Source: Psilocybe cubensis (taxonomy: Eukaryota). Taken from it: a stretch of DNA of 64,000 nt. The stretch covers positions 2,046,001-2,110,000 of the forward strand of contig CM039008.1 in the NCBI GenBank assembly GCA_017499595.2. The letters run 5' to 3'. A program made the translations under genes and the position numbers. Numbering within the stretch: position 1 is the first letter of the stretch; every line of letters begins with the position of its first letter. The notes beneath the pieces are model-generated. The model saw nothing but the letters and a program-made list of their open reading frames with translations. It made no database searches and was not told where the DNA came from. Positions 1 through 64,000 of this stretch are shown here, in pieces.

Positions 1-1071
<1,071 letters not shown>

Positions 1072-1850
1072 AAATCCAAACAATTGTGTAAATCATTGTA
1101 ATTTCTATAGAGCAAACACACAAGATTTTAAACCTATTCATGTGTTTGGGAGTCGCTTATTGCTGAGATATGCGCATGTAGTTGGTTCATATTTGCCCCA
1201 CAATGTGCGTGGATGCTCGACGCGTCGATTTCTGCAATGACCCCTTTCCTTCGCGAGGAAACCCTTGCGCTCGCGAACGTTATGGGCCCGGATACTAGTG
1301 CCGGAAGATCTGACATCTTTCTTATTTAATGACAGCATGCTTTTCTGAAATTCTACGTGCAAGTTTGGAGCCTGTACTCGGCCTAACGCGTCGATATCGG
1401 GTGTCTCCTGCAAGATGCCTCTCGTATTTTCGTTATTCTATTTCTGATGCAGTTACAACTGTAAACCTCTGCAAAACTACTGTCGTCTATAAATGTGACT
1501 TCACATAGCTGGTTTTCCTACATCATATTTACAGTTCGTTATGAGTGCCATCTCGAATGAAGCCATGGAATGTTTTCAAAATGCCTGTCAAGTGAACATA
1601 TTGTGTTGTAAGCTAAACCTATGTATATCTCCTCAGACGCGTCTAATTAGGCAAGAATAACTAGTTTTTATAGCGATCATCGATCATGTTTGTTGTGAAC
1701 AGGTTGAAGGGCCACCAAAATAAATGCGCCACGCCAACTCTATTACCATAAATGGTAGTTCCATGACTATCAATCCTCCCTGCCACGTGAGATGGTCCGT
1801 GCGTATTTACAGAAAGTATATATTGGAAAGGCGAATAATTCGAATTCTTT

Positions 1851-2040
1851 ACCACTCTGGCCTTTTGGCTTAGATCAAGTGTAGTATCTGTTCTTAATAG
1901 TTTAACCACTATTATGGAGCCACCGGCTCCATTCTTGGTTATCTTATTTTTGCCGCCCCAGCTCCTCGGGCTCTGCTTGCACCCCTTGGACGTGATGACC
2001 TTGCTGCTGCACTACTGGCTTGTGTCGTCGGGGGATCCTC
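1851..2040 (+). ncRNA. U2: U2 spliceosomal snRNA (3' end approximate)
   Basis: GGCCTTTTGGCTTAGATCAAGTGTAGTATCTGTTCTT matches the conserved U2 5' region, including the GTAGTA branch-site pairing sequence. Sm site ATTTTTG near 1946; TATA-like element near 1817. Confidence 0.95.
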
Positions 2041-2667
2041 TTCTTTCGAGGACTTTTCTCTTTGCTGTTATACTTGAATCTCTATTATTTCAATGGGGAT
2101 TTGAATACAGCAAACAGACTAGTTGTCACTTCCTCATTTTCTTGATGATTTTAAATAAAAATGATTGAGTCAGATGTGGTAGGATTGTTGTGTTAATTTC
2201 CACCATTGTGGACTGATTATGGGGTAAGTCTTTTAATGTATGTGTGATGTATGACATTAACTAGCTACCCCTATTGTTGTAATGCTTGCTGCCAGGTTCC
2301 GTGAATCCTCTCAATCCTTGATTCATCCTGCATCAGCTTCCAATCTCGAAATGCTATTTCTCCTGAATGTTCCGGAAACTTCATGCTGCATCGCACGGTT
2401 ACACCCAGACACGTACTCGTTTTCTGAATAATGATTATCATATGACCGTTATTTATAGCCTTTAAGAGTGTAGGTGACGATGGGTGACTCACAAATCAAT
2501 TCCGCACCCGGCATACCAACTTCAGTGGCATTTCCGCCCAGGAATGCCCTGCCATCTCTTTTGAGTCATCTGCAACCTCGTTTCCACCATCTAGTAATCA
2601 TCTCTTTCTCTTTCCTCATTGTACTCCCTCCTTTCCAGTCGGATTTATCGCCCCGGCCACGCTTATC

Positions 2668-4886
2668 ATGGAAAGCGCATATTTAAGCGCCGGGAACATA
2701 TGTCGCGGATGTTTTGAACCCTACAAGCGATTAGAAGACCGTAAATCGCGTTATTCAATCCCATGTGGACATTGTATGTGTATTGGGTATGCTATGAGTT
2801 TCCTATCTTCCCATACAATGTATCTCACGATCAGGGCGCTCGTAGCTGTCTGATTGACTTTGGTCCTCTTTGCCCAATCTGCGGCGCTGCGTATGATACC
2901 GGTATTTTTTCTAGATTATACAACATTGGGATCAATGGCCCACCACAACCGCCCATGTATTCCGATGCAGAGAGGGCTTTTTGGATACAGGAAGCTATAG
3001 CCGAGGTTACTGCCACGACAAGTTTGCATTATTTAAAACACCTCTATAACACCGCAAACGTGTTTCTAGGGCTTGTGCCGGCGTCAGAGGTGCGATCCCG
3101 CCGATCTATGTGAATATTGATGTTCTAATATGTAATCTAGTTTCGTGAGCTGTCCACAAATGCAAATCTGTTGAAGGTGGTCATTGAAACGAAGGACTCT
3201 GCTCATCAAACTCAATACCAGCTGACGACGGATCTTACTAATACGATTGGTAGACTCACGAACCATATCGCTGTTCTTCACAAAAGTTTAGAAGATGTCG
3301 ACGCGAAACAGAAGTTTATTGAGGATAATGTTGCAGTTATGATGCGTCGCGATCCGTGAGTTGCTGATTCACCTGATTATGCTTATTCGGACACTCACGC
3401 GATATTGTTAGAAATGTAGCTGAGTTTCTCGCAGCGTATATGATTCTTGATGCCGACACAAGCTTGCTTGCAGTACCGTTTATTGGAGAGCGAAGTGCTA
3501 ATCTTCCGTCGTGAAATGAATAGCCTGAAGGAGGAGGTCATCCAGCTACGTCGTAAGCGTCAAGAGCTTTTGCACAATTCTCCTTTGCCCGATATACGAG
3601 TCCAGCCCGCCTCCAACCCCGCCACTCCGGAATATGACCGTGAGGTTCCCCATCAAGCTGGAACGAAAGACGCCAGCCATTCTCTACACGCTCCAAGATC
3701 AGATCGCGACGCCTTTCCTATTGACTTTGACGAGCTGGATTCGTCTGTGCCCAAACTTGTTCCCTCCTCTCCCACCGACTCCGACAGTTCCCCACCCAGC
3801 CCAAACTATATCCTTTCCTCTGTCCCTGATCCAACAGACGAAGGCGCTGGTCCTAACCATCAAGGCCAACACATCATCAATAACTCAAACTATCGCGACC
3901 CGGTCTACCGTCCTCGTGCCTTATATCCCGGATCCAGCAATTCGAGCACCGTCCGCTTCCAAATCCCCGAATCTCATGAACAAGCCGATCAGGAATCCCT
4001 TATCACTGCACCCAACTCGCCCGCGATAACTGAGGCAGACTCAATGGCGACCTCGCTGATCGGGCTCTTGCGGACGCCCGTGCACGAGGAGGAGAGGACC
4101 CGATTCGACCTCGCGTCGCGCCTTACCTCGCCGAATCCGAGTACTATAAACGATTGCTCGGCAGATGCGGATGTGCTGTCCTATGAGGCGTTTGTGTCTT
4201 CGTTGGGCAGAAGGATGTCTTCGACGCCGCCTCCTAGTCCGCAGAGTGGTGCGGAGGAAGAGGAGGATACGGGGGATAGGGCGCATGTTACTGGCTCGGA
4301 TGCGTCGACTGTAAGCGCCCGTACGCAGAGTGGCGATGGTGCCGCTTCGGAGGCCGGGAGCGCGCGGTCGTCGAGTGACACGCTATTGAGGGCGCAGGGT
4401 GCTAGGGCGTCTGGCGCCGGCAATGTTCAGACGTCTCACGCGTTGGTTCGGTCGAGGAGTACACCGTCCCTTCGGCACTCATCATCTGCTTCGTCGTCGT
4501 CGTCGGCATTGCCGTCTGTGCCGGACTTTGTGATGCTGCGGAGCCACCGGCGCTTAACGAGAATAGCGACGGTGCTCATGGAGGTGCTTATCCATTGCAT
4601 CACGGGGCCTGCAGGCGATTTGGACTGGCAGAAGATCGAGAGTTCGATACATGAGGGGATACTTGAAGGTGATATGAGGGTTACGAGGAGGGTGTTGGGT
4701 AGTACTGCGCGTGATGGGATGGATGCGAGTCAGAGTCTGCAGGATGCGCTGCCTGGGTCTTTGTTGGCTGTTGATGGTGATGCTCAGCCTGGATCGCCAT
4801 TGGGGTCGGCTCCGGCTTCTGATTCGTCTGCTCGCTCTTTGTCGCCTGATGCTCATGCTCCTGAGAGGCCTTGGACTCCTTCATAG
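2668..4886 (+). CDS. RING (C3HC4-type) finger protein with coiled coil and long S/P-rich disordered tail (paralog 1)
   Basis: CRGC...IPCGHCMCIG | intron 2787-2845 | CLIDFGPLCPIC, then helical exons and the long terminal exon in ORF 3447-4886. Confidence 0.75.
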
Positions 4887-6023
4887 GTTGCTGGTCCTTG
4901 TTTTTTGCGATCTTCAAGATTTATGATATTCCTATAACACATCTACGCCTTCAACAACAAACCTACTATGTCGATGGAATTCCGGAATTGCGCAGGCGCT
5001 TGCTTAAGTTCTCTCATGGACACGCTCGGTAACTTTATTTCACGTATATTTCTCAGCGACTTCATCACGCCACCTCTTCAACAATCTATACCGCTTACGG
5101 CAGCTATCACGATCCCTCACGCTCTTTCCTCTTTTAATTTCTTTGGCTTAACATTTTTGGTTTCCTAGAGTCTCGGGAACTATCTCTGTACACATTACAT
5201 GCATGCTGACGCGGACCTTCTGTTAGATTATCCACATATCCACTGTATAACCCTATATCCACTCTTTTGTAGCACATGTACACACAACACTCCTTTAAAT
5301 TTCCTTTTTTCCTCTCTGTACTATCGCGTTGCACTTTCGTTGTTGTCGTTGTCTTTTTTTTTGCTTTTGATATGCTCTCAAGTTCATTTACTTCCACGCT
5401 CCTTTTTGTATAAGCATCAGTACATCCTATTCCTTACATTTACTGCGCGTTTCCTTTTGTATCTGTGGCACATTATACTGAACTTGATCTTCTTTGAATT
5501 GTTTTAATTTCGTTGGGACTGCTTGTGATTTTATCACCTTTTATTTCTCGCACTATTTCATTCATTTCCACCTACTGTCAATTTTTTCCGCCTGCTGCCA
5601 ACGTTGTGTTACATCTTTTCTATCCATCCGTCTCGCCCAAATCATCCTTGCAGTTCGCCATCTTATCGGCCTCGGAAGTAGTAGATGGCCATAATTGGCG
5701 CCGTCGGCCCGGAACTTCAATGGACCGAATTTTTTTCTGCGGCACCACGCTATCTTTTTTTCAACAACCATGAGCTCGACGTTAACCGGAACATCGGGCA
5801 AGGCCTCCAGGAACGTGCGCATGTCAAAAACGGTCTAATCCCAATTAAAACCACGCTGCCACTGCCAGCACATACATAATCGATTGCGCACGGAATAAAT
5901 ACCCACACTACAAAAACATAGAGCATCGCAGCGACGTTGAAGATCTTTTACGAACTACCCACACATCTACAAGGATATAGAACCATCGAATAGACATAAC
6001 AACTAGATATCTAGAAGGGCGGA

Positions 6024-7331
6024 ATGGCGGCTTCGTTATATGACATCCTACCCACATCGTACGGCGGACGAAGTGCTTTTGCGCGGCAGGACATACCAAA
6101 GGGGACGTCGGTGTTGTCGTGCTCGGGCCCCTATGCGAGTGTGATCTTCTGGAAGTTTAGGCGGGAGGTGTGCGCGATGTGTTTTGCGTATGCGTTCGAG
6201 AGCGGGAAGAGCAAATGGAGCATCAAGCTTGGCGAGGACAGTAAAGGTGCGGGCGGGGTGTGGTTCTGCTCAGAAAAATGTCGCGATGCGTGTCTGCGCG
6301 AGTACGAGCTTTTCGAGGGCCAGGGCATCGGGTGGTGGACCCAAATCAACGCCGCATTTGAGCGGCTCGTCAACCAGATGGCGAAGCCCAGTAAACCGAA
6401 AACCAGCACCAAGATCGCACCTGCTGCCCGCCTAGCGTTTCTGGAGGATATCTCGGCGGCGGATGTGACGCAGGAGTTTGTCGATAAGGCGTGGATGCTC
6501 GCGGAGGATGTGTCATTGGAGGAGAGCAAACTTGGCTGGGTGGAGGTGTTGACCGAATTCGAGATGGACACGGCGCGGTTCGTTCTTGACGGGATCGTCA
6601 GAAAGGTTGCGGAGGACGTTAACCCTGCATTCCCTGCATTGGACCGCGTATCCTCAGGGCGTGATGGCTACTGTTTAGGTGCTGGTCGGTGGGTGGATAT
6701 GCTGGAACTGCAAGATAACGAGCTGTCACTCGTCATCTCAAAACCCTACATTCTGACCTCACGGATACGCATATACCGATTTCTGAGGCATTTAGCGACA
6801 TCTCTTTCATCACAGCGCAAATCTACTAGCGGTTCCTCGACACCTCGGGGAGGAGCTAACTCCACACCGCCCTTACTACCTTTCGCTTCGATTACAGATA
6901 AACTTCGAGACTGTTTATCGACGTCCGCAGAGGCGCGTGCAATAATGGCGCGCGATCATGGAAATGTATTCGGCATCTGGGACATGACTACAGAGGACGA
7001 GGGGAGCGAAATGCTAGGTTGGGGTGCCTATGTTTTTGGGTCATATTTCAATCATGGTGAATCATTTTTAGATTTTGGTGTGTCACGTATCGTTAATCGT
7101 CTTTTTTCAACAGATTGTGCACCTAATCTGAAGAAGTTCAGAAATGGACGAGCTATCCAGTTCTATTCACTCAGGGACATTCGTGCCGGAGAGGAGCTGT
7201 GCATCAGTTACGTCGATGAGACGAACCCTTCCGTCCTCGAGAGAGCTCGAATGTTGGGTGCAGATTGGTTCTTCGATTGCCGTTGTGCAAGATGTGTTCA
7301 GGAACTGGAAGCACTTGCGATTGCCGGTTGA
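6024..7331 (+). CDS. SET-domain lysine methyltransferase with MYND-like Cys insert (SMYD/Set6-like)
   Basis: GGRSAFARQDIPKG, CAMC...FCSEKC, SYFNH | intron ~7057-7113 | DCAPN, DIRAGEELCISY, post-SET FDCRCARC. Confidence 0.9.
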   Translation: MAASLYDILPTSYGGRSAFARQDIPKGTSVLSCSGPYASVIFWKFRREVCAMCFAYAFESGKSKWSIKLGEDSKGAGGVWFCSEKCRDACLREYELFEGQGIGWWTQINAAFERLVNQMAKPSKPKTSTKIAPAARLAFLEDISAADVTQEFVDKAWMLAEDVSLEESKLGWVEVLTEFEMDTARFVLDGIVRKVAEDVNPAFPALDRVSSGRDGYCLGAGRWVDMLELQDNELSLVISKPYILTSRIRIYRFLRHLATSLSSQRKSTSGSSTPRGGANSTPPLLPFASITDKLRDCLSTSAEARAIMARDHGNVFGIWDMTTEDEGSEMLGWGAYVFGSYFNHGESFLDFGVSRIVNRLFSTDCAPNLKKFRNGRAIQFYSLRDIRAGEELCISYVDETNPSVLERARMLGADWFFDCRCARCVQELEALAIAG

Positions 7332-8489
7332 TTGGTAGGTAAATTTGATACCGCGCTCTCTGTTCCTCAAAGTTTTCAGTGGTTATGTTGGGTGGAATTT
7401 AAAAGCTTCTTTGGGTTGATGGAACCCTTCGAACTTGCCAGCTCGATCATCATGTACTTCCATGAACCAGGTATGCGCATTCAACATCTTTGCACACCGT
7501 TAGTGCTGGACTTATCGTAATTTCACTGATCGTGTGCGTTTTGACGTGTATATGGCTGCGGATACCTTTAATCCGAGGTTTCTCACTGGAGTGAGCATGA
7601 AATGAACTCGCCACAATCTTTAGCGACGGAATGTTGTCCCATTTCTCAAGGCATTATTCCCTGTGTGCATGCGTCCTACGAGATCTTGGACACGCATGAT
7701 TTTACAGGCCGTCTGTATCTGCGATTGAGGAACTTTTATGATCTTCAAGCATTCTTTGAGCAAGTTTAAATTAACATCTATATGTATATGCTGACCTGTA
7801 GATCCTATAGAGATCTACGTTGACTCCATACCCTTATAGGTTATAGGAGTAAACATAAAATATACCCATGTGTTTGAATACCAATGTCGATGGCTGTGAG
7901 GTATGTGTTGTAGTGCTGCTCGTCTAATTGATTCACCTTTTTGTAGTAGGGCAGTATTCGCCGCCTGACAGATGTTTGAGCGCCCTAACTTAAACGTTTA
8001 AACCATCTAGCATTCCCAAATAACTTGGCGTGTCTTCAGTGTGTAAATAGATATCCAGCACATGCAACCATGTCATTCCTCGAGAATTTCAATACGTGGA
8101 ACACTGGCACGTATGTAGATCCTACCTTCACGGACAATTACAACGCGGAAGCGACTTCACAGCGACTCTGCGACGAATTGCATTCCACGATAGTAATCAA
8201 GTCGAGTCAGTGAAAGCCAAGTTATTTTTAATTATCTATGCCGTCCCTATGCCGACAGTCTATGCATGCGCAAGCCGGTCACCGAATTTCGAAAACAGCA
8301 TAATCCGAGTCGGATGTGGGAACAAATCAAATTATTTCTGGCTGCTCTCCTCTTGACCTCCACGTTCTTTGCTGTGCTAACTAAGTTATAAAATCAATTG
8401 GCTTTCACTCCGTCTTATTGCCTTTCAGTTTATTTTTTTTCGGCCACTTCCTCTGCGCTAGCCGACGCACTCTCGGCAACGTTTCGTGT

Positions 8490-14573
<6,084 letters not shown>

Positions 14574-17500
14574 TTTTAATGTACAAGAATAGGACACACG
14601 AACACACTGGATTTAATATCAATCCATCACTCCTCACGACATACTGACATTTTCGAGAATTAACTCACGCTATACATACTCGCGAGTACATTCTCTCCCT
14701 TTTATTGCCATGCAACGAGCTAGCAGTTCTCATTGCAGTCACTCACCACTCATACCCCCTTTCACGTCGGAATATATACTATGTCCTATCAGTAGATAGA
14801 CGCTCGTATACCTCACCTCAATATCACACGTTCTTCAACTTATCTTTGGAAAGATAAGACATGGATAGCAAAGATACAGAATTTGCCCATGACTCACAGT
14901 CGGATATTCGATCTTCTGTGGAAGTTGATGAACATGAGGCTGTTTTCGAATTTTGCCTTCTTATTGACATCATCAAGTCAATCGTGGGATCAAGCTAAGT
15001 ATGTAGGCTAGCGCAAGCTGCAATTGAAGTCTTCAACACTTCCGCCATCTATTAAGCAGTTATCATGTCAGTGAACTTAGTTCCAACTTGAAGTTAGTTC
15101 GATAAAATAGCTGACAGCGGGAAACTCCACGTTCATTCATTTCCAAGTGTTATTACCCCAGACACGTTTCGTGGAGTAGACCAACAGCCAAGGGCGGGAT
15201 CTGTAAGCCCCAGAAATTCCGATGGCAATCCGAAGGAAGATGTGGCCAGAATGAGTCAAAACCCACTGATCATTGCAGAACCAGAGTTATGTGTAAAGGT
15301 ATGTGGATTACTCTCCAATGACCCAAAACAATCGCATCATTTCGGCCGTGTCGTCACGTCCAACTCACAAATTCCAATTTTGCACAAAAGCCTGAGAGAC
15401 AGATGGCATAGTGTGAGATACCACCTCCCTAGACTGGGCGCTGCCTATTATACGCATAAACATGTGTAGCGAATGAATCACAATCCCCTCCCCGACAAGA
15501 ATAGCGGGTGCCTCGCAGCGTTAAACGACAACAGGGCCAAATGTGCGGGTCTGCCATCACTGGATCAACTCTGATCGAGCTAGACGAGAGCGGGGAAAGA
15601 AGCGCCCGTTCCGTTGTGTGCCAAGATAAGATTTGACAGACAATGTGTTTGCCGCGTGCCCTGTCGTATCTGCCTATCTCCCCTCCCCAGTGTTATGGCG
15701 TTTTTACTCTGTATTGGAGGTGAAGAGAGAATAGAATAGAATACAATTGGATTTAGGGGTGTCGCAAGAGTATCACGTCCATTGCCTCATGGGTTCTGAG
15801 CCTAGATCACTTATTTGGCTCGGTTTCTTGTCTGGCATAGTCTGCACGAAACTGGCCGTTTAGAATGAGATGAGCTGCCAGTGCCAACCTTGAACTACAC
15901 AAACAGATGAATAGAATAGAATGGTGGTATTAGTTCCGGCGTTAATGCTCGACAGCACAGGAACATGATGAAAAGCTTGCACAATACAGCACGAAAAAAT
16001 GCTTGTTAGCATTCATTCAACTGTCATCGCAATATATTCCAACGTCCCTCGATGCCTGCGGAGGGGAAGATGTATCATTAGTTTGGGTTTGAGCTACAGT
16101 CAATTACATTACAGACCTGACTGCGGCGGATAGCACAAAAACACCGTCCACTGATCAGGCCACGGAAAACGGGGAGCAGACGGGAACGGGAAAGATCCAG
16201 AGAGTGTGTGTTGTGGAGCCCCGGAGGGGGAAGACGTAACATTTCTACGTGTCGACGCGCCGTGCTGCGTTGTTGCACTGAAAGAAAGTCTCTATTCAGC
16301 AATGTATAGCCAAAAACGCAAATTTGCTGCCCTACATGCATCTACAGTCACCCACAGGTCGATCACACGAATGGCCACACGAGTGATACGCGAGACCTTC
16401 TGTGAAGCTTGAGAACAGTGGTGGGTCGCCGCATTGCAATCCTGTTTGCCGTTCACAAAAACCAGGGTCCTTTGGCTAGTAATAGTACAGCTGTAACATT
16501 TAGCATTACCGTCGTGAACATGGTTGAGGTTAGATTAAAATGAAAAAGAGAAGCAGTCGTTTCGATGATGTACGACATATTCAGGAATCTGTTTCTGTAT
16601 CGTTTATCGACGTTCGCGGAAAGGCGCGGCTTGAAGACTGCGGCGCAAGCTAGGTTTCGAAGTGAATTTCACGGATCCAAGCCGTGAAGCCAGCAAGCAG
16701 GCAAAGGTAAGAATCACTCTTGCCGTTATCCGCCGCTGGATCCCAACTAAACAACAGCACGCACCCCAGTATCGCGTCCCAAAATGCTTTGTGAGAAGAA
16801 AGGAGCCGAATTCAAGAGGGGAGGAGGAGGGAAAGAAGTCTGGTTTTGCAACGTGGTGTCCGTGCGGCAACTTGGCCTTTGGGTTATTCTGAGTCGGCCA
16901 CGGATAACTCTGGGGACGGACGGGATCAAAACCACCGAAAGCGAGGAACATAGAAATGAATTCCCGACTGTAAATTTACCAGATGGGATTATGCAAGGCG
17001 CCGGAAAGAGACTGAACAGACGGCTGTTAGACGGCAGGACAGGAGACAAAGATGAGCTGGTTTGAATTCTTTACATGTCACGTCCTAGAGTGTAGGTCCA
17101 TGAGATAAAGGGTTCATAGCGGTTTACACCCCTTGATACTAATGAACTGATGGGACAAGGTCCTAATGCATCCCAAAAGAATACATAACCTTCAAGGTGA
17201 GGAGCTACTGAATCCAACTTTCGAGATCAGAAAATGGAACGACCAAAGAATGGAGTAAAAGCAATGGAGAACACGGGAAACGCGGGAGAAACAACAATTT
17301 TTGGTCTTCTTCTTCGTTCTTTCGCTGGAGTCGATGGTCGATCCTAAACATGCCGAATGAATGAAGGAATCGCGACAAGAAAAATGCAATCATGGTATAG
17401 ATAGTATAATGAGAATGCGCTCGTCAGAGCGATACTTTTGGTACAAACGCAAAGAAGGAAACAGTGAATCCAAATACCAATGAATAACGCTATGGCATCA

Positions 17501-17642
17501 CTTTGCCGCCCTTCGCGATAATTTAAAGCTCCCAGATCGTATCACCGACACCCATTTGATACACGCGTCTCCAACTCGATCAATCTTCTCATTATGGCCG
17601 CCACAGAGTTTGGAAGGAGATGTAGGCCTGTAGGTTGCACAC

Positions 17643-18110
17643 CTATTTGGTCAACGCGCGGATGACCTTGGCCGAGATGTGGAGGAAGAAAATAGAGCCA
17701 ATGAACGAGAGAGAGAGGACGAGTACAATGAAAGGGTCTCTATAAAAGAAGAAAAGTTTCGATAAGATATTTGAGTCTGAAACATGGGAAGTAAAAAAGA
17801 CACGTACACTCGAAGTCCTGGAGAGTCGTCCGTATAGAGTTTGAGCATGGTGTTCGATGATCCACCAGCACCAGCAGCGCGAGTAGAGTTTGGCCGCGAC
17901 ACTTGCGCGGATCCCGCCGCACGTCGTCTGTTAGAGTGACCTCGTCGTTCAGTTCCTGTCTCTCCTTTCAGATTCTATATTTCCACACACCGAATTTGAG
18001 CGCCTGGGGGTTTGGCAACGGCGGAACCACGGGGTGAGGCGTCAGAGTCGGACTGTCATATAGAGCAGCGTCAGTTCCATGAAAACATACAGTGAAGATG
18101 GACAGACCAT
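17643..18110 (-). CDS. SBH1: Sec61 translocon beta subunit
   Basis: Spliced product MSDSDASPRGSAVAKPPGAQIRRRAAGSAQVSRPNSTRAAGAGGSSNTMLKLYTDDSPGLRVDPFIVLVLSLSFIGSIFFLHISAKVIRALTK; the first coding exon is the ATG alone. Confidence 0.95.
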
Positions 18111-19165
18111 GGCGATGTAAATGAGAGTGTGAGTGTAAGGAGTGTGCTGGCAAATTCGGAAAGTGCAACGTAGGTGTTTGTGATCGTGGGAGAATTTGGG
18201 GTATAACGTGACCGACGCGTCGGGAACAGAATAATTAGCACCCCCTAATCTTTACCCTTCTTGGCTCCATTTTGCAACGCAACAGTTAATGCTAAGAAGA
18301 TTGCTCAAAATGCGGCATAAATTTTTCTAGAATATAACTTATCTATCCAAAAGCGATGGTAGCAACTTCAATATTACCAAAGCCTTTCGCTACTTCAATA
18401 AGTGTGTGTGGGCCCTTGGAGTATTTACACCGATGCCGCTGAACCACTATTAACTTGTCTTAATCGAAAGGCACAGTCAAAGCTCTTTCATGTGCTCTCA
18501 ACACAGTAGTGGTACAGAAATACTGATATTAAAGCGACATATATAATCACCATTGGCGTGGTAAGGTTCCTATGCTACGCTCCTTCAAGCACGAAGCTAC
18601 TAGAGGTCAAATTTATTTTCTGAACACGAAGTAGCTAATATGAACTTGACTTGAAAGATATGTTGTCTCGCAGGGTGCATGTAGATTCACAGTCTACCTA
18701 CCGCAGCCTATTGTTCTCTATAGAAGACATAGCCCTGTGGCTTTACGCACAGAGAGCACTTCATTTGTATCATTAAACGACCAAACTCCAGTGACAATTA
18801 ATTAAGAAACTCCAGATGCCGCCTTTGTATACAGCCTCTTGTTATCACCTACTATCCCATTCTCCAAGGGCTTATCAAAGGGGAGACCGGCCAAGATCTC
18901 TAGGAGACAGTATCGTGTGATGCTATCACGAAATCTCTCTCATTGTAGTGCCAAAGATTCTTGGAACTAGATGAGCTCCTAGCATGCAGGAAAGTGCTAC
19001 GGTGTTAACTTGGCGCCATCCAAATCACGACCGCAGTTCCTCGCCACCTGTCTGTGCCTTCAAATGTCCATCGTGATAAGTTGACACGAGGATCGCACAT
19101 TCCGAAATAGGTTAATTGAACAAGGAGTGTGGCTATAGCTCTGGCACTAACGGTCAGCATAGCTA

Positions 19166-19757
19166 AGATTGGGCTCATCAGGAACCAGCACCCCCTTAGG
19201 TAAGCAAAAGTTGGCTTACCTCCGAACCTTTTCAACCCTTCTGCACTCACACTATTCTACATTTTTGAACCACAGATATGTAGGTTATGCTTCTTTGAAC
19301 ACATCTGTGGTTTTTTTTTTCAAAAAAATTTTGATCTCAAGAAGTTATAAAGATTTTAATTTTTTTCCTTTTTTTTTAGTCTAACACGTCAGAAATGGTG
19401 TTTTCTCGAGTTTGGGAGATTTTCGAAAATTTGACAATGTTCTTTTGGCCGCTTATATAATGGTACACGTGACCACACGTGACAATAAGTCACGCCTAAG
19501 TAATACCTCTCAGACTCATTATGGACTTCCAGAGACTACAATTTGACCTCTGAGGTGTAATTCTATTATTGTGGGCATAAAGGCTAGTAGTAAGGATTGT
19601 ATATGCACATTTATGAATTTTTTTTTTTTAAACTTTTTGTCTGAAACCATTTTCCGTCAACATAACTTTTGATTTTTTTTTCGAGCTGGATTTTGGCCGC
19701 TCTTGGCGCCAAGCCCATTGATTACGTAAGGGTGCTGGTTTCTGATGAGCCCAATCT
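19166..19757. mobile_element. MITE / non-autonomous DNA transposon with TA target-site duplication
   Basis: TA|AGATTGGGCTCATCAGGAACCAGCACCC on the left; GGGTGCTGGTTTCTGATGAGCCCAATCT|TA on the right (28-bp TIR, one mismatch). Interior is AT-rich and non-coding. Confidence 0.8.
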
Positions 19758-21221
19758 TACAGATAATTCTTCTTCGAGGTTGCAGAATAGTTTGGCGAGG
19801 TTCATAAGAATGTACCTTTGTGAGGCTATTTCCCATTGTAGTTTACTCAGATGATGTATCTTGTAATTAGGCGTTCAGGTTTTAAAATATACTTCATCAG
19901 AAGCTCGGCTGGGGAAACCTGACTGAATGAGTTCGATTCTGGGCTCACACCCATCACATTCTAGTCCGGCTCGAACTTCTCGGGCAGAGCACTGCCTATG
20001 TAGCTCGCGATGGGTAGCCATCTTGTTGTTGAGATAGAAAGAGGGAGCTCACTAAATCCCCGGAGCTCATTGAATCTTTAGGCAGAAATAAGTCTGACCA
20101 TCTCCCCGAGAGAGATGGGTCAATCCAACTTTCAGATCGGTCGGAGCAGCGCGACTCGGTCCAAATCGACATCCACGTGACTTTTCATTTTCTTCGGTCT
20201 CGCGATGTTGTTCCCTTGTCCAAGTTGTCCTGCATTTCCCTTGTCGTTCCATCGTTCTTAACCGGACTTCTCTTCTCCCCTTATCGCTACCTTACTGAAG
20301 CCGATGGCTACAGAACTGATCCAAAGTGTTCAACAACAGGATCAGTTGGTTGGGTCCTCTGACGCTCGGAGGCTGGAGTAACGATGGATCGATGTCCAAA
20401 CCTGAAGGTTGCCTCAGGAACAATGAAAGCAAGAGGAAAAAATTCACTAAATTCTTGTCTTCACGACTGCACAGTCCTGACGTTCAAGTCCTTCATCTCA
20501 TTCCAATTTGACTTTCGAATTGAACACGAGGCCAAACCGTTCCGAATTCCCGATTTCTTTAGACCGTCACGAGGTCCATATGTTTTCCTTATGTGGTCCT
20601 TTTAGCCTCTTCAAATTCCCTCCAGTCGACAGGACGGGCGAATCGGTGTGTACACAACGACACGGAGTGAAGCGGTTCGATCCAGTTCGGATCGTCTTCT
20701 CAAGGGAGAGATCACTCTTTACGGGGGCCTGTCTAACCTTATCTCGGTCAAGTTCCATGACATACACACGTTATAGCTGCACACACAACGGCCACACGCA
20801 CTCCAAAGCGGGCGGCTTGGCTGATGATTTTCGGTTTTCCCAACCGGGTTGAATTAAATGTCCTGGTAATTACAGTTTCTGTGATGCAGAAGGCTATCCC
20901 TTCCGGCCGGGCACACAGGCTTAATTTGGACGAAGAGTTGACCTGCCCTGCTCTCCGAGTAAGTACTACCCGTTCGCTTACCGTGGGGTGTGCCTCGTGT
21001 CTATCCGTTACTTATATCTTCTAAGCCCTTGATGTTTTGCCCGAATGTTTGGACAATCGTCCTCCCTCTAATCTCGCACGCGTAGCACTCCGCCACCCGT
21101 TTGCCGCCCCATCCACCAGCGCTACGCTTTCTAGCTAGGGCTATACACATCTTCTCTACCTCTACTATATACTCTACTTCTCGTAAATCGTCTCCTCTTT
21201 CAATATCGTTGATCGACTACA

Positions 21222-23732
21222 ATGCTCAGTGTTGGCCCAAGCTCCAGCTGTGATGTGTGCTTCGAATCTTTCGACACCAACCTGAAAGCACCCACTTCAA
21301 TAACATGCGGGCATGTCTTCTGTAACCAGTGAGTGTGAATCTACATTCATGTCTCTTATCAAGCCGCTCATTCACGTCTGGCGTCTACAGGTGTGTCCTC
21401 CAATTTCGGGCTGCACAAAACAATACGTGTCCCATGTGCCGGACTACCTATGACTTCCGCTACTGCGCGAAACTTCACATAGACGCTGATAGCCTGGCTT
21501 CGGAGCAGCAGAAGGCGGGTTGTCCACCAGAGGATTTGGCACTGGCCGCCAGGCTCCACCGGGCAATTAGCGCCATTGCAGACGAGGGTATCTCTGAACA
21601 AGACCTCCGCCAATTGATCATGGACGCCAAGGCTTTCCTGCATACACAACCCCGTAACCTCGTGAGTTTTCCATTGTTCATTAAAGGGGTGCCTGAATTG
21701 ACACTTTCCACGCAGCATAAAGACCTTAGAATCGCTTATAGAATGATATCATTTCTCTGCGACACCAAGTCGGCGTTCCGCACCCAAACCAAGGAGGTAC
21801 ATGCTTTGAAGAAGGAGGTGAAGCAGCTAGAGGAGTGCCGTGCGGAAATTGAGAAATTGCGGGCTGAAAATGAGAATTTGTCGCAGGAGGTTGCGAACTT
21901 GGAGAGTGAGCAGACGAGACTGCAGAAAGAGCTGGATGAATGTCAGTCTACCCGGACGATGGAACGCGACACCGCAGATGCCGTCGAAGAAAGCCTGAGA
22001 AGGCACATTGAGCGCATTCGCGCCGATGCAGCAGCAGCCAGAGATGCATACCTTGGATTGGTTAGGTGAGTTGATCTTCGTTTCCATTTTGTAACTTAAG
22101 TTTACTTACCAGAATGAACACAGGATGGTTCGTGTCTGCTTTCTTGCCATTCAGACTGAATTTAATCTCATCAACATATACTTACCACAGAGCAACCGCC
22201 TTTCTACGCAATATGAAGAACTCAGAAATCAGCTTTCTCAGAGAACCGTCAACGCTGGTCAATACAGCGAGACATACAAATCGAGCAATTATGTTTATTC
22301 TAACTCCTCGTCTGACCTCGTCAACCCTCTTTTGGACCGAAGAGCACTCCAAGGCGTTGCGATGCAGGATCCCAAAACACCATACCTAATATCTCCTTTG
22401 CCAGAACTCACTACAGCCCTATCTGACGTTCCACTTCCGGAGCTGGACGAGGACAACGAAGAAGATGACGAAGAGGAAGAAGAGGAAGAGGAAGATGGGC
22501 TGTCTACACCCGACAGCGACCACCCGAATGAACGAGAATTCCGTACCCAGTTACCTCCCTCAGCTGAGATGGCGCAGCCACTACGGTCAGCCCTCAGGCC
22601 AAGCTACGAACCTTCGGGGTTGTCGCGGACAGCACCCATTTCGGAATACCAAGGTCGTGCCAGATCGAGTTCCAACCCCATCGAACACGTATCACGGAGC
22701 CATAGCCCCGCCGAAAGTATTGTGAATTCCACACCTCCAACCTCGCCCCCAGAAGATGCGAACAGGACGAGGCAACACCAATTCTCTGATCATCACCTGC
22801 ACCCTACCTACAACTACTATCAAGCCAGCCGAGGCCAGCCCATACCATACAGTCGGAACCAACGCACGGAGAGCGTTACCTCCTCGACGCCATCATCCTC
22901 ATCATCGCCTTCTCATCGTGTGCAAGAGGAGGAACAGCAGCATACTTCACGTTTTCCATCTCCCTCGCTAACGACCACGCCACAGCCGAATGCATACCAG
23001 TCGCGTTCCACTGCTGAGCAGCGTGCAGCTCCCGCGCAGCAGGACAACGTGTCCAGCCTCGCGCGTCTGCAGAGCATTTTGACCGACACGCACAGTTCTA
23101 GTTACAGTACCAGTTCTATCTCGGCGTCCATGCCGGCTCTAAACTCTGGAAGACATTTCCCTCCTTCTTTCAGCATCAGCAAGGGCATTGGTAGCAGCAG
23201 TAGCAGTAGCAGTAGCAGTACTGCGGTTCGTGAGGCTGCGGTTCAGCGTGAACAACGTCCATCGCCACCTTTACGTACGGATTCGTCTGCCTCGACTAGT
23301 TCATACTCGAAGATGTCTAATCAGAACACCTACGCCAAGGCACAATCTTCGACCAGCGACCAATTCAGCCACCTCCTCGCGTCGCATTACCAGTCCTCAT
23401 CGTCATATACACCCATGCCCTCTACCTCTCCAAACACTCAGAAGATGTCCACGGCCAGCGCGCAGGCACAGAAGCTTGAAGCGGAGAGGAGGGCGAGGAG
23501 GATAGCTGAGGAAGAGGAGAGGGCTGAGCGACACAGAGCAGAACAGGAGCCACCACCACCACAAAAACTGTATTCAGCTTCATCAGCTGCTGCTGCCGCT
23601 GCTTCTGCTAGGAAAGAACAGCAACAACAGTACTATTCTTCGTCGTCGTCGAATAATCGAAGTCTGCAGTCGAATGGTCTGCCAGCTTCGAATTCTTACT
23701 CGCGAAGCTATGACCAGGGTATATTCTCATAG
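21222..23732 (+). CDS. RING (C3HC4-type) finger protein with coiled coil and S/Q-rich tail (paralog 2)
   Basis: CDVC...ITCGHVFCNQ | intron 21329-21390 | CVLQ...TCPMCR...AKLHID, then a heptad-rich exon and a long low-complexity last exon. Confidence 0.85.
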
Positions 23733-25551
23733 CATTTAGCCCACAGACAATCAAATCTCAAACCGTTGTCATTCAATTGTTCATCTTATTTTATTTTATT
23801 TTTCAGTCTTCTTTCTCTCTCTTTCTCTCTGTGGACAATTCAAACACCACCTTTACTTGAATGCTGGTTTGGGCTTGTGTGGCTTTCGTTATTGTGTACC
23901 TTCTTCTGTATGTACTTGTGTTATATGTGTCTTGTACTACATTGTTGTACGAATGCATTACAATCAATCAATCAAACAAAGCATGGAGTTTGGAGCATGA
24001 CTACTAGAAAGTTACACTGTAGCACAAGATTTATCATAGGCTACTCTATATCATCCTGACATATATCAGTCCATGTGGTTTGCGAGCCTTGCGTCTATTT
24101 CTCAAAAGAGCGTCAATTGAATACCAAATCCCCGCATTGTTTCGTAACTCAAGTTGGCCAAAGTCCGTAAATGCAGGAAATAATGCAACCGCTCAGGGTC
24201 GAGCATTTGATTCGGAGAAGTGAATAGAGTTGAATGTCTACTTTATGTTCCATGTCCTCTAAACTTACATTTACTGATACCAGAGTAGGTCATTCCTTAG
24301 ACCAATGGGGATTCCTCTGCAGCGGAACTCGGAGCATTAAAAAGAAACAAACAATTGAATTGCGGGTATTTCTTTGCCATGATTTGCCCATGCCAGGGCA
24401 TTAATATATATTGCATTGAAATAGTGCGTTATCAGAGTCCCATCTTAGGTGGCCGATGATAGAGGTCATTGGTGGTGGTATCGTTATGATGATCAGACTA
24501 TGGCATCATCCCGAATTCATGATTCACTTGTGGCAATTTCTGGGTCCATGGTCAGCTGGTTAAACCTGTCCTGTTCGAACAAGTTCGTCGGCATCCACTG
24601 ACAAAGGGGCACAATAAAAACATCAAATTTCTTTTTGTATTTCACTGAGCTTGAAGTGTAGGTCCCCTGGACGCCTGATGCAGACGAGTTTGGTATTCTC
24701 AAGGCAACGCCATCCATTGGGAAGAATTCTTCTGATGATATTCGCAGATAGTGGCGCATTCAACGGACTACTTACACCCTCATTTTGACTAACGCAAAAT
24801 GGCTTCTTCAGGAAATGACAGCGTATTTCGAGAACAAATGTTTGTTCGTTCGCGAACCTGCCAAATTTACATATGCCAGGCCCCGGGATGCCTTCATTCC
24901 AGGCCATCCACTGGTGGAATCGAGAACTTGGAAGCCAGCAGTGAAAATGGGACGTTCCGAGCTTTGGCTATCTTTACGAAAAATTGGGGCCAGCCACTGG
25001 CACGGAACCATAACTTTCCCGGAGAAGCCATAAAACTGAAAATGTGACATTGAGTGAAGACACGAAGGTATCGAAACCGAGGTTCATCCTTTTTTCCTTC
25101 AGAGAATATATTGGGAAGCGTGTGTACGAGCCGCCGGATTCGGTTGGACAGTTGAACCTGCACCACACAAACAGAACCTTGAAATGACAGTACGATAAGC
25201 CGGATCTTCTGCGTCTATATACCAGTGATCTTGTGCCCAAGCAATCCTTTGTTCTACAGCATTTGTTGCACTTCTATGGCCTTTGATGTCCTTGGTGGGC
25301 TGGGTATGTGTCCTGGAATGGATTCACGTATTCAAAGAATCGGAGTACATACATAGGTATGCTGCGGTTGGTGAATTACAGAAATGGTGTACGTGTTTTC
25401 TACGCTAGCGATTATCGTATATATTAACTGCAGTCAGTCCATGATGAAGTAGCAAAATGGTGGGAATAAAAGGGGCAACATAAATAACGAGATATACGAA
25501 CGAAATGAGAGAAAAGCAACATCAGGGAAAAAATACCGTGATGGAAGGAAT

Positions 25552-26595
25552 CTATGTCTTCGAGGGAGAAGAACCGCATTGATTGAGCCCTGCACCGCAC
25601 ACCTGGGCCAAAAGAACCCAGAACAGGAACTTTCAAAAGGAATCGTAAGCTTAATAGGCGCTGTGGAGTTCGACGCAAGGAGAAAGGGAGGACCCACCAA
25701 GCCCACAAGCACACACAGTGCAAGTATTTTCTTGTTCTTCCACCACATTTGCCGTCGGACGGTTCTAGCACCTCGTCGAAAGGCTGTAGCTTGACCAGCC
25801 ATGACATCCGTCTTGTCAACGAGCAATTCAATCCGCTCGCCTCGACTGAGTATCTGCTCCACGTTCTGCACCATGATGTCTTTCACTTGGTTAAGTTCTG
25901 TATGAGCTCGCGTAAGCTCATCCACAGGTGGATCGGTGTTGTAAGTGTTCATCAGGGAGGCGATTGTGGGACCGAAACTGCCTTGCAAGCCATATGCTGG
26001 GACTTCATCTATAGATGACGATGAGGGTGCAGAGATGAACTGTCAAGAGTGAATACAACGTGAGACTTCCTTACATTTAGAATAGTTGAGAAGATCGGAT
26101 TCTTACCTTCCGTTGGAGATCAGTTAGGAAAGCAAATGGCATTCTCCTAGAAGCAAACACGGATAAGCAAATGCGAGAAGATATTGCGTCAATGCAACTA
26201 CGCACCGTCCAGCGGAGTCATCTGCCATCACAAGATAGGTGTATCCACCTTCCGAGATGTAATGGAACAAGAATTGCTCCCATACCAAGGTCAATTTGCT
26301 GTTCGAACGAGGATTCAAAGCTTGTTTTTATTTTTTGTGTTCCGGTGCAATATTTCCCTACCTATTGTTAGGAGGAATCTTTGATAAGATTGTTTGCGTG
26401 GCTAAGTACACGTCATATTAGCAAAAAGCATGACAGTGCAACCATTGAATGAATGAAATACCCTGAGAGAAATCCCTCTTCCCTGCCTGGTGTTCGGCAA
26501 GGATAGTTTGACCTTTGGCTACCAAAGCATGAATCTATGCCCCAATAAGTCACACCGGTAGATCGTTTTAAACTTGTAGTGCTCACCAGCGACAT
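25552..26595 (-). CDS. Longin-domain R-SNARE (VAMP7/Nyv1-like synaptobrevin)
   Basis: Longin exons (IHALVAKGQTILAEH, FHYISEGGYTYLVMAD), SNARE motif VKDIMVQNVEQILSRGERIELLVDKT, then MWWKN and a C-terminal TM segment. Confidence 0.93.
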
Positions 26596-29367
26596 TTGGC
26601 AGATCTGGGATGGCTTCTGGGAGGAGGTGTTGATATGGAGAAGAGCAAGGCAGCAGTGTTGTTAACCCCACTCTCAAGTTCCCACGCTGTGTCAACCTCC
26701 AGCCGTCGTCACTCCGGCAAGTCACTCCTTGATCTTGGACCATGTCGAACGACCAACAATATCACGAACATGTACGTTCCAACTGTTCTCAATGCGTATG
26801 TATTGAACATCTCTAATCAGATGAAATTTGTTCTATAGAGAACAAGGTCTTTCGTTCATAAGAACACATCTGGTTCCCAATTTCAACATTCTCCCAAATG
26901 GTTCAAATTTTGTTTGACCAACTACAACTAATACCCTCTACCCCTACTACGAGGATGCATCTCAATTCTGCTTGTTAGACCATAAGACCTCGATTTGAGC
27001 AAATTGTAATCCTTTCAATTCGTCGCGCTCCTCTTGGGCACATTACTGAATAACATTCACGCGAAGAGGTTGTATGAACTCAATCATACACCTTACGTCC
27101 ATTGAAGAGGAGGAACACCACTCTCTCAGAAACCGCCCAATCGCCACTGTCATGATTGAATGAAGTTTACAATGTATGTACTGCTCCTTCACCTCACTAT
27201 ATCCATTGGCCATAACTAGACTTTGTGACTGACAGCACAGTTTCCGATAGAGTTATCATTTACACCAGGTGATCATCATAGAGCATGCGACAAACACGCT
27301 ATGCTCGTTTGTTTGTCTGCACCAACTCGTATCGCATTCCGGTGTTTTGTGGGCGCTTGCTATTTCTGCCGTCATCACGCCGATGCTCATCCGAGCCTCG
27401 AGGCAGGGATTTGAGCAACCAAGGAGGTTCAAGCCCCCGACGTCTTCATCCGCGCCCATCGCGTGGAACGAGCCCCAATCGATGCTCCTACGTGGTCTTG
27501 CCTCGGAAAGGGCAAAGATTCGAGAAGGTCCCTATCGAGACTGCGGTCCCAGATCGTGACCACGTCCGTGATTGTCAATTCCAAGACCCCTTCCACTTTC
27601 CTCACGAGTCCCTTATCGCCCGTCATTTAAGGCAGTTGAATTGCGCTATCGCACCAGTGAAAAATGCCGCTGCTTTATGACCACGCGCTAATGCAAACAT
27701 AATCGAACAGCCTTTTTGCGAACGTTTGACTAAAACTGTAGAAAGGTGATCCGACATATTGACAAGTTTTGGCGGCATTCTTCTTCCATGCTCCAAACTG
27801 TCGGCTTCAAAATAAATCCAGAGATCGCCTAAACATATCCCATCGTTCGTTCAATGTTCTATGACTTTCATTAATGAACTGATCATCGCGCTATGACCGA
27901 AGGCCGTTTAAGCTTGATCATACAACATGAAATGAAAAAATTTTCACCACCTTCGGAATAGAAACTATACGACATTACACGACTCTCTGATGTTTTCATG
28001 TTCAATCTGGCACTCAAATCAAATCATCGCGATGTACACACAACCCGCCAGAACGGATCGCACCCTCGTTCAAATCCGTTTCTTCTTTCGTATGTACTTA
28101 AATCTAAATAAAAAGTGTGTCTTTGACGTGTACAGGTAAAAAATACTTCTGTACGACATGGAGCCCAAGCTATATCTACCGTGTTTGAAACTCAAGAGAA
28201 GTTGAATGCCGAATTTACTTATACCGCAGGTGGACACTCGATGCTTGATCGATAACAGATTTTCACAAGTGCCATAATTGATAAAGTCAATTGCACAAAA
28301 AGGTACATAGTTCACCAATGAACACTCATTTCATGATCATCGAAACGAATCAAGGTTCTCGAGCTTTCTTTGAATCGTATGGCGGAATATAGAACGCCGT
28401 TGCACTGGTGACTGCACACGTTGGGTGGCTTTTACAGGCATATCATTCATCTTCCAAGATCTACATCTTTGTTCTCTGGACGTTCGTTCTGGTTCTGGGA
28501 GGTCTCTCTTGTTCCTTTCCTTTCATTTGGATTGTCGTGGCTCGTGGTTTTCTTTAGTCTGGATTGGGTTGATTCGGCTCAATGCTGACATGATCATGAT
28601 GAACGCAGCATGAAAGCTTCTCCTCTTCTGACAGGGAAAACTGGAAAATGTAAGATGGGAATGTTTTGAAGAAAGAGGATTATCCAATAGCACATAACAA
28701 AATAGAAACCAGGTGAAAGACAGCCAACAAACGCGAGAAGCGAAGCAACCAAAGAGTGAAAAAAGGATGAGCTAACAAAGCATGTCATGATGACATATCA
28801 CACCTCGCATCAATGGGAAGAAAAGATAAACTTCAAATGATATACAATATATTATGGTACAAAGAAATAAAGAATAAAAGGAGGCGAAGAAAGAGTAAAT
28901 TGTTCTCACACACTGGAGAGAAGCCATTGGGGGACTGAAAAAAAGACGTGTACAAATGTATGTGTGTGATGTACATCTATGCGACTATGGGTGCAATACA
29001 TGGTGACGAGAGCTAATGATAAGAGAGCTTGAGATGATAAGAGAGAGAAATCGAGAAAACGTTATGAGGTCATACTTAGTACACATGTAAGTCAGTGAAA
29101 AGGATCCTTATCCTCGCCTTATCCTGCCTTCCTTCCGTCCTTGGAATGGTCCCAAACTCTGTTTCCGGAATCCTTCTTTCCAATATAAATACAATGGATC
29201 TTTTTATCATCCATACATCCACCCGATAGCAAGGGAAATTCGGTATTTTGGAGTTGAGAGCGAAACTGCCAACTAAATTCGCAACCTGTTCACCGTAGTC
29301 GAAGTCGTGTCAATGTGATGCAGGACAACGTGACTCAAGCTATTCCACGCGTCATACTCCTAATCCA

Positions 29368-32300
29368 CTAATGCTCGCGGTTCCACGATCGCAGGGATGC
29401 AACGTTTGGACTGGGCGCGCTGAGGGGCGCAGAGCCCGCCGTCAACTGCAGACCAAGTGCATTTCCAAACGACTCAGATTCCACAGTTCCACTAGAAGCA
29501 TCAATCGCAGGTGCAGAACCCCGCCCACTCCTTGATCCACTGCCCCTACTATCCCTGTGACTCCTGTGTCTATTTGTGCGATGTTGTTGCTGGCGATCCA
29601 GCGCGGCGTGGCGACGACCAAGCTCTCCTTCCTCGTCTTCCTCTTGTTCCTCGTCTTCCTCCTCCTCATCATCGTCGTCGTCCGTAGATTCTACAGTCAA
29701 AGGGAACGGCGACTCCTCAGGGAGCGGAAGATGGTGGCCTCGCGTATGTATAGGTGGCGCGCGACTTGCGCCCGAGCTGCGGCTGTAACGGTCACTCGAG
29801 GAAATTGAGCGGCTGTCATCGTGGCGGTAGTAGGACTGCGAACGTGAGTGTGAATGCGAATGCGAGCTCGAATGTCTTCGGTCATCATCATTCCTGGATG
29901 AGTAGGCAGAGGAAGCGGCAGGTGCATGGCTACTACGCTCACGCTCACGCTCACGCTCTCTTTCGCGTTCGCGGGGATACAACAGCTCGCCCCGATGGTC
30001 GCGGTAATGGTCTGCAGATGTCGGCGACCTGTATGTACCCGAAGATGGTCTATCATCACGACGACTGCTGGAAATATTCCATTGGCCTGATGCCGACTGT
30101 TCATGTTGCCGTTGGTGTCTGTAAGAAGACCGATCTCCTGAATCAGTCTGGTATCCAGATGCAGATCCAAAGCCGTTCCTACTCCTTCCACTTCCACTGC
30201 GAATTACACTATCGCTGTTCTGCTGCATGCCCCATCCATACTGCGCACGCGGGTCAACAGCCGTCGGTGACCTATATGCTGCATCGTTCGCAGCAGTGAG
30301 CCTACTGCTGCTGTTCGTATACGACGCGACCGCCGGATCCTCCTCCGGCGGCAACACGCCAACCATCGTGACGATCTCGCGGGGCGGGGACATCTCCAGC
30401 CCCAGACCCGCCGTATCGCCTGCACCCGCACCAGGACCTCCGCTGGGCTCGCTGAACGACGCGCGCGTGCGCACGCTCGCGCCGTCCGAACCCAGTTCGC
30501 CAAATACCGGCGCTTCCTGCCCTCCAAGCATGACAGGCTCGGCCCCAGCCGCGAACGCTCGCAGACCCGAGATGAGACTGCCTGACTCGAGGTTTGAGAG
30601 CGGCGCGGTGCCCCAGGTGTCGCTGCTCAGCACAGTGCGGTGCGTGCGCACTGACACGATGGAGGGGGCACGCTGCTGCGTTTCCGCCTGAGTCACCTGT
30701 AGCTGAGACTGAGGTACAGTTGGGGACAGAAGGAGGACGGGCGACGCTGGACCGGCTGACTCTCGGGATTCCCGTCGTGAGGGGGTTCGCACAGGTGGGT
30801 CGGGAGGTGGTGTCGAGTACATCGACGCTGGCGGTGGTACGATTGTCAGCGGTTGGACCTGACCTACAGGAGGTGCTGGCGACATGGCAGCGGAAGCACT
30901 GGCGCCCGTACCCGTTCGCGAGCGCGGGCGGGATTGGTGATGAGGTGACCGCGAACGCGAGCGATCATGATGCAAAGACGACGTCGATGACGAGATAATA
31001 GACGGCGGGGCCTCTTGCCTATACGGACGCGTCGTCTCTGACCGTCTGCTGTACTCCAAATCCGAAGATTGGTGATGGCGATGCTGGTACATAGAATTCG
31101 CCGAGCCGTGTCTACTCGACTCGTAAGCAGCTGTAGGCTGCACTGATGAATGTCGGCTCGGACCAGCCTCAGCCGGAAGAGCAGTATAGCTTCTACCTGG
31201 GTATTCTTGCGGTGAGGCCGCTGTTGATGTCCTACTACGAGCGGCCACTTGCTGTCCGTTGACGAAGCCGGCTGAAAACTCTTTGAGGTACATGCCCATC
31301 AGCGAGAACTGATCCAAAGGCTGGGCAGTGTTATCCAGCCGCGATTGCAGGGTCGACGCTCTCGATGATGATAGGTATGCGGGCACATATGATGAAGACC
31401 CATTTTGAGGATTATGTACAGTCTGTTGCTGTTGCTGTTGCTGTTGTATTGAAGGCGAAGACCGGTAACTGGCCTCATCGTAATGCTTCGATCTTGACTT
31501 GCCTTTTCTATGGCTCTTGCTGTCCATTTCATATGGGTATCTATGTGGAGAAGCGATTGGCTCGGGGTATCGGCGCGGTGATGAAGGGAGCTCGATGACT
31601 CGCATGCCCATGCCAGATTCAGAGACGGCCTGCTCGAAAGTGGGAACCTGGTCGGTGGGAATGGGCTCAGGAGGTCGAGGTAATGGATTGTGGGTATATC
31701 GATGGGTTAAAGCTTGTGCACCTTCGAGTTGTACTTTTAATGCAACAACCTGGATGCACACTTGAATTAGCTATGGAAGCATTGGAAAATTTATTGTATA
31801 ACGCACATCTCTGTAGTGAAATACCAATAGTCAGCAAAAGATCATAATTGAAACAGTAGATCAAACGCAAGAAACGAACTTGGTCAGACCGTCTATCATC
31901 GTCTTGTAACCTTCAGTTTGGACAATTGCCAGAGTCCGTTCTTTTATCAGCGTATCGTGCAGTATTTGCATTCGCTCCTGCATATGGGCAACGGTATTTT
32001 GCAATGAAGCCTCTGACTGCTCCAGTTTCTGAGTCTTCGCCAACGCCGCCCGTGCTTTCCTCAGAGCAATGCACTATAAACCACCCAATAGAACACCAAA
32101 CATAAGTGAGCTCATTACCGCCAGTGAAACAACTCCAAGAAGCAAAAGATATCGAAACTCACAGCATCGTCCGCGCGATCGCGGAGCCACACGTCGACTT
32201 CCGTCGTCACCTCCTCCAGCTGCTCCGGCGCCGTCTCCCAAGATATTGCAAGCCTCTGCAGCAGATCGATCTCCTTATGATCGTCGATATTCTCTGGCCT

Positions 32301-32653
32301 GTCGACATGTAACTTCTTCATTTTGTTTGGCTGGTATAACTTGCGACAGAGCGGGCACAGAGGCGGGCTGTTCGCGTATAAACAACTATTCAATTATAAC
32401 ATGAATGAAAATGCAAGGGGTAAACGTTAGCGCTCGTCATGAATATAATTTTGGGGGTACAGGGCGGCGCTTCTGCATAACTAGTACGCGGCAACAATGA
32501 CTCGGATATTGCCATTGTTGTGCCCCAAAACAACACTCACTCGCGACAGAAGATATGGCCACACGCAATGGCGTGAGGTCGTTTGCCAGTCGATTCCCAT
32601 GAGTACTCCGAGAGACAGACATCGCAGCGGCTCGACGAGTGTAGGACGAGCAT
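29368..32653 (-). CDS. RING (C3HC4-type) finger protein with coiled coil and very long S/R/H-rich tail (paralog 3)
   Basis: MLVLHSSSRCDVC...IACGHIFCRD | intron 32540-32386 | CLYANSPPLCPLCR...KKLHVD; terminal exon lies in ORF 29368-31761. Confidence 0.85.
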
Positions 32654-33159
32654 GCAGGCTCCAGTCCAATCCAAAAGATAATATCAGTCCACCAACGTCT
32701 GTGTAGACTCTTGATAACGACTTCCGGGGGTAGTGACGGGGATAGCAACAAGATGGGAACAGCAATTGGATGGATCAAGAAAAGGAGATGGTGCACTTGG
32801 GCGTCTACGATGTGCACTGAAAGGGGGAACACATCAAGCGACCGCCTTTTGCCTCGAGGACAAAGTGCTGTGTTGTGTCATTGTCGACTCGGAAAACAAG
32901 TCACTAGTCACTTTTAGGCCGCGCGCCGGTATAGATGCACTGCCGCAGTTCCTCCGGCGCAATCTAATCCGATATACACTCGGCTCAGAATCAAAGGCGT
33001 GCTATTTTTTCGATGAAACGCGCCCAAACAGCTGAAAGTACAACAATAAACTTGAATGTTTCTACTCCAGAGATATGATTAAGTACTAAATACAGCAGGA
33101 TAGATGGATAGACAGTTAGATAACAAAAAATAAATAAATACTTGCAAAAGCAGGCGCCC

Positions 33160-35662
33160 TCAGACACTCAATTTCGCACCCTTGCTGGTCAAATACTTCA
33201 ACAATGTCTTATCCTCCAGCGTCTTCAAATGAGACGACAACGCCACACATGCGCCCGTGCGTGCATGCAACAAATGTCTTACCAGCTTTCTCGCGGCGAT
33301 AGGTGCAGGCTGTTTACGTTGTGTGCTGACCTCGCTGTCTCCATTGACCACCAACGAAGTATCGGACGAAGAGGACGAAGTCAATCCTTCTTTCTTGATC
33401 CTCTTGATAAATACGTTTACAGCTGGAAGTGGCGGTGTGGTGTATGGTTCGAGAGCCGTTGCGCTGAGCGTGTCCGCGGCTCTAGAGAACGCAAACGCGG
33501 AGACGAGTTTGCAGAAGGTCATTATTCGTTGAAGCCTGAAAGCGAGAAGAACGTCAGTTCTATTACACCAAATGATTTTAAAGCCTGCTTCGAACGATGA
33601 CTGCTGTTCGAAGTGCATAAAACTACTCACTGTCTATAGTTGGCTAAACAAAAAAAAAGCATTCCAATCAATACCAGAACAAAGAAAGCAAGATGAATGA
33701 AAAAGGTACACACCATTAACCAAAAGCTTATGCCACCTAACAAGCACCAGCACACTGCAGTACACCGTACCGACAACGCCCAGCAGACGCTTTAGATATG
33801 CTATCCGTCCATCATCCTGTGTCCAGTCTCCGAGTCCCAACAACGCACTAAGTGTCCCCAACTTATTCTGTTTCCATAGCACACCTAGCGACAGTGCGAT
33901 GTTAGCGCCTATGCCTACACCCCCGCCAATGGCTTTGAACTGCGCCGGAGACTCCTCCTCGCCTTTCGTTGCAAGGCGCTGGGAGAGTTTACCGGTGATA
34001 TAGCCTGGGAAGTGCAACAGAAGCGGCGGGATGAAAAGCACCAGGCGGATAAGAGATAAAGGTAGACTCTTGAGGATGGATAATGTAGGTCGAAGAAGGA
34101 TCCCTTGTAGTGGGAGAGCGTGTGGCGGTGGCACATCGAGCAGGGACGACGAGGATGAAAGTGGAAGTAGCGAGGATAAAATAGAGTGTTTGATACCAGA
34201 GTAGTGTAGTAGAGCATAATATTTTGTGAGAGCTTTCTTCAATTCCCGAACAGATTCAACCTCGGACGGAGGGCAGTCTGGGGGCAGATCGAACATCTTG
34301 ATAAGTCTGATAGAACGCAGGTGTCAATATGAGATATAGGCTACCGAAAGGAAGTCTGAGAACCTTTGCGAAACTTCCACCCATGCATTTAGAGGCACAT
34401 TCCTTTCGTCTTCCCATAAAATGCTCCTTGCCATCGAGACAGCACATAGAGTATCCCTGAAGTCCGAGCATAGGGTCAAAATCGTTACCCATATTTAAGT
34501 AAGTATTTGCATACCAATCAGGCGCGTTGATGGTCATCTCTCTTAGCTGTTTCTCGACCTGACCCATAATCTTCTTTACAACAGCTCTCGACGCCTCGTC
34601 TGGGTCACCTTCAAGCAGCTCGTCGAGGTATGAGTCCATTAAAATTGGTTTGCCGTATCTTTGATTCAAGAATAAGTTCTAGATTATCTGCAGAAATGAA
34701 AGATGGATCGTACCTAACTGCAATCTTCATAAAAATCAATAACTTTCAGTAAACGATTGAAAAGAACAGAAAACTGACTCACCCGACTCTGATACTTGGA
34801 TTTATCAGTGTACACCACCGAAACAGGTACAATCCTCAAACCCGTCTTCACCTCCTCCACCTCCTTCTCCTTGCCTTTCCCCTTTACATCCCCGTCCTCC
34901 TTCCCAAGCCGGATGCCTTTCCCAACTTGAACGTCTGTACCACCCTCTCCACGCTGCATGTACCTTGCAAACTCAACCGCAGCCCACGCAGCGCCCGGCA
35001 TAACCTGCACGATGCTCGCCTGTGTATAACTCGTGCCCTCGGGGAACACACCCACCACGCCGTCCGCCGCTAGCGCCTTCGATGTGTCGCGGAACAGCAC
35101 CGATCTCTGCGCGAGCTCTGCAGCCTTGTCCTGATTCGCAGCACCAGTCGAAGATCCCGCCTCGGAACTAGCCCCAGACGAGCCACTCGCTGCAGATCCG
35201 TTGCCGTTCCCGTTCCCGTTACTGCCGTTGTTGGGATTCCTGCGCACGGGGATGGCTCCTGACGATGAAAGGATCGCACCGCTGACAGGATTCGCAAACA
35301 TCGTCGACTTGGCCCAGAACGCCACCCTCCGTCGATGGGGCATCGTCGCAGCTACACGCAAGCCATTTTTCAGTCCCTTGTGGTATCTGTTACACACGAG
35401 GCAATGAACGTACCCAAAGTCGCAATGTCTATCATCTCATTGTGATGAGTAGCCGCTCTGAAAAGTCGAATGGGTTCTAGTTAGCCTTTGTCTGGGTAAA
35501 CCTCCAGACGACGTCCAAGGAAGCGCCGGTGAGTACGTACATAATAAGCGGTCCATGAGCAGGGATATTCTCCTGTCCTTCCACACATGTCTCCGAATAG
35601 TACCCAGCGACCGTCCAATCCGAGATTTTGCGCAAGACACGATATACGAGCTTGAGTTCCAT
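33160..35662 (-). CDS. Glycerol-3-phosphate/DHAP O-acyltransferase (SCT1/GPT2-like)
   Basis: GQENIPAHGPLI, ATHHNEMID (HxxxxD), GAIPVRR, GVFPEGTS, IVPVSVVY, TINAPDW and C-terminal TM segments. Confidence 0.9.
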
Positions 35663-36356
35663 TCAGTTGTATTAGGTTTGTTTTGTGAGTTGTGTATCCA
35701 GAAAGCAGACAGGTAGTTTAGCGATAGGTTGTGGGAGAGAGCAAAATGCGTCGCAACATATTATTTCCATGTTACCCAGGGCTACGATCCACACCAAACA
35801 TGTTGGGCGCAGATCGAATGCAAAATCACACGACCGTCGTACATGATCGAACATGGTGGTTACACAAAGAGTAATCAATTGTACCCGACCCTTCTTCATC
35901 GACACTGGAATCAGCGCTAAAAAATCGTAAATTAACAATTATTCGCAAACCCTGCAACCTCTCGACTCAGGCCTCTTTAACGCGTGCTTAATGAGAAACT
36001 GGTGAAACAAGAGATTAATTTGAAGTATGATAACCTCCAGGGTCCAACCAGTGATATCAGGCTCTTGGGCAGGTCAACGCACACATCACAAATGATAGCA
36101 AGAGATCGTATACATAAAGAAAAGAATCACACATCTCACACCGAACTCAAGTACCAGAAAGGATAAGTTCGAACGCCAATTTTGGGGTGGACGACCACGG
36201 GTCAGGTTCACATGAATGAACCTGATGCGTGTCGAGCGGCGACAATTGAATTGAACATCATAACACATTTACAAACGATAGGGTTGCGAAATATGATTGT
36301 ATCACCAAAATGTGTAAACGACGAAGGATGACAAAAGTGCAAAGCGACGACAGAAA

Positions 36357-37073
36357 TCAGAGACGGCGACCACGGCGACCACCCTGTGAGATAGAAAAAA
36401 TAAGATCGCAAGTCAGAAATTGAGAAATATAAAAATGCAGATGGGAAAACGCACCTTGCGTCTGGTGGAATCGGTGGGGACGGGAGTAACATCCTCAATG
36501 CGTCCAATACCCATACCAGCACGAGCAAGAGCACGGAGAGCGCTCTGGGCACCAGGGCCAGGGGTTTTTGTGCCAGTTCCACCGGTAGCGCGGAGCTTGA
36601 TGTGGAGGGCGTTAATTCCAACCTCGCGGCAGCGGGCAGCAGCGTCCTGGGCAGCCAACATGGCAGCGTAGGGGGAGGACTCGTCACGATCGGCCTTGAC
36701 CTTCATTCCGCCTGCAATTTAGAATTCCCAAATGATCAGAACTACCACGCTGAAATTGATACATCGAGGTAGACGCACCGGTAACACGGGTGATGGTCTC
36801 CTTGCCCGACAAATCGGTGATGTGGACGAAAGTGTCATTGAACGAGGCGAAGATGTGAGCAACGCCGAAGACGGTTTCACCCTCAGCGACCTGGGGACCG
36901 AGGGAGACGGTGTTCTCGACGGGGGCCTTGACTTTTTTGGGGGGCTACAAGAGATCATCATCCACAAGTCAGCTTCGCGATCCATCGTTTCTGAACAGAT
37001 TTTGCCGCAGAAAAAAAGACATTGCGTCTCCAGGGACCATTCTGCAACGATACACACGAGATTGACGTACCAT
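36357..37073 (-). CDS. RPS14: 40S ribosomal protein S14 (uS11)
   Basis: [71 protein letters not shown]. Confidence 0.98.
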
Positions 37074-37769
37074 CTTGACGAGTTTGAGGAGGAAGCTTGA
37101 GGATGACTGGAGACGACGTGCTCTGCGATGAGCAAAACCTTCAATGTGATGGGAGCCTTCGATTTATACATGTACAAACACCACTGATCCCCGGCAGTGC
37201 GGGCCGCACCCCTATCTTCCAACTTGAACTCTACTGTTAGGCCCGATACTGGTGCTTGTGGGTTAAAAATTAAAAAAGAAAATAAAAAAAGAAAATACAA
37301 AAAAGGAAAGAGAAGGAGGGAAGGGAGGGAACGAATTCACCCTTCATTTCATACTACTAACATCGTTACTACACTGTTAGTATCTAACATATCAGTGGTT
37401 CGCATTGCTTCACGATTAGCCGGCTTGGTTCAACTCGGCTAAACTCTTGATTCTCGCTTAGATGAACAAAAATACACGAAAAATAAATCAAACATGGTAA
37501 GAGCCCCGAATACATTTCATGGAATCTGATGCTCGCTTACGATTTGACCTCGCATAGATAGCACTGTGCAACGGTTAGATGAAGGTGCGCACATCTCCGA
37601 CGCCAAGGCAAAGGACTTAGCTGGAAACTGCAACAATTCACAGCAGGGCACCAACAACGCCCACCCGCCGTTCCCGCCGTGATTCCCCAACCCACACCAG
37701 CAACAACACCCAGAAAATCGAATTGAATACGCGTTGCCGACGCATCCACCATCCCCATGCTCATCAGCC

Positions 37770-38690
37770 GCGTCCCCCATCCATTCCCAGGCTCGTCAAA
37801 ACTAAACACCGCGCTTCCCACTTCGAAGACGACGCGCTCGCGTCACGTTGGGGCTCTTGACGACTTGAACGTGCTTTGCCGACGCGTTCACCACCCATTC
37901 CCGTCCTCGTCAAGGCTATCCACCGCGCTTCGTGCCTCGAAAACGATGTGCTCGGATGATGTTGAGGGTTCTTGGCAAGGTTAGTGTCACTGACAGCCTC
38001 CATATGATGCTGTACTCACCATACCACACTCATACACACCCAGCAAGTCGTATCGAACACGTTTCAATGCCTCTCTACACCCCGCCTCCCAAACTGGCCG
38101 TGCTCATCTTACAAAACATCGTCGCTGTGCTTCCCGCTACGAAAACGCCATGCCGGTGAGATTTCTTCTCAAGGTGAGTGACCCCGACAACCTCTTTAAA
38201 TTTTAGTGCCATACTCACCAACATAACCAGCTCGTTCATGGCCAGCTAGGCACGATGAGCCTGAACACGCTGCGACAACGCGTCCTCTATCCCTTCCCGC
38301 AGATCCGCGTGTGGGGCTGTTGTCAAGGTTAGGGTCGTTGACAGCCTCTATCTCACCATACCCAACTCGTACGTCTCTGCACATGTACGTGTGTTCCACG
38401 TAGTGACGTGCTCGTCTCGCAGATGAACTCGTCGCTGCGCTTCCCGATTCAAAAACACCACGATTTCTTCTCAAGGTTAGTGACCCCATCGAAGTCTTTT
38501 TACTGGCACGCTGTGTTGATGCGTCCAAGTCTTCTATCCATCCCTGCACATCCAATTGTGTCCGCCACGAAATTAACACCCATGAAGTCACATCCTTGAA
38601 CAAAGCATTCCTGCACTTTCGCATGGTGTGTCCCTTGAAAACGATGCGCGTCAAGGTTAGTGATGGTGTTGACCACATTTGAAGAATGCT
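37770..38690. repeat. Degenerate tandem/modular repeat tract
   Basis: A ~113-bp duplication at 37770 and 37883. CAAGGTTAGTG-like cores at about 37976, 38170, 38324, 38472 and 38652. GATTTCTTCTCAAGGT(G/T)AGTGACCCC at 38160 and 38462. Confidence 0.7.
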
Positions 38691-39111
38691 CACCAAGAAA
38701 AACACGGACCCTCGCATCCAGACCCACTGACCGCATCATTCTCACGTTGACGGCCGGTGTGGTAAGTGCCGTCTCACACGAAAAGTGATTCTGGACACTT
38801 GGGCATGCTGATGCGTAAAACGCGCTCCTTGGGATGGGCAGATTGATGTTTGTGGTGTTCATGAGGGACACATAGCCTGCTGTGCAGGTGAGGGGTTGAG
38901 GGTGCTAATTGGGCGAAAAGGGAAGGATGATCGAAGACGCGGTAGCTAGAGGATCAACTCTGGTAATGTTTGAGGGTTTCTGAAACTTGTTCTAGATTAC
39001 GGACAAATAATAAGGAGTACAGTAAGTGATTTATTAATTTTATAGCAAGTTGTAGTACTAATTTCAATGGTTTCTACTATTACATGAATGAAATCCAGAT
39101 GTCATGAGCAT

Positions 39112-42100
39112 TTAGGTCAGTTTAGGCCATCGCTCCTCGGGAACATCTACCCATCCCACATAACAAGGCTTGTCAGGTCGCTTGGTGTACCGACCTTTGC
39201 ATTTGACATTTCCACAATCACGACAACGGTTGTGGCAATGCTTGACCCGTTGGCGACCCGAACATTGTGTGGAGCCGCATTTTGCACAGGTACGAGGCCG
39301 TTTTCCCTTATCTAAAGCGTGCGATCGTTGAATCTGTTCACGCACACGTTTCTCAGACAGTGCTTCGCGATTTACACGATTGTGTACTGCAAGATTTGTC
39401 GCGGTAGTAAAGGTTTTTCGAGTTGTTGAGTGGGGCAGCAAAAGGTCGGAATTTGCACTTTGCAACGGTGTCTGTTGGTCATCGTGTACAGGTGTGTCTT
39501 TGTTGTTACCATGCACCTCTGAACGATTTGTATTAAAGGTTCCAACAGAAACGGACGTTGGAAGAAGTCCGTCATCGACACTCAGTGGTTTCAGAGTTTT
39601 CTCTGGTACACGGGGTGCCGTTACTGAGCGAGATGGGTTGCTAAGGATTGCTGCCAATGGTTTCCGAATGTCATATGTTGTAAAAAGAGACTCTTTAACA
39701 TTGAGGTTTGTTTTCCAATGTGCATAGTACGATTTTAATTGTTCAATTAACTGCAGTAAATGAATATTAGGATACTAGTCATGTTTAAGCTATTTTGTGC
39801 TTACCTTGTATGATATCTCTGAATTGATATCAGCGTAGTGATTCCAGACCTTCACGGCCTTTTTCCAGATTGGGCCGGATGTCAGAGAGTTGTAGTCGGG
39901 ATTGGCTTGCATAAGATCTCGGAAAAGCTGCTTTTCAATGTCGTTATGAATCGGAAGAATGGGCTTTCGTGTGTGTTGCATTTGAGCTAGAAAAGCATGA
40001 CGTTGCTTTTTGTCAATGCTAGGAATAAATTCAGACATCCCAGTTGCAATGCGAATGCTGGTTGGAATCGGAAGAATGCCTAACGTTTCGGTGGTAGGAA
40101 TGTATAGGTTTCCGTTAACCCATCCAGTAATTTCCACGGGATTTATTAGAACATCGTGAAGAAATGACAATCGCTCCTGAATGCTGTTGGTTAACCAGAT
40201 TGAGAAATGGCTGCGATACTTTTGTCCAGTGCTATTGAATGTTCCAACCTAACAAAACAGTTTAATATGATAGAGTAAGTAACAGTAGATATGGTCTTTC
40301 TTACCACAAGGTTGTGGTGCAGAGTGAAATCAGCAAGGCATGAGTAAACATGTTGCACTGATGCACCCGACGATGGAAGATGTGATCTAAGATGAGTATG
40401 TACTCCACCCTCTGTCATGTTTGTTCCACGAAAACATCGATAGATAGTGAGACTTGGTGCTGCACTATCAATCCCTATTGCCGCATAGAGAGGAATTCCG
40501 GGTGGATCAGATATAAAACCGCGTCGTGTCAAATCAAGAATATGGCCCGAGGTCTTCCAATCATTAAAGTTAAACAAAGGAGCACCTGTTGTAGCATCTT
40601 TGAGGGGGCCAAAAGTTTCAAAAACCTTCTTTAGCAATCCATGCAGTATGTCAGCTGGTGGAATGATTCGTTTACATCGTTTCCATAACCAGCGTGGACG
40701 AAGCTTTTGGATTTGCTCAAAAGTCAATGGTGGTGTTTGCATTGCGCCCCATGCACTAATTTTGGCACGGTCTTCACCGTCAGGAATAAATATTGCATCC
40801 CGAAGCTGTCGGGCAAACTCTGCACGTAAACCATGTGTTGAGGAGATATGAAACATGTTGAAAACATGGAAAACGTCTTTGAGGACCCGGCTCCGAATTG
40901 TACTGTCCCAGGTATTTGGATACTGGTCCAGTACTTGTTGGCCTAACGATGCACTTTCTGGGTCAATATTGCGAGGATGGTCTGTGGTTATAGGAGGTGC
41001 ACTAGTAGGCCGATGATTTTCAACAACAAGATTTCCGATTGAAGGAATTGAATCATCATCAAAAGTTGCATCAAGTGAGAGGTCGTTATCATCCAACTCT
41101 GCCAAGCTGGCAGTCAATAGATCCTGATTGGATGACTGATCTAGAGACATAGGGCTTGTTTGAGCTCTAGAAGACGAGTCCGACTGACTTGAATGATGTG
41201 TCCAAAATGTTGGCGAAAAGGTCTTTAAATGACTTCGTAAACAGACAAGAGTAAATGGTGGTGTCCCAAATGATGCAAGTGAACAGTTCCGATGACTGCT
41301 GATTAGTGCACCAGGGACAAATACTTCTTCAATGTCGACAGCAGTTCTTGTAGTAGTAATATTGATGCCATCGAGTTGCCTATCATCTTTGTGGGATGAA
41401 ATTTTTCCTCGAGCAATCACAGATGCCTTGTCGGTGTTGAATAAGAGAACAGGAATGCCTGCATTAAATTGAGAAGGAAGAACTTGCGGTGTTTCAAGAG
41501 TCGAAAGTTTGTTGTAAATGCATATACAAGCATATGCATCACAGGCTGCATAGGCGAGTTGATCGCGAGTAAGGATTTCATTTTCCCAAGCACTGCTAAT
41601 GCGCTCGGGAACGTTTTTGTTTAATCGTTTTCCCAAAACCAATGCACATAGATCAGCCAAACTGCATCGTGCGGAAGATATTACCATTTTGTCTTTTGCA
41701 TATTTGGCAAGGTCAAGAGCGCCAACAAAAGGTTTGGGTGACTGGGAAGCAGTTTGAAGATGCTTTAAATCGGCTTCAACAAGCCGTCCAGCTTTCACAA
41801 TATTTGGATTTTCCAATAAAATCCTAAGCTGACTTGGAAGTGTACCGCCTGCTAACATATCACCAATCTAATCAGAATTTTATTAGTTTACATTTAATCA
41901 TTGGTTTAAGTAGCTTATACATTACCTGAAGAATGTATATGGATGATTTATATGCTATTTGAATAATAGCTGTTTGTCCTCGATGCAGAATATGGCCATT
42001 AGATGATACTTCAACATTCCACTCGGAATCAAACCCTATCACGATTTTTTTGTCAGGATGACTTGGATCAAGATCATCAAGAATAGAGGCCATGGCAGCG

Positions 42101-44196
42101 TCTATGGCAGACGCTGTGCTTTTTACAAAAATAGCAATAGGCGGTGTCGGTACGGCAAGTGGTTCAAGATCTGGATACTTTTCAACTGGTACCACAGACT
42201 CTCGAAGAGACGGCCAGGCATCTTCAAGGAATGCCTTGTCACTGGCAACGTTATCTGTAAATGCAAGCTTGGGTTCGGAATGACCATACATCTTGAGTGA
42301 GTGAAGCATTTGCTTGAGTGCGAGCTGGTATTGAGAATGTGACTTTGTTGCAACAAGGCTACATGACCGGATCTCGCCCCTTTCATTGGTGACCGTAAGC
42401 AATCCCGTAAATATTTCTTCGCCATTGACCTTGGCAATATGCTTTGTGATCTGATTACAAAAATAAAGTTAGTAAAGAGTTATAGTAGTGATAATAGACA
42501 ACTACCACCTTGTGGCTATGATCGAGTGCACAAATTTCTGCACTAAGCATAGACATATGCTGGTTGAAATCATGGATATGCTCCATAATGAATCGGTCGT
42601 ACATGTTCCGGATCCATTGTGCGCTTGGTGTAAATCCATGCCTGCCATGAGGACTGATATCATCAAAACGTGGAAATGACATATACTTTTCTTCCCGCCA
42701 TTTGTCCAGTTTACGGCCAGCTAATTGGTTCAAATACTGAAGATGAAGCTCATCATACTTCAGCAAATGATGCACTCGAATTGTGTCCGATATTTGCTTT
42801 GCACCCAAACCGTTCTGGAACGACGACCTTACATACTGAAAAAGCCGTTTGGATATCGCACTACGATGACTAAGAATGGCGGGGAATTCAGCAGCCAAAT
42901 CTTGTGGAAGTGCCGAGAGAATGCGGCTATCCCAGCTATTAAAGGTCACAGTGTGCTTTCCAGACTTTGGATGAGTGCAGACACTGCAACGATAGCGATA
43001 TCCAATAAGATAGAATTCGGAATCAATATCAATGCATCGGCGAGGATATGATATATTTGCGTGACGTTGTAGTGTTGACTTGCAAATTGGACAGGGAATG
43101 CGTTTGAATAATGCTTGAGGGTCCCACAAATAAAAGCGGATATCCCACAGCTCATGGGGAGACGGTTTGTTGCGTTGAAGAATGAAATATATTGCTGGTC
43201 TAGGAAACCAAAATGAACAGTTTTTGGAATACAAGGGGGGAAGGCCATGCTTGTCTCGTTTTTCGGGCGCAGATTCCAAAACTTTGGCTTCGAAAGCCTC
43301 GAGAAGCCAAACAGGACGCGCATGACGGATGCGCCTACCTGTATTTTCTTGGTACTCACTGTCCTCAACATTCTCATCAACTGGATCCAGCTCATCACCC
43401 TTTTCATCCTGATTCTCCTCAAACCCAACATCTACACCAATTCCCTCGCCCGACATTCCAGTTTCTTCATCTTCGTCCTGGTCTTCATCGGCTAGTTCAA
43501 CCGGTCTCTGGGGATCTTCATCCGGAATAATTTCAATTGTTGACAACGATGTGGGTTCGGAGACATTTGGTAGCACAGGATTTTGAGCGAAAAGAGGGTT
43601 GGGGAGTGTTTGGCGAGTTGATGGGTCCACCGATACGAGAGGTGATCCACCGGACAAATTTGGCATTGAATTTCCTCGATGAAGAGGAAAAGGAAGTCCC
43701 GATGGCGGGCGTGAAGGCTGAAAAGTGCCTGGAATGGTCTATGACAATGGTAAACCATGTTAGTTGTAAACAAGTAGATAAAATTAATAAGACTCACCAC
43801 ACGGCCGAATTCTATTGAAATCTGAGGCTTACTTTTCCGTGGCCGCCCAACAGCTTTCTTTACAACAGGTGTTTGTTGTGCTTTTGTGCCAGAACCTTTC
43901 GGCCTGCCTACGGGGCGGCGATGAGCAGAAGAATCTGTGTCTTCTCCCACTGCTCTGGATTTACTCTTGCTTCCCAGCGGTCGCCCACGCTTTCGAGGAC
44001 GTGAAATCAAGTCCACGGGATATGGGGTAGCTGATCCGGACTCGTGGAAATGCGCAGGTGTCGTTACATTGAATAACGTATGAACTAAACAACCAAAATA
44101 AGCCGCCGAGACTTCAACATCAACAAGGGTTACACATACCTTCTTTTTCCCTCGGTTGACTGGGCATGGGAACGTCAAATGTACGTTCGGAGACAT
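39112..44196 (-). mobile_element. Putative DDE transposase gene (Mutator/ISL3-like signature) with AT-hooks, Cys-rich domains and an inserted DEDDy 3'-5' exonuclease; about 6 exons, roughly 1,600 aa; start codon uncertain
   Basis: Three GRP AT-hooks; CPIC...YRYRCSVC; ALDHSHK; AFTDNV; exonuclease motifs GFDSEW, EADLKHL and YAACDAY; VLKDVFH; RGTNMTEGGVH; C-terminal CAKC..C..C..CRDC..C. Splice sites are canonical and I saw no internal stops. Confidence 0.75.
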
Positions 44197-46808
44197 GCGA
44201 CAATCTAAGAGACCTCAAGTCAGCATACTTTGTACAATGTGAGTGATGCAATTTGTGGCTCACAATGGGCCGCCTAGTCTCGTTGATTGCTGTGGATACG
44301 AAGATTCCAAATCCATTGTTGTTGGATGCCAATCCATGATAATTCACAGTACGTGAGGGGAGATGAGGGACAGCAAAAGGTAAACAGCGGTAAGAATACG
44401 GCGCAAGCAAGGTACAGAGGAGTGCTGAGACGGCCGCGCGACTCGAGTAGACGCAGACGCGACGTGAATGAGACGGGATGAGATATTTCCCAGTCATGTG
44501 AATAATTACATAATATTCTCAGCATCAGTATCCAGCATCAGCCACAGGCATGGATAGCGAGCCTACTGTTAGGCTCGCTATCCATGCCTGTGGCTGATGC
44601 TGGATACTGATGCTGAGAATATTATGTAATTATTCACATGACTGGGAAATATCTCATCCCGTCTCATTCACGTCGCGTCTGCGTCTACTCGAGTCGCGCG
44701 GCCGTCTCAGCACTCCTCTGTACCTTGCTTGCGCCGTATTCTTACCGCTGTTTACCTTTTGCTGTCCCTCATCTCCCCTCACGTACTGTGAATTATCATG
44801 GATTGGCATCCAACAACAATGGATTTGGAATCTTCGTATCCACAGCAATCAACGAGACTAGGCGGCCCATTGTGAGCCACAAATTGCATCACTCACATTG
44901 TACAAAGTATGCTGACTTGAGGTCTCTTAGATTGTCGCATGTCTCCGAACGTACATTTGACGTTCCCATGCCCAGTCAACCGAGGGAAAAAGAAGGTATG
45001 TGTAACCCTTGTTGATGTTGAAGTCTCGGCGGCTTATTTTGGTTGTTTAGTTCATACGTTATTCAATGTAACGACACCTGCGCATTTCCACGAGTCCGGA
45101 TCAGCTACCCCATATCCCGTGGACTTGATTTCACGTCCTCGAAAGCGTGGGCGACCGCTGGGAAGCAAGAGTAAATCCAGAGCAGTGGGAGAAGACACAG
45201 ATTCTTCTGCTCATCGCCGCCCCGTAGGCAGGCCGAAAGGTTCTGGCACAAAAGCACAACAAACACCTGTTGTAAAGAAAGCTGTTGGGCGGCCACGGAA
45301 AAGTAAGCCTCAGATTTCAATAGAATTCGGCCGTGTGGTGAGTCTTATTAATTTTATCTACTTGTTTACAACTAACATGGTTTACCATTGTCATAGACCA
45401 TTCCAGGCACTTTTCAGCCTTCACGCCCGCCATCGGGACTTCCTTTTCCTCTTCATCGAGGAAATTCAATGCCAAATTTGTCCGGTGGATCACCTCTCGT
45501 ATCGGTGGACCCATCAACTCGCCAAACACTCCCCAACCCTCTTTTCGCTCAAAATCCTGTGCTACCAAATGTCTCCGAACCCACATCGTTGTCAACAATT
45601 GAAATTATTCCGGATGAAGATCCCCAGAGACCGGTTGAACTAGCCGATGAAGACCAGGACGAAGATGAAGAAACTGGAATGTCGGGCGAGGGAATTGGTG
45701 TAGATGTTGGGTTTGAGGAGAATCAGGATGAAAAGGGTGATGAGCTGGATCCAGTTGATGAGAATGTTGAGGACAGTGAGTACCAAGAAAATACAGGTAG
45801 GCGCATCCGTCATGCGCGTCCTGTTTGGCTTCTCGAGGCTTTCGAAGCCAAAGTTTTGGAATCTGCGCCCGAAAAACGAGACAAGCATGGCCTTCCCCCC
45901 TTGTATTCCAAAAACTGTTCATTTTGGTTTCCTAGACCAGCAATATATTTCATTCTTCAACGCAACAAACCGTCTCCCCATGAGCTGTGGGATATCCGCT
46001 TTTATTTGTGGGACCCTCAAGCATTATTCAAACGCATTCCCTGTCCAATTTGCAAGTCAACACTACAACGTCACGCAAATATATCATATCCTCGCCGATG
46101 CATTGATATTGATTCCGAATTCTATCTTATTGGATATCGCTATCGTTGCAGTGTCTGCACTCATCCAAAGTCTGGAAAGCACACTGTGACCTTTAATAGC
46201 TGGGATAGCCGCATTCTCTCGGCACTTCCACAAGATTTGGCTGCTGAATTCCCCGCCATTCTTAGTCATCGTAGTGCGATATCCAAACGGCTTTTTCAGT
46301 ATGTAAGGTCGTCGTTCCAGAACGGTTTGGGTGCAAAGCAAATATCGAACACAATTCGAGTGCATCATTTGCTGAAGTATGATGAGCTTCATCTTCAGTA
46401 TTTGAACCAATTAGCTGGCCGTAAACTGGACAAATGGCGGGAAGAAAAGTATATGTCATTTCCACGTTTTGATGATATCAGTCCTCATGGCAGGCATGGA
46501 TTTACACCAAGCGCACAATGGATCCGGAACATGTACGACCGATTCATTATGGAGCATATCCATGATTTCAACCAGCATATGTCTATGCTTAGTGCAGAAA
46601 TTTGTGCACTCGATCATAGCCACAAGGTGGTAGTTGTCTATTATCACTACTATAACTCTTTACTAACTTTATTTTTGTAATCAGATCACAAAGCATATTG
46701 CCAAGGTCAATGGCGAAGAAATATTTACGGGATTGCTTACGGTCACCAATGAAAGGGGCGAGATCCGGTCATGTAGCCTTGTTGCAACAAAGTCACATTC
46801 TCAATACC
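42327..46808. repeat. Near-perfect palindrome: arms 42327-44565 and 44570-46808, spacer CTGT
   Basis: Centre GGATAGCGAGCCTA-CTGT-TAGGCTCGCTATCC. Mirrored ORF coordinates sum to 89135. The only difference I saw is 42787/46348 (Asp vs Asn). Confidence 0.97.
44939..46808 (+). mobile_element. Mirror copy of the 5' part of the transposase gene, cut off by the gap
   Basis: ORFs 44939-45643 and 45469-46680 mirror ORFs 43492-44196 and 42455-43666. Confidence 0.8.
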
Positions 46809-46908
46809 NNNNNNNNNNNNNNNNNNNNNNNNNNNNNNNNNNNNNNNNNNNNNNNNNNNNNNNNNNNNNNNNNNNNNNNNNNNNNNNNNNNNNNNNNNNN
46901 NNNNNNNN
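46809..46908. other. Assembly gap (100 N)
   Basis: Run of Ns. Confidence 1.
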
Positions 46909-47183
46909 CTTGTCCTGCGGTTCGACATGAGTAGAATTGGTGGAGGAAAACTAACTGCCCGTATCGCGTCGTGTGTTATATGTATATACCTTGCCTTTGT
47001 TTAACGACACGCCCATTTGGGCCTTTGCGCATGTACTTGATGATAAACATCTTTGCCTTTATTAAATTTGGCACATGTCGCTACACAAAAAAAACACCGA
47101 AAAAACACCCAAGAAATACGTACGCAAATTAAGAGACATAAAATCCGCAAAAAGTTGGTACACGATGGACTAGTTACATTGCA

Positions 47184-49905
47184 CTACTGATTTTGACTAG
47201 GTCCGCGATTATGCATAGCTCGCGTTGTATTCATGACACGCCAGTTCAATTCTCTTTCTTTCTTTGTTTCGGGAACAGTACAAAGAAACTGCGGATCGAG
47301 TTCCAATTGCTCGCCAGTTAAGGAATCAGGCGAGCCGACGGTCCTGGCCACAACGGATAGAATAATGTTGATTTTCTTGGTTAGCTGATCTAGTCGGTGA
47401 TGAATGCGACGAACGTATTTGCCGCTGTGATCTCCTTTTATGACGACGAGAAGGTTGTTGTCGTGAATTGGATGAGGGTATTTAGGGGTGACCCAACGGG
47501 GTTCTAATGAAATCCATGTGTGATATTTTTTATGTCGGAGAACAACCTCGTTGCCATGAAGCTCGATAGACACTGCAATTAGCTGCTTAGAAAAATCTCC
47601 GCCGTCAACTACAGCATTCAGTTTAACTCCCACGAGTTTTGGGTTCAAGAGGACATGTGGGGGTGGTGCTGGAGGCATCCACAATGGATCAGACGCCACG
47701 GAATCAGATAACGGAGTTCTCGAAGAGGGGTCCCAAGCTGGACTAGGTGGAGAAGACAAATTATTTGGTGCTGGTGTCGGAAGGGGCGTTGCACTACCAG
47801 ACGGCCTCTCCATCAGATAAGGGTGATGGGCGGATGTATCATGACCTTGCTCGGGTTGCGGCGTAGACAAAGTTTGCGTTGGGGTAGGTCGAATATGACC
47901 CTCACCGGGATCAAGGAACAGGACGAGCTCAAGAGAAGATCTACGTTGAAAATAATGAGTGTTGCATGACCTGTGTGAGATGGAATGCGCTTACGCAAAT
48001 TCAACGACGTCGTCGTAACGGACTGATATTCTGTGAAATGGGGCATTCGGGTCGTATCGCGTCAACTGCATGTGCAACGTTATAGTATTGTCATCGAGAT
48101 TTTCCTTGACATCCTGAATTACTCCGTATTCGCCTTTTCGAGGATGGTGCTGCTTAGATATCTTCACTTTTACTCCACACCATGGATGTGGAGGCGTCTT
48201 GGGAAGGGGACCAGATTCTGGCTGGCGCACATAAGGGATTATGGCAGTTTGTTCTGGCTCGTGCTTGTGGTGCAGCACGACGGGCTCCTTTGCAATGTCT
48301 ACAAAGTTGACAAAAACCTCTGTTGACTGTCAAGAGATAAGTAAGCCAATAGAGTTGCAAAAGTAGAACGAATAACAAAATGGAGACCTCACTTCAATGA
48401 CCTCGTCACCATCCCTAAAATAAGTAGGTATTTCACCTTCAAACTTCTTGCTGACAAAATGAACTCGATCATCTTTGAGAGCAACTACCCAGCCTGTCTT
48501 GCCAGTATGATGTCCACCCCGTACACAAACATGTTGTCCGATTTTAACATCCTTCCTGATTTCTTGCCACGGCACACGTTTTGTTGGGTTGTCGGCTAGA
48601 GGTACACCGTGTGTCCCTATTTCGAGGACTTCCGCATAGTAGGTATCCATAACCTTCAAGATAGCTGGGGCAAAAAACGACGTAGAGGTTGAAGGGGTGC
48701 TGCAAATGAGAACCGCGTCGCCTTCTTTCAAAGTCCATTCGCGCGGGCGTGGCATATGCGAGCGATTAACTGCTGGGTGTTGGCTCATTCTAAACATGGT
48801 GTAGAAGTCATGGGGTATGTCCTTGACGTTAACTGTGAATGAACGGTGGTCCAAATTTTGGGCCAGAAGCCCTTGTTCGAAGTCCATATCGCGAAAGCAG
48901 TAGCAATCAGGCCCACGGCTCTGCACGTCGGTTGGGAAAAGCTGTCGAAAGTGATCCGGATCGAAGAGCTTAGCAGCCGGCTTAACAGTCGATGATTTTC
49001 GCTTGAGGGGGTTCTGTGGGGTCGTATGTAGCCGAGGAATGAGGAGAATACGGGCATGTTGAAAACTTTTTTGTGAAACCACGCCAACGTCTCCCTTGTA
49101 CAAGCCTTTCTTGATGACTACCCATGCACCGACGTCCACGGGACCATCCCTCATCCCAAGCACTTGACTATACTCTGAAGAGTCGATGAGCTGTCGTTTG
49201 ATACCCAAGCCGTTACGCAGTACACCTGGTGTCCGTAGAAGAAGGTCGACGAGGGCTTGGTTCATTTTACATTCGATATAGATACTGCCCTGTGTTGATC
49301 CTCGAGTGAATGCGGAACGAACCTGATGTACTTCCGAGACTGTGCTGAGCAGAGACATCACAGCCTGTTCTTCAATACCAACCTGCGAAGATCCATTCAG
49401 TTTAGAACGCCCAGTGTCAATAACGGTAGGGTACGCACTCTACATTCAACCCGCCACAGTGGATAATCATCCGCCCTAGGTATGTACAACAAACCATTGT
49501 CATGGAGTGTATCGTCTGGATCTTCAGGAATGGCGAATCCCCCATCTCCCGCGGCATTGATTCTGGACTCGATGCGCGAAATCAAGCGCTCTAATGCTCC
49601 CTCGGTATGCCTATGAACTGATAACTGGGTCGGTAGAACGGAATGCCCAACATCCGGGGGTGTATCATCGTCGATGAATCCATCTCAATGGCAAGGGTTA
49701 TATTAGTAGGGTAAATGTGTTTGAAGTATAATATTCACCTTCTCTATCTATTTCTCCGGATCCCGTCTGTTCGTCTTCCTCAGAAATTTCGTCGTCAACT
49801 TGAGCTTCGGTGTCCAGGAACTGGCGGATTCTGGGATCTATCTGTAATAATGTTACTAACCTAAACGGATTAAGATATCAAGGAATCATGACATACCTTC
49901 TTCAT
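47184..49905 (-). CDS. Divergent Spt5 (NusG-family) homolog: acidic N-terminus, NGN domain, several KOW motifs, vestigial CTR
   Basis: FLDTEAQVDDEISEEDE, GFIDDD, YIPRADDYPLWRVECRVGIEEQAVMSLL, SAFTRGSTQGSIYIE. KOW-like segments GAWVVIKKGLYKGDVGVV, IGQHVCVRGGHHTGKTGWVV and VKISKQHHPRKGEYGVIQDV. CTR-like SGSATP and SPAWDPSSRTP. Confidence 0.85.
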
Positions 49906-50505
49906 TGCGATTTTCGCGAAACACTCTGGTCTGCGCTACACTGCTTGTGCTGTGTGGTCATCAGCTGGTCGTTATTAAGACACGATCGCATCATATTTTC
50001 TTATTGTGCTCGTAGGTGGAGACTCGTTCAACTCATGTATTTTTGTTTTTTTTGTTATTCACGTACATCACCTCTAGCTAACTTCATACCAACATTGTTT
50101 AAAAACGTACCTATGGTTCTGCTACTCAAGGCTGTCGTTAACGTTGAGGAAAAGAGAAAGCGTGAGAATATGTTGAGTAGCTCAATATGTACCCCTCGGA
50201 ATTTCAAGCCGCTCAAGCCGATTATCGCGTGCGGTATTCTCCTCGGCAACGCGGCTTGAAAATTCCGGGGGTTCATCATGGCGTGGTCGGCATTTTCTCA
50301 CGGTTTCGTTCTCTTTCCACCCATAACACACCATGTCGCTCAGTGCGTAAGTAGTAGTAAATATATTTACAGTAGATCGTAAATATGTGTACAAATTAGT
50401 TTACAAACGAACGAAAGTCGGAACGATGGAGAACCGCCAAAATAAGACAGGAAACAGAAAAAACAGGAAACAGAGCAGAAGACGCTCAGATAGAGCAGAA
50501 GTCGC

Positions 50506-51071
50506 TCAGGGCATTGTGAAGGAGAGGTCCTTTGGGATGCGGAACCTTGGCTGTTGGCGAACAGTTTCCACAAACCTAGGTACTGTTAGCGTTCTTCTAT
50601 ACTCTCAGTATCGCCAGCTCACCTCTTCACTGCGTGGTCAGCCAACTTCCCATCCCGTATGGTGAAATTGACGAGGTCCAGACTTAGACCTTTGCGGAAC
50701 ACGACGACATCCCCTCTCCATCGTGCATTTCCCCAGCGTCTAAGAGATTTGTTGCGAGGCAGAAACTTGTGATTCTTAACGAAGATATGAAAGCGTGTAG
50801 TCCGCCCTTTGTTAACGATCGACACCACGCCGTCATGTATGTGTGGCTGCAGCGATTTCCCGCCCATCAATAAGTCCAGTCTAGGACTCCTCCCGCTCGC
50901 GTTTGCAAGAGTGTGTATTTTCTTCGTTACAGCACGGTTTGCATCGACCGCATAATATCTGGCATTAAGGGTCATATGGAGATCCTTGGTCGAAGTGAGT
51001 CGTTATTCATATAAACTTCGATTTCATCTCACCCTTGTAGTCGACCGGAAGGTCATCAACGATGATACCAT
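50506..51071 (-). CDS. Hypothetical small basic protein (3 exons)
   Basis: Clean spliced model MVSSLMTFRSTTR|DLHMTLNARYY...FHIFVKNHKFLPRNKSL...WRGDVVVFRKG...LADHAVKR|FVETVRQQPRFRIPKDLSFTMP. Confidence 0.65.
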
Positions 51072-51275
51072 GTCGGCGAAAAAGTATGGAGGTGGATGTG
51101 GCGGTAATTAGGGAGGAAAGTATGAGGCGCGAATACGGTTTGGCTGCTATCTTTTAGGTGAGTCCCTCTTTGTTTCCTTATTCCCGGTATTCACAAAGAG
51201 TTTTTGAATAAAGAGCCCCCATCTGAGTGTACAAAAGGTGACCTCGGGAAGGCAGGCATCCTCAGTATCATACCC

Positions 51276-54200
51276 ATGTCGTCCACCCGACGGGAAACGT
51301 TGCCCCTCAAGGAGAGGATCGTGGCCTTACTTACTCCTTCGGCAACTGGATCTTCCACTGATCAAGAACCCTCCTCAATGGACACATCACCTGATTACCC
51401 GACGGAACGTCTAGAACAAGTAGAACAAGGAGGAGCTGGAGCTACTTTGTCCAACGCTACGCCTTCTAATGTAGCGGTTTCTTTTCCAATTCCTCCACCC
51501 GGACCTGCCGCAGATGAACACGGTGCACGTACAGCCTCCATTGCTCCCTCTGTTTCTCAGCCCACCAATGGCGCTAGTTTGACCAATCAGGTTCCTGTAA
51601 ATGCGGTTATTCTCTTACCACCCCGGCTTGCTGCAGATGACCAGGGAGCCCAAGGATCTTCAGTCCCAAATCGTGTTGCTCCCTCTGTTTCTCAGCCCAG
51701 CAATGGCGCTAGTTTGACCAATCAAGCTCCTGTAAATGCGGTTACTCTCTTACCACCCCGGCTTGCTGCAGATGACCAGGGAGCCCAAGGATCTTCCGTC
51801 CCAGATCGTGTTGCTCCCTCTGTTTCTCAGCCCACCAACGGCGCTAGTTCGATCGATCAGGCGCCTTTCCGGTTTGCTACAGATGTTCGGGGTGCCCAAG
51901 GATCCTCCATTGCGAATAGTGTCTCTCGGCCATCCGCTGGACATATCCCACGGATTGGGTCTTCCGACGTGCTTTTTCCTGGACATTTCCGACAGAACGA
52001 GTCTTCCGCCAACACTAATCCTCCTCCGAACCCTGAAACGTCTATGGACATTGATCCTACACTACCTACGTCGTCAAATCCCAGTAGCACCTCTACATTT
52101 CCACGGTTTTTTATACCCGTTTTGTCTGGAAATTTGTTCAATTTCACTAGAAGTGATCCGAACCAGTCTAACCAGTCTAAGGCGAAGAAACGACGAGCTG
52201 CACCGGAAGACCATACCACCAAAGTCCAAGTCATCGAACAGAAAGACGTCGACATCGCAGAGCTGAGCAAGCAACAGGCACGTTACCCAAAATCTACTTT
52301 TCTTGTCATTTATGTATTCATTGCTTTTTTAGATCAAGCAGAGGGAAGAGGTGCTCAAGAAAATCATTGATGATGAACGAGCGGAAGTATGTTAATTTAT
52401 TTCCTATGTTGCAAGATTTGCGTATTTACCACCATCGTACAGCTAACTAAGTCGAAGAATGCCATCAAAAATGCTGAAAAGAAAGCAGAAAGGAGCAAAA
52501 AGGAGGTAGAGGCTGTACGTTCGCAGTATACCAAGCTGTCGAAGGCAATGCGGACGGAGAAGGAGAGCTCCAAAGGGCTTGAAGAAACTGTTAAAACTCA
52601 ACAAGGCGACCTCTCGTCAGCGTTGATCAAACTTCGGCGTGCAGAGTCCTTATCTAAAGCATACGACCGCCAGCGTCTTGAAGCTCAGGAGCGTCACGAG
52701 AAAACGAATGCCGATCTCGAAGCTGCGGTTGCTTCGCGAGGTCAACAACTCTTCGCACAAATCTCAGATTTAGAAAACGACATCGCTCGTCTGCAGCAAG
52801 AGAAATCCAGCGAAGTCAGTACGTTACAGCGGCAGCTCCAGCAAGCAAATTCGAGGATTGAAGATTTAAGTGCCTCACAAAATACAGCGGCCCTTGCACA
52901 GGAACAAATTAGCTCTCTTCAGCAACAGCTCCGGGACGCGAATTCGACAATTGAAAATCTCAACGCATCGCAACGTGCAGCAGCAACGTTACAGCAGCAG
53001 CTCCAGCAAGCAAATTCGAGGATTGAAGATTTAAGTGCCTCACAAAATACGGCGGCCCTTGCACAGGAACAAATTAACTCTCTTCAGCAACAGCTCCGGG
53101 ACGCGAATTCGACAATTGAAAATCTCAACGCATCGCAACGTGCAGCAGCAACGTTACAGCAGCAGCTCCAGGCAGCAAATTCGAGGATTGAAAGTTTAAG
53201 TGCCTCACAAAATACGGCGGCCCTTGCACAGGAACAAATTAACTCTCTTCAGCAACAGCTCCGGGACGCGAATTCGACAATTGCAAATCTCAACACATCG
53301 CAAAGTGCAGCACACGCACAGGACCAAATCAATGCTCTCCAACAACAGCTAGAGCGCGCAAACACGACACGTGTGGAAGATCAACAAACTATCACGGGCC
53401 TCAATGAACGGTTGCGTGTTGCGTCAAACGAGATAACCCGCCTTACAGCACAATTACAAAACCAGCGAGAGGAGTCGCAGAAACAGTATCATGCGCTCGA
53501 ACGCGATCTCAAGTCCCAAATGGATCTCCATCAACAAAAATCAGCGGACGCCGAGAACGCTCTGAAAGCAGAGCAAACTAACCGAATGGTTTGTCTGTCA
53601 ATCTTTAATCATGGCATTGTTGCTGATACAGAGCACAGGCCGAGATGAATCAAATGAAGGCCACTTACGAGGATACGGTGGTAGGATTCTAGTTTAGCCT
53701 ATGCCTCAACAAATCCGACTGATAAGGTATCATTATTAGTCCAGCCTGCGTCTCCAAGTTTCCAATCTGGCACAACAATGTCAGGCAAATCAAGGTCGCT
53801 TGAACGAGCTGGAATCAAGCAATACCGAATTCGGTAACACGACAAGTGCGTTGGAGGACATATTAAAGAACGAACGAATTAAGAATGAAGTAAATCTGTT
53901 CCCCTCCTTGTCAATCTTCGATTCTGATCACACCTCCAAGGTTTTGCAGGCTCGCATTAATTCAGTTATGAAGAACAGAACTCACAATACTGAGGATGAT
54001 TATGAACCAACGGAAATTAGGAGGTTGGATGCCCGGCGGAGGCTGGTATGTTAAACAATCCATTCGTACGTAGTACCTAATAATTTACCTCGATGTCTTC
54101 TAGATTGGGATCAACAAGCGCAATGCCGGGTTTTCTATACATTCACGAGTACGCAATAATGTATGTGGTGATCTTGTTGATCCTAACGAGGTATCTTAGA

Positions 54201-56172
54201 TTGCCCAGCGCGGACAATCAGCTGTTCCACCGTCAAATCCTCCTCAAAATGAAGCCTCGAGGGATGAAGATGACGAAATGGTAGATAGTTCTCCGCTCCG
54301 GAATTCGCCTCGAGCTCCCAATTCGTCACCCCCGCTGGACTCAGACGACGAACATATGGAAGATGGGACAACACACCAAAGACCTGTTCCAAGATCAGCA
54401 TCACCTCGGCGATATATAATTCCGGGTTTTTTTCCTACAAGATATACCACAATTCCACCATCTCAAAGACGCAGGGATTCTAACCGCGCGACCCCTATCC
54501 CTCCTACAGGTCAGTCAGCAACAGAGCGATACTTTGCCGCTGCTATGCAACGGCTAGGGCGCCTTCCCGCTTCAAACTCTACCATAGCGCCTACCTCTGC
54601 TACCTCTGCGGTGAATGATCCTTACCGTGCTGCCTATCAAGCTCGTCATGCGACCCGCCCTACTGTCAGTCCTGTCGTTGATCGTACAGTTCCAGCGATG
54701 CCTACCACGCCAACCACGCCAAGACATTCGGCCTCCGAAGTGCGAACGTCTAACACATCTGTCCCTCCCAACTCCTCAACTGCAAATCCTCAACTCGCTG
54801 CCTATCAAGTGCGTCATGCAAATCGCTCTGGTGCCAGTACAAATCCTCAACTCGCTGCCTATCAAGCTCGGCACGCAGAACGCTCTGGTGCCAGTGCCCA
54901 GCGCGCAAAATCTCCTGCCACTGCTCAGCCGGCTCCTCCGATGGCCAACACGCCAAGGCATCCGACTTCGACCGTTACGGCTCCCAATATGCCTTCAGAC
55001 GATGATCAGCACCCTTCGCCACGACCCAATACCGATAACATGCTGATTGAATGTATACAAACTATGACTGCCAGTGTCAACGGCTTGCGGGATGATTTGG
55101 CAAACGGAAGAGGACCCAGAGTACGTCAGACGCCTACGAAAGTCAAGTCTCCCTTCAAAGAGAAGGCTCCAGCTAGGCCTCGTACAATTGACCGCACACA
55201 GTTGACGGTATAGTTTTTACTACCTATATATCAATGCTTTACTTAAGCCCAGAATTTTTAGCAAGCAGTGCGCCTACATCTGCGCAAATGTCTCGATCTC
55301 CCTGCAGATCATCGTGACAGCCAAATCTACTCCGATCTTGATAATATTCACATCGCCGACGAGGTTGAAGTGGATCGTTTAGAGCGCCGACGACGAGATC
55401 CTCCGACGATGACACCTTTCCAGTTGTATTTTGACAGAGTCAACACACAATGGAACCGTCACATGGCAAACCTCTTTGCAGATTCTTTAGTGCGACAATA
55501 TCCAGAATATCGGGGGCAAGAGGAAGAAATTGAACAATGTTTCCTTCGGCGTCTCACTACTCTAAGGGATTACATGTCCAACGCCATGCCACGGGGGGAT
55601 GAAACTGAACAGGATGCGGGAAATAGACTGTTGATGGAGAAAGAGGGACGCGACCGGTTTAAGCGGGTTCGTCGTCGTCAGACTAAAGTAAGCTATCAAG
55701 TTAGTCCGAATTCCTTGCTCTAACGGCCTTTACTTTGCAGCTGTATGAGACCCGTGTTGATAGTGCTCAACAGGCGAACATGCCAAATCATGCGCGGACC
55801 ATTGTGACGCTAGGAGATGATGGGATGAGTTCCGACGAGAGCGATTCTGAAGAGCGCGGAATCCGAAGCGTTAGGATATTATATTGGCGAAATCCACGGC
55901 TACTGAACACCGTGACGGATGCCGATAATGCTTTGCCAGCCACGACTGCATATGGTGGTAGGCGCCCCGGAGGTCAACCTGATGTCCGTCAGCGGTTAAG
56001 GCAAGGGCAAAATTACAGTACGAGGCCTGCCCCAACTAGACTCCCCATAAACTACTACAATCCGGTCTGGTTGAATACTTTATCCGACCTTGAACTACGA
56101 TTGCTAGACCCCCAGGCCGCTCAACCATTTCCAGGGGAGGACGACGAGGTGAATCCTGCAATCTATACCTAA
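51276..56172 (+). CDS. Large multi-exon coiled-coil protein with internal tandem repeats and a compact C-terminal domain
   Basis: Chain of same-strand ORFs (51204, 52389, 53800, 54278, 55268, 55735) separated by short GT-AG introns. C-terminus LGDDGMSSDESD...YWRNPRL...LPINYYNPVWLNTL. May be more than one gene. Confidence 0.65.
51541..51860 (+). repeat. Coding tandem repeat, 135-bp (45-aa) unit, about 2.4 copies
   Basis: TTGCTCCCTCTGTTTCTCAGCCCA at 51541, 51676 and 51811. Confidence 0.95.
52821..53312 (+). repeat. Coding tandem repeat, 165-bp (55-aa) unit, 3 copies
   Basis: ACGTTACAGC at 52821, 52986 and 53151; unit TLQQQLQQANSRIEDLSASQNTAALAQEQINSLQQQLRDANSTIENLNASQRAAA. Confidence 0.97.
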
Positions 56173-56777
56173 CATTTCGTGGCGCGCAACTTTTCATAAT
56201 TGTTACATATCAAAATTCTTCTACTTAGACTAATATAGCGGTTTCGTGGTCCATGTTATCAGTAGCTTGAAAGTTTGTTTTCCGATCAATTTACCTTTAA
56301 TTCTTGTTATGAGCGTATTTTCTTTCGTCACTGAGCGAGTAACATTATTTCTCAGGCCATCTCCATGCCATCTCCAGGTTTGAACGCTCTTTCTAGTCTT
56401 GATCGGCATCAAAACATCGCGCGCGTTGGCCATGGGTTCCGTCGCGCGCAAAAACAATTAAACCGACCTAGGAATGGATGTCTATTTGCGTATGCAGTGA
56501 ACTTTACACAACGGAAAATTATTGCACTAAGTATTCATAGAGCCAAAACTAAATATGATTTACAAGAAAAACATTATTGCGGGACTAAGTATCGAGATGA
56601 GACTGAGGAAAGAAGAAAAAAAATAGAAGCATGAGTGGAACTTGGGTGCGAAGATATACGAATAACCGAGATGCTACTGCCAAGCTGGAACGCCTTTGCA
56701 CATTCCGCACTACAAGGTAATCAGAACAGAATCGGTGAACAAGCAGTTAAAATATACGAACAGGTTGGAGTCCTGTC

Positions 56778-57365
56778 CTAGTAATATTCCAATTCACGAG
56801 GACCCAATCGCGAGGTCTCGGCGGAAGGACCGTACGGGTCGACGTCTGTAACGAGATATATATTTTGGCCCGATCGATGGAGGAAGCGATATCGACAAGG
56901 GTTTTGAAGTCCATGGATTCTCTGCAAGAACTTTAAGATTCAAAGGTAGCACGCCGTAAAAAAACTGCATACCTCCATGATGTTTATGTCGTTTTGCGAC
57001 CAAATATGGTCGATTGCTTCCAGAATATTGGCAGTTGTCGGCGTATATGAATTAGCGAAAGAACCGTCGAGGAGGCTGCGGACTGTATTGACAGATACTG
57101 GCATGGAAACGATATAACGACGTTCGCTTCGCAGTCCGGAGCGCAATAATGGGGCAGGGCGTGAGCTCAAATTATTGAGGTTTAAAAGGTGTGGAGAAGG
57201 GTTGTAGACAACCGTGTAATAATCGTAAAAAGTGAACACAGCGAGCAACGTCATGGGTGAAAAAAGCGCGAGAAAGAACCATAAACCATTGTGTGTTAAA
57301 ATGCCTATGCCGACCAACATGGTGCCTACGACAAGCGTTGTGACAGCGAAGCATAAAATGCCCAT
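56778..57365 (-). CDS. Hypothetical membrane protein (two N-terminal hydrophobic segments)
   Basis: MGILCFAVTTLVVGTMLVGIGIL...LWFFLALFSPMTLLAVFTFY within ORF 56940-57449; a plausible intron near 56973 extends the frame to a TAG at 56778. Confidence 0.45.
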
Positions 57366-57916
57366 GATGGTGGATGGGTGGAACGAGGTGGGAGTTGGCT
57401 TCACATTAGATCTTAGCCTATTTAAACACTTTCGAGGTTTAAAACACAAAGGACATACGAAACAAAGAGATAGACGTTCGGGACTTTAAACTATTCATTA
57501 AGATCTTCACGAGACAGTCCGTGACCCTAATGCGGGCCTGACGCGCCTTCTACGCGACCTGACATTCAAATAAAGTAAGTTGCCTGCAATACAGAATTAT
57601 TTTCAGTTGAAGGTGCAACTTATGGGGAGACTTTTTCACATAAACCCTTATGGTTGCATTCGTTCATAGAAAGTCGCGGTAAAATTAAATAGAACCAGTG
57701 ACTCTGACATTGTTACAAACTCATGAATTATTAGAACAGGAAGCATGGCGCAGGAACTTAATACCCTTGCTCGAGATTATCTTTCCTCCGATCGTTGACG
57801 TTGATGTTGTTGCATATATTGGAGATGGGGTGTCAATTCCGAATAGGTAGATATTTTCTCAGGGGGTATCGGTGATCGCTGTGGGGAAATTCTTGATAAG
57901 TACAAGGCAATGCGAA

Positions 57917-58471
57917 CTATACGGAAGCTGAACGTACTGCTTGTATCCCGACTATATCTTCGGGAGGGCCTTCTTGATACATGATCTGTTGAAGGTAGGG
58001 ACAAAGTTGGCAAATATACGGGCACGGATGAGGCTCGAAGTTCGATCGATTAGTGGAGGAAGCCCCGGGGTCAATTGTGGGATGTTGAACTCGGACCAAA
58101 ATACTCAGATAATCACTTGGAAGAGTGACGTCGAGTAGCTCAGGTGGCCGAGTGAGTGAGACCTGATTGTATGGCAAAGGACTTCGGTTTGCATTATTTG
58201 CGAGTGATACGTGTGATCGATAAGTAAAGCGTTGGTTATACGGGGGGTTTCGATTTGCATTATTCATGGACTTCGTGCAACTGGGGCATTTAGGGTGCCC
58301 ATCGCCGTCTGGAAAAGGTAGATGGGAATAGGTTGGTACAGATTGAGCGGGTGATGTGATGACATGAAATTGCCGCAATTGCTGCCGCTGTGTGTCCGGG
58401 AAGTGATAGTGGTTTCTGGCGCAATATCCGTCTCCCGATTCCATAGTTTTGTAGATGGTAGCAGACGACAA
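57917..58471 (-). CDS. Possible hypothetical protein
   Basis: 184-aa ORF with CPSC and a duplicated NNANRxP(L)PYNQ motif; no family recognised. Confidence 0.3.
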   Translation of the reverse strand: MSSATIYKTMESGDGYCARNHYHFPDTQRQQLRQFHVITSPAQSVPTYSHLPFPDGDGHPKCPSCTKSMNNANRNPPYNQRFTYRSHVSLANNANRSPLPYNQVSLTRPPELLDVTLPSDYLSILVRVQHPTIDPGASSTNRSNFEPHPCPYICQLCPYLQQIMYQEGPPEDIVGIQAVRSASV

Positions 58472-59100
58472 AAGTCGTGGGGAAGGGAGAATCGCAACTT
58501 TTATCCTGTGACTTTCGAGCGACCCTGGATAGTTTAGTTACCTTGTAGTTACCTAATCTTATCTCCACAACAGTTGTACTCACAGTGTAACGTTATGGCA
58601 GATACAATAAGTTATTGAAGTTCGGCCGGCGTGTTCAAACGTGTCTAGATAAGTTAGAATCAAGCTTGGGTTTCGATGTGTTCAAGACTTACTTGTCAAA
58701 ATGGGCTCGGAAGCGGATCATAGCTCATGTCTAATTTGTCTTCTGACAGAAAACTTCCATTAAACTTTCGGAGACGATGTGCATCCTCACAGTGAGCGAC
58801 TATGACTTTAAAATTGAGACATAGGGATTTCCACATTAAGACATTTGATAATGGTATGGGAAGAAAGGTTGTACAGGAAACGAGCGACGGGGTAAAGAAA
58901 AGCAATGTCAACGAGTTTCAAACCCGAATAGTATGCAATAACAGATGCAGGAGGAAAGGAACGTGGATTAGAGTCGGACATGAATAGTGCATGTGGAAAT
59001 GAACGTGAAAAAAAGAGTAGAGAGGAGAGACCATTACAAATAAAGGAAGGACAGGTATAACAAGCCAGGGCACAATGGTATAGAGTTGGGGGGAGGGAAT

Positions 59101-60022
59101 TCAGGCCTCTTCATCGCTACCACTGCCGCCCTCGCTAGACGATTCATGCGAGCCCTCTTGGTTATTGATAGCTTTACGAACGCGCACAGCCATTTTCCGC
59201 CCTTCTACCCGTCGCGAGGCTTCAGATTTGTATTTGAGGATCAATTTCAGGGCACTCTTGACAGGCCAACAGTTGTCGTAATTAGCCAAAACAGGCCAGT
59301 GCTCGGGACGCATAGCCTGCAAAACATGAGATAAGTTGAGCAGAACTGAAACCAGAACACACCTTGTTGCATATTCTCTCAATCAGTCTCGGGTTTTGCG
59401 ACCGATAACTAGCATCGAGCCGGAGAGTCTTGGTCGCCTCTCTGCGAAGCCAATCCTGTGTGATAGAGTAAAGAAAAGACATATAGGACGAACGAAATAA
59501 ACTTACCTGCAGGGTTTCAACGTCCGATAAGGCCCAGTCGTGCTCGCCCACAAGTACATCTTCCAAATTAAAACCACCCGATCCTGGGCGACCGGGTTCA
59601 CCTGGGGGCTTCCGGATAATGATGACTTTTGAAGTGCCTACTGGCGCAGACGAGGGCCCTGCGGTAGCGACACCTTGAGCGGGTAAAGTGGTTTGCGACG
59701 GCCCTGCCGTCGCAGCAGGGTTCGGAGGGTCTGGGTTCGGAGAGTTGGCAGACGAGGAAGTTGACTGTGAAGGGTTAGCAGGTGCAGGGGCAAGTGAGGG
59801 GTCGTCGTTATCGTCAGGTAAATCAGCGGAAGACCTCCTTGGTTCCCAATTAATCCTCATGGCTGTTTTGGGAACAGGAGGAGCAGAACGAGAGACTGGT
59901 GTAAAGTTGATATGCGATGTTACCATAGGGTGGTGAAATCCGATATAGGGTTCGGAGACGGCCATGGGGACAGGTTCCACCAGGGAACCTGATGACGAAG
60001 CTTGACGAGTAGTGTTCTCCAT
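59101..60022 (-). CDS. Hypothetical protein: P/S-rich N-terminus and folded C-terminal domain (3 exons)
   Basis: RKPPGEPGRPGSGGFNLEDVL...|DWLRREATKTLRLDASYRSQNPRLIERICNK|AMRPEHWPVLANYDNCWPVKSALKLILKY, joined by canonical introns. Confidence 0.7.
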
Positions 60023-60889
60023 GGTCGTACGAGTAAGTTGAAAGGAGGCAGAAAAGAGCGTCTAAGAAAGGTTGGTGGTGAATTGATAATATGAGAAGGG
60101 TAGGATGGCGAGGGGCTTGAAATATACGCACAGTCGATAGCACACAGGCATTATCAAGTCGCTGTGGGCGTGTTTTACGCGTCAAACGGCTTTTGCGGAG
60201 GACTGCTTGATTGCTTTCACACTGATCTATTAGGTCTATTGATTCAGAAAGGGTACAATTACAAATTATACAGAAAGAACTCTTTCATCGAGGAAGACGA
60301 TGTTTCCCCATGACGAGGAGATGAACAAAGAAGGTCGGAAAGGTGGTCCGGTCGCGCGCCAGCATTGATATACCGTGTTGATTTCCATGCCGCTTCGGCG
60401 AGTTGCCGAAGCGGCATGGAAATCTGTGCACTATAATATTCTCGTTCAAGCATTTTCGCACGGTTCGCTCTTCCTCCACCACGACCCGACAGTCTGTAAA
60501 AAATACGTAGTTTCAGCGACTCCTGTAGTTAGATTACTTCTTCTAGTAGAGTGAGAGAAACTGAAGTCTGCTAAAGCATCCCACCCAAACATAACTGAAA
60601 AATAACAAAGCTCGGATTGTATAGTGATAGTGAAAGGGATCCCGGGTGAGAGAATAAACGAAACAAACACGCTGTCGTCTCGTTGATGACCCGCTTGTGT
60701 CGAAAGGCGGATCCAGCGCTAGGCATATCTCCGGTGAGCTGAAAGGCAACACGACGTACTCAATCTTAAAGACAAGACACGGCAGGCTTTGAATAAAAGT
60801 ACCTTCACCCCACAAATCAAACATTTTGCCACATTTGCCCGTACACCACAGTGCTATCCTATCTGTCTACTTATACCTACTTATACATC

Positions 60890-62518
60890 ATGAACTTGGT
60901 ACGTCGTGACATTTGAAATGTAGAATATTTACTTTAACCGTTGAAACAGAATAGCTCTTTCGTCCTTGCGAAGGAGTTGAAGAACCCAGGGATTGAACAC
61001 GTTGATCACTTGCTCTTCTCGAGCAATGGAAAATTTTTGGTCGCTGCAGGTATACTATTTCTTTGCTTTTCACTATTGGAACGAGAATCTGATGCAACAA
61101 AATAGGTGACCGCGACAAGGTTTTTATATGGAACACGGAAACTTTCCGGACTGAACAAGTCCTCGAGAACAAGCAGTGGGGGCAAGTTAGTTGCCTAGCG
61201 TGGGCGTATACCGAATTACCTTCGAGGGAGCCCTCAACCGTATTATGCGTCGGGAATGTTTTTGGTGGTATGAGCATGTTTTTAATGGACTCTCGTTCTG
61301 TTAAGGTGTGCCAATCAGAGGATATCCTAGCGAGTCACTAATTCTCTCTCGTAGCCTTTCACGGAGAGAGGAACCGTAATCCAGCTGTTCACCCCAAATG
61401 ACATCGTGGAGAACCTCGTATTTGATAAGATAAACGGCAGGCTGATTGCTTCCAGTCATTCCGGAGCTGTTAAGATGTATTCTGTTGATGCAGTCGGTAA
61501 GGGTTATTCCTGGTTTCTTCTGTACCATTTATTTATTGCCTGTAGCTGGCTCAGCGAATCTCGTCTGGGAAGCTCCCAGTAACCGACCTGGTATTCCGAC
61601 GTCGGTCCTCTTCTTCGGGTCAACAAATGAAAAGTTGCTGTCCTTCGGACTAGAGAATGGTGACGTGTATGTTTATCAACGTAATATCAATTAACCACGC
61701 TGTTCAACTGTTCTAACTGTTCTTAATTCTGCTAGTTGTTGTCGGGACGCTTCCAATGGCGAAGTGCTCTGGACCAAAAAACTCGCCAGTGGGATGTACG
61801 CATATTAACATATTTTACCTTATATTCGACTGATAAGCTCATGTAGCGGATCTGCTGCGATTTCGAGCGACCAGACTGTTATCATCGTCAACAATCTCAA
61901 CAACGGCAATTTTGATGTTTACCAAACTCCTGATATGTCTCCTCTCCAGACCCTAGCCGTTGGGGACTCCGTGACCACCCACAAATACTTCATAAAGCAG
62001 TGCCGTTTCATTGAAGGCACGAAACTGTCGGTGTGCGGTAGCCACACTAATAAGGTACATATCTTTGACGTAGCCAATAATTACGTTCTGCAGACCCTTA
62101 CCTCAAGTCCAAAAGGTTTGATCTTTTGCCGTATCTTATGCTTTCTGACGCTCAAACATGTTCACAGAGGCTCACATGACACAGGCGATTGCAGTAACCA
62201 TGGCGGAGAGTCGCAAAGTCTGTATTGCAGCATCTTCTAATGGCTTCATCTATCTGTGGGAAAAGCGGAGCCAGCCCTTTGTTGGCGTCGGTGAAACTCA
62301 AACACAGCCTGCAAATACGCTCCTTCACTATGCCAGAACCAATGGTCCCTTCATTGCTTTTGTCATGGCATGCACTTACGCTAACTGGGCACCATATCTT
62401 TTTGCTGTAAGAATTCGTCATCTGGCCTCAACTTTTATATCTAATAGCAATGTCTACCTTAGTTGTTCGCTTTCTTGACTTCGAAGGCGCAATATTACGG
62501 GCTCCTCAACGCAAATGA
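60890..62518 (+). CDS. WD40-like beta-propeller protein with hydrophobic C-terminal tail (multi-exon)
   Basis: LLFSSNGKFLVAAG-DRDKVFIWN, WGQVSCLAW, LLSFGLENGD, SVCGSHTNKVHIFDV, AASSNGFIYLWE; tail PFIAFVMACTYANWAPYLFALFAFL; stop at 62516-62518. Confidence 0.75.
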
Positions 62519-63580
62519 GGGAAATTTAGAAAATTTAGAGTTGTAGCCAGCATTTGTAGTTACGCGCACTCATAATGTGTATATAACTTTACGTGGTTTT
62601 AATGTCTGCGAGTAGCTAGTGGGATCAGGTCTGAAAGTCAGGCATTAGAAATACCTCAAAGGTAATGCGTGTTTGGTACAGGGCATACTTAAATGATACC
62701 ATTATAGAGTTGTGAGCAAGGAGGATTTGCGAGGAGGTTAAGTGATCTTCAAACCGTAACTTATTGTGGTTTTGACCCCCTTTTTAGGTGCTAGAACTCC
62801 GAAGCAAAGTCCAGAATGACAGCGAAATCAGAGTTACACACTCAGCGCACTTGACGAGTCAAACTACGCTCTATGCTACCGGTCATCGTGTTCAATGAGG
62901 CTGGTTTAAAAGCCGTCGCCCGTCGCATGCGTCCCTTTCACGAGAGGTAAGCAGAAATTTTCGTTCTGATCATTCCAGGACATCGGTGCCCACGGCTCAC
63001 TTCCATGAACAGGTGAATCTGCGGTCGAAGGGCAAGGTCGGGGTGAAATCTACACGATAGGGTCTCGACAACTGAGCAACACGATAATCTTCCACTCAAA
63101 CGCACGTTATTTGGTCGCTGCTCAATCTGCGGGGGTTAAGCCGGTCACGATACAGGTCCTGAATCATACTTCGTCATAGGTAAGTTGAAGTTTGTAATAC
63201 GTATATCTCTGGACGGATCTGTATCGCAAAATCTGATTTGCAAGAATCTGATATATTTGATTTAGATTAATTCGTTATTAAATTGTTCAATATATCACGG
63301 GCAGCCGACCAGGCAAGCCCACACTCATATTCATGCGTGAATCAGATAGCATTGGAGCGGAGAGCGTAGTGAGTCACTGGCTTCAAGTCTTCTTCCAACA
63401 GATACGGTGCTGATGGAAGATGAAACGGCACAAGTGACATTGGAGCTGGTGGAAATGGCGCTGGTAGACGAGTCAGAGAGGCGGGTCAGCTCACGGAAGG
63501 AGCACGTTCATACCCCGGAACGGTCATATCCACGCGCAGGTTATGCGCTCTGCACGCGCGTGAAGCTCTTTGTATGCGGT

Positions 63581-63989
63581 ACACGTCTTCCGGGCCGGCC
63601 GGATCCGAACACGCTCATAACACGCTCAGCACGCCCTGAACAGAAGGAGTTGTACTTTCCACTATACCCTTGTACCCTAATCGTGCCTGTTTCCTGCACG
63701 CCACCTTGAACACTGTATGCACCGACGAGCTGCAAGACTTAACTCGCTTCTGTCAATCTAACTGCAAATACCGAGAAAGTTGATCTGTATGCGCCAATTG
63801 GAGGAGCACGTGTTGAGGTGCTTCCCGCGGCACACGTCTTCCGGGCCGGCCGGATCCGAACACGCTCAGCGCGCCCTGGAGTTGTACTTCCCACTATACC
63901 CATGTACCCTAATCGTGCATGTTTCCTGCACGTTACCTCGAACACCGTATGCACCGACGAGCTTCAAGACTTAACTCGCTTCTGTCAAT
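63581..63989. repeat. Tandem repeat with ~230-250-bp period, at least 2 copies, reaching the window edge
   Basis: ACACGTCTTCCGGGCCGGCCGGATCCGAACACGCTCA at 63581 and 63832; CAAGACTTAACTCGCTTCTGTCAAT ending at 63757 and 63989. Confidence 0.9.
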
Positions 63990-64000
63990 ATAACTAATAC

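Follow-up and report, generated by a model that had tools for sequence, protein, structure and literature searches.

A divergent Spt5-like gene, a transposon and an assembly fold-back beside RPS14 in Psilocybe cubensis

Features of the Locus

The window considered here is a stretch of 64,000 nucleotides of the Psilocybe cubensis genome (Table 1). Its part from 37.5 to 64 kb is probably a scaffold that joins three unrelated things: a transposon, an assembly artefact with a gap, and a block of lineage-specific genes. A preliminary description of this DNA had tentatively read the transposase and the gene block as one large cargo-carrying element in the DNA that follows RPS14, where recognizable housekeeping genes were said to "stop abruptly". 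The last ordinary Pfam domains do lie there, but the change is less abrupt than it seemed: of the 22 long ORFs listed before 37.3 kb, 13 were scanned, and 8 of these lack a Pfam family as well. The repeat tracts reported at both extremes exist, although the left one is internal to the transposon. The transposase-like gene was found, with Pfam matches to DUF6729 and DNA_pol_A_exo1, as were both quoted protein motifs (at 55822 and 59611). The block of genes is likewise present, with six ORFs or genes located, but its supposed WD40 protein gives only a weak beta-propeller-like match.

Table 1. Positions of the features discussed in the text.
Feature	Position	Strand	Remarks
Acyltransferase ORF	34714-35436		Shares with RPS14 the rank of last ORFs bearing ordinary Pfam domains
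uS11/RPS14 exon	36413-36718	-	Last housekeeping gene; Pfam Ribosomal_S11 1.2e-30
Target site duplication (TSD), left copy	37239-37246		8 bp, TACTGTTA; repeated at 44564-44571, immediately outside both terminal inverted repeats (TIRs)
MULE-like DNA transposon	37247-44563	-	7.3 kb, multicopy; from TIRs, TSD, depth and heterogeneous flanks
Degenerate subterminal repeats	37700-38700		Inside transposon; 150-190-bp units; families D1-D6, 61-86% identity to reference copies
Transposase-like gene	39112-44214	-	Several exons/ORFs; from Pfam
Fold-back copy of transposon end 42327-44565	44570-46808	+	2239 nt, 1 mismatch, 4-nt centre; ends at gap
Scaffold gap	46809-46908		100 N; stands in place of 3-9 kb or more of unique DNA
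Spt5-like paralog gene P0003	47187-49877	-	~800 aa, apparently intact; NGN, KOW, one PAWDPSSRTP motif
Small conserved ORF	50622-51071	-	Upstream of Spt5-like gene; no Pfam family
Repeat/coiled-coil protein P0162	51276-56172	+	1495 aa; GMSSDES C-terminal region; weak coiled-coil Pfam matches only
Two-TM ORF	56940-57485	-	Homolog of C-terminal part fused before P. cubensis Spt5-like paralog P0154
KPPGEPGRP protein gene P0001	59104-60022	-	274 aa, 2 coding pieces; no Pfam family
Beta-propeller-like ORFs, weak	61809-62478	+	Beta-prop_EML_2 8.3e-5, 22.5 bits (cut-off 90)
Two short pieces, 62978-63040 and 63585-63643	62978-63643		Inverted and joined to 46909 in one X9 contig
Tandem repeat at window end	63576-63995		~250 bp; varies between strains; loose ends at 63585, 63643, 63826

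A Multicopy MULE-Like Transposon

The transposase-like gene lies within a self-contained element bounded by its own imperfect TIRs of about 23 bp (37247-37269 and 44541-44563) and an 8-bp TSD. The right TSD shares its final 2 nt with the first bases of the fold-back arm, which leaves only 6 nt of that copy beyond doubt. The gene comprises a DUF6729 region (42455-43738, Pfam 1.6e-19), a MULE-like region (41872-42468, PF10551, E 0.0096, with 16.8 bits against a Pfam cut-off of 27.6), a 3'-5' exonuclease region (40191-41867, DNA_pol_A_exo1 1.8e-12) and a Cys-rich tail (39112-39774). In run X1, which is possibly the source of the assembly, a Logan contig of 7324 nt covers the same span and stops at the terminus.

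This element is a recently active, multicopy, cut-and-paste transposon. Averaged over bins, the depth of its mirrored end was about 124 against 14.4 for the gene block in run X11 (8.6x) and about 148 against 13.2 in run X12 (11.2x). Reads running off its terminus enter many different flanks (74 and 78 reads, consensus agreement 0.49). The copy in the window would have inserted just outside the RPS14 gene, duplicating 8 bp of the target. It resembles MULE/MuDR elements in its TIRs, 8-bp TSD, roughly 10 copies, subterminal repeats and large transposase gene with a weak MULE match. It differs from them in that this match falls below the Pfam cut-off, the TIRs are short and imperfect, and the transposase bears DUF6729 and a 3'-5' exonuclease domain. 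No description of this combination of DUF6729, MULE-like and exonuclease domains was found in the searchable literature.

A Fold-Back and a Gap in the Assembly

The transposon end is followed by its own mirror image, which runs up to the scaffold gap. In runs X1, X9, X11 and X12, no read or contig crossing the centre of this fold-back as a palindrome was found. Reads leaving 46808 run on into transposon sequence (agreement 0.99-1), and the loose ends before 44572 differ from the mirror sequence. The fold-back was judged to be an assembly artefact: the contig would have halted at the transposon end, folded back and then been scaffolded across the 100-N gap.

Could the palindrome at 42327-46808 nevertheless be real? 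It would then represent either two transposon copies inserted head to head or a true inverted duplication, and the gap would truncate the second copy. Transposons can insert beside each other, and one base distinguishes the two arms (C/T at 42787), which is not required of a pure read fold-back. The mirror position of 42787 (46348) carries G in all four runs, so this mismatch may come from an error in one of the arms. Reads and contigs at the terminus, however, including those of run X1, pass into heterogeneous sequence (agreement 0.49-0.62) and not into the mirror. Moreover, the 4-nt centre lies 2-4 nt past the transposon end, and the second arm halts exactly at the gap. A real palindrome is considered improbable.

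At the gap, contigs extending left of 46909 at single-copy word depth reach 3033 nt in run X1 and 8867 nt in run X9. The sequence left of 46909 is agreed upon by 11 reads of X11, 13 reads of X12 and one X1 contig (agreement 0.99-1), and this sequence, including the 30 nt next to 46909, is not present in the window. The extent of "27 kb" given for the presumed element overlooked the 2239-nt fold-back; about 2.2 kb of it is therefore a mirrored copy.

A Block of Lineage-Specific Genes

Beyond the gap, the block at 46909-64000 is a chromosomal stretch of fast-evolving, lineage-specific genes that occurs in every P. cubensis run examined at even low depth. It is covered in 30 of 30 depth bins and in all four runs (X1, X9, X11, X12), and contigs are collinear with it. 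Words of 46909-52900 are carried at 87-100% by all nine runs, from three studies, that were listed as containing this DNA; RNA runs were not among them. Neither presence/absence differences nor extra copies of the block were found (depth is even in X11 and X12; contigs are collinear in X1 and X9). The block is taken as single copy from the evenness of its depth, its ratio to the transposon and long unbroken contigs, and it may be hemizygous. The runs come from cultivated material that may be related, so finding the block in each of them speaks only weakly against mobility. A scan of 55 of the 60 ORFs of at least 75 aa in the block detected no family of transposases, recombinases or helicases. 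Apart from the fold-back, the window contains no inverted repeats of at least 40 nt.

At 50% identity (E 4e-36), the small conserved ORF corresponds to the N-terminal part of P0153, a fused gene model of P. cyanescens; it and the Spt5-like gene are thus neighbors in that species too. The gene for P0162 has coding tandem repeats of 135 bp and 165 bp, and one 135-bp unit is missing in run X9. Residues 17-91 of the P. cubensis paralog P0154 match the two-TM ORF (57206-56970; tblastn, 63% identity, E 8e-24). The nearest 30 Atlas clusters of the KPPGEPGRP protein are Basidiomycota hypothetical proteins. The preliminary description had suggested that motifs like KPPGEPGRP and GMSSDES occur in multicopy agaric hypothetical proteins, and language-model leads likewise place both proteins in large families of Basidiomycota hypothetical proteins. 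In one X9 contig, 46909 is joined to 62978 on the opposite strand, and 63040 to 63585 with 544 nt skipped. This inverted copy of about 122 nt could represent inverted repeats bounding a 16-kb unit.

A Divergent Spt5 Paralog and Its Family

Judging from its sequence, the gene encoding P0003 is a paralog, much diverged, of Spt5, an elongation factor of RNA polymerase II. P0003 maps onto the window at 93-100%, with a short first exon further upstream of the main coding span. Its C-terminal ORF (47187-47990) aligns with residues 605-945 of the paralog P0004. Pfam recognizes Spt5-NGN (28.3 bits, cut-off 22.4) and KOW (24.9 bits, cut-off 22.3) in P0003, and weak matches to the KOW1, KOW2 and KOW5 models occur among the paralogs. 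The PAWDPSSRTP motif, present once in the window protein and twice in P0004, presumably resembles the C-terminal repeats of Spt5; the Pfam CTD model gave no match at E<=0.01. The family profile matched solved Spt5 chains at 9.4e-47 to 2e-32 (the best over profile positions 3-450) and Arabidopsis RDM3/SPT5L (8hyj_W) at 5.6e-24. At the level of sequence comparison, homology to Spt5 was thus shown to span the acidic N-terminus through the NGN and first KOW domains. AlphaFold models P0003 with low confidence (mean pLDDT 41.6).

The Spt5-like family is a fast-evolving agaric family with lineage-specific duplicates. It has 621 representatives at E<=1e-3, 224 at E<=1e-10 and 63 at E<=1e-30, with at least three copies in P. 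cubensis, at least three in P. cyanescens and two in Flammula. In the tree, P0003 and P0153 are sisters (support 99), and species-specific sister pairs occur elsewhere. Like Spt5 (the large subunit of DSIF; NusG/Spt5), the family has an acidic N-terminus, NGN and several KOW domains. Unlike it, the family is multicopy, evolves quickly and lies in transposon-rich DNA, and only agarics were present among the named matches. P0003 is only 23% identical (E 1.5e-8) to P0161, the one canonical fungal Spt5 obtained by word search. Pfam scores in the family are weak, and only two to five Spt5-related models are matched at E<=0.01, against 13 families in P0161.

Mobility of the Block and of the Spt5-Like Genes

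A giant cargo element across about 27 kb is not supported, because the transposon is separate, a fold-back without read support and a gap that hides unique DNA lie between it and the block, and the block is even in depth, collinear and devoid of a mobilizer domain in the ORFs scanned. The preliminary description had itself cautioned that the transposase might have inserted independently, and the TIRs, TSD and depth of its element bear this out. A narrower version would treat 46.9-63 kb, perhaps with the DNA hidden by the gap, as a single large unit of low copy number, a cargo element or a translocating island, that keeps its genes together as it moves. The block holds orphan or fast-evolving genes only, a homolog of the two-TM ORF directly precedes a second P. 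cubensis Spt5-like gene (P0154), and in the distant model P0029 an Spt5-like gene is fused to a C-terminal region with weak similarity to the GMSSDES type (single pairwise comparisons gave E 5e-5 and 0.005). Further points in its favor are the inverted right-flank pieces set against 46909 in X9 and the strain differences at 46909 (X9 versus X1, X11 and X12), 47450-47457 and 60404-60436. Beyond the depth, collinearity and missing mobilizer already described, however, no homolog or motif of another block gene was detectable at any of 36 metagenomic loci with Spt5-like genes, so the predicted co-occurrence is limited to the two fused models. A word search with the giant protein returned only itself, and one with the KPPGEPGRP protein a single short relative. 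The pair of small ORF and Spt5-like gene is kept in P. cyanescens at 50-54% identity, which fits vertical descent. A single island is considered very unlikely. Starship-type elements use a tyrosine-recombinase "captain" as mobilizer and carry giant cargo. The block resembles them in being multi-gene, non-metabolic, lineage-specific and next to housekeeping genes. It differs in having no captain or other mobilizer among the ORFs scanned, no clearly defined ends and no presence/absence polymorphism in the runs examined.

The broader proposal, a link between mobile DNA and a gene for transcription elongation, fared better, at the level of the Spt5-like family. A transposon gene (Plavaka, tnp2/EnSpm, KDZ or Gypsy) lies within about 7 kb of the Spt5-like gene in 8 of 14 assessable metagenomic contexts, a count that covers the flanks of Spt5-like genes alone. 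No ordinary or housekeeping Pfam domain was found among the 112 flank ORFs scanned. Are the Spt5-like genes, then, cargo of agaric DNA transposons (Plavaka/EnSpm-type, KDZ), or moved by them in trans, as TET/JBP genes are? The window copy would be an old, fixed or domesticated insertion, and a transposon-borne paralog would boost elongation through its element or counter silencing. Seven contexts have a DNA-transposase gene at a distance of 1.5-7 kb: Plavaka in L004 (2e-14) and L022 (1e-25), Transposase_21 in L015, L016 and L027 (4e-22 to 5.5e-25), and KDZ, plus CxC2, in L024 (1e-32) and L031 (4e-33). A segment of about 3.5-4.7 kb containing the gene is 85-96% identical in the differing flanks of L004, L016 and L027, and a further flank, that of L032, has 606 nt of it (94%) at the contig end. 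Three copies with 79-84% identity (L010, L015 and L024 types) are co-present in the same samples, and duplicate pairs are specific to species. In L024 the gene lies between inverted repeats of 84 nt (99%) that are 3.3 kb apart, and in L010 between arms of 119-175 nt (97%) at a spacing of about 8.5 kb; L016 has head-to-head copies of the gene's 5' region (1440 nt, 97%). Complete fungal transposons of diverse types (KDZ, Plavaka, EnSpm and others) carrying TET/JBP genes have been reported, in a paper whose main text contains neither "Spt5" nor "KOW" (PMC12730594). The Spt5-like genes share with TET/JBP genes the repeated position beside Plavaka, EnSpm-type and KDZ transposase genes in basidiomycetes, but no complete element bounded by TIR and TSD was found that holds both an Spt5-like and a transposase gene, and the termini of the shared unit have no clear TIR. 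Near-identical copies accompany different transposases (Plavaka in L004, tnp2 in L016), and L016 and L027 are 96% identical in their Spt5-like part but 75% in their tnp2 part. Distance and orientation change from context to context, one neighbor is a Gypsy retroelement (L032), and 6 of the 14 contexts have no transposon gene. A fused transposase domain was seen in none of 38 long family proteins, and the window copy has no flanking inverted repeat except a weak 57-nt palindrome (72%). Carriage as transposon cargo, or movement in trans, is on balance unlikely; the genes may instead just occupy DNA that is rich in transposons.

Discussion

What might a second Spt5 do in mushrooms? The functional mechanism is wholly one that we infer. 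The paralog would bind the polymerase clamp via its NGN and KOW domains, as Spt5 does, and would build an alternative elongation complex for particular loci. Transposon transcription or silencing would be its most likely target because of the duplication of the family lineage by lineage and its transposon-rich, housekeeping-poor surroundings. In plants (SPT5L/KTF1) and ciliates, a second Spt5 is devoted to transposon or non-coding transcription, and the role of the agaric paralog would resemble that of plant SPT5L/KTF1 or of the developmental Spt5 paralog of Paramecium. The latter, Spt5m, is reported as a specialized paralog (PMC8934623). The agaric family is similar to SPT5L/KTF1 (RDM3) and Spt5m in that a divergent Spt5 exists beside the essential one; it differs in its several copies per genome and quick turnover, and nothing seen here points to Argonaute-hook repeats, a dedicated polymerase or developmental expression. 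No description of a second Spt5 for transposon or non-coding transcription in fungi was found in the searchable literature.

A more far-reaching reading can be offered only tentatively, and is doubtful as it stands. Agarics would harbor Spt5 paralogs that are mobile or borne by transposons, a family repeatedly captured by, or moving with, Plavaka/EnSpm-type and KDZ transposons, or moving as short units flanked by inverted repeats. Through RNA polymerase II, these paralogs would help transcription to pass along their carrier elements or keep those elements from being silenced. In P. cubensis, the gene at 47.2-49.9 kb would descend from such a paralog and have become fixed, and the 16-kb block, with the inverted copy (about 122 nt) seen in X9, could be what is left of such a unit.

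For the P. cubensis genome, the outcome is mostly corrective: the island is a scaffold artefact next to an ordinary active transposon, with about 2.2 kb of the assembly mirrored. The Spt5 paralog family is the part that deserves follow-up. Multicopy, rapidly duplicating Spt5 paralogs located by Plavaka, EnSpm-type and KDZ transposases would offer a handle on how mushrooms transcribe or silence large DNA transposons. If carriage as cargo were proven, they would be the second case, after TET/JBP, of fungal transposons bearing chromatin or transcription machinery.

Structure of the Region After RPS14

The transposase-like gene downstream of RPS14 lies within a repeated MULE-like transposon. Two raw-read runs (X11 and X12) and two contig sets (X1 and X9) of Psilocybe cubensis were aligned to 44570-64000. 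Summed depth at the mirrored transposon end was about 124 (X11) and 148 (X12), compared with about 14.4 and 13.2 over 26 bins of the gene block from 47162 to 64000, giving ratios of 8.6x and 11.2x. Past the terminus at 44572, 74 (X11) and 78 (X12) reads enter heterogeneous sequence (consensus agreement 0.49), as expected of a repeat with many insertion sites. For this repeat, X1 has a contig of 7324 nt that ends at the terminus; going that far left of 44563 leads to about 37240. The left end, GGCCCGATACTGGTGCTTGTGG, mirrors the right end, GGCTCGCTATCCATGCCTGTGG, and TACTGTTA borders both. The element is therefore placed at 37247-44563, with imperfect terminal inverted repeats (TIRs) of about 23 bp and an 8-bp target site duplication (TSD), the right TSD overlapping the start of the fold-back arm by its final two letters. 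A literature search found no description of DUF6729 or of an exonuclease domain in a Mutator-like transposase.

The preliminary description was accurate in the features that it listed but overlooked a 2239-nt fold-back and its exact end at the gap. The two arms are reverse complements with one mismatch and a 4-nt center, and the second terminates precisely at the 100-N gap. A real palindrome was considered and judged unlikely; reads crossing 44570 do not go on as the mirror image. Reads leaving 46808 continue along the transposon itself (agreement 0.99-1) instead of entering the post-gap sequence. At the single position where the arms differ, 42787 has C and its mirror position, 46348, has A. 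All four runs have G at 46348, matching the first arm, and the second arm thus holds an assembly error.

Left of 46909, one common sequence was found in 11 reads (X11), 13 reads (X12) and an X1 contig extending 3033 nt leftward, while an X9 contig extends 8867 nt. Both contigs have single-copy word depth, and the 30 letters adjoining 46909 on the left are absent throughout the window. Since this unique DNA is absent from the window, the transposase does not adjoin the gene block; the scaffold conceals several kb between them. The proposal that transposase and block form one unit was thus not borne out, as a fold-back and this hidden sequence separate the two.

Features of the window and of metagenomic loci holding Spt5-like genes
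Feature	Sequence	Coordinates	Strand	Details
ORF without Pfam family	window	3444-4886		480 aa
ORF without Pfam family	window	22095-23732		545 aa
ORF without Pfam family	window	29368-31770		800 aa
uS11/RPS14	window	36413-36718
MULE-like transposon	window	37247-44563
TSD copies	window	37239-37246; 44564-44571
Degenerate repeats	window	37.7-38.7 kb		150-190 bp, inside transposon
DUF6729 match	window	within 39112-44214 ORFs	minus	1.6e-19
MULE match	window	within 39112-44214 ORFs	minus	sub-threshold, 0.0096; 16.8 bits vs cut-off 27.6
DNA_pol_A_exo1 3'-5' exonuclease domain	window	within 39112-44214 ORFs	minus	1.8e-12
Fold-back arms	window	42327-44565; 44570-46808
Gap	window	46809-46908
Spt5-like gene	window	47187-49877		P0003, 'Transcription elongation factor SPT5, partial [Psilocybe cubensis]'
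Weak palindrome	window	50156-50307		57 nt, 72%
Small ORF	window	50622-51071
Giant GMSSDES protein	window	51276-56172		1495 aa; P0162, 'JR316_0011727'
Coding tandem repeat, 1495-aa protein	window	51541-51849		135 bp (45 aa), 2.3 copies
Coding tandem repeat, 1495-aa protein	window	52821-53315		165 bp (55 aa), 3 copies
Two-TM ORF	window	56940-57485
KPPGEPGRP gene	window	59104-60022		P0001, 'JR316_0007504 [Psilocybe cubensis]'
Palindrome	window	60380-60424		perfect 20-bp stem, 4-nt loop
Propeller-like ORFs	window	61809-62478
Plavaka neighbor	L004, L022
Transposase_21/tnp2 neighbor	L015, L016, L027
KDZ with CxC2 neighbor	L024, L031
Gypsy-type pol neighbor	L032
Palindrome	L016	7073-8508		1440 nt
Inverted repeat	L024	4287-4795		palindromic or inverted-repeated region upstream of Spt5-like gene; a separate inverted repeat with 84-nt, 99% arms 3.3 kb apart flanks the gene
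Inverted repeat	L010	1-425 / 8906-9318		119-175-nt arms, 97%, ~8.5 kb apart
Palindromic/inverted repeat	L031	8977-9276		upstream of Spt5-like gene

The housekeeping genes had also been described as stopping abruptly after RPS14. The listed downstream features were all found, but the contrast is less sharp than proposed. A Pfam scan upstream of 37.3 kb took in 13 of the 22 listed ORFs of at least 150 aa and identified SET, synaptobrevin, acyltransferase and uS11/RPS14 domains; a fifth ORF gave weak sub-threshold coiled-coil matches only, and 8 of the 13 were without a Pfam family. The three long ORFs without a family in the table precede RPS14, and orphan genes are therefore not limited to the region after it.

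Content and Strain Variation of the Gene Block

Depth is even from 47162 to 64000 in X11 and X12, and none of the 30 bins lacks coverage in any of the four runs. The block is single copy only in a relative sense, judged by its depth against the transposon. Sampled words of 46909-52900 are present at 87-100% in nine runs from three studies, five of which may represent the source material. Exons of the three annotated proteins (P0001, P0003 and P0162) match the window at 98-100% identity, all three mapped with introns.

Pfam was used to scan 55 of the 60 block ORFs of at least 75 aa, the five omitted being alternative frames over long coding ORFs. No mobiliser was found among these 55; beyond the Spt5-like gene, matches were limited to weak similarities to coiled coils or propellers. 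Neither a tRNA nor an Rfam family was detected across 36-64 kb, and the left and right block ends within the window have no similarity beyond shuffle level.

The X1 and X9 contigs are collinear with the block except for small changes: a 4-bp indel, a 7-bp indel, tandem-repeat variation beyond 63.5 kb and one fewer 135-bp coding repeat in X9. Copies of the 135-bp and 165-bp coding repeats are 92-98% identical. Of the 55 base differences between X9 and the window over 46909-64000, 39 are C>T (19) or G>A (20), and 10 are A>G or T>C. The skew could come from deamination of methylated cytosines in the block.

Strain differences were also observed at three sites. At 46909, one X9 contig joins the block to copies of 62978-63040 and 63585-63643 in inverted orientation, and X1, X11 and X12 carry a different sequence there. 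The X9 junction may reflect a short repeat dispersed in the genome, a rearrangement specific to that strain, or inverted repeats at the borders of the 16-kb block. At 47450-47457, just downstream of the Spt5-like stop codon, two X9 contigs break with an 8-bp overlap, and their 27-28-nt loose ends are mutually reverse complementary. Such ends are characteristic of an insertion that has inverted termini and an 8-bp TSD and that the window lacks. The interval from the KPPGEPGRP gene to the propeller-like ORFs holds a perfect palindrome; at 60404 and 60436, reads of X11 and X12 diverge into other sequence, and do so at the full local depth. The X11 and X12 strains therefore have an insertion or replacement there, possibly a transposon whose ends alone remain in the window.

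Conservation of the Block Genes

On whether the block genes travel together, three fused protein models join Spt5-like proteins to sequences resembling other block genes; against this, no other block gene was detected at 36 metagenomic Spt5-like loci. Two of the models, P0153 and P0154, came from a tblastn search of 161 collected proteins against the window. In P. cyanescens protein P0153, the N-terminus is homologous to the small ORF (50% identity, E 4e-36); what follows is the closest relative of the window Spt5-like protein (54% identical, tree sister, support 99). The small ORF/Spt5-like pair is therefore conserved between the two species. The N-terminus of the P. cubensis paralog P0154 is homologous to the two-TM ORF, in the C-terminal part of the latter (63% identity, E 8e-24). 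In P0029 (1292 aa), an Spt5-like protein is joined to a C-terminus that carries the motif 'MSSDESD' and weakly resembles the GMSSDES region (E 5e-5 and 0.005, each from a single pairwise comparison). This model hints that the Spt5-like and giant-protein families may be neighbors in at least one distant genome.

The 36 loci were obtained by profile scan of metagenome contigs with a 6-sequence Spt5-like family alignment. Only 7 of the 246 window ORFs (at least 50 aa, 37-64 kb) match them, all within the Spt5-like gene. A blastp search against 580 flank ORFs gave one match at chance level, the KPPGEPGRP and GMSSDES motifs are absent from 226,621 bases of these loci, and searches with the extensions of the fused models gave no match below E 0.09.

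The motifs of the giant and KPPGEPGRP proteins had been likened to those of agaric hypothetical proteins, and a protein atlas agrees, as a lead and not a test, by placing both amid many clusters of Basidiomycota hypothetical proteins. The best matches listed for the KPPGEPGRP protein score 0.92-0.95, and the full set of 30 falls among clusters that share no common Pfam family. For the giant protein C-terminus, DUF8263 occurs in 19-25% of members of 11 clusters, again as a lead. In a word-based search, the giant protein matched itself only and the KPPGEPGRP protein had one short relative.

The Spt5-like Family and Its Neighborhoods

The Spt5-like protein P0003 scores above Pfam cut-offs for Spt5-NGN and KOW. 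The six-member family profile matches solved Spt5 chains at 9.4e-47 to 2e-32 (profile positions 3-450) and Arabidopsis RDM3 (SPT5L) at 5.6e-24. The AlphaFold2 model of P0003 (6-sequence alignment) was poor, with a mean pLDDT of 41.6. Exhaustive phmmer searching, with the 369-aa ORF as query, found 621 representatives at E<=1e-3, 224 at 1e-10 and 63 at 1e-30; outside the query's own cluster, the closest is 44% identical. Named matches include at least three copies each in P. cubensis and P. cyanescens and at least two in Flammula alnicola, with others in Pholiota, Cyclocybe and Lentinula; the sole canonical Spt5 among the matches returned with them has an E of only 1.5e-8. In a quick IQ-TREE phylogeny of 21 rows, P0154 pairs with P0004 (73% identical), and so do the two copies from Flammula with each other and two from P. 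cyanescens, always within a species and with support of 100, and Spt5-like genes have therefore undergone lineage-specific duplication. None of the 38 long family proteins carries a transposon domain.

The 36 loci collapse to fewer contexts, as many are the same DNA in different samples; 14 were counted, in each of which the flank reaches 2.3 kb or more to one side. Pfam scans covered 58 of 77 flank ORFs of at least 140 aa and, at loci without a match, 54 of 97 of at least 80 aa, with the omitted ORFs mostly antisense or overlapping, or already scanned. A transposon gene lies about 1.3-7.1 kb from the Spt5-like gene in 8 of the 14 contexts, and none was found in the other six (L010, L002, L020, L006, L035 and L021). 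No ordinary cellular domain scored above cut-off in these 112 flank ORFs, where other matches were sub-threshold (B-box, SpoIID), compared with 4 of 13 ORFs on the window's housekeeping side, an unmatched comparison.

A 3.5-4.7-kb Spt5-like segment repeats in different flanks (L004 vs L016, 86% identical; L016 vs L027, 96%). At its end, contig L032 holds 606 nt of the segment in a fourth flank, with 94% identity to L004. The transposase beside the shared segment is different or far more diverged (tnp2 of L016 vs L027, 75%). Several loci contain extra partial copies of the Spt5-like 5' region or flanking inverted repeats. The ends of the unit common to L004, L016 and L027 have no clear TIR, and no TIR+TSD element enclosing both transposase and Spt5-like gene was definable among the metagenomic loci.

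The region directly upstream of the Spt5-like gene, 5' end included, is palindromic or inverted-repeated in four independent loci (L016, L024, L031 and L010); its window counterpart has only a weak palindrome. The Spt5-like 5' region was also considered as a terminal module of tnp2 elements and rejected: L015 alone gave a match, a weak one (163 nt, 77%), whereas L027, L004 and L031 gave none.

Discussion

These neighborhoods fit a family that often duplicates or moves and inhabits transposon-rich, housekeeping-poor DNA. Carriage of Spt5-like genes as transposon cargo is possible but unproven. Fungal transposons bearing TET/JBP genes have been described (PMC12730594); Spt5 and KOW have zero occurrences in the main text of that paper, though its supplements might mention such genes. 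A literature search did not link Spt5 with Agaricomycetes, beyond unrelated mitochondrial work, or, among the matches listed, with KDZ, Plavaka, CACTA or EnSpm.

By homology, the Spt5-like paralog would act as an alternative Spt5 that engages polymerase through its NGN and KOW domains. Parallels for the agaric paralog are proposed in plant SPT5L and in the developmental Spt5 of Paramecium (PMC8934623). Because of the genomic company that the Spt5-like genes keep, the paralog most likely has a role in transposon transcription or silencing.

Follow-up and report, generated by a model that had tools for sequence, protein, structure and literature searches.

The window, by which we mean the whole 64,000-nucleotide stretch of Psilocybe cubensis DNA analysed here, contains a 7.3-kb transposon whose transposase is a single protein of 1601 aa. 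The element, its flanks and its transcripts are laid out as follows.

37240 to 44564, minus strand: whole transposon, 7,325 bp, oriented by its transposase gene and with 37239 as a possible alternative left boundary
37233 to 37239, no strand: left target-site duplication ACTGTTA, or ACTGTT (6 bp) with an element start at 37239; the same seven letters follow the right end
44565 to 44571, no strand: right target-site duplication ACTGTTA, also the spacer before an inverted second copy
37239 to 37262, plus strand: left terminal inverted repeat (TIR), AGGCCCGATACTGGTGCTTGTGGG
44541 to 44564, minus strand: right TIR (reverse complement AGGCTCGCTATCCATGCCTGTGGC), the two forming an imperfect 24-bp TIR
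44571 to 46808, plus strand: inverted, 100% identical copy of the element's 5' part, ending at a 100-N gap (46809-46908)
39112 to 44316, minus strand: transposase gene, stop included, equal to protein P0001, with eight exons (44316-44264, 44204-44140, 44084-43798, 43738-42509, 42450-41926, 41867-40305, 40248-39805 and 39750-39112)
37517 to 39290, plus strand: spliced transcript within the 3' part of the element and convergent with the transposase gene

The spliced open reading frame is identical to P0001, listed at NCBI as 'Werner syndrome ATP-dependent helicase-like protein [Psilocybe cubensis]'. For five of the seven introns, contigs of runs X9 and X10 that lack the intron show GT..AG skips (44204 to 44264, 44084 to 44140, 43738 to 43798, 40246 to 40303 and 39750 to 39805), and one more is marked by a 17-letter loose end at 42452. 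The intron-less contigs in both runs show that the gene is expressed. No contig spans the second catalytic aspartate (D2), the exonuclease and the DxxH signature on one RNA, the depth there being 0-5; the splice junctions fit one open reading frame and gave no indication of transcripts that split the gene in two. A sequence-only reading of this DNA had placed one spliced frame at 39112-44196. The single frame has stood, but the start at 44196 has not, since the ATG lies at 44316 with two further short introns upstream. The convergent plus-strand transcript shows 7-8 GT..AG skips in X9 and X10 contigs and contains no convincing open reading frame, the longest one starting with ATG encoding 159 aa and no recognisable protein. 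The 3' part of the element also contains degenerate internal repeats.

The boundaries of the element could be defined. In run X5, a contig of 7,401 nt covers exactly 37240-44564 with foreign flanks. Loose ends of mixed sequence fall at 37240 (32 reads) and 44563 (40 reads). Run X5 does not follow the window past 37231, and its copy, at another site, has TTTCCAAT on both sides, a duplication TTTCCAA(T) of 7-8 bp. Thus, the duplications at the two target sites are 6-8 bp long and unlike each other in sequence, with a one-base ambiguity that comes from the first base of the element. Anchored at the termini and compared by eye, the terminal repeats agree at 16 of 24 positions, a figure that describes the ends of one copy. 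Next to the right end, the inverted second copy forms arms of 2,239 nt (42327-44565 and 44570-46808) that are 100% complementary.

Several observations show that the element is repeated and that its positions differ. Raw-read depth in X14 rises from ~24x (36000-37163) to ~133x (37455-44438), about 5.4-fold. Three annotated copies of at least 90% identity are found on one 3.05-Mb scaffold, one of them identical at 1526 of 1527 positions, and there are many divergent copies per genome across fungi. Insertion sites vary between strains, which points to recent movement, and the P. cubensis element is probably still active. Of the features that the sequence-only reading had recommended looking for, copies and target duplications were thus found, along with an imperfect terminal repeat, and the gene is multi-copy and polymorphic rather than a single-copy syntenic one.

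The features of the encoded protein, in the order in which they are translated and with residue numbers of P0001 or of the structural model described below, are listed here.

43831 to 44001, minus strand: three AT-hook-like GRP motifs (residues 68-124), read from the sequence
42593 to 43225, minus strand: DUF6729 region (residues 307-517; PF20499, 1.3e-18, above the cut-off)
42977 to 43093, minus strand: N-terminal Cys4 finger (C351, C354, C386, C389), inside the DUF6729 region
42521 to 42523, minus strand: catalytic D1 (D541), in beta-1 of the RNase H-like fold (model D54, strand 50-56); kept in 97/100
42253 to 42255, minus strand: catalytic D2 (D611), just after beta-4 (model D124, after strand 120-123); kept in 103/104
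41493 to 42171, minus strand: WRN-type DEDDy 3'-5' exonuclease domain (residues 639-845; D686, E688, D753, Y826, D830), spanning the intron 41925-41868
41220 to 41453, minus strand: beta-rich subdomain after the exonuclease, part of the inserted module (residues 859-936; model strands 372-449, pLDDT mostly >90)
40977 to 41189, minus strand: disordered Ser/Asp-rich linker, end of the inserted module (residues 947-1017; pLDDT <50 at model 460-507 and 524-529)
40866 to 40877, minus strand: DxxH signature (D1051, H1054; model 564-567, after strand 561-563); D kept in 104/105, H in 104/104
40410 to 40412, minus strand: catalytic E (E1206), in a helix (model E719, helix 716-727); kept in 95/96
39154 to 39288, minus strand: C-terminal Cys-rich cluster CxxC-x4-C...C-x3-C-xx-C...C, from the sequence

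Conservation was counted over 107 aligned relatives, each denominator being the number of rows with a residue at that site. The motifs from which the sequence-only reading had started were recovered on the minus strand, namely ALDHSHK (42529-42509), FTDNV (42261-42247), GFDSEW (42036-42019), EADLKHL (41777-41757), YAACDAY (41552-41532), DVFH (40877-40866) and TNMTE (40424-40410), together with its three AT-hooks (GRP-type, 44001-43831), its Cys cluster (CxxC...CxxC, 43093-42977) and its Cys-rich tail (39288-39154). Judged from the aligned sequences, the motifs are far above chance expectation. The Pfam AT_hook family gave no match in P0001 at E<=1, and a weak match only in the relative P0002. 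Upstream of DHS[HF]K, the CCCC pattern C-x2-4-C...C-x2-C occurs in 29 of 50 aligned rows, and its first pair plus Y-x-C in 39 of 50. In 22 of 50 rows, a 7-Cys pattern without a conserved His falls within the last 150 aa; many of the gene models end early. The only Pfam transposase match, MULE (PF10551), scored 14.3 bits with the whole protein and 16.8 bits with the exon, below the cut-off of 27.6.

An AlphaFold2 model of residues 488-1419 (pLDDT 87.0, pTM 0.78) has as its best transposase match the chain 6xg8_A of ISCth4, a member of the IS256 family (Z 13.3, rmsd 4.5, 252 aligned). The alignment pairs model 1..763 with chain 114..392 and, therefore, runs across the exonuclease insert. The IS256 family consists of prokaryotic relatives of Mutator, and the ISCth4 transposase is of the copy-out/paste-in type. 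According to the model, both flanks of the insert fold together as one RNase H-like fold, and the module enters in the loop between the helix after beta-4/D2 and beta-5/DxxH. The insert itself matches the mouse WRN exonuclease 2e6l (Z 26.3, rmsd 1.9, 185 aligned, 36% identity, model 152..358), as well as DNA_pol_A_exo1 (PF01612; 2.6e-15, 57.1 bits against a cut-off of 23.6); a profile comparison gave E 2.9e-28. At the sequence level, PDB matches are confined to the exonuclease domain. The motifs Exo I (DxE), II (D) and III (YxxxD) of the DnaQ-like fold are present, and the D, E, D, Y and D residues are kept in 100/105, 103/105, 99/102, 103/105 and 101/105 rows, respectively. Where all 11 sites are occupied (82 rows), the transposase set is kept in 81 and the exonuclease set in 74, and selection appears to act on both active sites.

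The distance from D2 to DxxH is 345-468 residues (median 426) in 99 of 100 rows; in the remaining one, P0109 of Apophysomyces ossiformis, it is only 50. In the Apophysomyces relative, the two flanks are joined directly, and both the exonuclease and the beta-rich subdomain are missing. Similarly, residues 1-241 of P0231 align to P0001 380-622, and residues 241-720 to P0001 1050-1506. The model of P0109 again has ISCth4 as its best match (Z 12.9, rmsd 3.5, 272 aligned), with transposases or integrases filling the top 32 places of the 50 matches listed. These exonuclease-free proteins are known as gene models alone. Taken together, the fold model, the conservation in the family and an exonuclease-free relative with contiguous flanks bear out the central proposal of the sequence-only reading, that an intact DEDDy exonuclease splits a DDE core of the C/DxxH group.

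The published features of the Dada superfamily allow the element to be placed. The P. cubensis transposase contains a DDE triad with DxxH after the second D, an N-terminal CCCC finger upstream of D1, and a DEDDy exonuclease located, as in the fungal and brown-alga lineage, after the second D and ahead of DxxH; the target duplications (6-7 bp for the window copy, 7-8 bp for the X5 copy) agree with the 6-7 bp of Dada. On this basis, the element is very probably an autonomous DNA transposon of the Dada superfamily, from the fungal lineage that carries an exonuclease and was first recognised in Laccaria bicolor. Some observations do not fit as well. The window copy is not inserted in a U6, U1 or tRNA gene: ARAGORN found no tRNA gene in the 64-kb window, Rfam identified only a U2 gene, 35 kb away, and the nearby sequence has a ribosomal-protein gene at a distance of about 300 bp but no small-RNA gene. 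[quoted passage not shown] We treat such targeting as a trait of families and not as a criterion of the superfamily, because the Dada superfamily is defined by its transposase. In addition, the ends and the C-terminal cluster may differ: Dada-U6 and Dada-U1 are described there as lacking a TIR and having just short sub-terminal repeats, whereas the ends of the one copy compared here form an imperfect TIR, and the reported C-terminal cluster is CCHC (C1359, C1362, H1372 and C1381 in Dada-U6_DR), whereas the Cys-rich cluster here showed no conserved His. Finally, the matches listed by word-based searches were fungal or unnamed proteins, with no Laccaria or animal homologue by name among them.

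Alternatively, the element could be a divergent Mutator/MULE (MuDR) member that gained its exonuclease independently. The weak Pfam MULE match lies over the D2 region (E 0.0096 for the exon, 0.058 for the whole protein), the best fold match falls in the IS256 family, and an Atlas lead points to a 'Mutator-like transposase' cluster (score 0.85). Nevertheless, we consider this origin quite unlikely. The MULE score of 14-17 bits stays well short of the cut-off of 27.6, and Dada is reported to show distant similarity to MuDR, hAT, P, Kolobok and IS256 (PMC3706591), so that such matches are to be expected for a Dada element. Moreover, the CCCC finger, an exonuclease exactly between D2 and DxxH, the agaric host and 6-8-bp duplications correspond to the description of the Laccaria (Dada-LB) elements in that paper, and it is in Chordata, where Dada has been found, that exonuclease-free DUF6729 clusters are most frequent, although this is a lead only. 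It is even harder to maintain that the gene belongs to the host, as a WRN-like exonuclease or a domesticated transposase. The database name and an intact, expressed open reading frame among ordinary genes would agree with this, but the Pfam scan showed no helicase domain, and a host gene would not be expected to have defined ends with target duplications at two sites, a ~5.4-fold depth in X14, a copy at another site in run X5, which does not follow the window past 37231, near-identical copies within one assembly, or many divergent copies per genome across fungi; we regard this possibility as extremely improbable.

A different issue is whether the exonuclease is a passenger without a role in transposition, be it for host-directed DNA repair, for defence against silencing or as a structural spacer. 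Exonuclease-free relatives exist in Apophysomyces, and the nearest listed relatives of these carry the exonuclease; therefore, loss of the module is apparently possible. Dada elements of animals are also described without it (PMC3706591). We find a mere passenger rather doubtful, however, as 74 of the 82 complete rows, across Basidiomycota and Mucoromycota, retain all five catalytic residues, and the module occupies the same core loop in 99 of 100 rows. The pTM of 0.78 for a multi-domain model further suggests a fixed packing against the transposase.

As for the mechanism, the protein appears to work as follows. The AT-hooks and the Cys4/DUF6729 region would presumably bind DNA, and the DDE RNase H-fold core, by analogy with the family, would cut the ends of the element and join them to a staggered target, with the 6-8-bp duplications as the observed footprint. 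The exonuclease would most likely trim 3' ends that arise during transposition, either flanking nucleotides on the transferred strand or at gaps in donor or target. Kojima and Jurka (2013; PMC3706591) suggested 3'-end processing for it, and we infer the same role by the same guess. A more specific and still speculative scenario, to which we give a low probability, is that of an active exonuclease-bearing Dada that, unlike the animal families, has inverted ends and needs no small-RNA target, and that passes through an IS256-like end-joined intermediate (circle or tandem), in which the exonuclease trims the 3' flank. Hints of a joined intermediate are the closeness of the core fold to that of ISCth4, the identical copy placed head-to-head with a spacer of exactly one target-duplication length, and two reads in which the right and left ends are joined, ~6 letters apart.

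The idea of a two-nuclease transposase is not new, and the suspicion in the sequence-only reading that the architecture had already been catalogued proved right. Kojima and Jurka (2013; PMC3706591) reported that the DEDDy exonuclease of Dada-1_LB and Dada-2_LB (Laccaria bicolor) and of Dada-1_ES (Ectocarpus) lies between the second D and DxxH and retains every catalytic residue. What we report is a new, apparently active element with an architecture that has been in print since 2013. We found no bench study of any Dada transposase among open-access papers and preprints. The copy described here lends itself to functional study: its gene is intact and expressed, its ends and target duplications are defined, and it has near-identical copies as well as insertion sites that vary between strains.

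Among related proteins, the WRN exonuclease (PDB 2e6l, 2fbt), RNase D, Nibbler/Mut-7 and EXD2 share the fold and the five catalytic residues of the insert. In WRN, however, the exonuclease is located at the N-terminus of a RecQ helicase, whereas in P. cubensis it lies within a transposase. No helicase family was among the Pfam matches of P0001 at E<=1; hence, the public name is misleading, and it misleads for a protein family with 1338 cluster representatives at E<=1e-3. ISCth4 comes first in structural matching whether or not the insert is present, but its identity to the P. cubensis core is 12-13% with no sequence-level match, and it is a bacterial protein of ~400 aa without exonuclease. KolobokD, with a DEDDh exonuclease, and KolobokE, with a lambda-exonuclease-like one, are other eukaryotic transposons of the C/DxxH group with an exonuclease of their own, for which the same role, degrading 3' ends, has been proposed (Kojima 2022; PMC9587614). 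The Kolobok elements, though, belong to another superfamily and carry another class of exonuclease (DEDDh, TREX/ERI1-like, in KolobokD), and the account of them drawn on here does not place it inside the catalytic core.

The closest similarities are to Dada itself, for which CCCC fingers, 6-7-bp duplications, introns and lengths of 4.7-11 kb are described (PMC3706591). The animal elements Dada-U6_DR, Dada-U1, Dada-tL and Dada-tA share with ours DDE plus DxxH, CCCC upstream of D1, duplications of 6-7 bp and a long protein with many exons, and the D1-D2 spacing is 68 aa in Dada-U6_DR and 70 here. They differ in that D2 and E are 176 aa apart, compared with 595 here, and in being reported as inserting strictly into U6, U1 or tRNA genes and having no TIRs. 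By description, Dada-1_LB, Dada-2_LB and Dada-1_ES resemble the P. cubensis element in DDE plus DxxH, the position of the exonuclease, the Cys4 finger, the introns and a length of 5.6-7.8 kb, and the L. bicolor families also share an agaric host. For the Laccaria families, that paper names no target; in the case of the P. cubensis element, the ends, the 6-8-bp duplication and the imperfect 24-bp TIR are now defined.

The transposase gene of the window belongs to a transposon on the minus strand. The gene, the transposon (hereafter the element) and the other features discussed here are located as follows; X9 and X10, like X5 and X14 below, are sequencing runs that we compared with the window.

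37240-44564, minus strand: the element
44316-44264, 44204-44140, 44084-43798, 43738-42509, 42450-41926, 41867-40305, 40248-39805 and 39750-39112, minus strand: the eight exons of the transposase gene, with ATG at 44316 and stop at 39112
37517-39290, plus strand: spliced transcript in the element's 3' 1.8 kb, with 7-8 short GT..AG introns in X9/X10 contigs
36221-36938, minus strand: three-exon gene adjoining the element, contig depth ~520-620 in X9 and X10
1849-2037, plus strand: U2 spliceosomal RNA gene (Rfam RF00004, 113.4 bits)
51541-51866, in a long plus-strand ORF: tandem repeat of 135 nt, three partial copies
52821-53315, in a long plus-strand ORF: tandem repeat of 165 nt, three copies, 92-100% identity

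The gene product corresponds letter for letter to P0001, a stored P. cubensis protein of 1601 aa that carries the NCBI name 'Werner syndrome ATP-dependent helicase-like protein [Psilocybe cubensis]'. The Pfam scan of P0001 detected no helicase family; it identified DUF6729 at residues 307-517 (1.3e-18) and DNA_pol_A_exo1 at residues 682-842 (2.6e-15), and a MULE match at residues 569-628 stayed below threshold (14.3 bits vs a cut-off of 27.6). The AT-hooks, Cys clusters, transposase motifs and exonuclease motifs reported by a sequence-only reading of this DNA are all present where that reading had placed them. Its gene model was correct at the stop end, whereas the start it proposed, 44196, has to be moved: contig evidence places the ATG at 44316 and adds two short upstream introns. 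Our view of the splicing relies on X9 and X10 contigs that lack introns, and that these two runs are RNA is a guess. These contigs omit GT..AG introns both in the transposase gene and in the adjoining three-exon gene, whose translation we take to resemble ribosomal protein S14/uS11 and which lies with the element's left end ~300 bp upstream of it. Five of the seven transposase introns were seen as skips (44204>44264, 44084>44140, 43738>43798, 40246>40303 and 39750>39805), and intron 42451-42508 appeared as a 17-letter loose end corresponding to the end of the upstream exon; no skip was found for intron 41868-41925 among the X9/X10 contigs. The exonuclease exons are thinly covered by these contigs (depth 0-5), and none of them joins the second catalytic aspartate of the transposase (D2), the exonuclease and the DxxH motif.

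Four lines of evidence, namely a structural model, a structural match, exonuclease-free relatives and conservation, agree in supporting the view that the exonuclease sits inside the catalytic core of the transposase, and they bear out the earlier proposal of a two-nuclease transposase with both catalytic sets intact. In the AlphaFold2 prediction for residues 488-1419 of P0001, which drew on an alignment of 61 relatives (mean pLDDT 87.0, pTM 0.78), D541 occupies the first strand, D611 comes just past the fourth, the DxxH motif (D1051xxH1054) directly past a short one, and E1206 belongs to a helix. The inserted part consists of a compact domain at model residues 152-358, then a beta-rich subdomain at 372-449 and then a disordered linker at 460-530. 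In an exhaustive structural comparison, the inserted domain matched the mouse WRN exonuclease with a Z-score of 26.3 (rmsd 1.9, 185 aligned, 36% identity), and the best transposase match of the model, at rank 22, was the IS256-family ISCth4 transposase 6xg8_A (Z 13.3, rmsd 4.5, 252 aligned). Because the latter match extends over model residues 1..763 and chain residues 114..392, both flanks of the insertion jointly correspond to one bacterial catalytic domain; the RNase H-like fold sought in the flanking segments was found as a split core. Exonucleases filled the Foldseek lists for both 'pdb' and 'pdb_via', with no transposase among the matches listed, and a profile search of PDB sequences returned exonucleases and noise only. 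The high pTM, together with a helix near model residue 880 that is included in several exonuclease alignments, suggests that in the predicted structure the exonuclease does not dangle but packs onto the body of the transposase. Across an alignment of 107 relatives from Basidiomycota and Mucoromycota, both catalytic sets are conserved.

The exonuclease-free relatives are three Apophysomyces proteins (P0109, P0231 and P0356), all of them gene models. Residues 1-241 of P0231 (Apophysomyces sp.) align with P0001 380-622, and residues 241-720 with P0001 1050-1506. Between D2 and the DxxH motif, P0109 (A. ossiformis) has 50 residues, versus 345-468 (median 426) in the other 99 of the 100 aligned rows. 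The top match of the P0109 model (pLDDT 73.7, pTM 0.76) was again ISCth4 (Z 12.9, rmsd 3.5, 272 aligned), followed by retroviral integrases, Hermes (Z 9.0), the P element transposase (Z 8.7), TnsB, IstA, Transib, Mu, Tn5 and Mos1, and the top 32 among the 50 matches listed are without exception transposases or integrases. The P0231 gene model is also joined to an SH3-domain protein. The nearest relatives listed for the three proteins, from Phascolomyces and Circinella (58-70% identity), have the exonuclease, and the sequence comparison therefore suggests that the module can be lost and that in Apophysomyces the whole inserted module was lost secondarily and precisely. This apparent dispensability is what speaks for regarding the exonuclease as a passenger without a role in transposition, a reading that we consider unlikely.

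Queried with the large exon, a word-based search retrieved 113 long proteins, frequently numerous within one genome, from agarics, Tulasnella, Rhizopogon, Rhodosporidiobolus, Parasitella and Apophysomyces, as well as 221 shorter proteins, the best 120 of which are mostly metagenome ORFs on 2-10-kb contigs. With the DxxH-to-E part of P0001 as query, phmmer yielded 1338 cluster representatives at E<=1e-3, of which 698 pass 1e-10 and 222 pass 1e-30; the best 150 of the 1338 were listed, all with E<=1.5e-38. Mucorales hold many copies, the majority with the exonuclease. As leads only, an Atlas search showed DUF6729 clusters without PF01612 to be commonest in Chordata and returned a Mutator-like cluster (score 0.85).

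The element could be delimited with the help of X5, a run of another study, in which a 7,401-nt contig spans exactly 37240-44564 with foreign flanks on both sides, the identical 8 letters TTTCCAAT closing the left flank and opening the right one. The window copy is flanked by ACTGTTA at 37233-37239 and 44565-44571, so that the two duplications measure 6 and 7 bp, or 7 and 8 bp, depending on whether base 37239 belongs to the element. An early inverted-repeat search of 36500-39111 against 44197-44567, with the ends then undefined, gave chance matches only; inspection by eye of the termini, at which the repeat is anchored, showed an imperfect inverted repeat matching at 16 of 24 positions. Of the features that the sequence-only reading had proposed to look for, target duplications are present at two sites, and the inverted repeat is an imperfect one. 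Copy number was judged from read depth and protein records. The depth of X14 raw reads is ~24x over 36000-37163 versus ~133x over 37455-44438, a ratio of ~5.4 from the depth table; 6561 of 7075 aligned reads are >=99% alike, and each terminus has loose ends of mixed sequence, 32 reads (agreement 0.55) at one and 40 reads (agreement 0.51) at the other. Two more annotated proteins, encoded on the same 3.05-Mb scaffold, fall into the 90% cluster of P0001, and one of them is identical to P0001 at 1526 of 1527 aligned residues. The copy at a foreign site, the depth ratio, the mixed ends and the near-identical proteins together show that the element is multi-copy, polymorphic between strains and recently moved. 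A 56-kb X5 contig tracks the window over 36000-37231 and then departs into unrelated sequence, 8 letters short of the element's first base; its continuation is absent everywhere in the window, and this departure at 37231/37232 does not amount to a simple empty site. Nowhere else in the window do the letters of the X5 and X14 loose ends occur, and they yielded no reconstructed empty site.

Just outside the element's 5' end lies the centre of a perfect palindrome of 2,239 nt, with arms at 42327-44565 and 44570-46808. The second arm is an inverted, 100% identical copy of the 5' part of the element (2.2 kb) that ends at a 100-N scaffold gap (46809-46908), and the spacer between the two is the 6-7-letter duplication. 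Either the element inserted here a second time, head-to-head, or the assembly folded back at a repeat. In two X14 raw reads, 44563 is connected to 37236 through two extra letters (a spacer of ~6 letters); a tandem pair could explain this, as could a circular form, and the number of reads is too small to weigh these. The plus-strand transcript at 37517-39290 is convergent with the transposase gene, and its final intron overlaps the last transposase exon. A second protein gene here, while conceivable, was dropped, as the joined exons hold no convincing ORF (longest 159 aa). The same region contains degenerate internal repeats of 114-194 nt and is where copies differ most in X14. Elsewhere in the window, the ORF holding the 52821-53315 repeat has weak, sub-threshold Pfam matches of coiled-coil type.

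With respect to mechanism, the analysis shows how the domains are ordered, that the RNase H-like core is split and that the catalytic residues are intact, together with the 6-8-bp duplication, which is the signature of a staggered cut. Judging from the families concerned, the AT-hooks and the Cys4/DUF6729 region would bind DNA, the DDE centre would nick the ends and then join the 3'-OH ends to the target, and the WRN-type exonuclease, in a loop beside beta-5, might remove 3' nucleotides from the ends of the element or at gaps in the donor or target.

The architecture is already in print. According to Kojima and Jurka 2013 (PMC3706591), Dada transposases are of the DDE type, contain a DxxH motif and bear a distant resemblance to MuDR, hAT, P, Kolobok and IS256; the superfamily also has a CCCC finger at the N-terminus and a CCHC finger at the C-terminus, introns, lengths of 4.7-11 kb and duplications of 6-7 bp. 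The exonuclease, which the paper describes in Dada elements of Laccaria bicolor and Ectocarpus, 'likely process[es] the cleaved 3' ends'. The reservation in the sequence-only reading that the arrangement might be catalogued was therefore justified, as the architecture and the 3'-end proposal both appear there; our analysis confirms the observation and supports the interpretation. Muszewska et al. 2017 (PMC5751038) reported 1,023 Dada elements from four fungal phyla, and Kojima 2022 (PMC9587614) placed Dada among five C/DxxH superfamilies and described Kolobok lineages with DEDDh or lambda-type exonucleases. Our searches of open-access papers and preprints found none mentioning DUF6729 and none on a MuDR-type exonuclease-bearing superfamily in basidiomycetes, and word-based protein searches returned no protein named as a Laccaria or animal Dada. 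The comparison with Dada was made by description, and membership rests on matching features, host group and D1-D2 spacing, which is 68 in Dada-U6_DR and 70 in P0001. On the other hand, several differences are evident. All Dada families with definable ends, as described in PMC3706591, insert into U6, U1 or tRNA genes, whereas the P. cubensis element has no small-RNA gene at its site, the U2 gene being 35 kb away and hence not its target, and its two target sequences, in the window and in X5, are unlike each other. Dada-U6 and Dada-U1 are described there as lacking terminal inverted repeats, while this element has an imperfect one, and the C-terminal cluster of P0001 is Cys-only rather than CCHC. 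Placed by description, the element is a new and well-delimited member, probably an active one, of the fungal Dada lineage that carries the exonuclease.

Follow-up and report, generated by a model that had tools for sequence, protein, structure and literature searches.

Background

Of all transcription factors, only Spt5/NusG is conserved across every domain of life, and eukaryotic Spt5 is normally encoded by one single essential gene. The known eukaryotic paralogs, plant KTF1 and ciliate Spt5m, serve their hosts in non-coding or silencing transcription. KTF1 is the partner of Pol V in RNA-directed DNA methylation; it acts in host silencing and has a long tail of GW/WG repeats, the AGO-hook. 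In bacteria, specialised NusG paralogs such as RfaH and the plasmid-borne ActX/TraB-type proteins consist of two domains (NGN and one KOW) and are recruited via the ops DNA element; they replace the housekeeping factor and keep long foreign transcription units from being terminated or silenced. Paramecium Spt5m is reported to be a meiosis-specific Spt5 paralog acting in non-coding transcription (PMC5416832). Moreover, TET/JBP dioxygenase genes ride several unrelated fungal DNA-transposon lineages in Agaricomycetes (Plavaka, EnSpm and hAT), and this cargo is proposed to help the elements escape silencing (Kojima 2025, PMC12730594).

Here, we analysed a window of 64,000 nt from Psilocybe cubensis (contig CM039008.1 of GCA_017499595.2, positions 2,046,001-2,110,000; all positions below count from the first letter of this stretch), which contains a divergent, intact Spt5 homolog. 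The large divergent family that includes this gene is labelled Spt5L. Like canonical Spt5, the large subunit of DSIF (Spt4-Spt5), the window protein has an acidic N-terminal FLDxEAxVD motif, an NGN, KOW1-linker and KOW2-3 domains, a CTR-type motif and a tandem resembling KOW6-7. However, canonical Spt5 has about 1000-1200 aa and the window protein only 811 aa; the latter is predicted to lack one of the KOW domains that lie between KOW3 and the CTR, and a single CTR-like motif takes the place of an array. Furthermore, unlike canonical Spt5, Spt5L is multi-copy and fast-evolving, and relatives of the window gene adjoin transposases.

Gene model and domain architecture

The features of the Spt5-like gene and of the conserved ORF upstream of it are as follows.

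47184..49905, minus strand: Spt5-like gene, 6 exons, 811 aa (splice model with open frame; identity to GenBank P0001)
49905-49897, 49841-49739, 49683-49439, 49382-48393, 48326-47995 and 47940-47184, minus strand: exons of the Spt5-like gene, stop included
49739..49905, minus strand: acidic N-terminus encoded by exons 1-2, carrying the Spt5_N-type motif RQFLDTEAQVDDE (translation)
49158..49459, minus strand: NGN, residues 113-194, split by a 56-nt intron at 49383-49438 (Pfam Spt5-NGN)
48750..49130, minus strand: KOW1 with linker insertion, residues 204-330 (precomputed PF23042 KOW1_SPT5; Foldseek 4ytk)
48294..48722, minus strand: KOW2-KOW3-like tandem, residues 340-460, spanning the intron 48327-48392
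47995..48176, minus strand: one further KOW-like barrel, residues 500-559 (beta strands 502-558, pLDDT about 90)
47673..47876, minus strand: disordered CTR-like region, residues 582-649 (pLDDT <50)
47265..47642, minus strand: C-terminal tandem beta domain, KOW6-KOW7-like, residues about 660-785 (exon 6 model pLDDT >95)
50623..51071, minus strand: conserved upstream ORF, exons 51071-51033 and 50984-50623

All five introns of the Spt5-like gene are 54-66 nt long with GT..AG borders, and the 811 codons of the spliced model run without a frame break. Residues 1-691 equal the GenBank protein P0001, titled 'Transcription elongation factor SPT5, partial [Psilocybe cubensis]', letter for letter, and therefore an independent annotation has the same five introns. 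From the above, the gene is intact and short, as the preliminary description (about 800 aa) had it.

The upstream ORF shares 50% identity with residues 1-117 of P0002, a P. cyanescens model in which it is fused to the Spt5-like part, and it is thus common to the window locus and P0002. A 692-nt intron to 49930 would join it in frame to the Spt5-like gene (frame checked). No Pfam family was found for it, and it represents a small gene of its own or else extends the Spt5-like gene at the 5' end.

Residues 7-448 are colinear with Spt5 chains in PDB (phmmer; 8qsz_Y, E 8.7e-28), and the top Foldseek matches of the AlphaFold model (pLDDT 74) are all Spt5 chains (E 1e-22). In the N-terminus, the motif RQFLDTEAQVDDE aligns with RRNQFLDIEAEVDED of solved Spt5 (phmmer against PDB) and is conserved in the family; the Pfam Spt5_N model gives no match on P0001 at E<=1e-3. 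Spt5-NGN (PF03439) passes its cut-off on P0001 (28.3 bits; cut-off 22.4), and exon 4 alone scores lower (18.3 bits) because the first NGN strand is encoded in exon 3. Across this exon 3/4 junction lies LWRVECR|VGIEE, the segment previously read as LWRVEC.VG.E. The NGN region is modelled with a pLDDT of about 90, and its Foldseek matches include archaeal Spt4/5 and NusG chains. E156, the Glu of the IYIE strand in the NGN, is invariant in nine of nine close relatives and presumably has a role in Spt4 binding.

In the KOW part, the KOW1-Linker1 structure 4ytk and the KOW2-KOW3 structure 4ytl match the model with TMt of 0.84 and 0.80, respectively (Foldseek), and the generic Pfam KOW model passes its cut-off at residues 401-427 of P0001 (24.9 bits; cut-off 22.3). 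The further KOW-like barrel carries the family motif PW.G..V.I.K..H..KG, and no Pfam match specific to it (residues 500-559) was found. Canonical Spt5 has KOW4 and KOW5 at this place and the predicted fold has one barrel, so the window protein would have one KOW fewer.

The CTR-like region contains a single clear motif, SPAWDPSSRTP (47712-47744), which resembles the TPAWNSGS repeats of solved Spt5 (phmmer alignment to PDB) and whose PAWDP is invariant in nine of nine close relatives. The preliminary description had counted about two TP/AW motifs in a reduced CTR; the reduction stands, and the second motif, DPLWMPP, is degenerate. Two copies of the CTR-like motif occur in the P. cubensis paralog P0004. 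Among PDB structures, the C-terminal tandem is closest to KOW6-KOW7 of human DSIF (5ohq; E 1.3e-4, TMt 0.66). This folded last exon was absent from the earlier account and adds to its domain description. Generally, the Spt5 domain order is retained as that account held, from the acidic N-terminus through NGN, KOW1-linker, KOW2-3, one more KOW and the CTR-like motif to the KOW6-7-like tandem, judging by sequence and predicted fold.

Divergence from canonical SPT5

The window protein has the two features of the Spt5/NusG superfamily, an N-terminal NGN followed by at least one KOW. It is 23% identical to the canonical fungal Spt5 P0159, and P0001 matches 3 Pfam families against 12 for P0159, CTD included. 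In P0159, the NGN scores 90 bits and the CTD (PF12815) 61 bits, whereas P0001 gives no match to the CTD model of the CTR array at E<=1e-3. Among the SPT5-specific models, KOW4, KOWx and KOW7 have no match on P0001 and KOW5_SPT5 stays below its cut-off (21.6; cut-off 27). Only Spt5-NGN and generic KOW pass the Pfam cut-offs in the scan of P0001, to which the precomputed list adds KOW1_SPT5. The protein is thus strongly diverged, as had been noticed before.

That the window gene is nothing other than the canonical P. cubensis SPT5 is suggested by its database names ('Transcription elongation factor SPT5' in GenBank and 'Chromatin elongation factor SPT5' in UniRef) and by the retained domain order. 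Nevertheless, the low identity and the missing Pfam families argue against it, as do at least three mutually divergent paralogs (41-73%) in P. cubensis and the separation of the family from the canonical rows in the tree (see below). Moreover, in the ESM Atlas there is a further, separate cluster from Basidiomycota, about 1020 aa in length, of whose members more than 90% carry Spt5 Pfam families; this is a lead only. We therefore regard the canonical identity as highly improbable. A canonical P. cubensis SPT5 was not returned by the word-indexed protein searches, in which the profile search ran among the best 7999 word-sharing candidates.

The Spt5L family and its evolution

At E<=1e-3 the family comprises 622 representative clusters, of which 223 remain at <=1e-10 and 62 at <=1e-30. 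Among the members that carry names, only Psilocybe, Flammula, Pholiota, Cyclocybe and Lentinula were found, all of which are Agaricales. P. cubensis has at least three Spt5L paralogs, two of which (P0003 and P0004) are 73% alike. In the phylogeny, the 43 rows of the family group together in a single clade, apart from the 2 canonical rows (SH-aLRT 100), and the window copy is sister to P. cyanescens P0002 (SH-aLRT 100). The P. cyanescens protein is 54-57% identical to the window protein, and the motifs PRPxEW, PAWDPSSRTP and DNGLLVVIKGEHxGKxVRRI are kept in it and in relatives down to 25% identity.

With a 9-row alignment of close relatives as query, we found 44 metagenome loci that encode Spt5L relatives. 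The equivalent of exon 4 is a single ORF in most of them (28 of 44), is split within the contig in 8 and is cut by contig ends or has no match in another 8. For pairs of metagenome relatives with dS>0.2, dN/dS is 0.28-0.65, while it reaches 0.84-0.96 in three of four pairs with dS of 0.06-0.11, the fourth (L001/L003) being a repeat of L001/L002. Low dN/dS in old pairs with near-neutral values in young ones is a pattern that would be expected of transposon-borne genes.

Transposon neighbourhood of the relatives

In order to describe the neighbourhood, we used the 10 distinct metagenome loci with at least 3 kb of flank. As a raw count, a Pfam match to a DNA transposase lies within about 4 kb in 6 of these 10 loci, and no transposase was found in the flanks of the other 4. 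The transposases belong to Plavaka (L001 and L027), Transposase_21 (L006, L029 and L042) and hAT dimerisation (L016). Thus at least three superfamilies are represented, in addition to which a Helitron and a copia element are present. General presence in transposon-rich DNA would explain much of this association.

Some loci have a tighter arrangement. In L029 and L032 (about 80% alike), the transposase, a palindrome and Spt5L are common as one block, and through the L029 palindrome a mirror copy of the first acidic exon lies on the side of the transposase. Near-perfect palindromes occur at a similar upstream place in L004, L006, L008, L029 and L033.

At the other end of the gene, the copies L001-L004 and L026, which are 93-99% alike and of which two come from one sample, share the end ...GCGGCAACACTA, after which their five flanks are unrelated. 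The same terminus is kept in L007 and in L006/L024, and the transposases of L001 and L006 are on its far side. With one sharp terminus followed by unrelated flanks, the gene in the subfamily ending at GCGGCAACACTA sits at the end of a repeated unit, and at the sequence level this subfamily appears to behave as part of mobile DNA. An inverted copy of this right terminus that could serve as left end is absent in L006 (1-12000) and in every locus, and the upstream break between L033/L007 and L004/L008 gave no interpretable left boundary.

The terminus reads ...CAACACTA-3' and does not end in TG, ACA or TGATG. Its opposite strand starts with TAGTG, which we take to be a start that would fit the hAT-type YARNG rule. 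For CACTA/EnSpm-Plavaka elements, PMC12730594 gives termini of the form 5'-CA..TG-3' (EnSpm CAC..GTG, PlavakaA TGT..ACA and PlavakaB CATCA..TGATG). A terminus of this type was rejected because the end is not TG, and a Helitron terminus was rejected because the flanking base is not always T.

Local context of the window copy

Around the Spt5-like gene, the following features were recognized in the window.

46809..46908, no strand: assembly gap of 100 N, 276 nt downstream of the stop codon
42327..46808, no strand: perfect palindrome, arms 42327-44565 and 44570-46808 (2239 nt each, 100%), 4-nt spacer, directly adjoining the gap
40191..43738, minus strand: transposase-like gene (DUF6729, weak MULE, 3'-5' exonuclease; Pfam)
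56970..57206, minus strand: fragment of the N-terminal extension (residues 17-91) of paralog P0003 (tblastn 63%, E 8e-24)
50156..50307, no strand: weak palindrome, 57-nt arms, 72% complementary, about 330 nt upstream of the ATG

The transposase-like gene matches DUF6729 (E 1.6e-19) and DNA_pol_A_exo1 (E 1.8e-12), with MULE below the cut-off (E 0.0096), and its 5' part is mirrored at 45397-46680 on the plus strand. It is separated from the Spt5-like gene by the 100-N gap next to the palindrome, which is probably an assembly foldback; contigs of two other strains extend about 8.8 kb further left across the gap point. The weak palindrome upstream of the ATG may be due to chance. The P0003-like fragment sits within the ORF 56940-57485.

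No terminal motif of the GCGGCAACACTA type was found near the 3' end of the window gene, and matches to it at 43070, 46058 and 52010 lie in unrelated places. The window ORFs outside the gene have no match at E<=1e-8 to the flank ORFs of the metagenome loci, and Pfam gave nothing on 50619-50975, 51162-52370, 54200-56172, 56940-57485, 57917-58537 and 59282-60061. Within the window, no transposase lies in a defined element together with the Spt5-like gene. The transposon-like context named in the preliminary description is borne out in part: it is seen in the relatives, with their six of ten loci and their sharp terminus, and is weaker in the window itself with its N gap and probable foldback.

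In two other strains, the word depth of the window copy equals that of its flanks. One strain departs from the window CDS at 4 nonsynonymous and 0 synonymous sites, with an SNP density equal to that of the flanks; these small numbers are compatible with relaxed constraint. Flank-level depth and the species-like pattern shared with P. cyanescens lead us to regard the window copy as most likely a resident, single-copy gene, vertically shared with P. cyanescens, rather than a freshly captured one. Of the "captured paralog" proposed earlier, the paralog is thus upheld and the fresh capture is not. Most likely, the copy is a relic or domesticated descendant of an accessory gene and not part of an active element.

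Discussion

The interpretation in the preliminary description, a captured paralog helping transcription of silenced or repeat chromatin or competing with host Spt5, is partly supported. On balance, we lean slightly towards a joint reading, in which the window gene is a resident copy of a diverged Spt5L paralog from a family linked to mobile DNA, and in which Spt5L acts as a CTR-less Pol II variant serving transposons. Spt5L appears to retain the polymerase-binding end of Spt5 (NGN and KOW1) and to have no phosphorylated CTR platform, and for this reason we propose that it would bind RNA polymerase II alongside host Spt5 or as a substitute for it. Such elongation complexes might be processive without recruiting CTR-dependent partners, which could favour the transcription of transposon genes or their release from co-transcriptional silencing. 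A parallel would be the transposon-borne TET/JBP genes, which are thought to counter methylation.

A more specific model, which we offer tentatively and by analogy as a possibility, is that mushroom DNA transposons carry their own CTR-less Spt5 for processive or silencing-proof transcription at the element, with resident copies domesticated and modulating host repeat transcription. Loading at the element might then occur partly through the mirrored promoter and first exon common with the transposase gene. The mixed transposase neighbours of Spt5L resemble the pattern described for TET/JBP in PMC12730594. However, TET/JBP is a different protein family, for which complete elements with termini and TSDs were reconstructed, in contrast to the one terminus in one Spt5L subfamily, and the terms Spt5, KOW, NGN and elongation do not occur in the text of that paper. 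Full-text searches on Spt5 with fungal transposons or paralogs, with the original Plavaka/KDZ description outside their scope, returned no paper on such a family. Plavaka and KDZ were reportedly named in a PNAS 2014 paper. With the bacterial NusG paralogs, Spt5L would share an Spt5/NusG factor encoded by or acting on mobile DNA; those proteins are two-domain and ops-recruited, whereas Spt5L has no known recruitment signal, and the comparison is an analogy only.

A different origin would be a lineage-specific host paralog family, for instance for non-coding or silencing transcription like plant SPT5L/KTF1 or ciliate Spt5m, which is located and duplicates in transposon-rich DNA without being cargo. 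The tree is consistent with this, since the rows group in a species-like manner (window copy with P. cyanescens, P. cubensis copies b and c, Flammula, Pholiota) with few paralogs per species, and so are the apparently single-copy state of the window gene, the purifying selection in older pairs and the mixed superfamilies of the transposases, which in L001 and L006 lie outside the terminus. The KTF1 chain 8hyj_W is also among the PDB sequence matches, with the N-terminal 240 residues of the window protein (E 9.6e-8), and plant SPT5L/KTF1 (RDM3) is likewise a lineage-specific Spt5 paralog tied to transposon biology. But the window protein is fungal, and its relatives adjoin transposases and are not known to belong to host silencing pathways; the AGO-hook (GW/WG platform) is absent from it, the one GW/WG in 811 residues lying inside a KOW strand. 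Five near-identical copies with one exact end and five unrelated flanks are a mobile-DNA signature, unlike ordinary host duplication. The near-neutral young copies, the disruption in 8 of 44 loci, and the transposase and Spt5L of L029/L032 with their common mirrored promoter and first exon also speak against a host family, and we consider it rather unlikely. Spt5m resembles Spt5L as a second, specialised Spt5 alongside the housekeeping one; it is set apart as a single developmental ciliate host paralog that is not known to have a transposase neighbourhood or a multi-copy family.

For the window gene itself, one may ask whether it is a decaying relic, non-functional, untranscribed, drifting and open by chance. 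The 4 nonsynonymous against 0 synonymous changes at flank-level SNP density and the fragments of related units in the flanks (56970-57206) would agree with such decay. Against this stand 811 codons open over five introns with canonical splice sites, architecture and motifs kept relative to the 54-57% identical P. cyanescens protein and to relatives down to 25%, and confident predicted folds for all domains, so that we judge mere decay improbable.

If the reading of Spt5L as a CTR-less Spt5 serving transposons is true, it would be the first case of eukaryotic mobile DNA bringing its own elongation factor, and a second anti-silencing cargo alongside the transposon-borne TET/JBP genes. The public name 'transcription elongation factor SPT5' for Spt5L genes misleads orthology-based work in Agaricales. 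In addition, the family would, under the same reading, offer naturally occurring Spt5 variants without a CTR, with which the role of the CTR could be dissected.

Gene structure and domains of the Spt5-like protein

The gene under study lies in a window of Psilocybe cubensis DNA and is a divergent, intact Spt5 paralog, for which the splice model on the minus strand gives six exons:

49905-49897, minus, exon 1
49841-49739, minus, exon 2
49683-49439, minus, exon 3
49382-48393, minus, exon 4
48326-47995, minus, exon 5
47940-47184, minus, exon 6

The five introns are all GT..AG and 54-66 nt long, and the frame is open throughout the 811 codons. Exon 4 matches the GenBank protein of this gene, P0001 ([quoted passage not shown]), at 100% identity. 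P0001 equals residues 1-691 of the model, so an independent annotation agrees on the splice sites. An in-frame 5' extension via 51071-51033 and 50984-50623, followed by a 692-nt intron to 49930, is possible from the reading frame. This small two-exon ORF (51071-50623, minus) has no Pfam family and shares 50% identity with the start of the P. cyanescens protein model P0002, where its counterpart, directly upstream of the Spt5-like gene, is fused to that gene.

P0001 exceeds the Pfam cut-offs for Spt5-NGN (28.3 bits; cut-off 22.4) and KOW (24.9 bits; cut-off 22.3), and residues 7-448, including the acidic FLDxEAxVD start, align colinearly with solved Spt5 chains (best 8qsz_Y, E 8.7e-28). The AlphaFold model, built from a 32-row family alignment (pLDDT 74), contains confident NGN, KOW1-linker and KOW2-3 and one further KOW barrel, followed by a disordered segment (582-649). 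Its top Foldseek matches are all Spt5 chains (E 1e-22), with KOW1-Linker1 matching 4ytk (TMt 0.84) and KOW2-KOW3 matching 4ytl (TMt 0.80). Together these results bear out the Spt5 domain order read from the sequence in the preliminary description. Beyond that description, a C-terminal tandem KOW is predicted to be kept: the last exon, modelled alone (pLDDT 81; folded part >95), forms a tandem beta domain for which the closest PDB structure is human DSIF KOW6-KOW7 (5ohq, E 1.3e-4). The disordered segment holds a single SPAWDPSSRTP motif, which resembles in alignment the TPAWNSGS repeats of a solved Spt5 chain; the P. cubensis paralog P0004 has two such copies.

The Spt5L family

The paralog belongs to a large family (Spt5L), whose named members belong without exception to Agaricales (Psilocybe cubensis, P. 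cyanescens, Flammula, Pholiota, Cyclocybe and Lentinula). P. cubensis has at least two other family proteins with this architecture: P0003 (997 aa; 41% identity to P0001) and P0004 (948 aa; 40%). These two share 73% identity. With exon 4 as query, an exhaustive HMMER scan recovered 622 representative (50% identity) clusters at E<=1e-3, of which 223 reach <=1e-10 and 62 reach <=1e-30. Many representatives are ~300-aa single-exon ORFs beginning at a conserved internal Met, which suggests unannotated assemblies. Family proteins are typically 680-810 aa, and DYPLWRV.C, RSAFT, YKGDVG, KRK, PRPxEW, PAWDPSSRTP and DNGLLVVIKGEHxGKxVRRI are kept from end to end.

A quick maximum-likelihood tree places the 43 family rows in a single clade (SH-aLRT 100), set against a thin outgroup of two canonical, non-basidiomycete sequences. 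P0002 is the sister of the window protein (100), the P0003/P0004 pair comes next (98), and all are nested in a Flammula/Pholiota/Psilocybe clade.

Transposases and a sharp terminus at metagenomic relatives

Scanning metagenome contigs gave 44 loci (L handles) encoding relatives, and every one that was checked is nearer to the Spt5L family than to the canonical factor. At ten distinct loci the flank on one side is 3 kb or longer, and 6 of these 10 carry a DNA-transposase Pfam match within ~4 kb of the Spt5L gene:

L001, L027: Plavaka
L006, L029, L042: Transposase_21
L016: hAT dimerisation domain

No transposase match was found in the long-flank loci L010, L011, L013 and L026, and L001 also contains a Helitron. 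Transposase neighbours recur beside Spt5L relatives. L029 and L032 (~80% alike) share a block that contains the transposase gene, a palindrome and Spt5L in this order and continues past Spt5L. At a distance of 0.5-0.8 kb upstream of the match, L004, L006, L008, L029 and L033 each have a near-perfect palindrome with arms of 100-310 nt. In L029, a ~620-nt palindrome (4201-4823) separates divergently transcribed Transposase_21 and Spt5-like genes and mirrors exon 1, which is acidic (F[LI]DIEAQVD plus an acidic run), onto the transposase side; with this exon present in both directions, the two genes would have a promoter and N-terminus in common.

Five copies (L001, L002, L003, L004 and L026; 93-99% alike, two from the same sample) stop being similar at one base, ...GAGCCGGAGCCGCGGCAACACTA, a few hundred bases past the stop codon, after which five unrelated sequences follow. 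The ...GCAACACTA end is also kept in L007 (~70% alike) and the L006/L024 locus, and a transposase lies beyond the terminus in L001 and L006. A single sharp terminus with unrelated flanks is, at the level of sequence, mobile-repeat behaviour, and we regard it as the most telling result. The opposite end of the repeated unit was searched for in the metagenome loci and not found.

Assignment of this terminus to CACTA/Plavaka was rejected, as the end misfits the termini listed in PMC12730594. Separately, a copia-type LTR retrotransposon (gag, integrase, RVT_2) occupies L024 585-5910, immediately 5' of the Spt5-like gene or within its 5' part, and is missing from L006 (site 9924/9920), the contigs being otherwise 94-97% identical. 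An ORF family without Pfam family or annotation (L027 3822-5081, plus; L013 936-1967, plus; 25% identity, phmmer E ~1e-10) adjoins the Spt5-like gene in two subfamilies, on its downstream side in one and on its upstream side in the other.

The window copy and its surroundings

Around the window gene, the following features were found:

43738-40191, minus, transposase-like gene: DUF6729 (E 1.6e-19), weak MULE match, 3'-5' exonuclease (E 1.8e-12)
42327-44565 and 44570-46808, perfect palindrome, 2239-nt arms, 4-nt spacer
46809-46908, 100-N gap between the Spt5-like and transposase-like genes

The transposase-like gene, the only one nearby, is possibly a Mutator-like element or a domesticated derivative. 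The palindrome ends exactly at the gap and is most likely a foldback assembly artefact copying the 5' part of the neighbouring gene. An assembly artefact is the simplest account of a 100% identical foldback next to a scaffold gap, so the adjacency of the two genes is weak. The transposon-like context first proposed is partly borne out: it is seen in relatives, with their transposase neighbours and mobile-type terminus, and is weak in the window itself. The window copy, being sister to P0002, looks like a resident, vertically inherited descendant rather than a freshly "captured" gene.

Contigs of two other strains extend ~8.8 kb past the gap and are DNA, because they cover the Spt5-like gene unspliced; word depth over the gene equals flank depth in both. 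One strain (run X2) differs from the window CDS by four nonsynonymous and no synonymous changes (47878, 48466, 48719, 49808; each C>T or G>A, read on the plus strand), and another strain by one synonymous change. These differences would be compatible with weak constraint, in numbers too small for a claim.

Upstream, the stretch 57206-56970 (minus) shares 63% identity with the N-terminal extension of P0003 and forms the C-terminal part of ORF 56940-57485 (minus), whose start looks transmembrane. This ORF seems to be a displaced 5' fragment from another Spt5L unit and lies 7 kb upstream of the gene. Both flank pieces (51071-50623; 57206-56970) recur beside paralogs. The window flank ORFs have no match among flank ORFs of the metagenome loci, and the terminal motif of the metagenome subfamily is absent near the window gene.

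The region 51276-53648 (plus) holds one or more repeat-rich genes. A 135-nt tandem unit occurs three times at 51541-51866, within Pro/Ser/Gln-rich coding sequence, and a 165-nt unit three times at 52821-53315, within a long coiled coil. The short contigs from other strains are interrupted in this region, as repeats would lead one to expect, and the ORF at 21326-22069 contains a comparable coiled coil. Ordinary-looking host genes include a SET-domain ORF (6015-7331, plus) and an acyltransferase ORF (34714-35436, minus).

Selection and alternative readings

It is highly improbable that the window gene is the canonical SPT5 factor. No canonical P. cubensis SPT5 appears among the matches listed in the protein searches; against this reading, the window protein is 23% identical to the canonical fungal Spt5 from the same search (P0159, 1181 aa), and P0001 has three Pfam families versus 12 for P0159 (including Spt5_N, KOW1, KOW2, KOWx, KOW4, KOW5, KOW7 and CTD; NGN 90 bits) in the same scan. 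That the window gene is a decaying relic is unlikely.

Among the 44 metagenome loci, the exon-4 equivalent is an uninterrupted single ORF in 28 and split or shortened within the contig in 8 (stops and extra introns together); in the other 8 it runs off the contig or gave no match.

Nei-Gojobori dN/dS of this exon is 0.28-0.65 in all pairs with dS >0.2 and 0.84-0.96 in pairs with dS 0.06-0.11; two further pairs are too alike to be informative. Old Spt5L lineages are under moderate purifying selection, and in another subfamily similarity stops exactly at the stop codon, which again points to selection on the coding part. Judged by these comparisons, constrained old lineages with near-neutral young copies are the pattern of transposon-borne genes. 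A host silencing-type paralog family, merely resident in repeat-rich DNA, has perhaps one chance in a few; the resident look of the window copy speaks for it, and the sharp terminus of its relatives against it.

Possible role of Spt5L

Plavaka and KDZ were reportedly introduced in a 2014 PNAS paper. In the literature covered, no paper was found on a transposon-linked or Agaricomycete Spt5 paralog family. Spt5, KOW and NGN do not occur in the text of PMC12730594 or PMC12062965. Specialised bacterial NusG paralogs and transposon-borne TET/JBP (PMC12730594) may serve as analogies. The protein would bind Pol II, and perhaps Spt4, through the conserved NGN/KOW1. Its elongation complexes, having no C-terminal repeat (CTR) array, would fail to recruit CTR-dependent partners, an outcome that may favour transcription or anti-silencing of mobile DNA.
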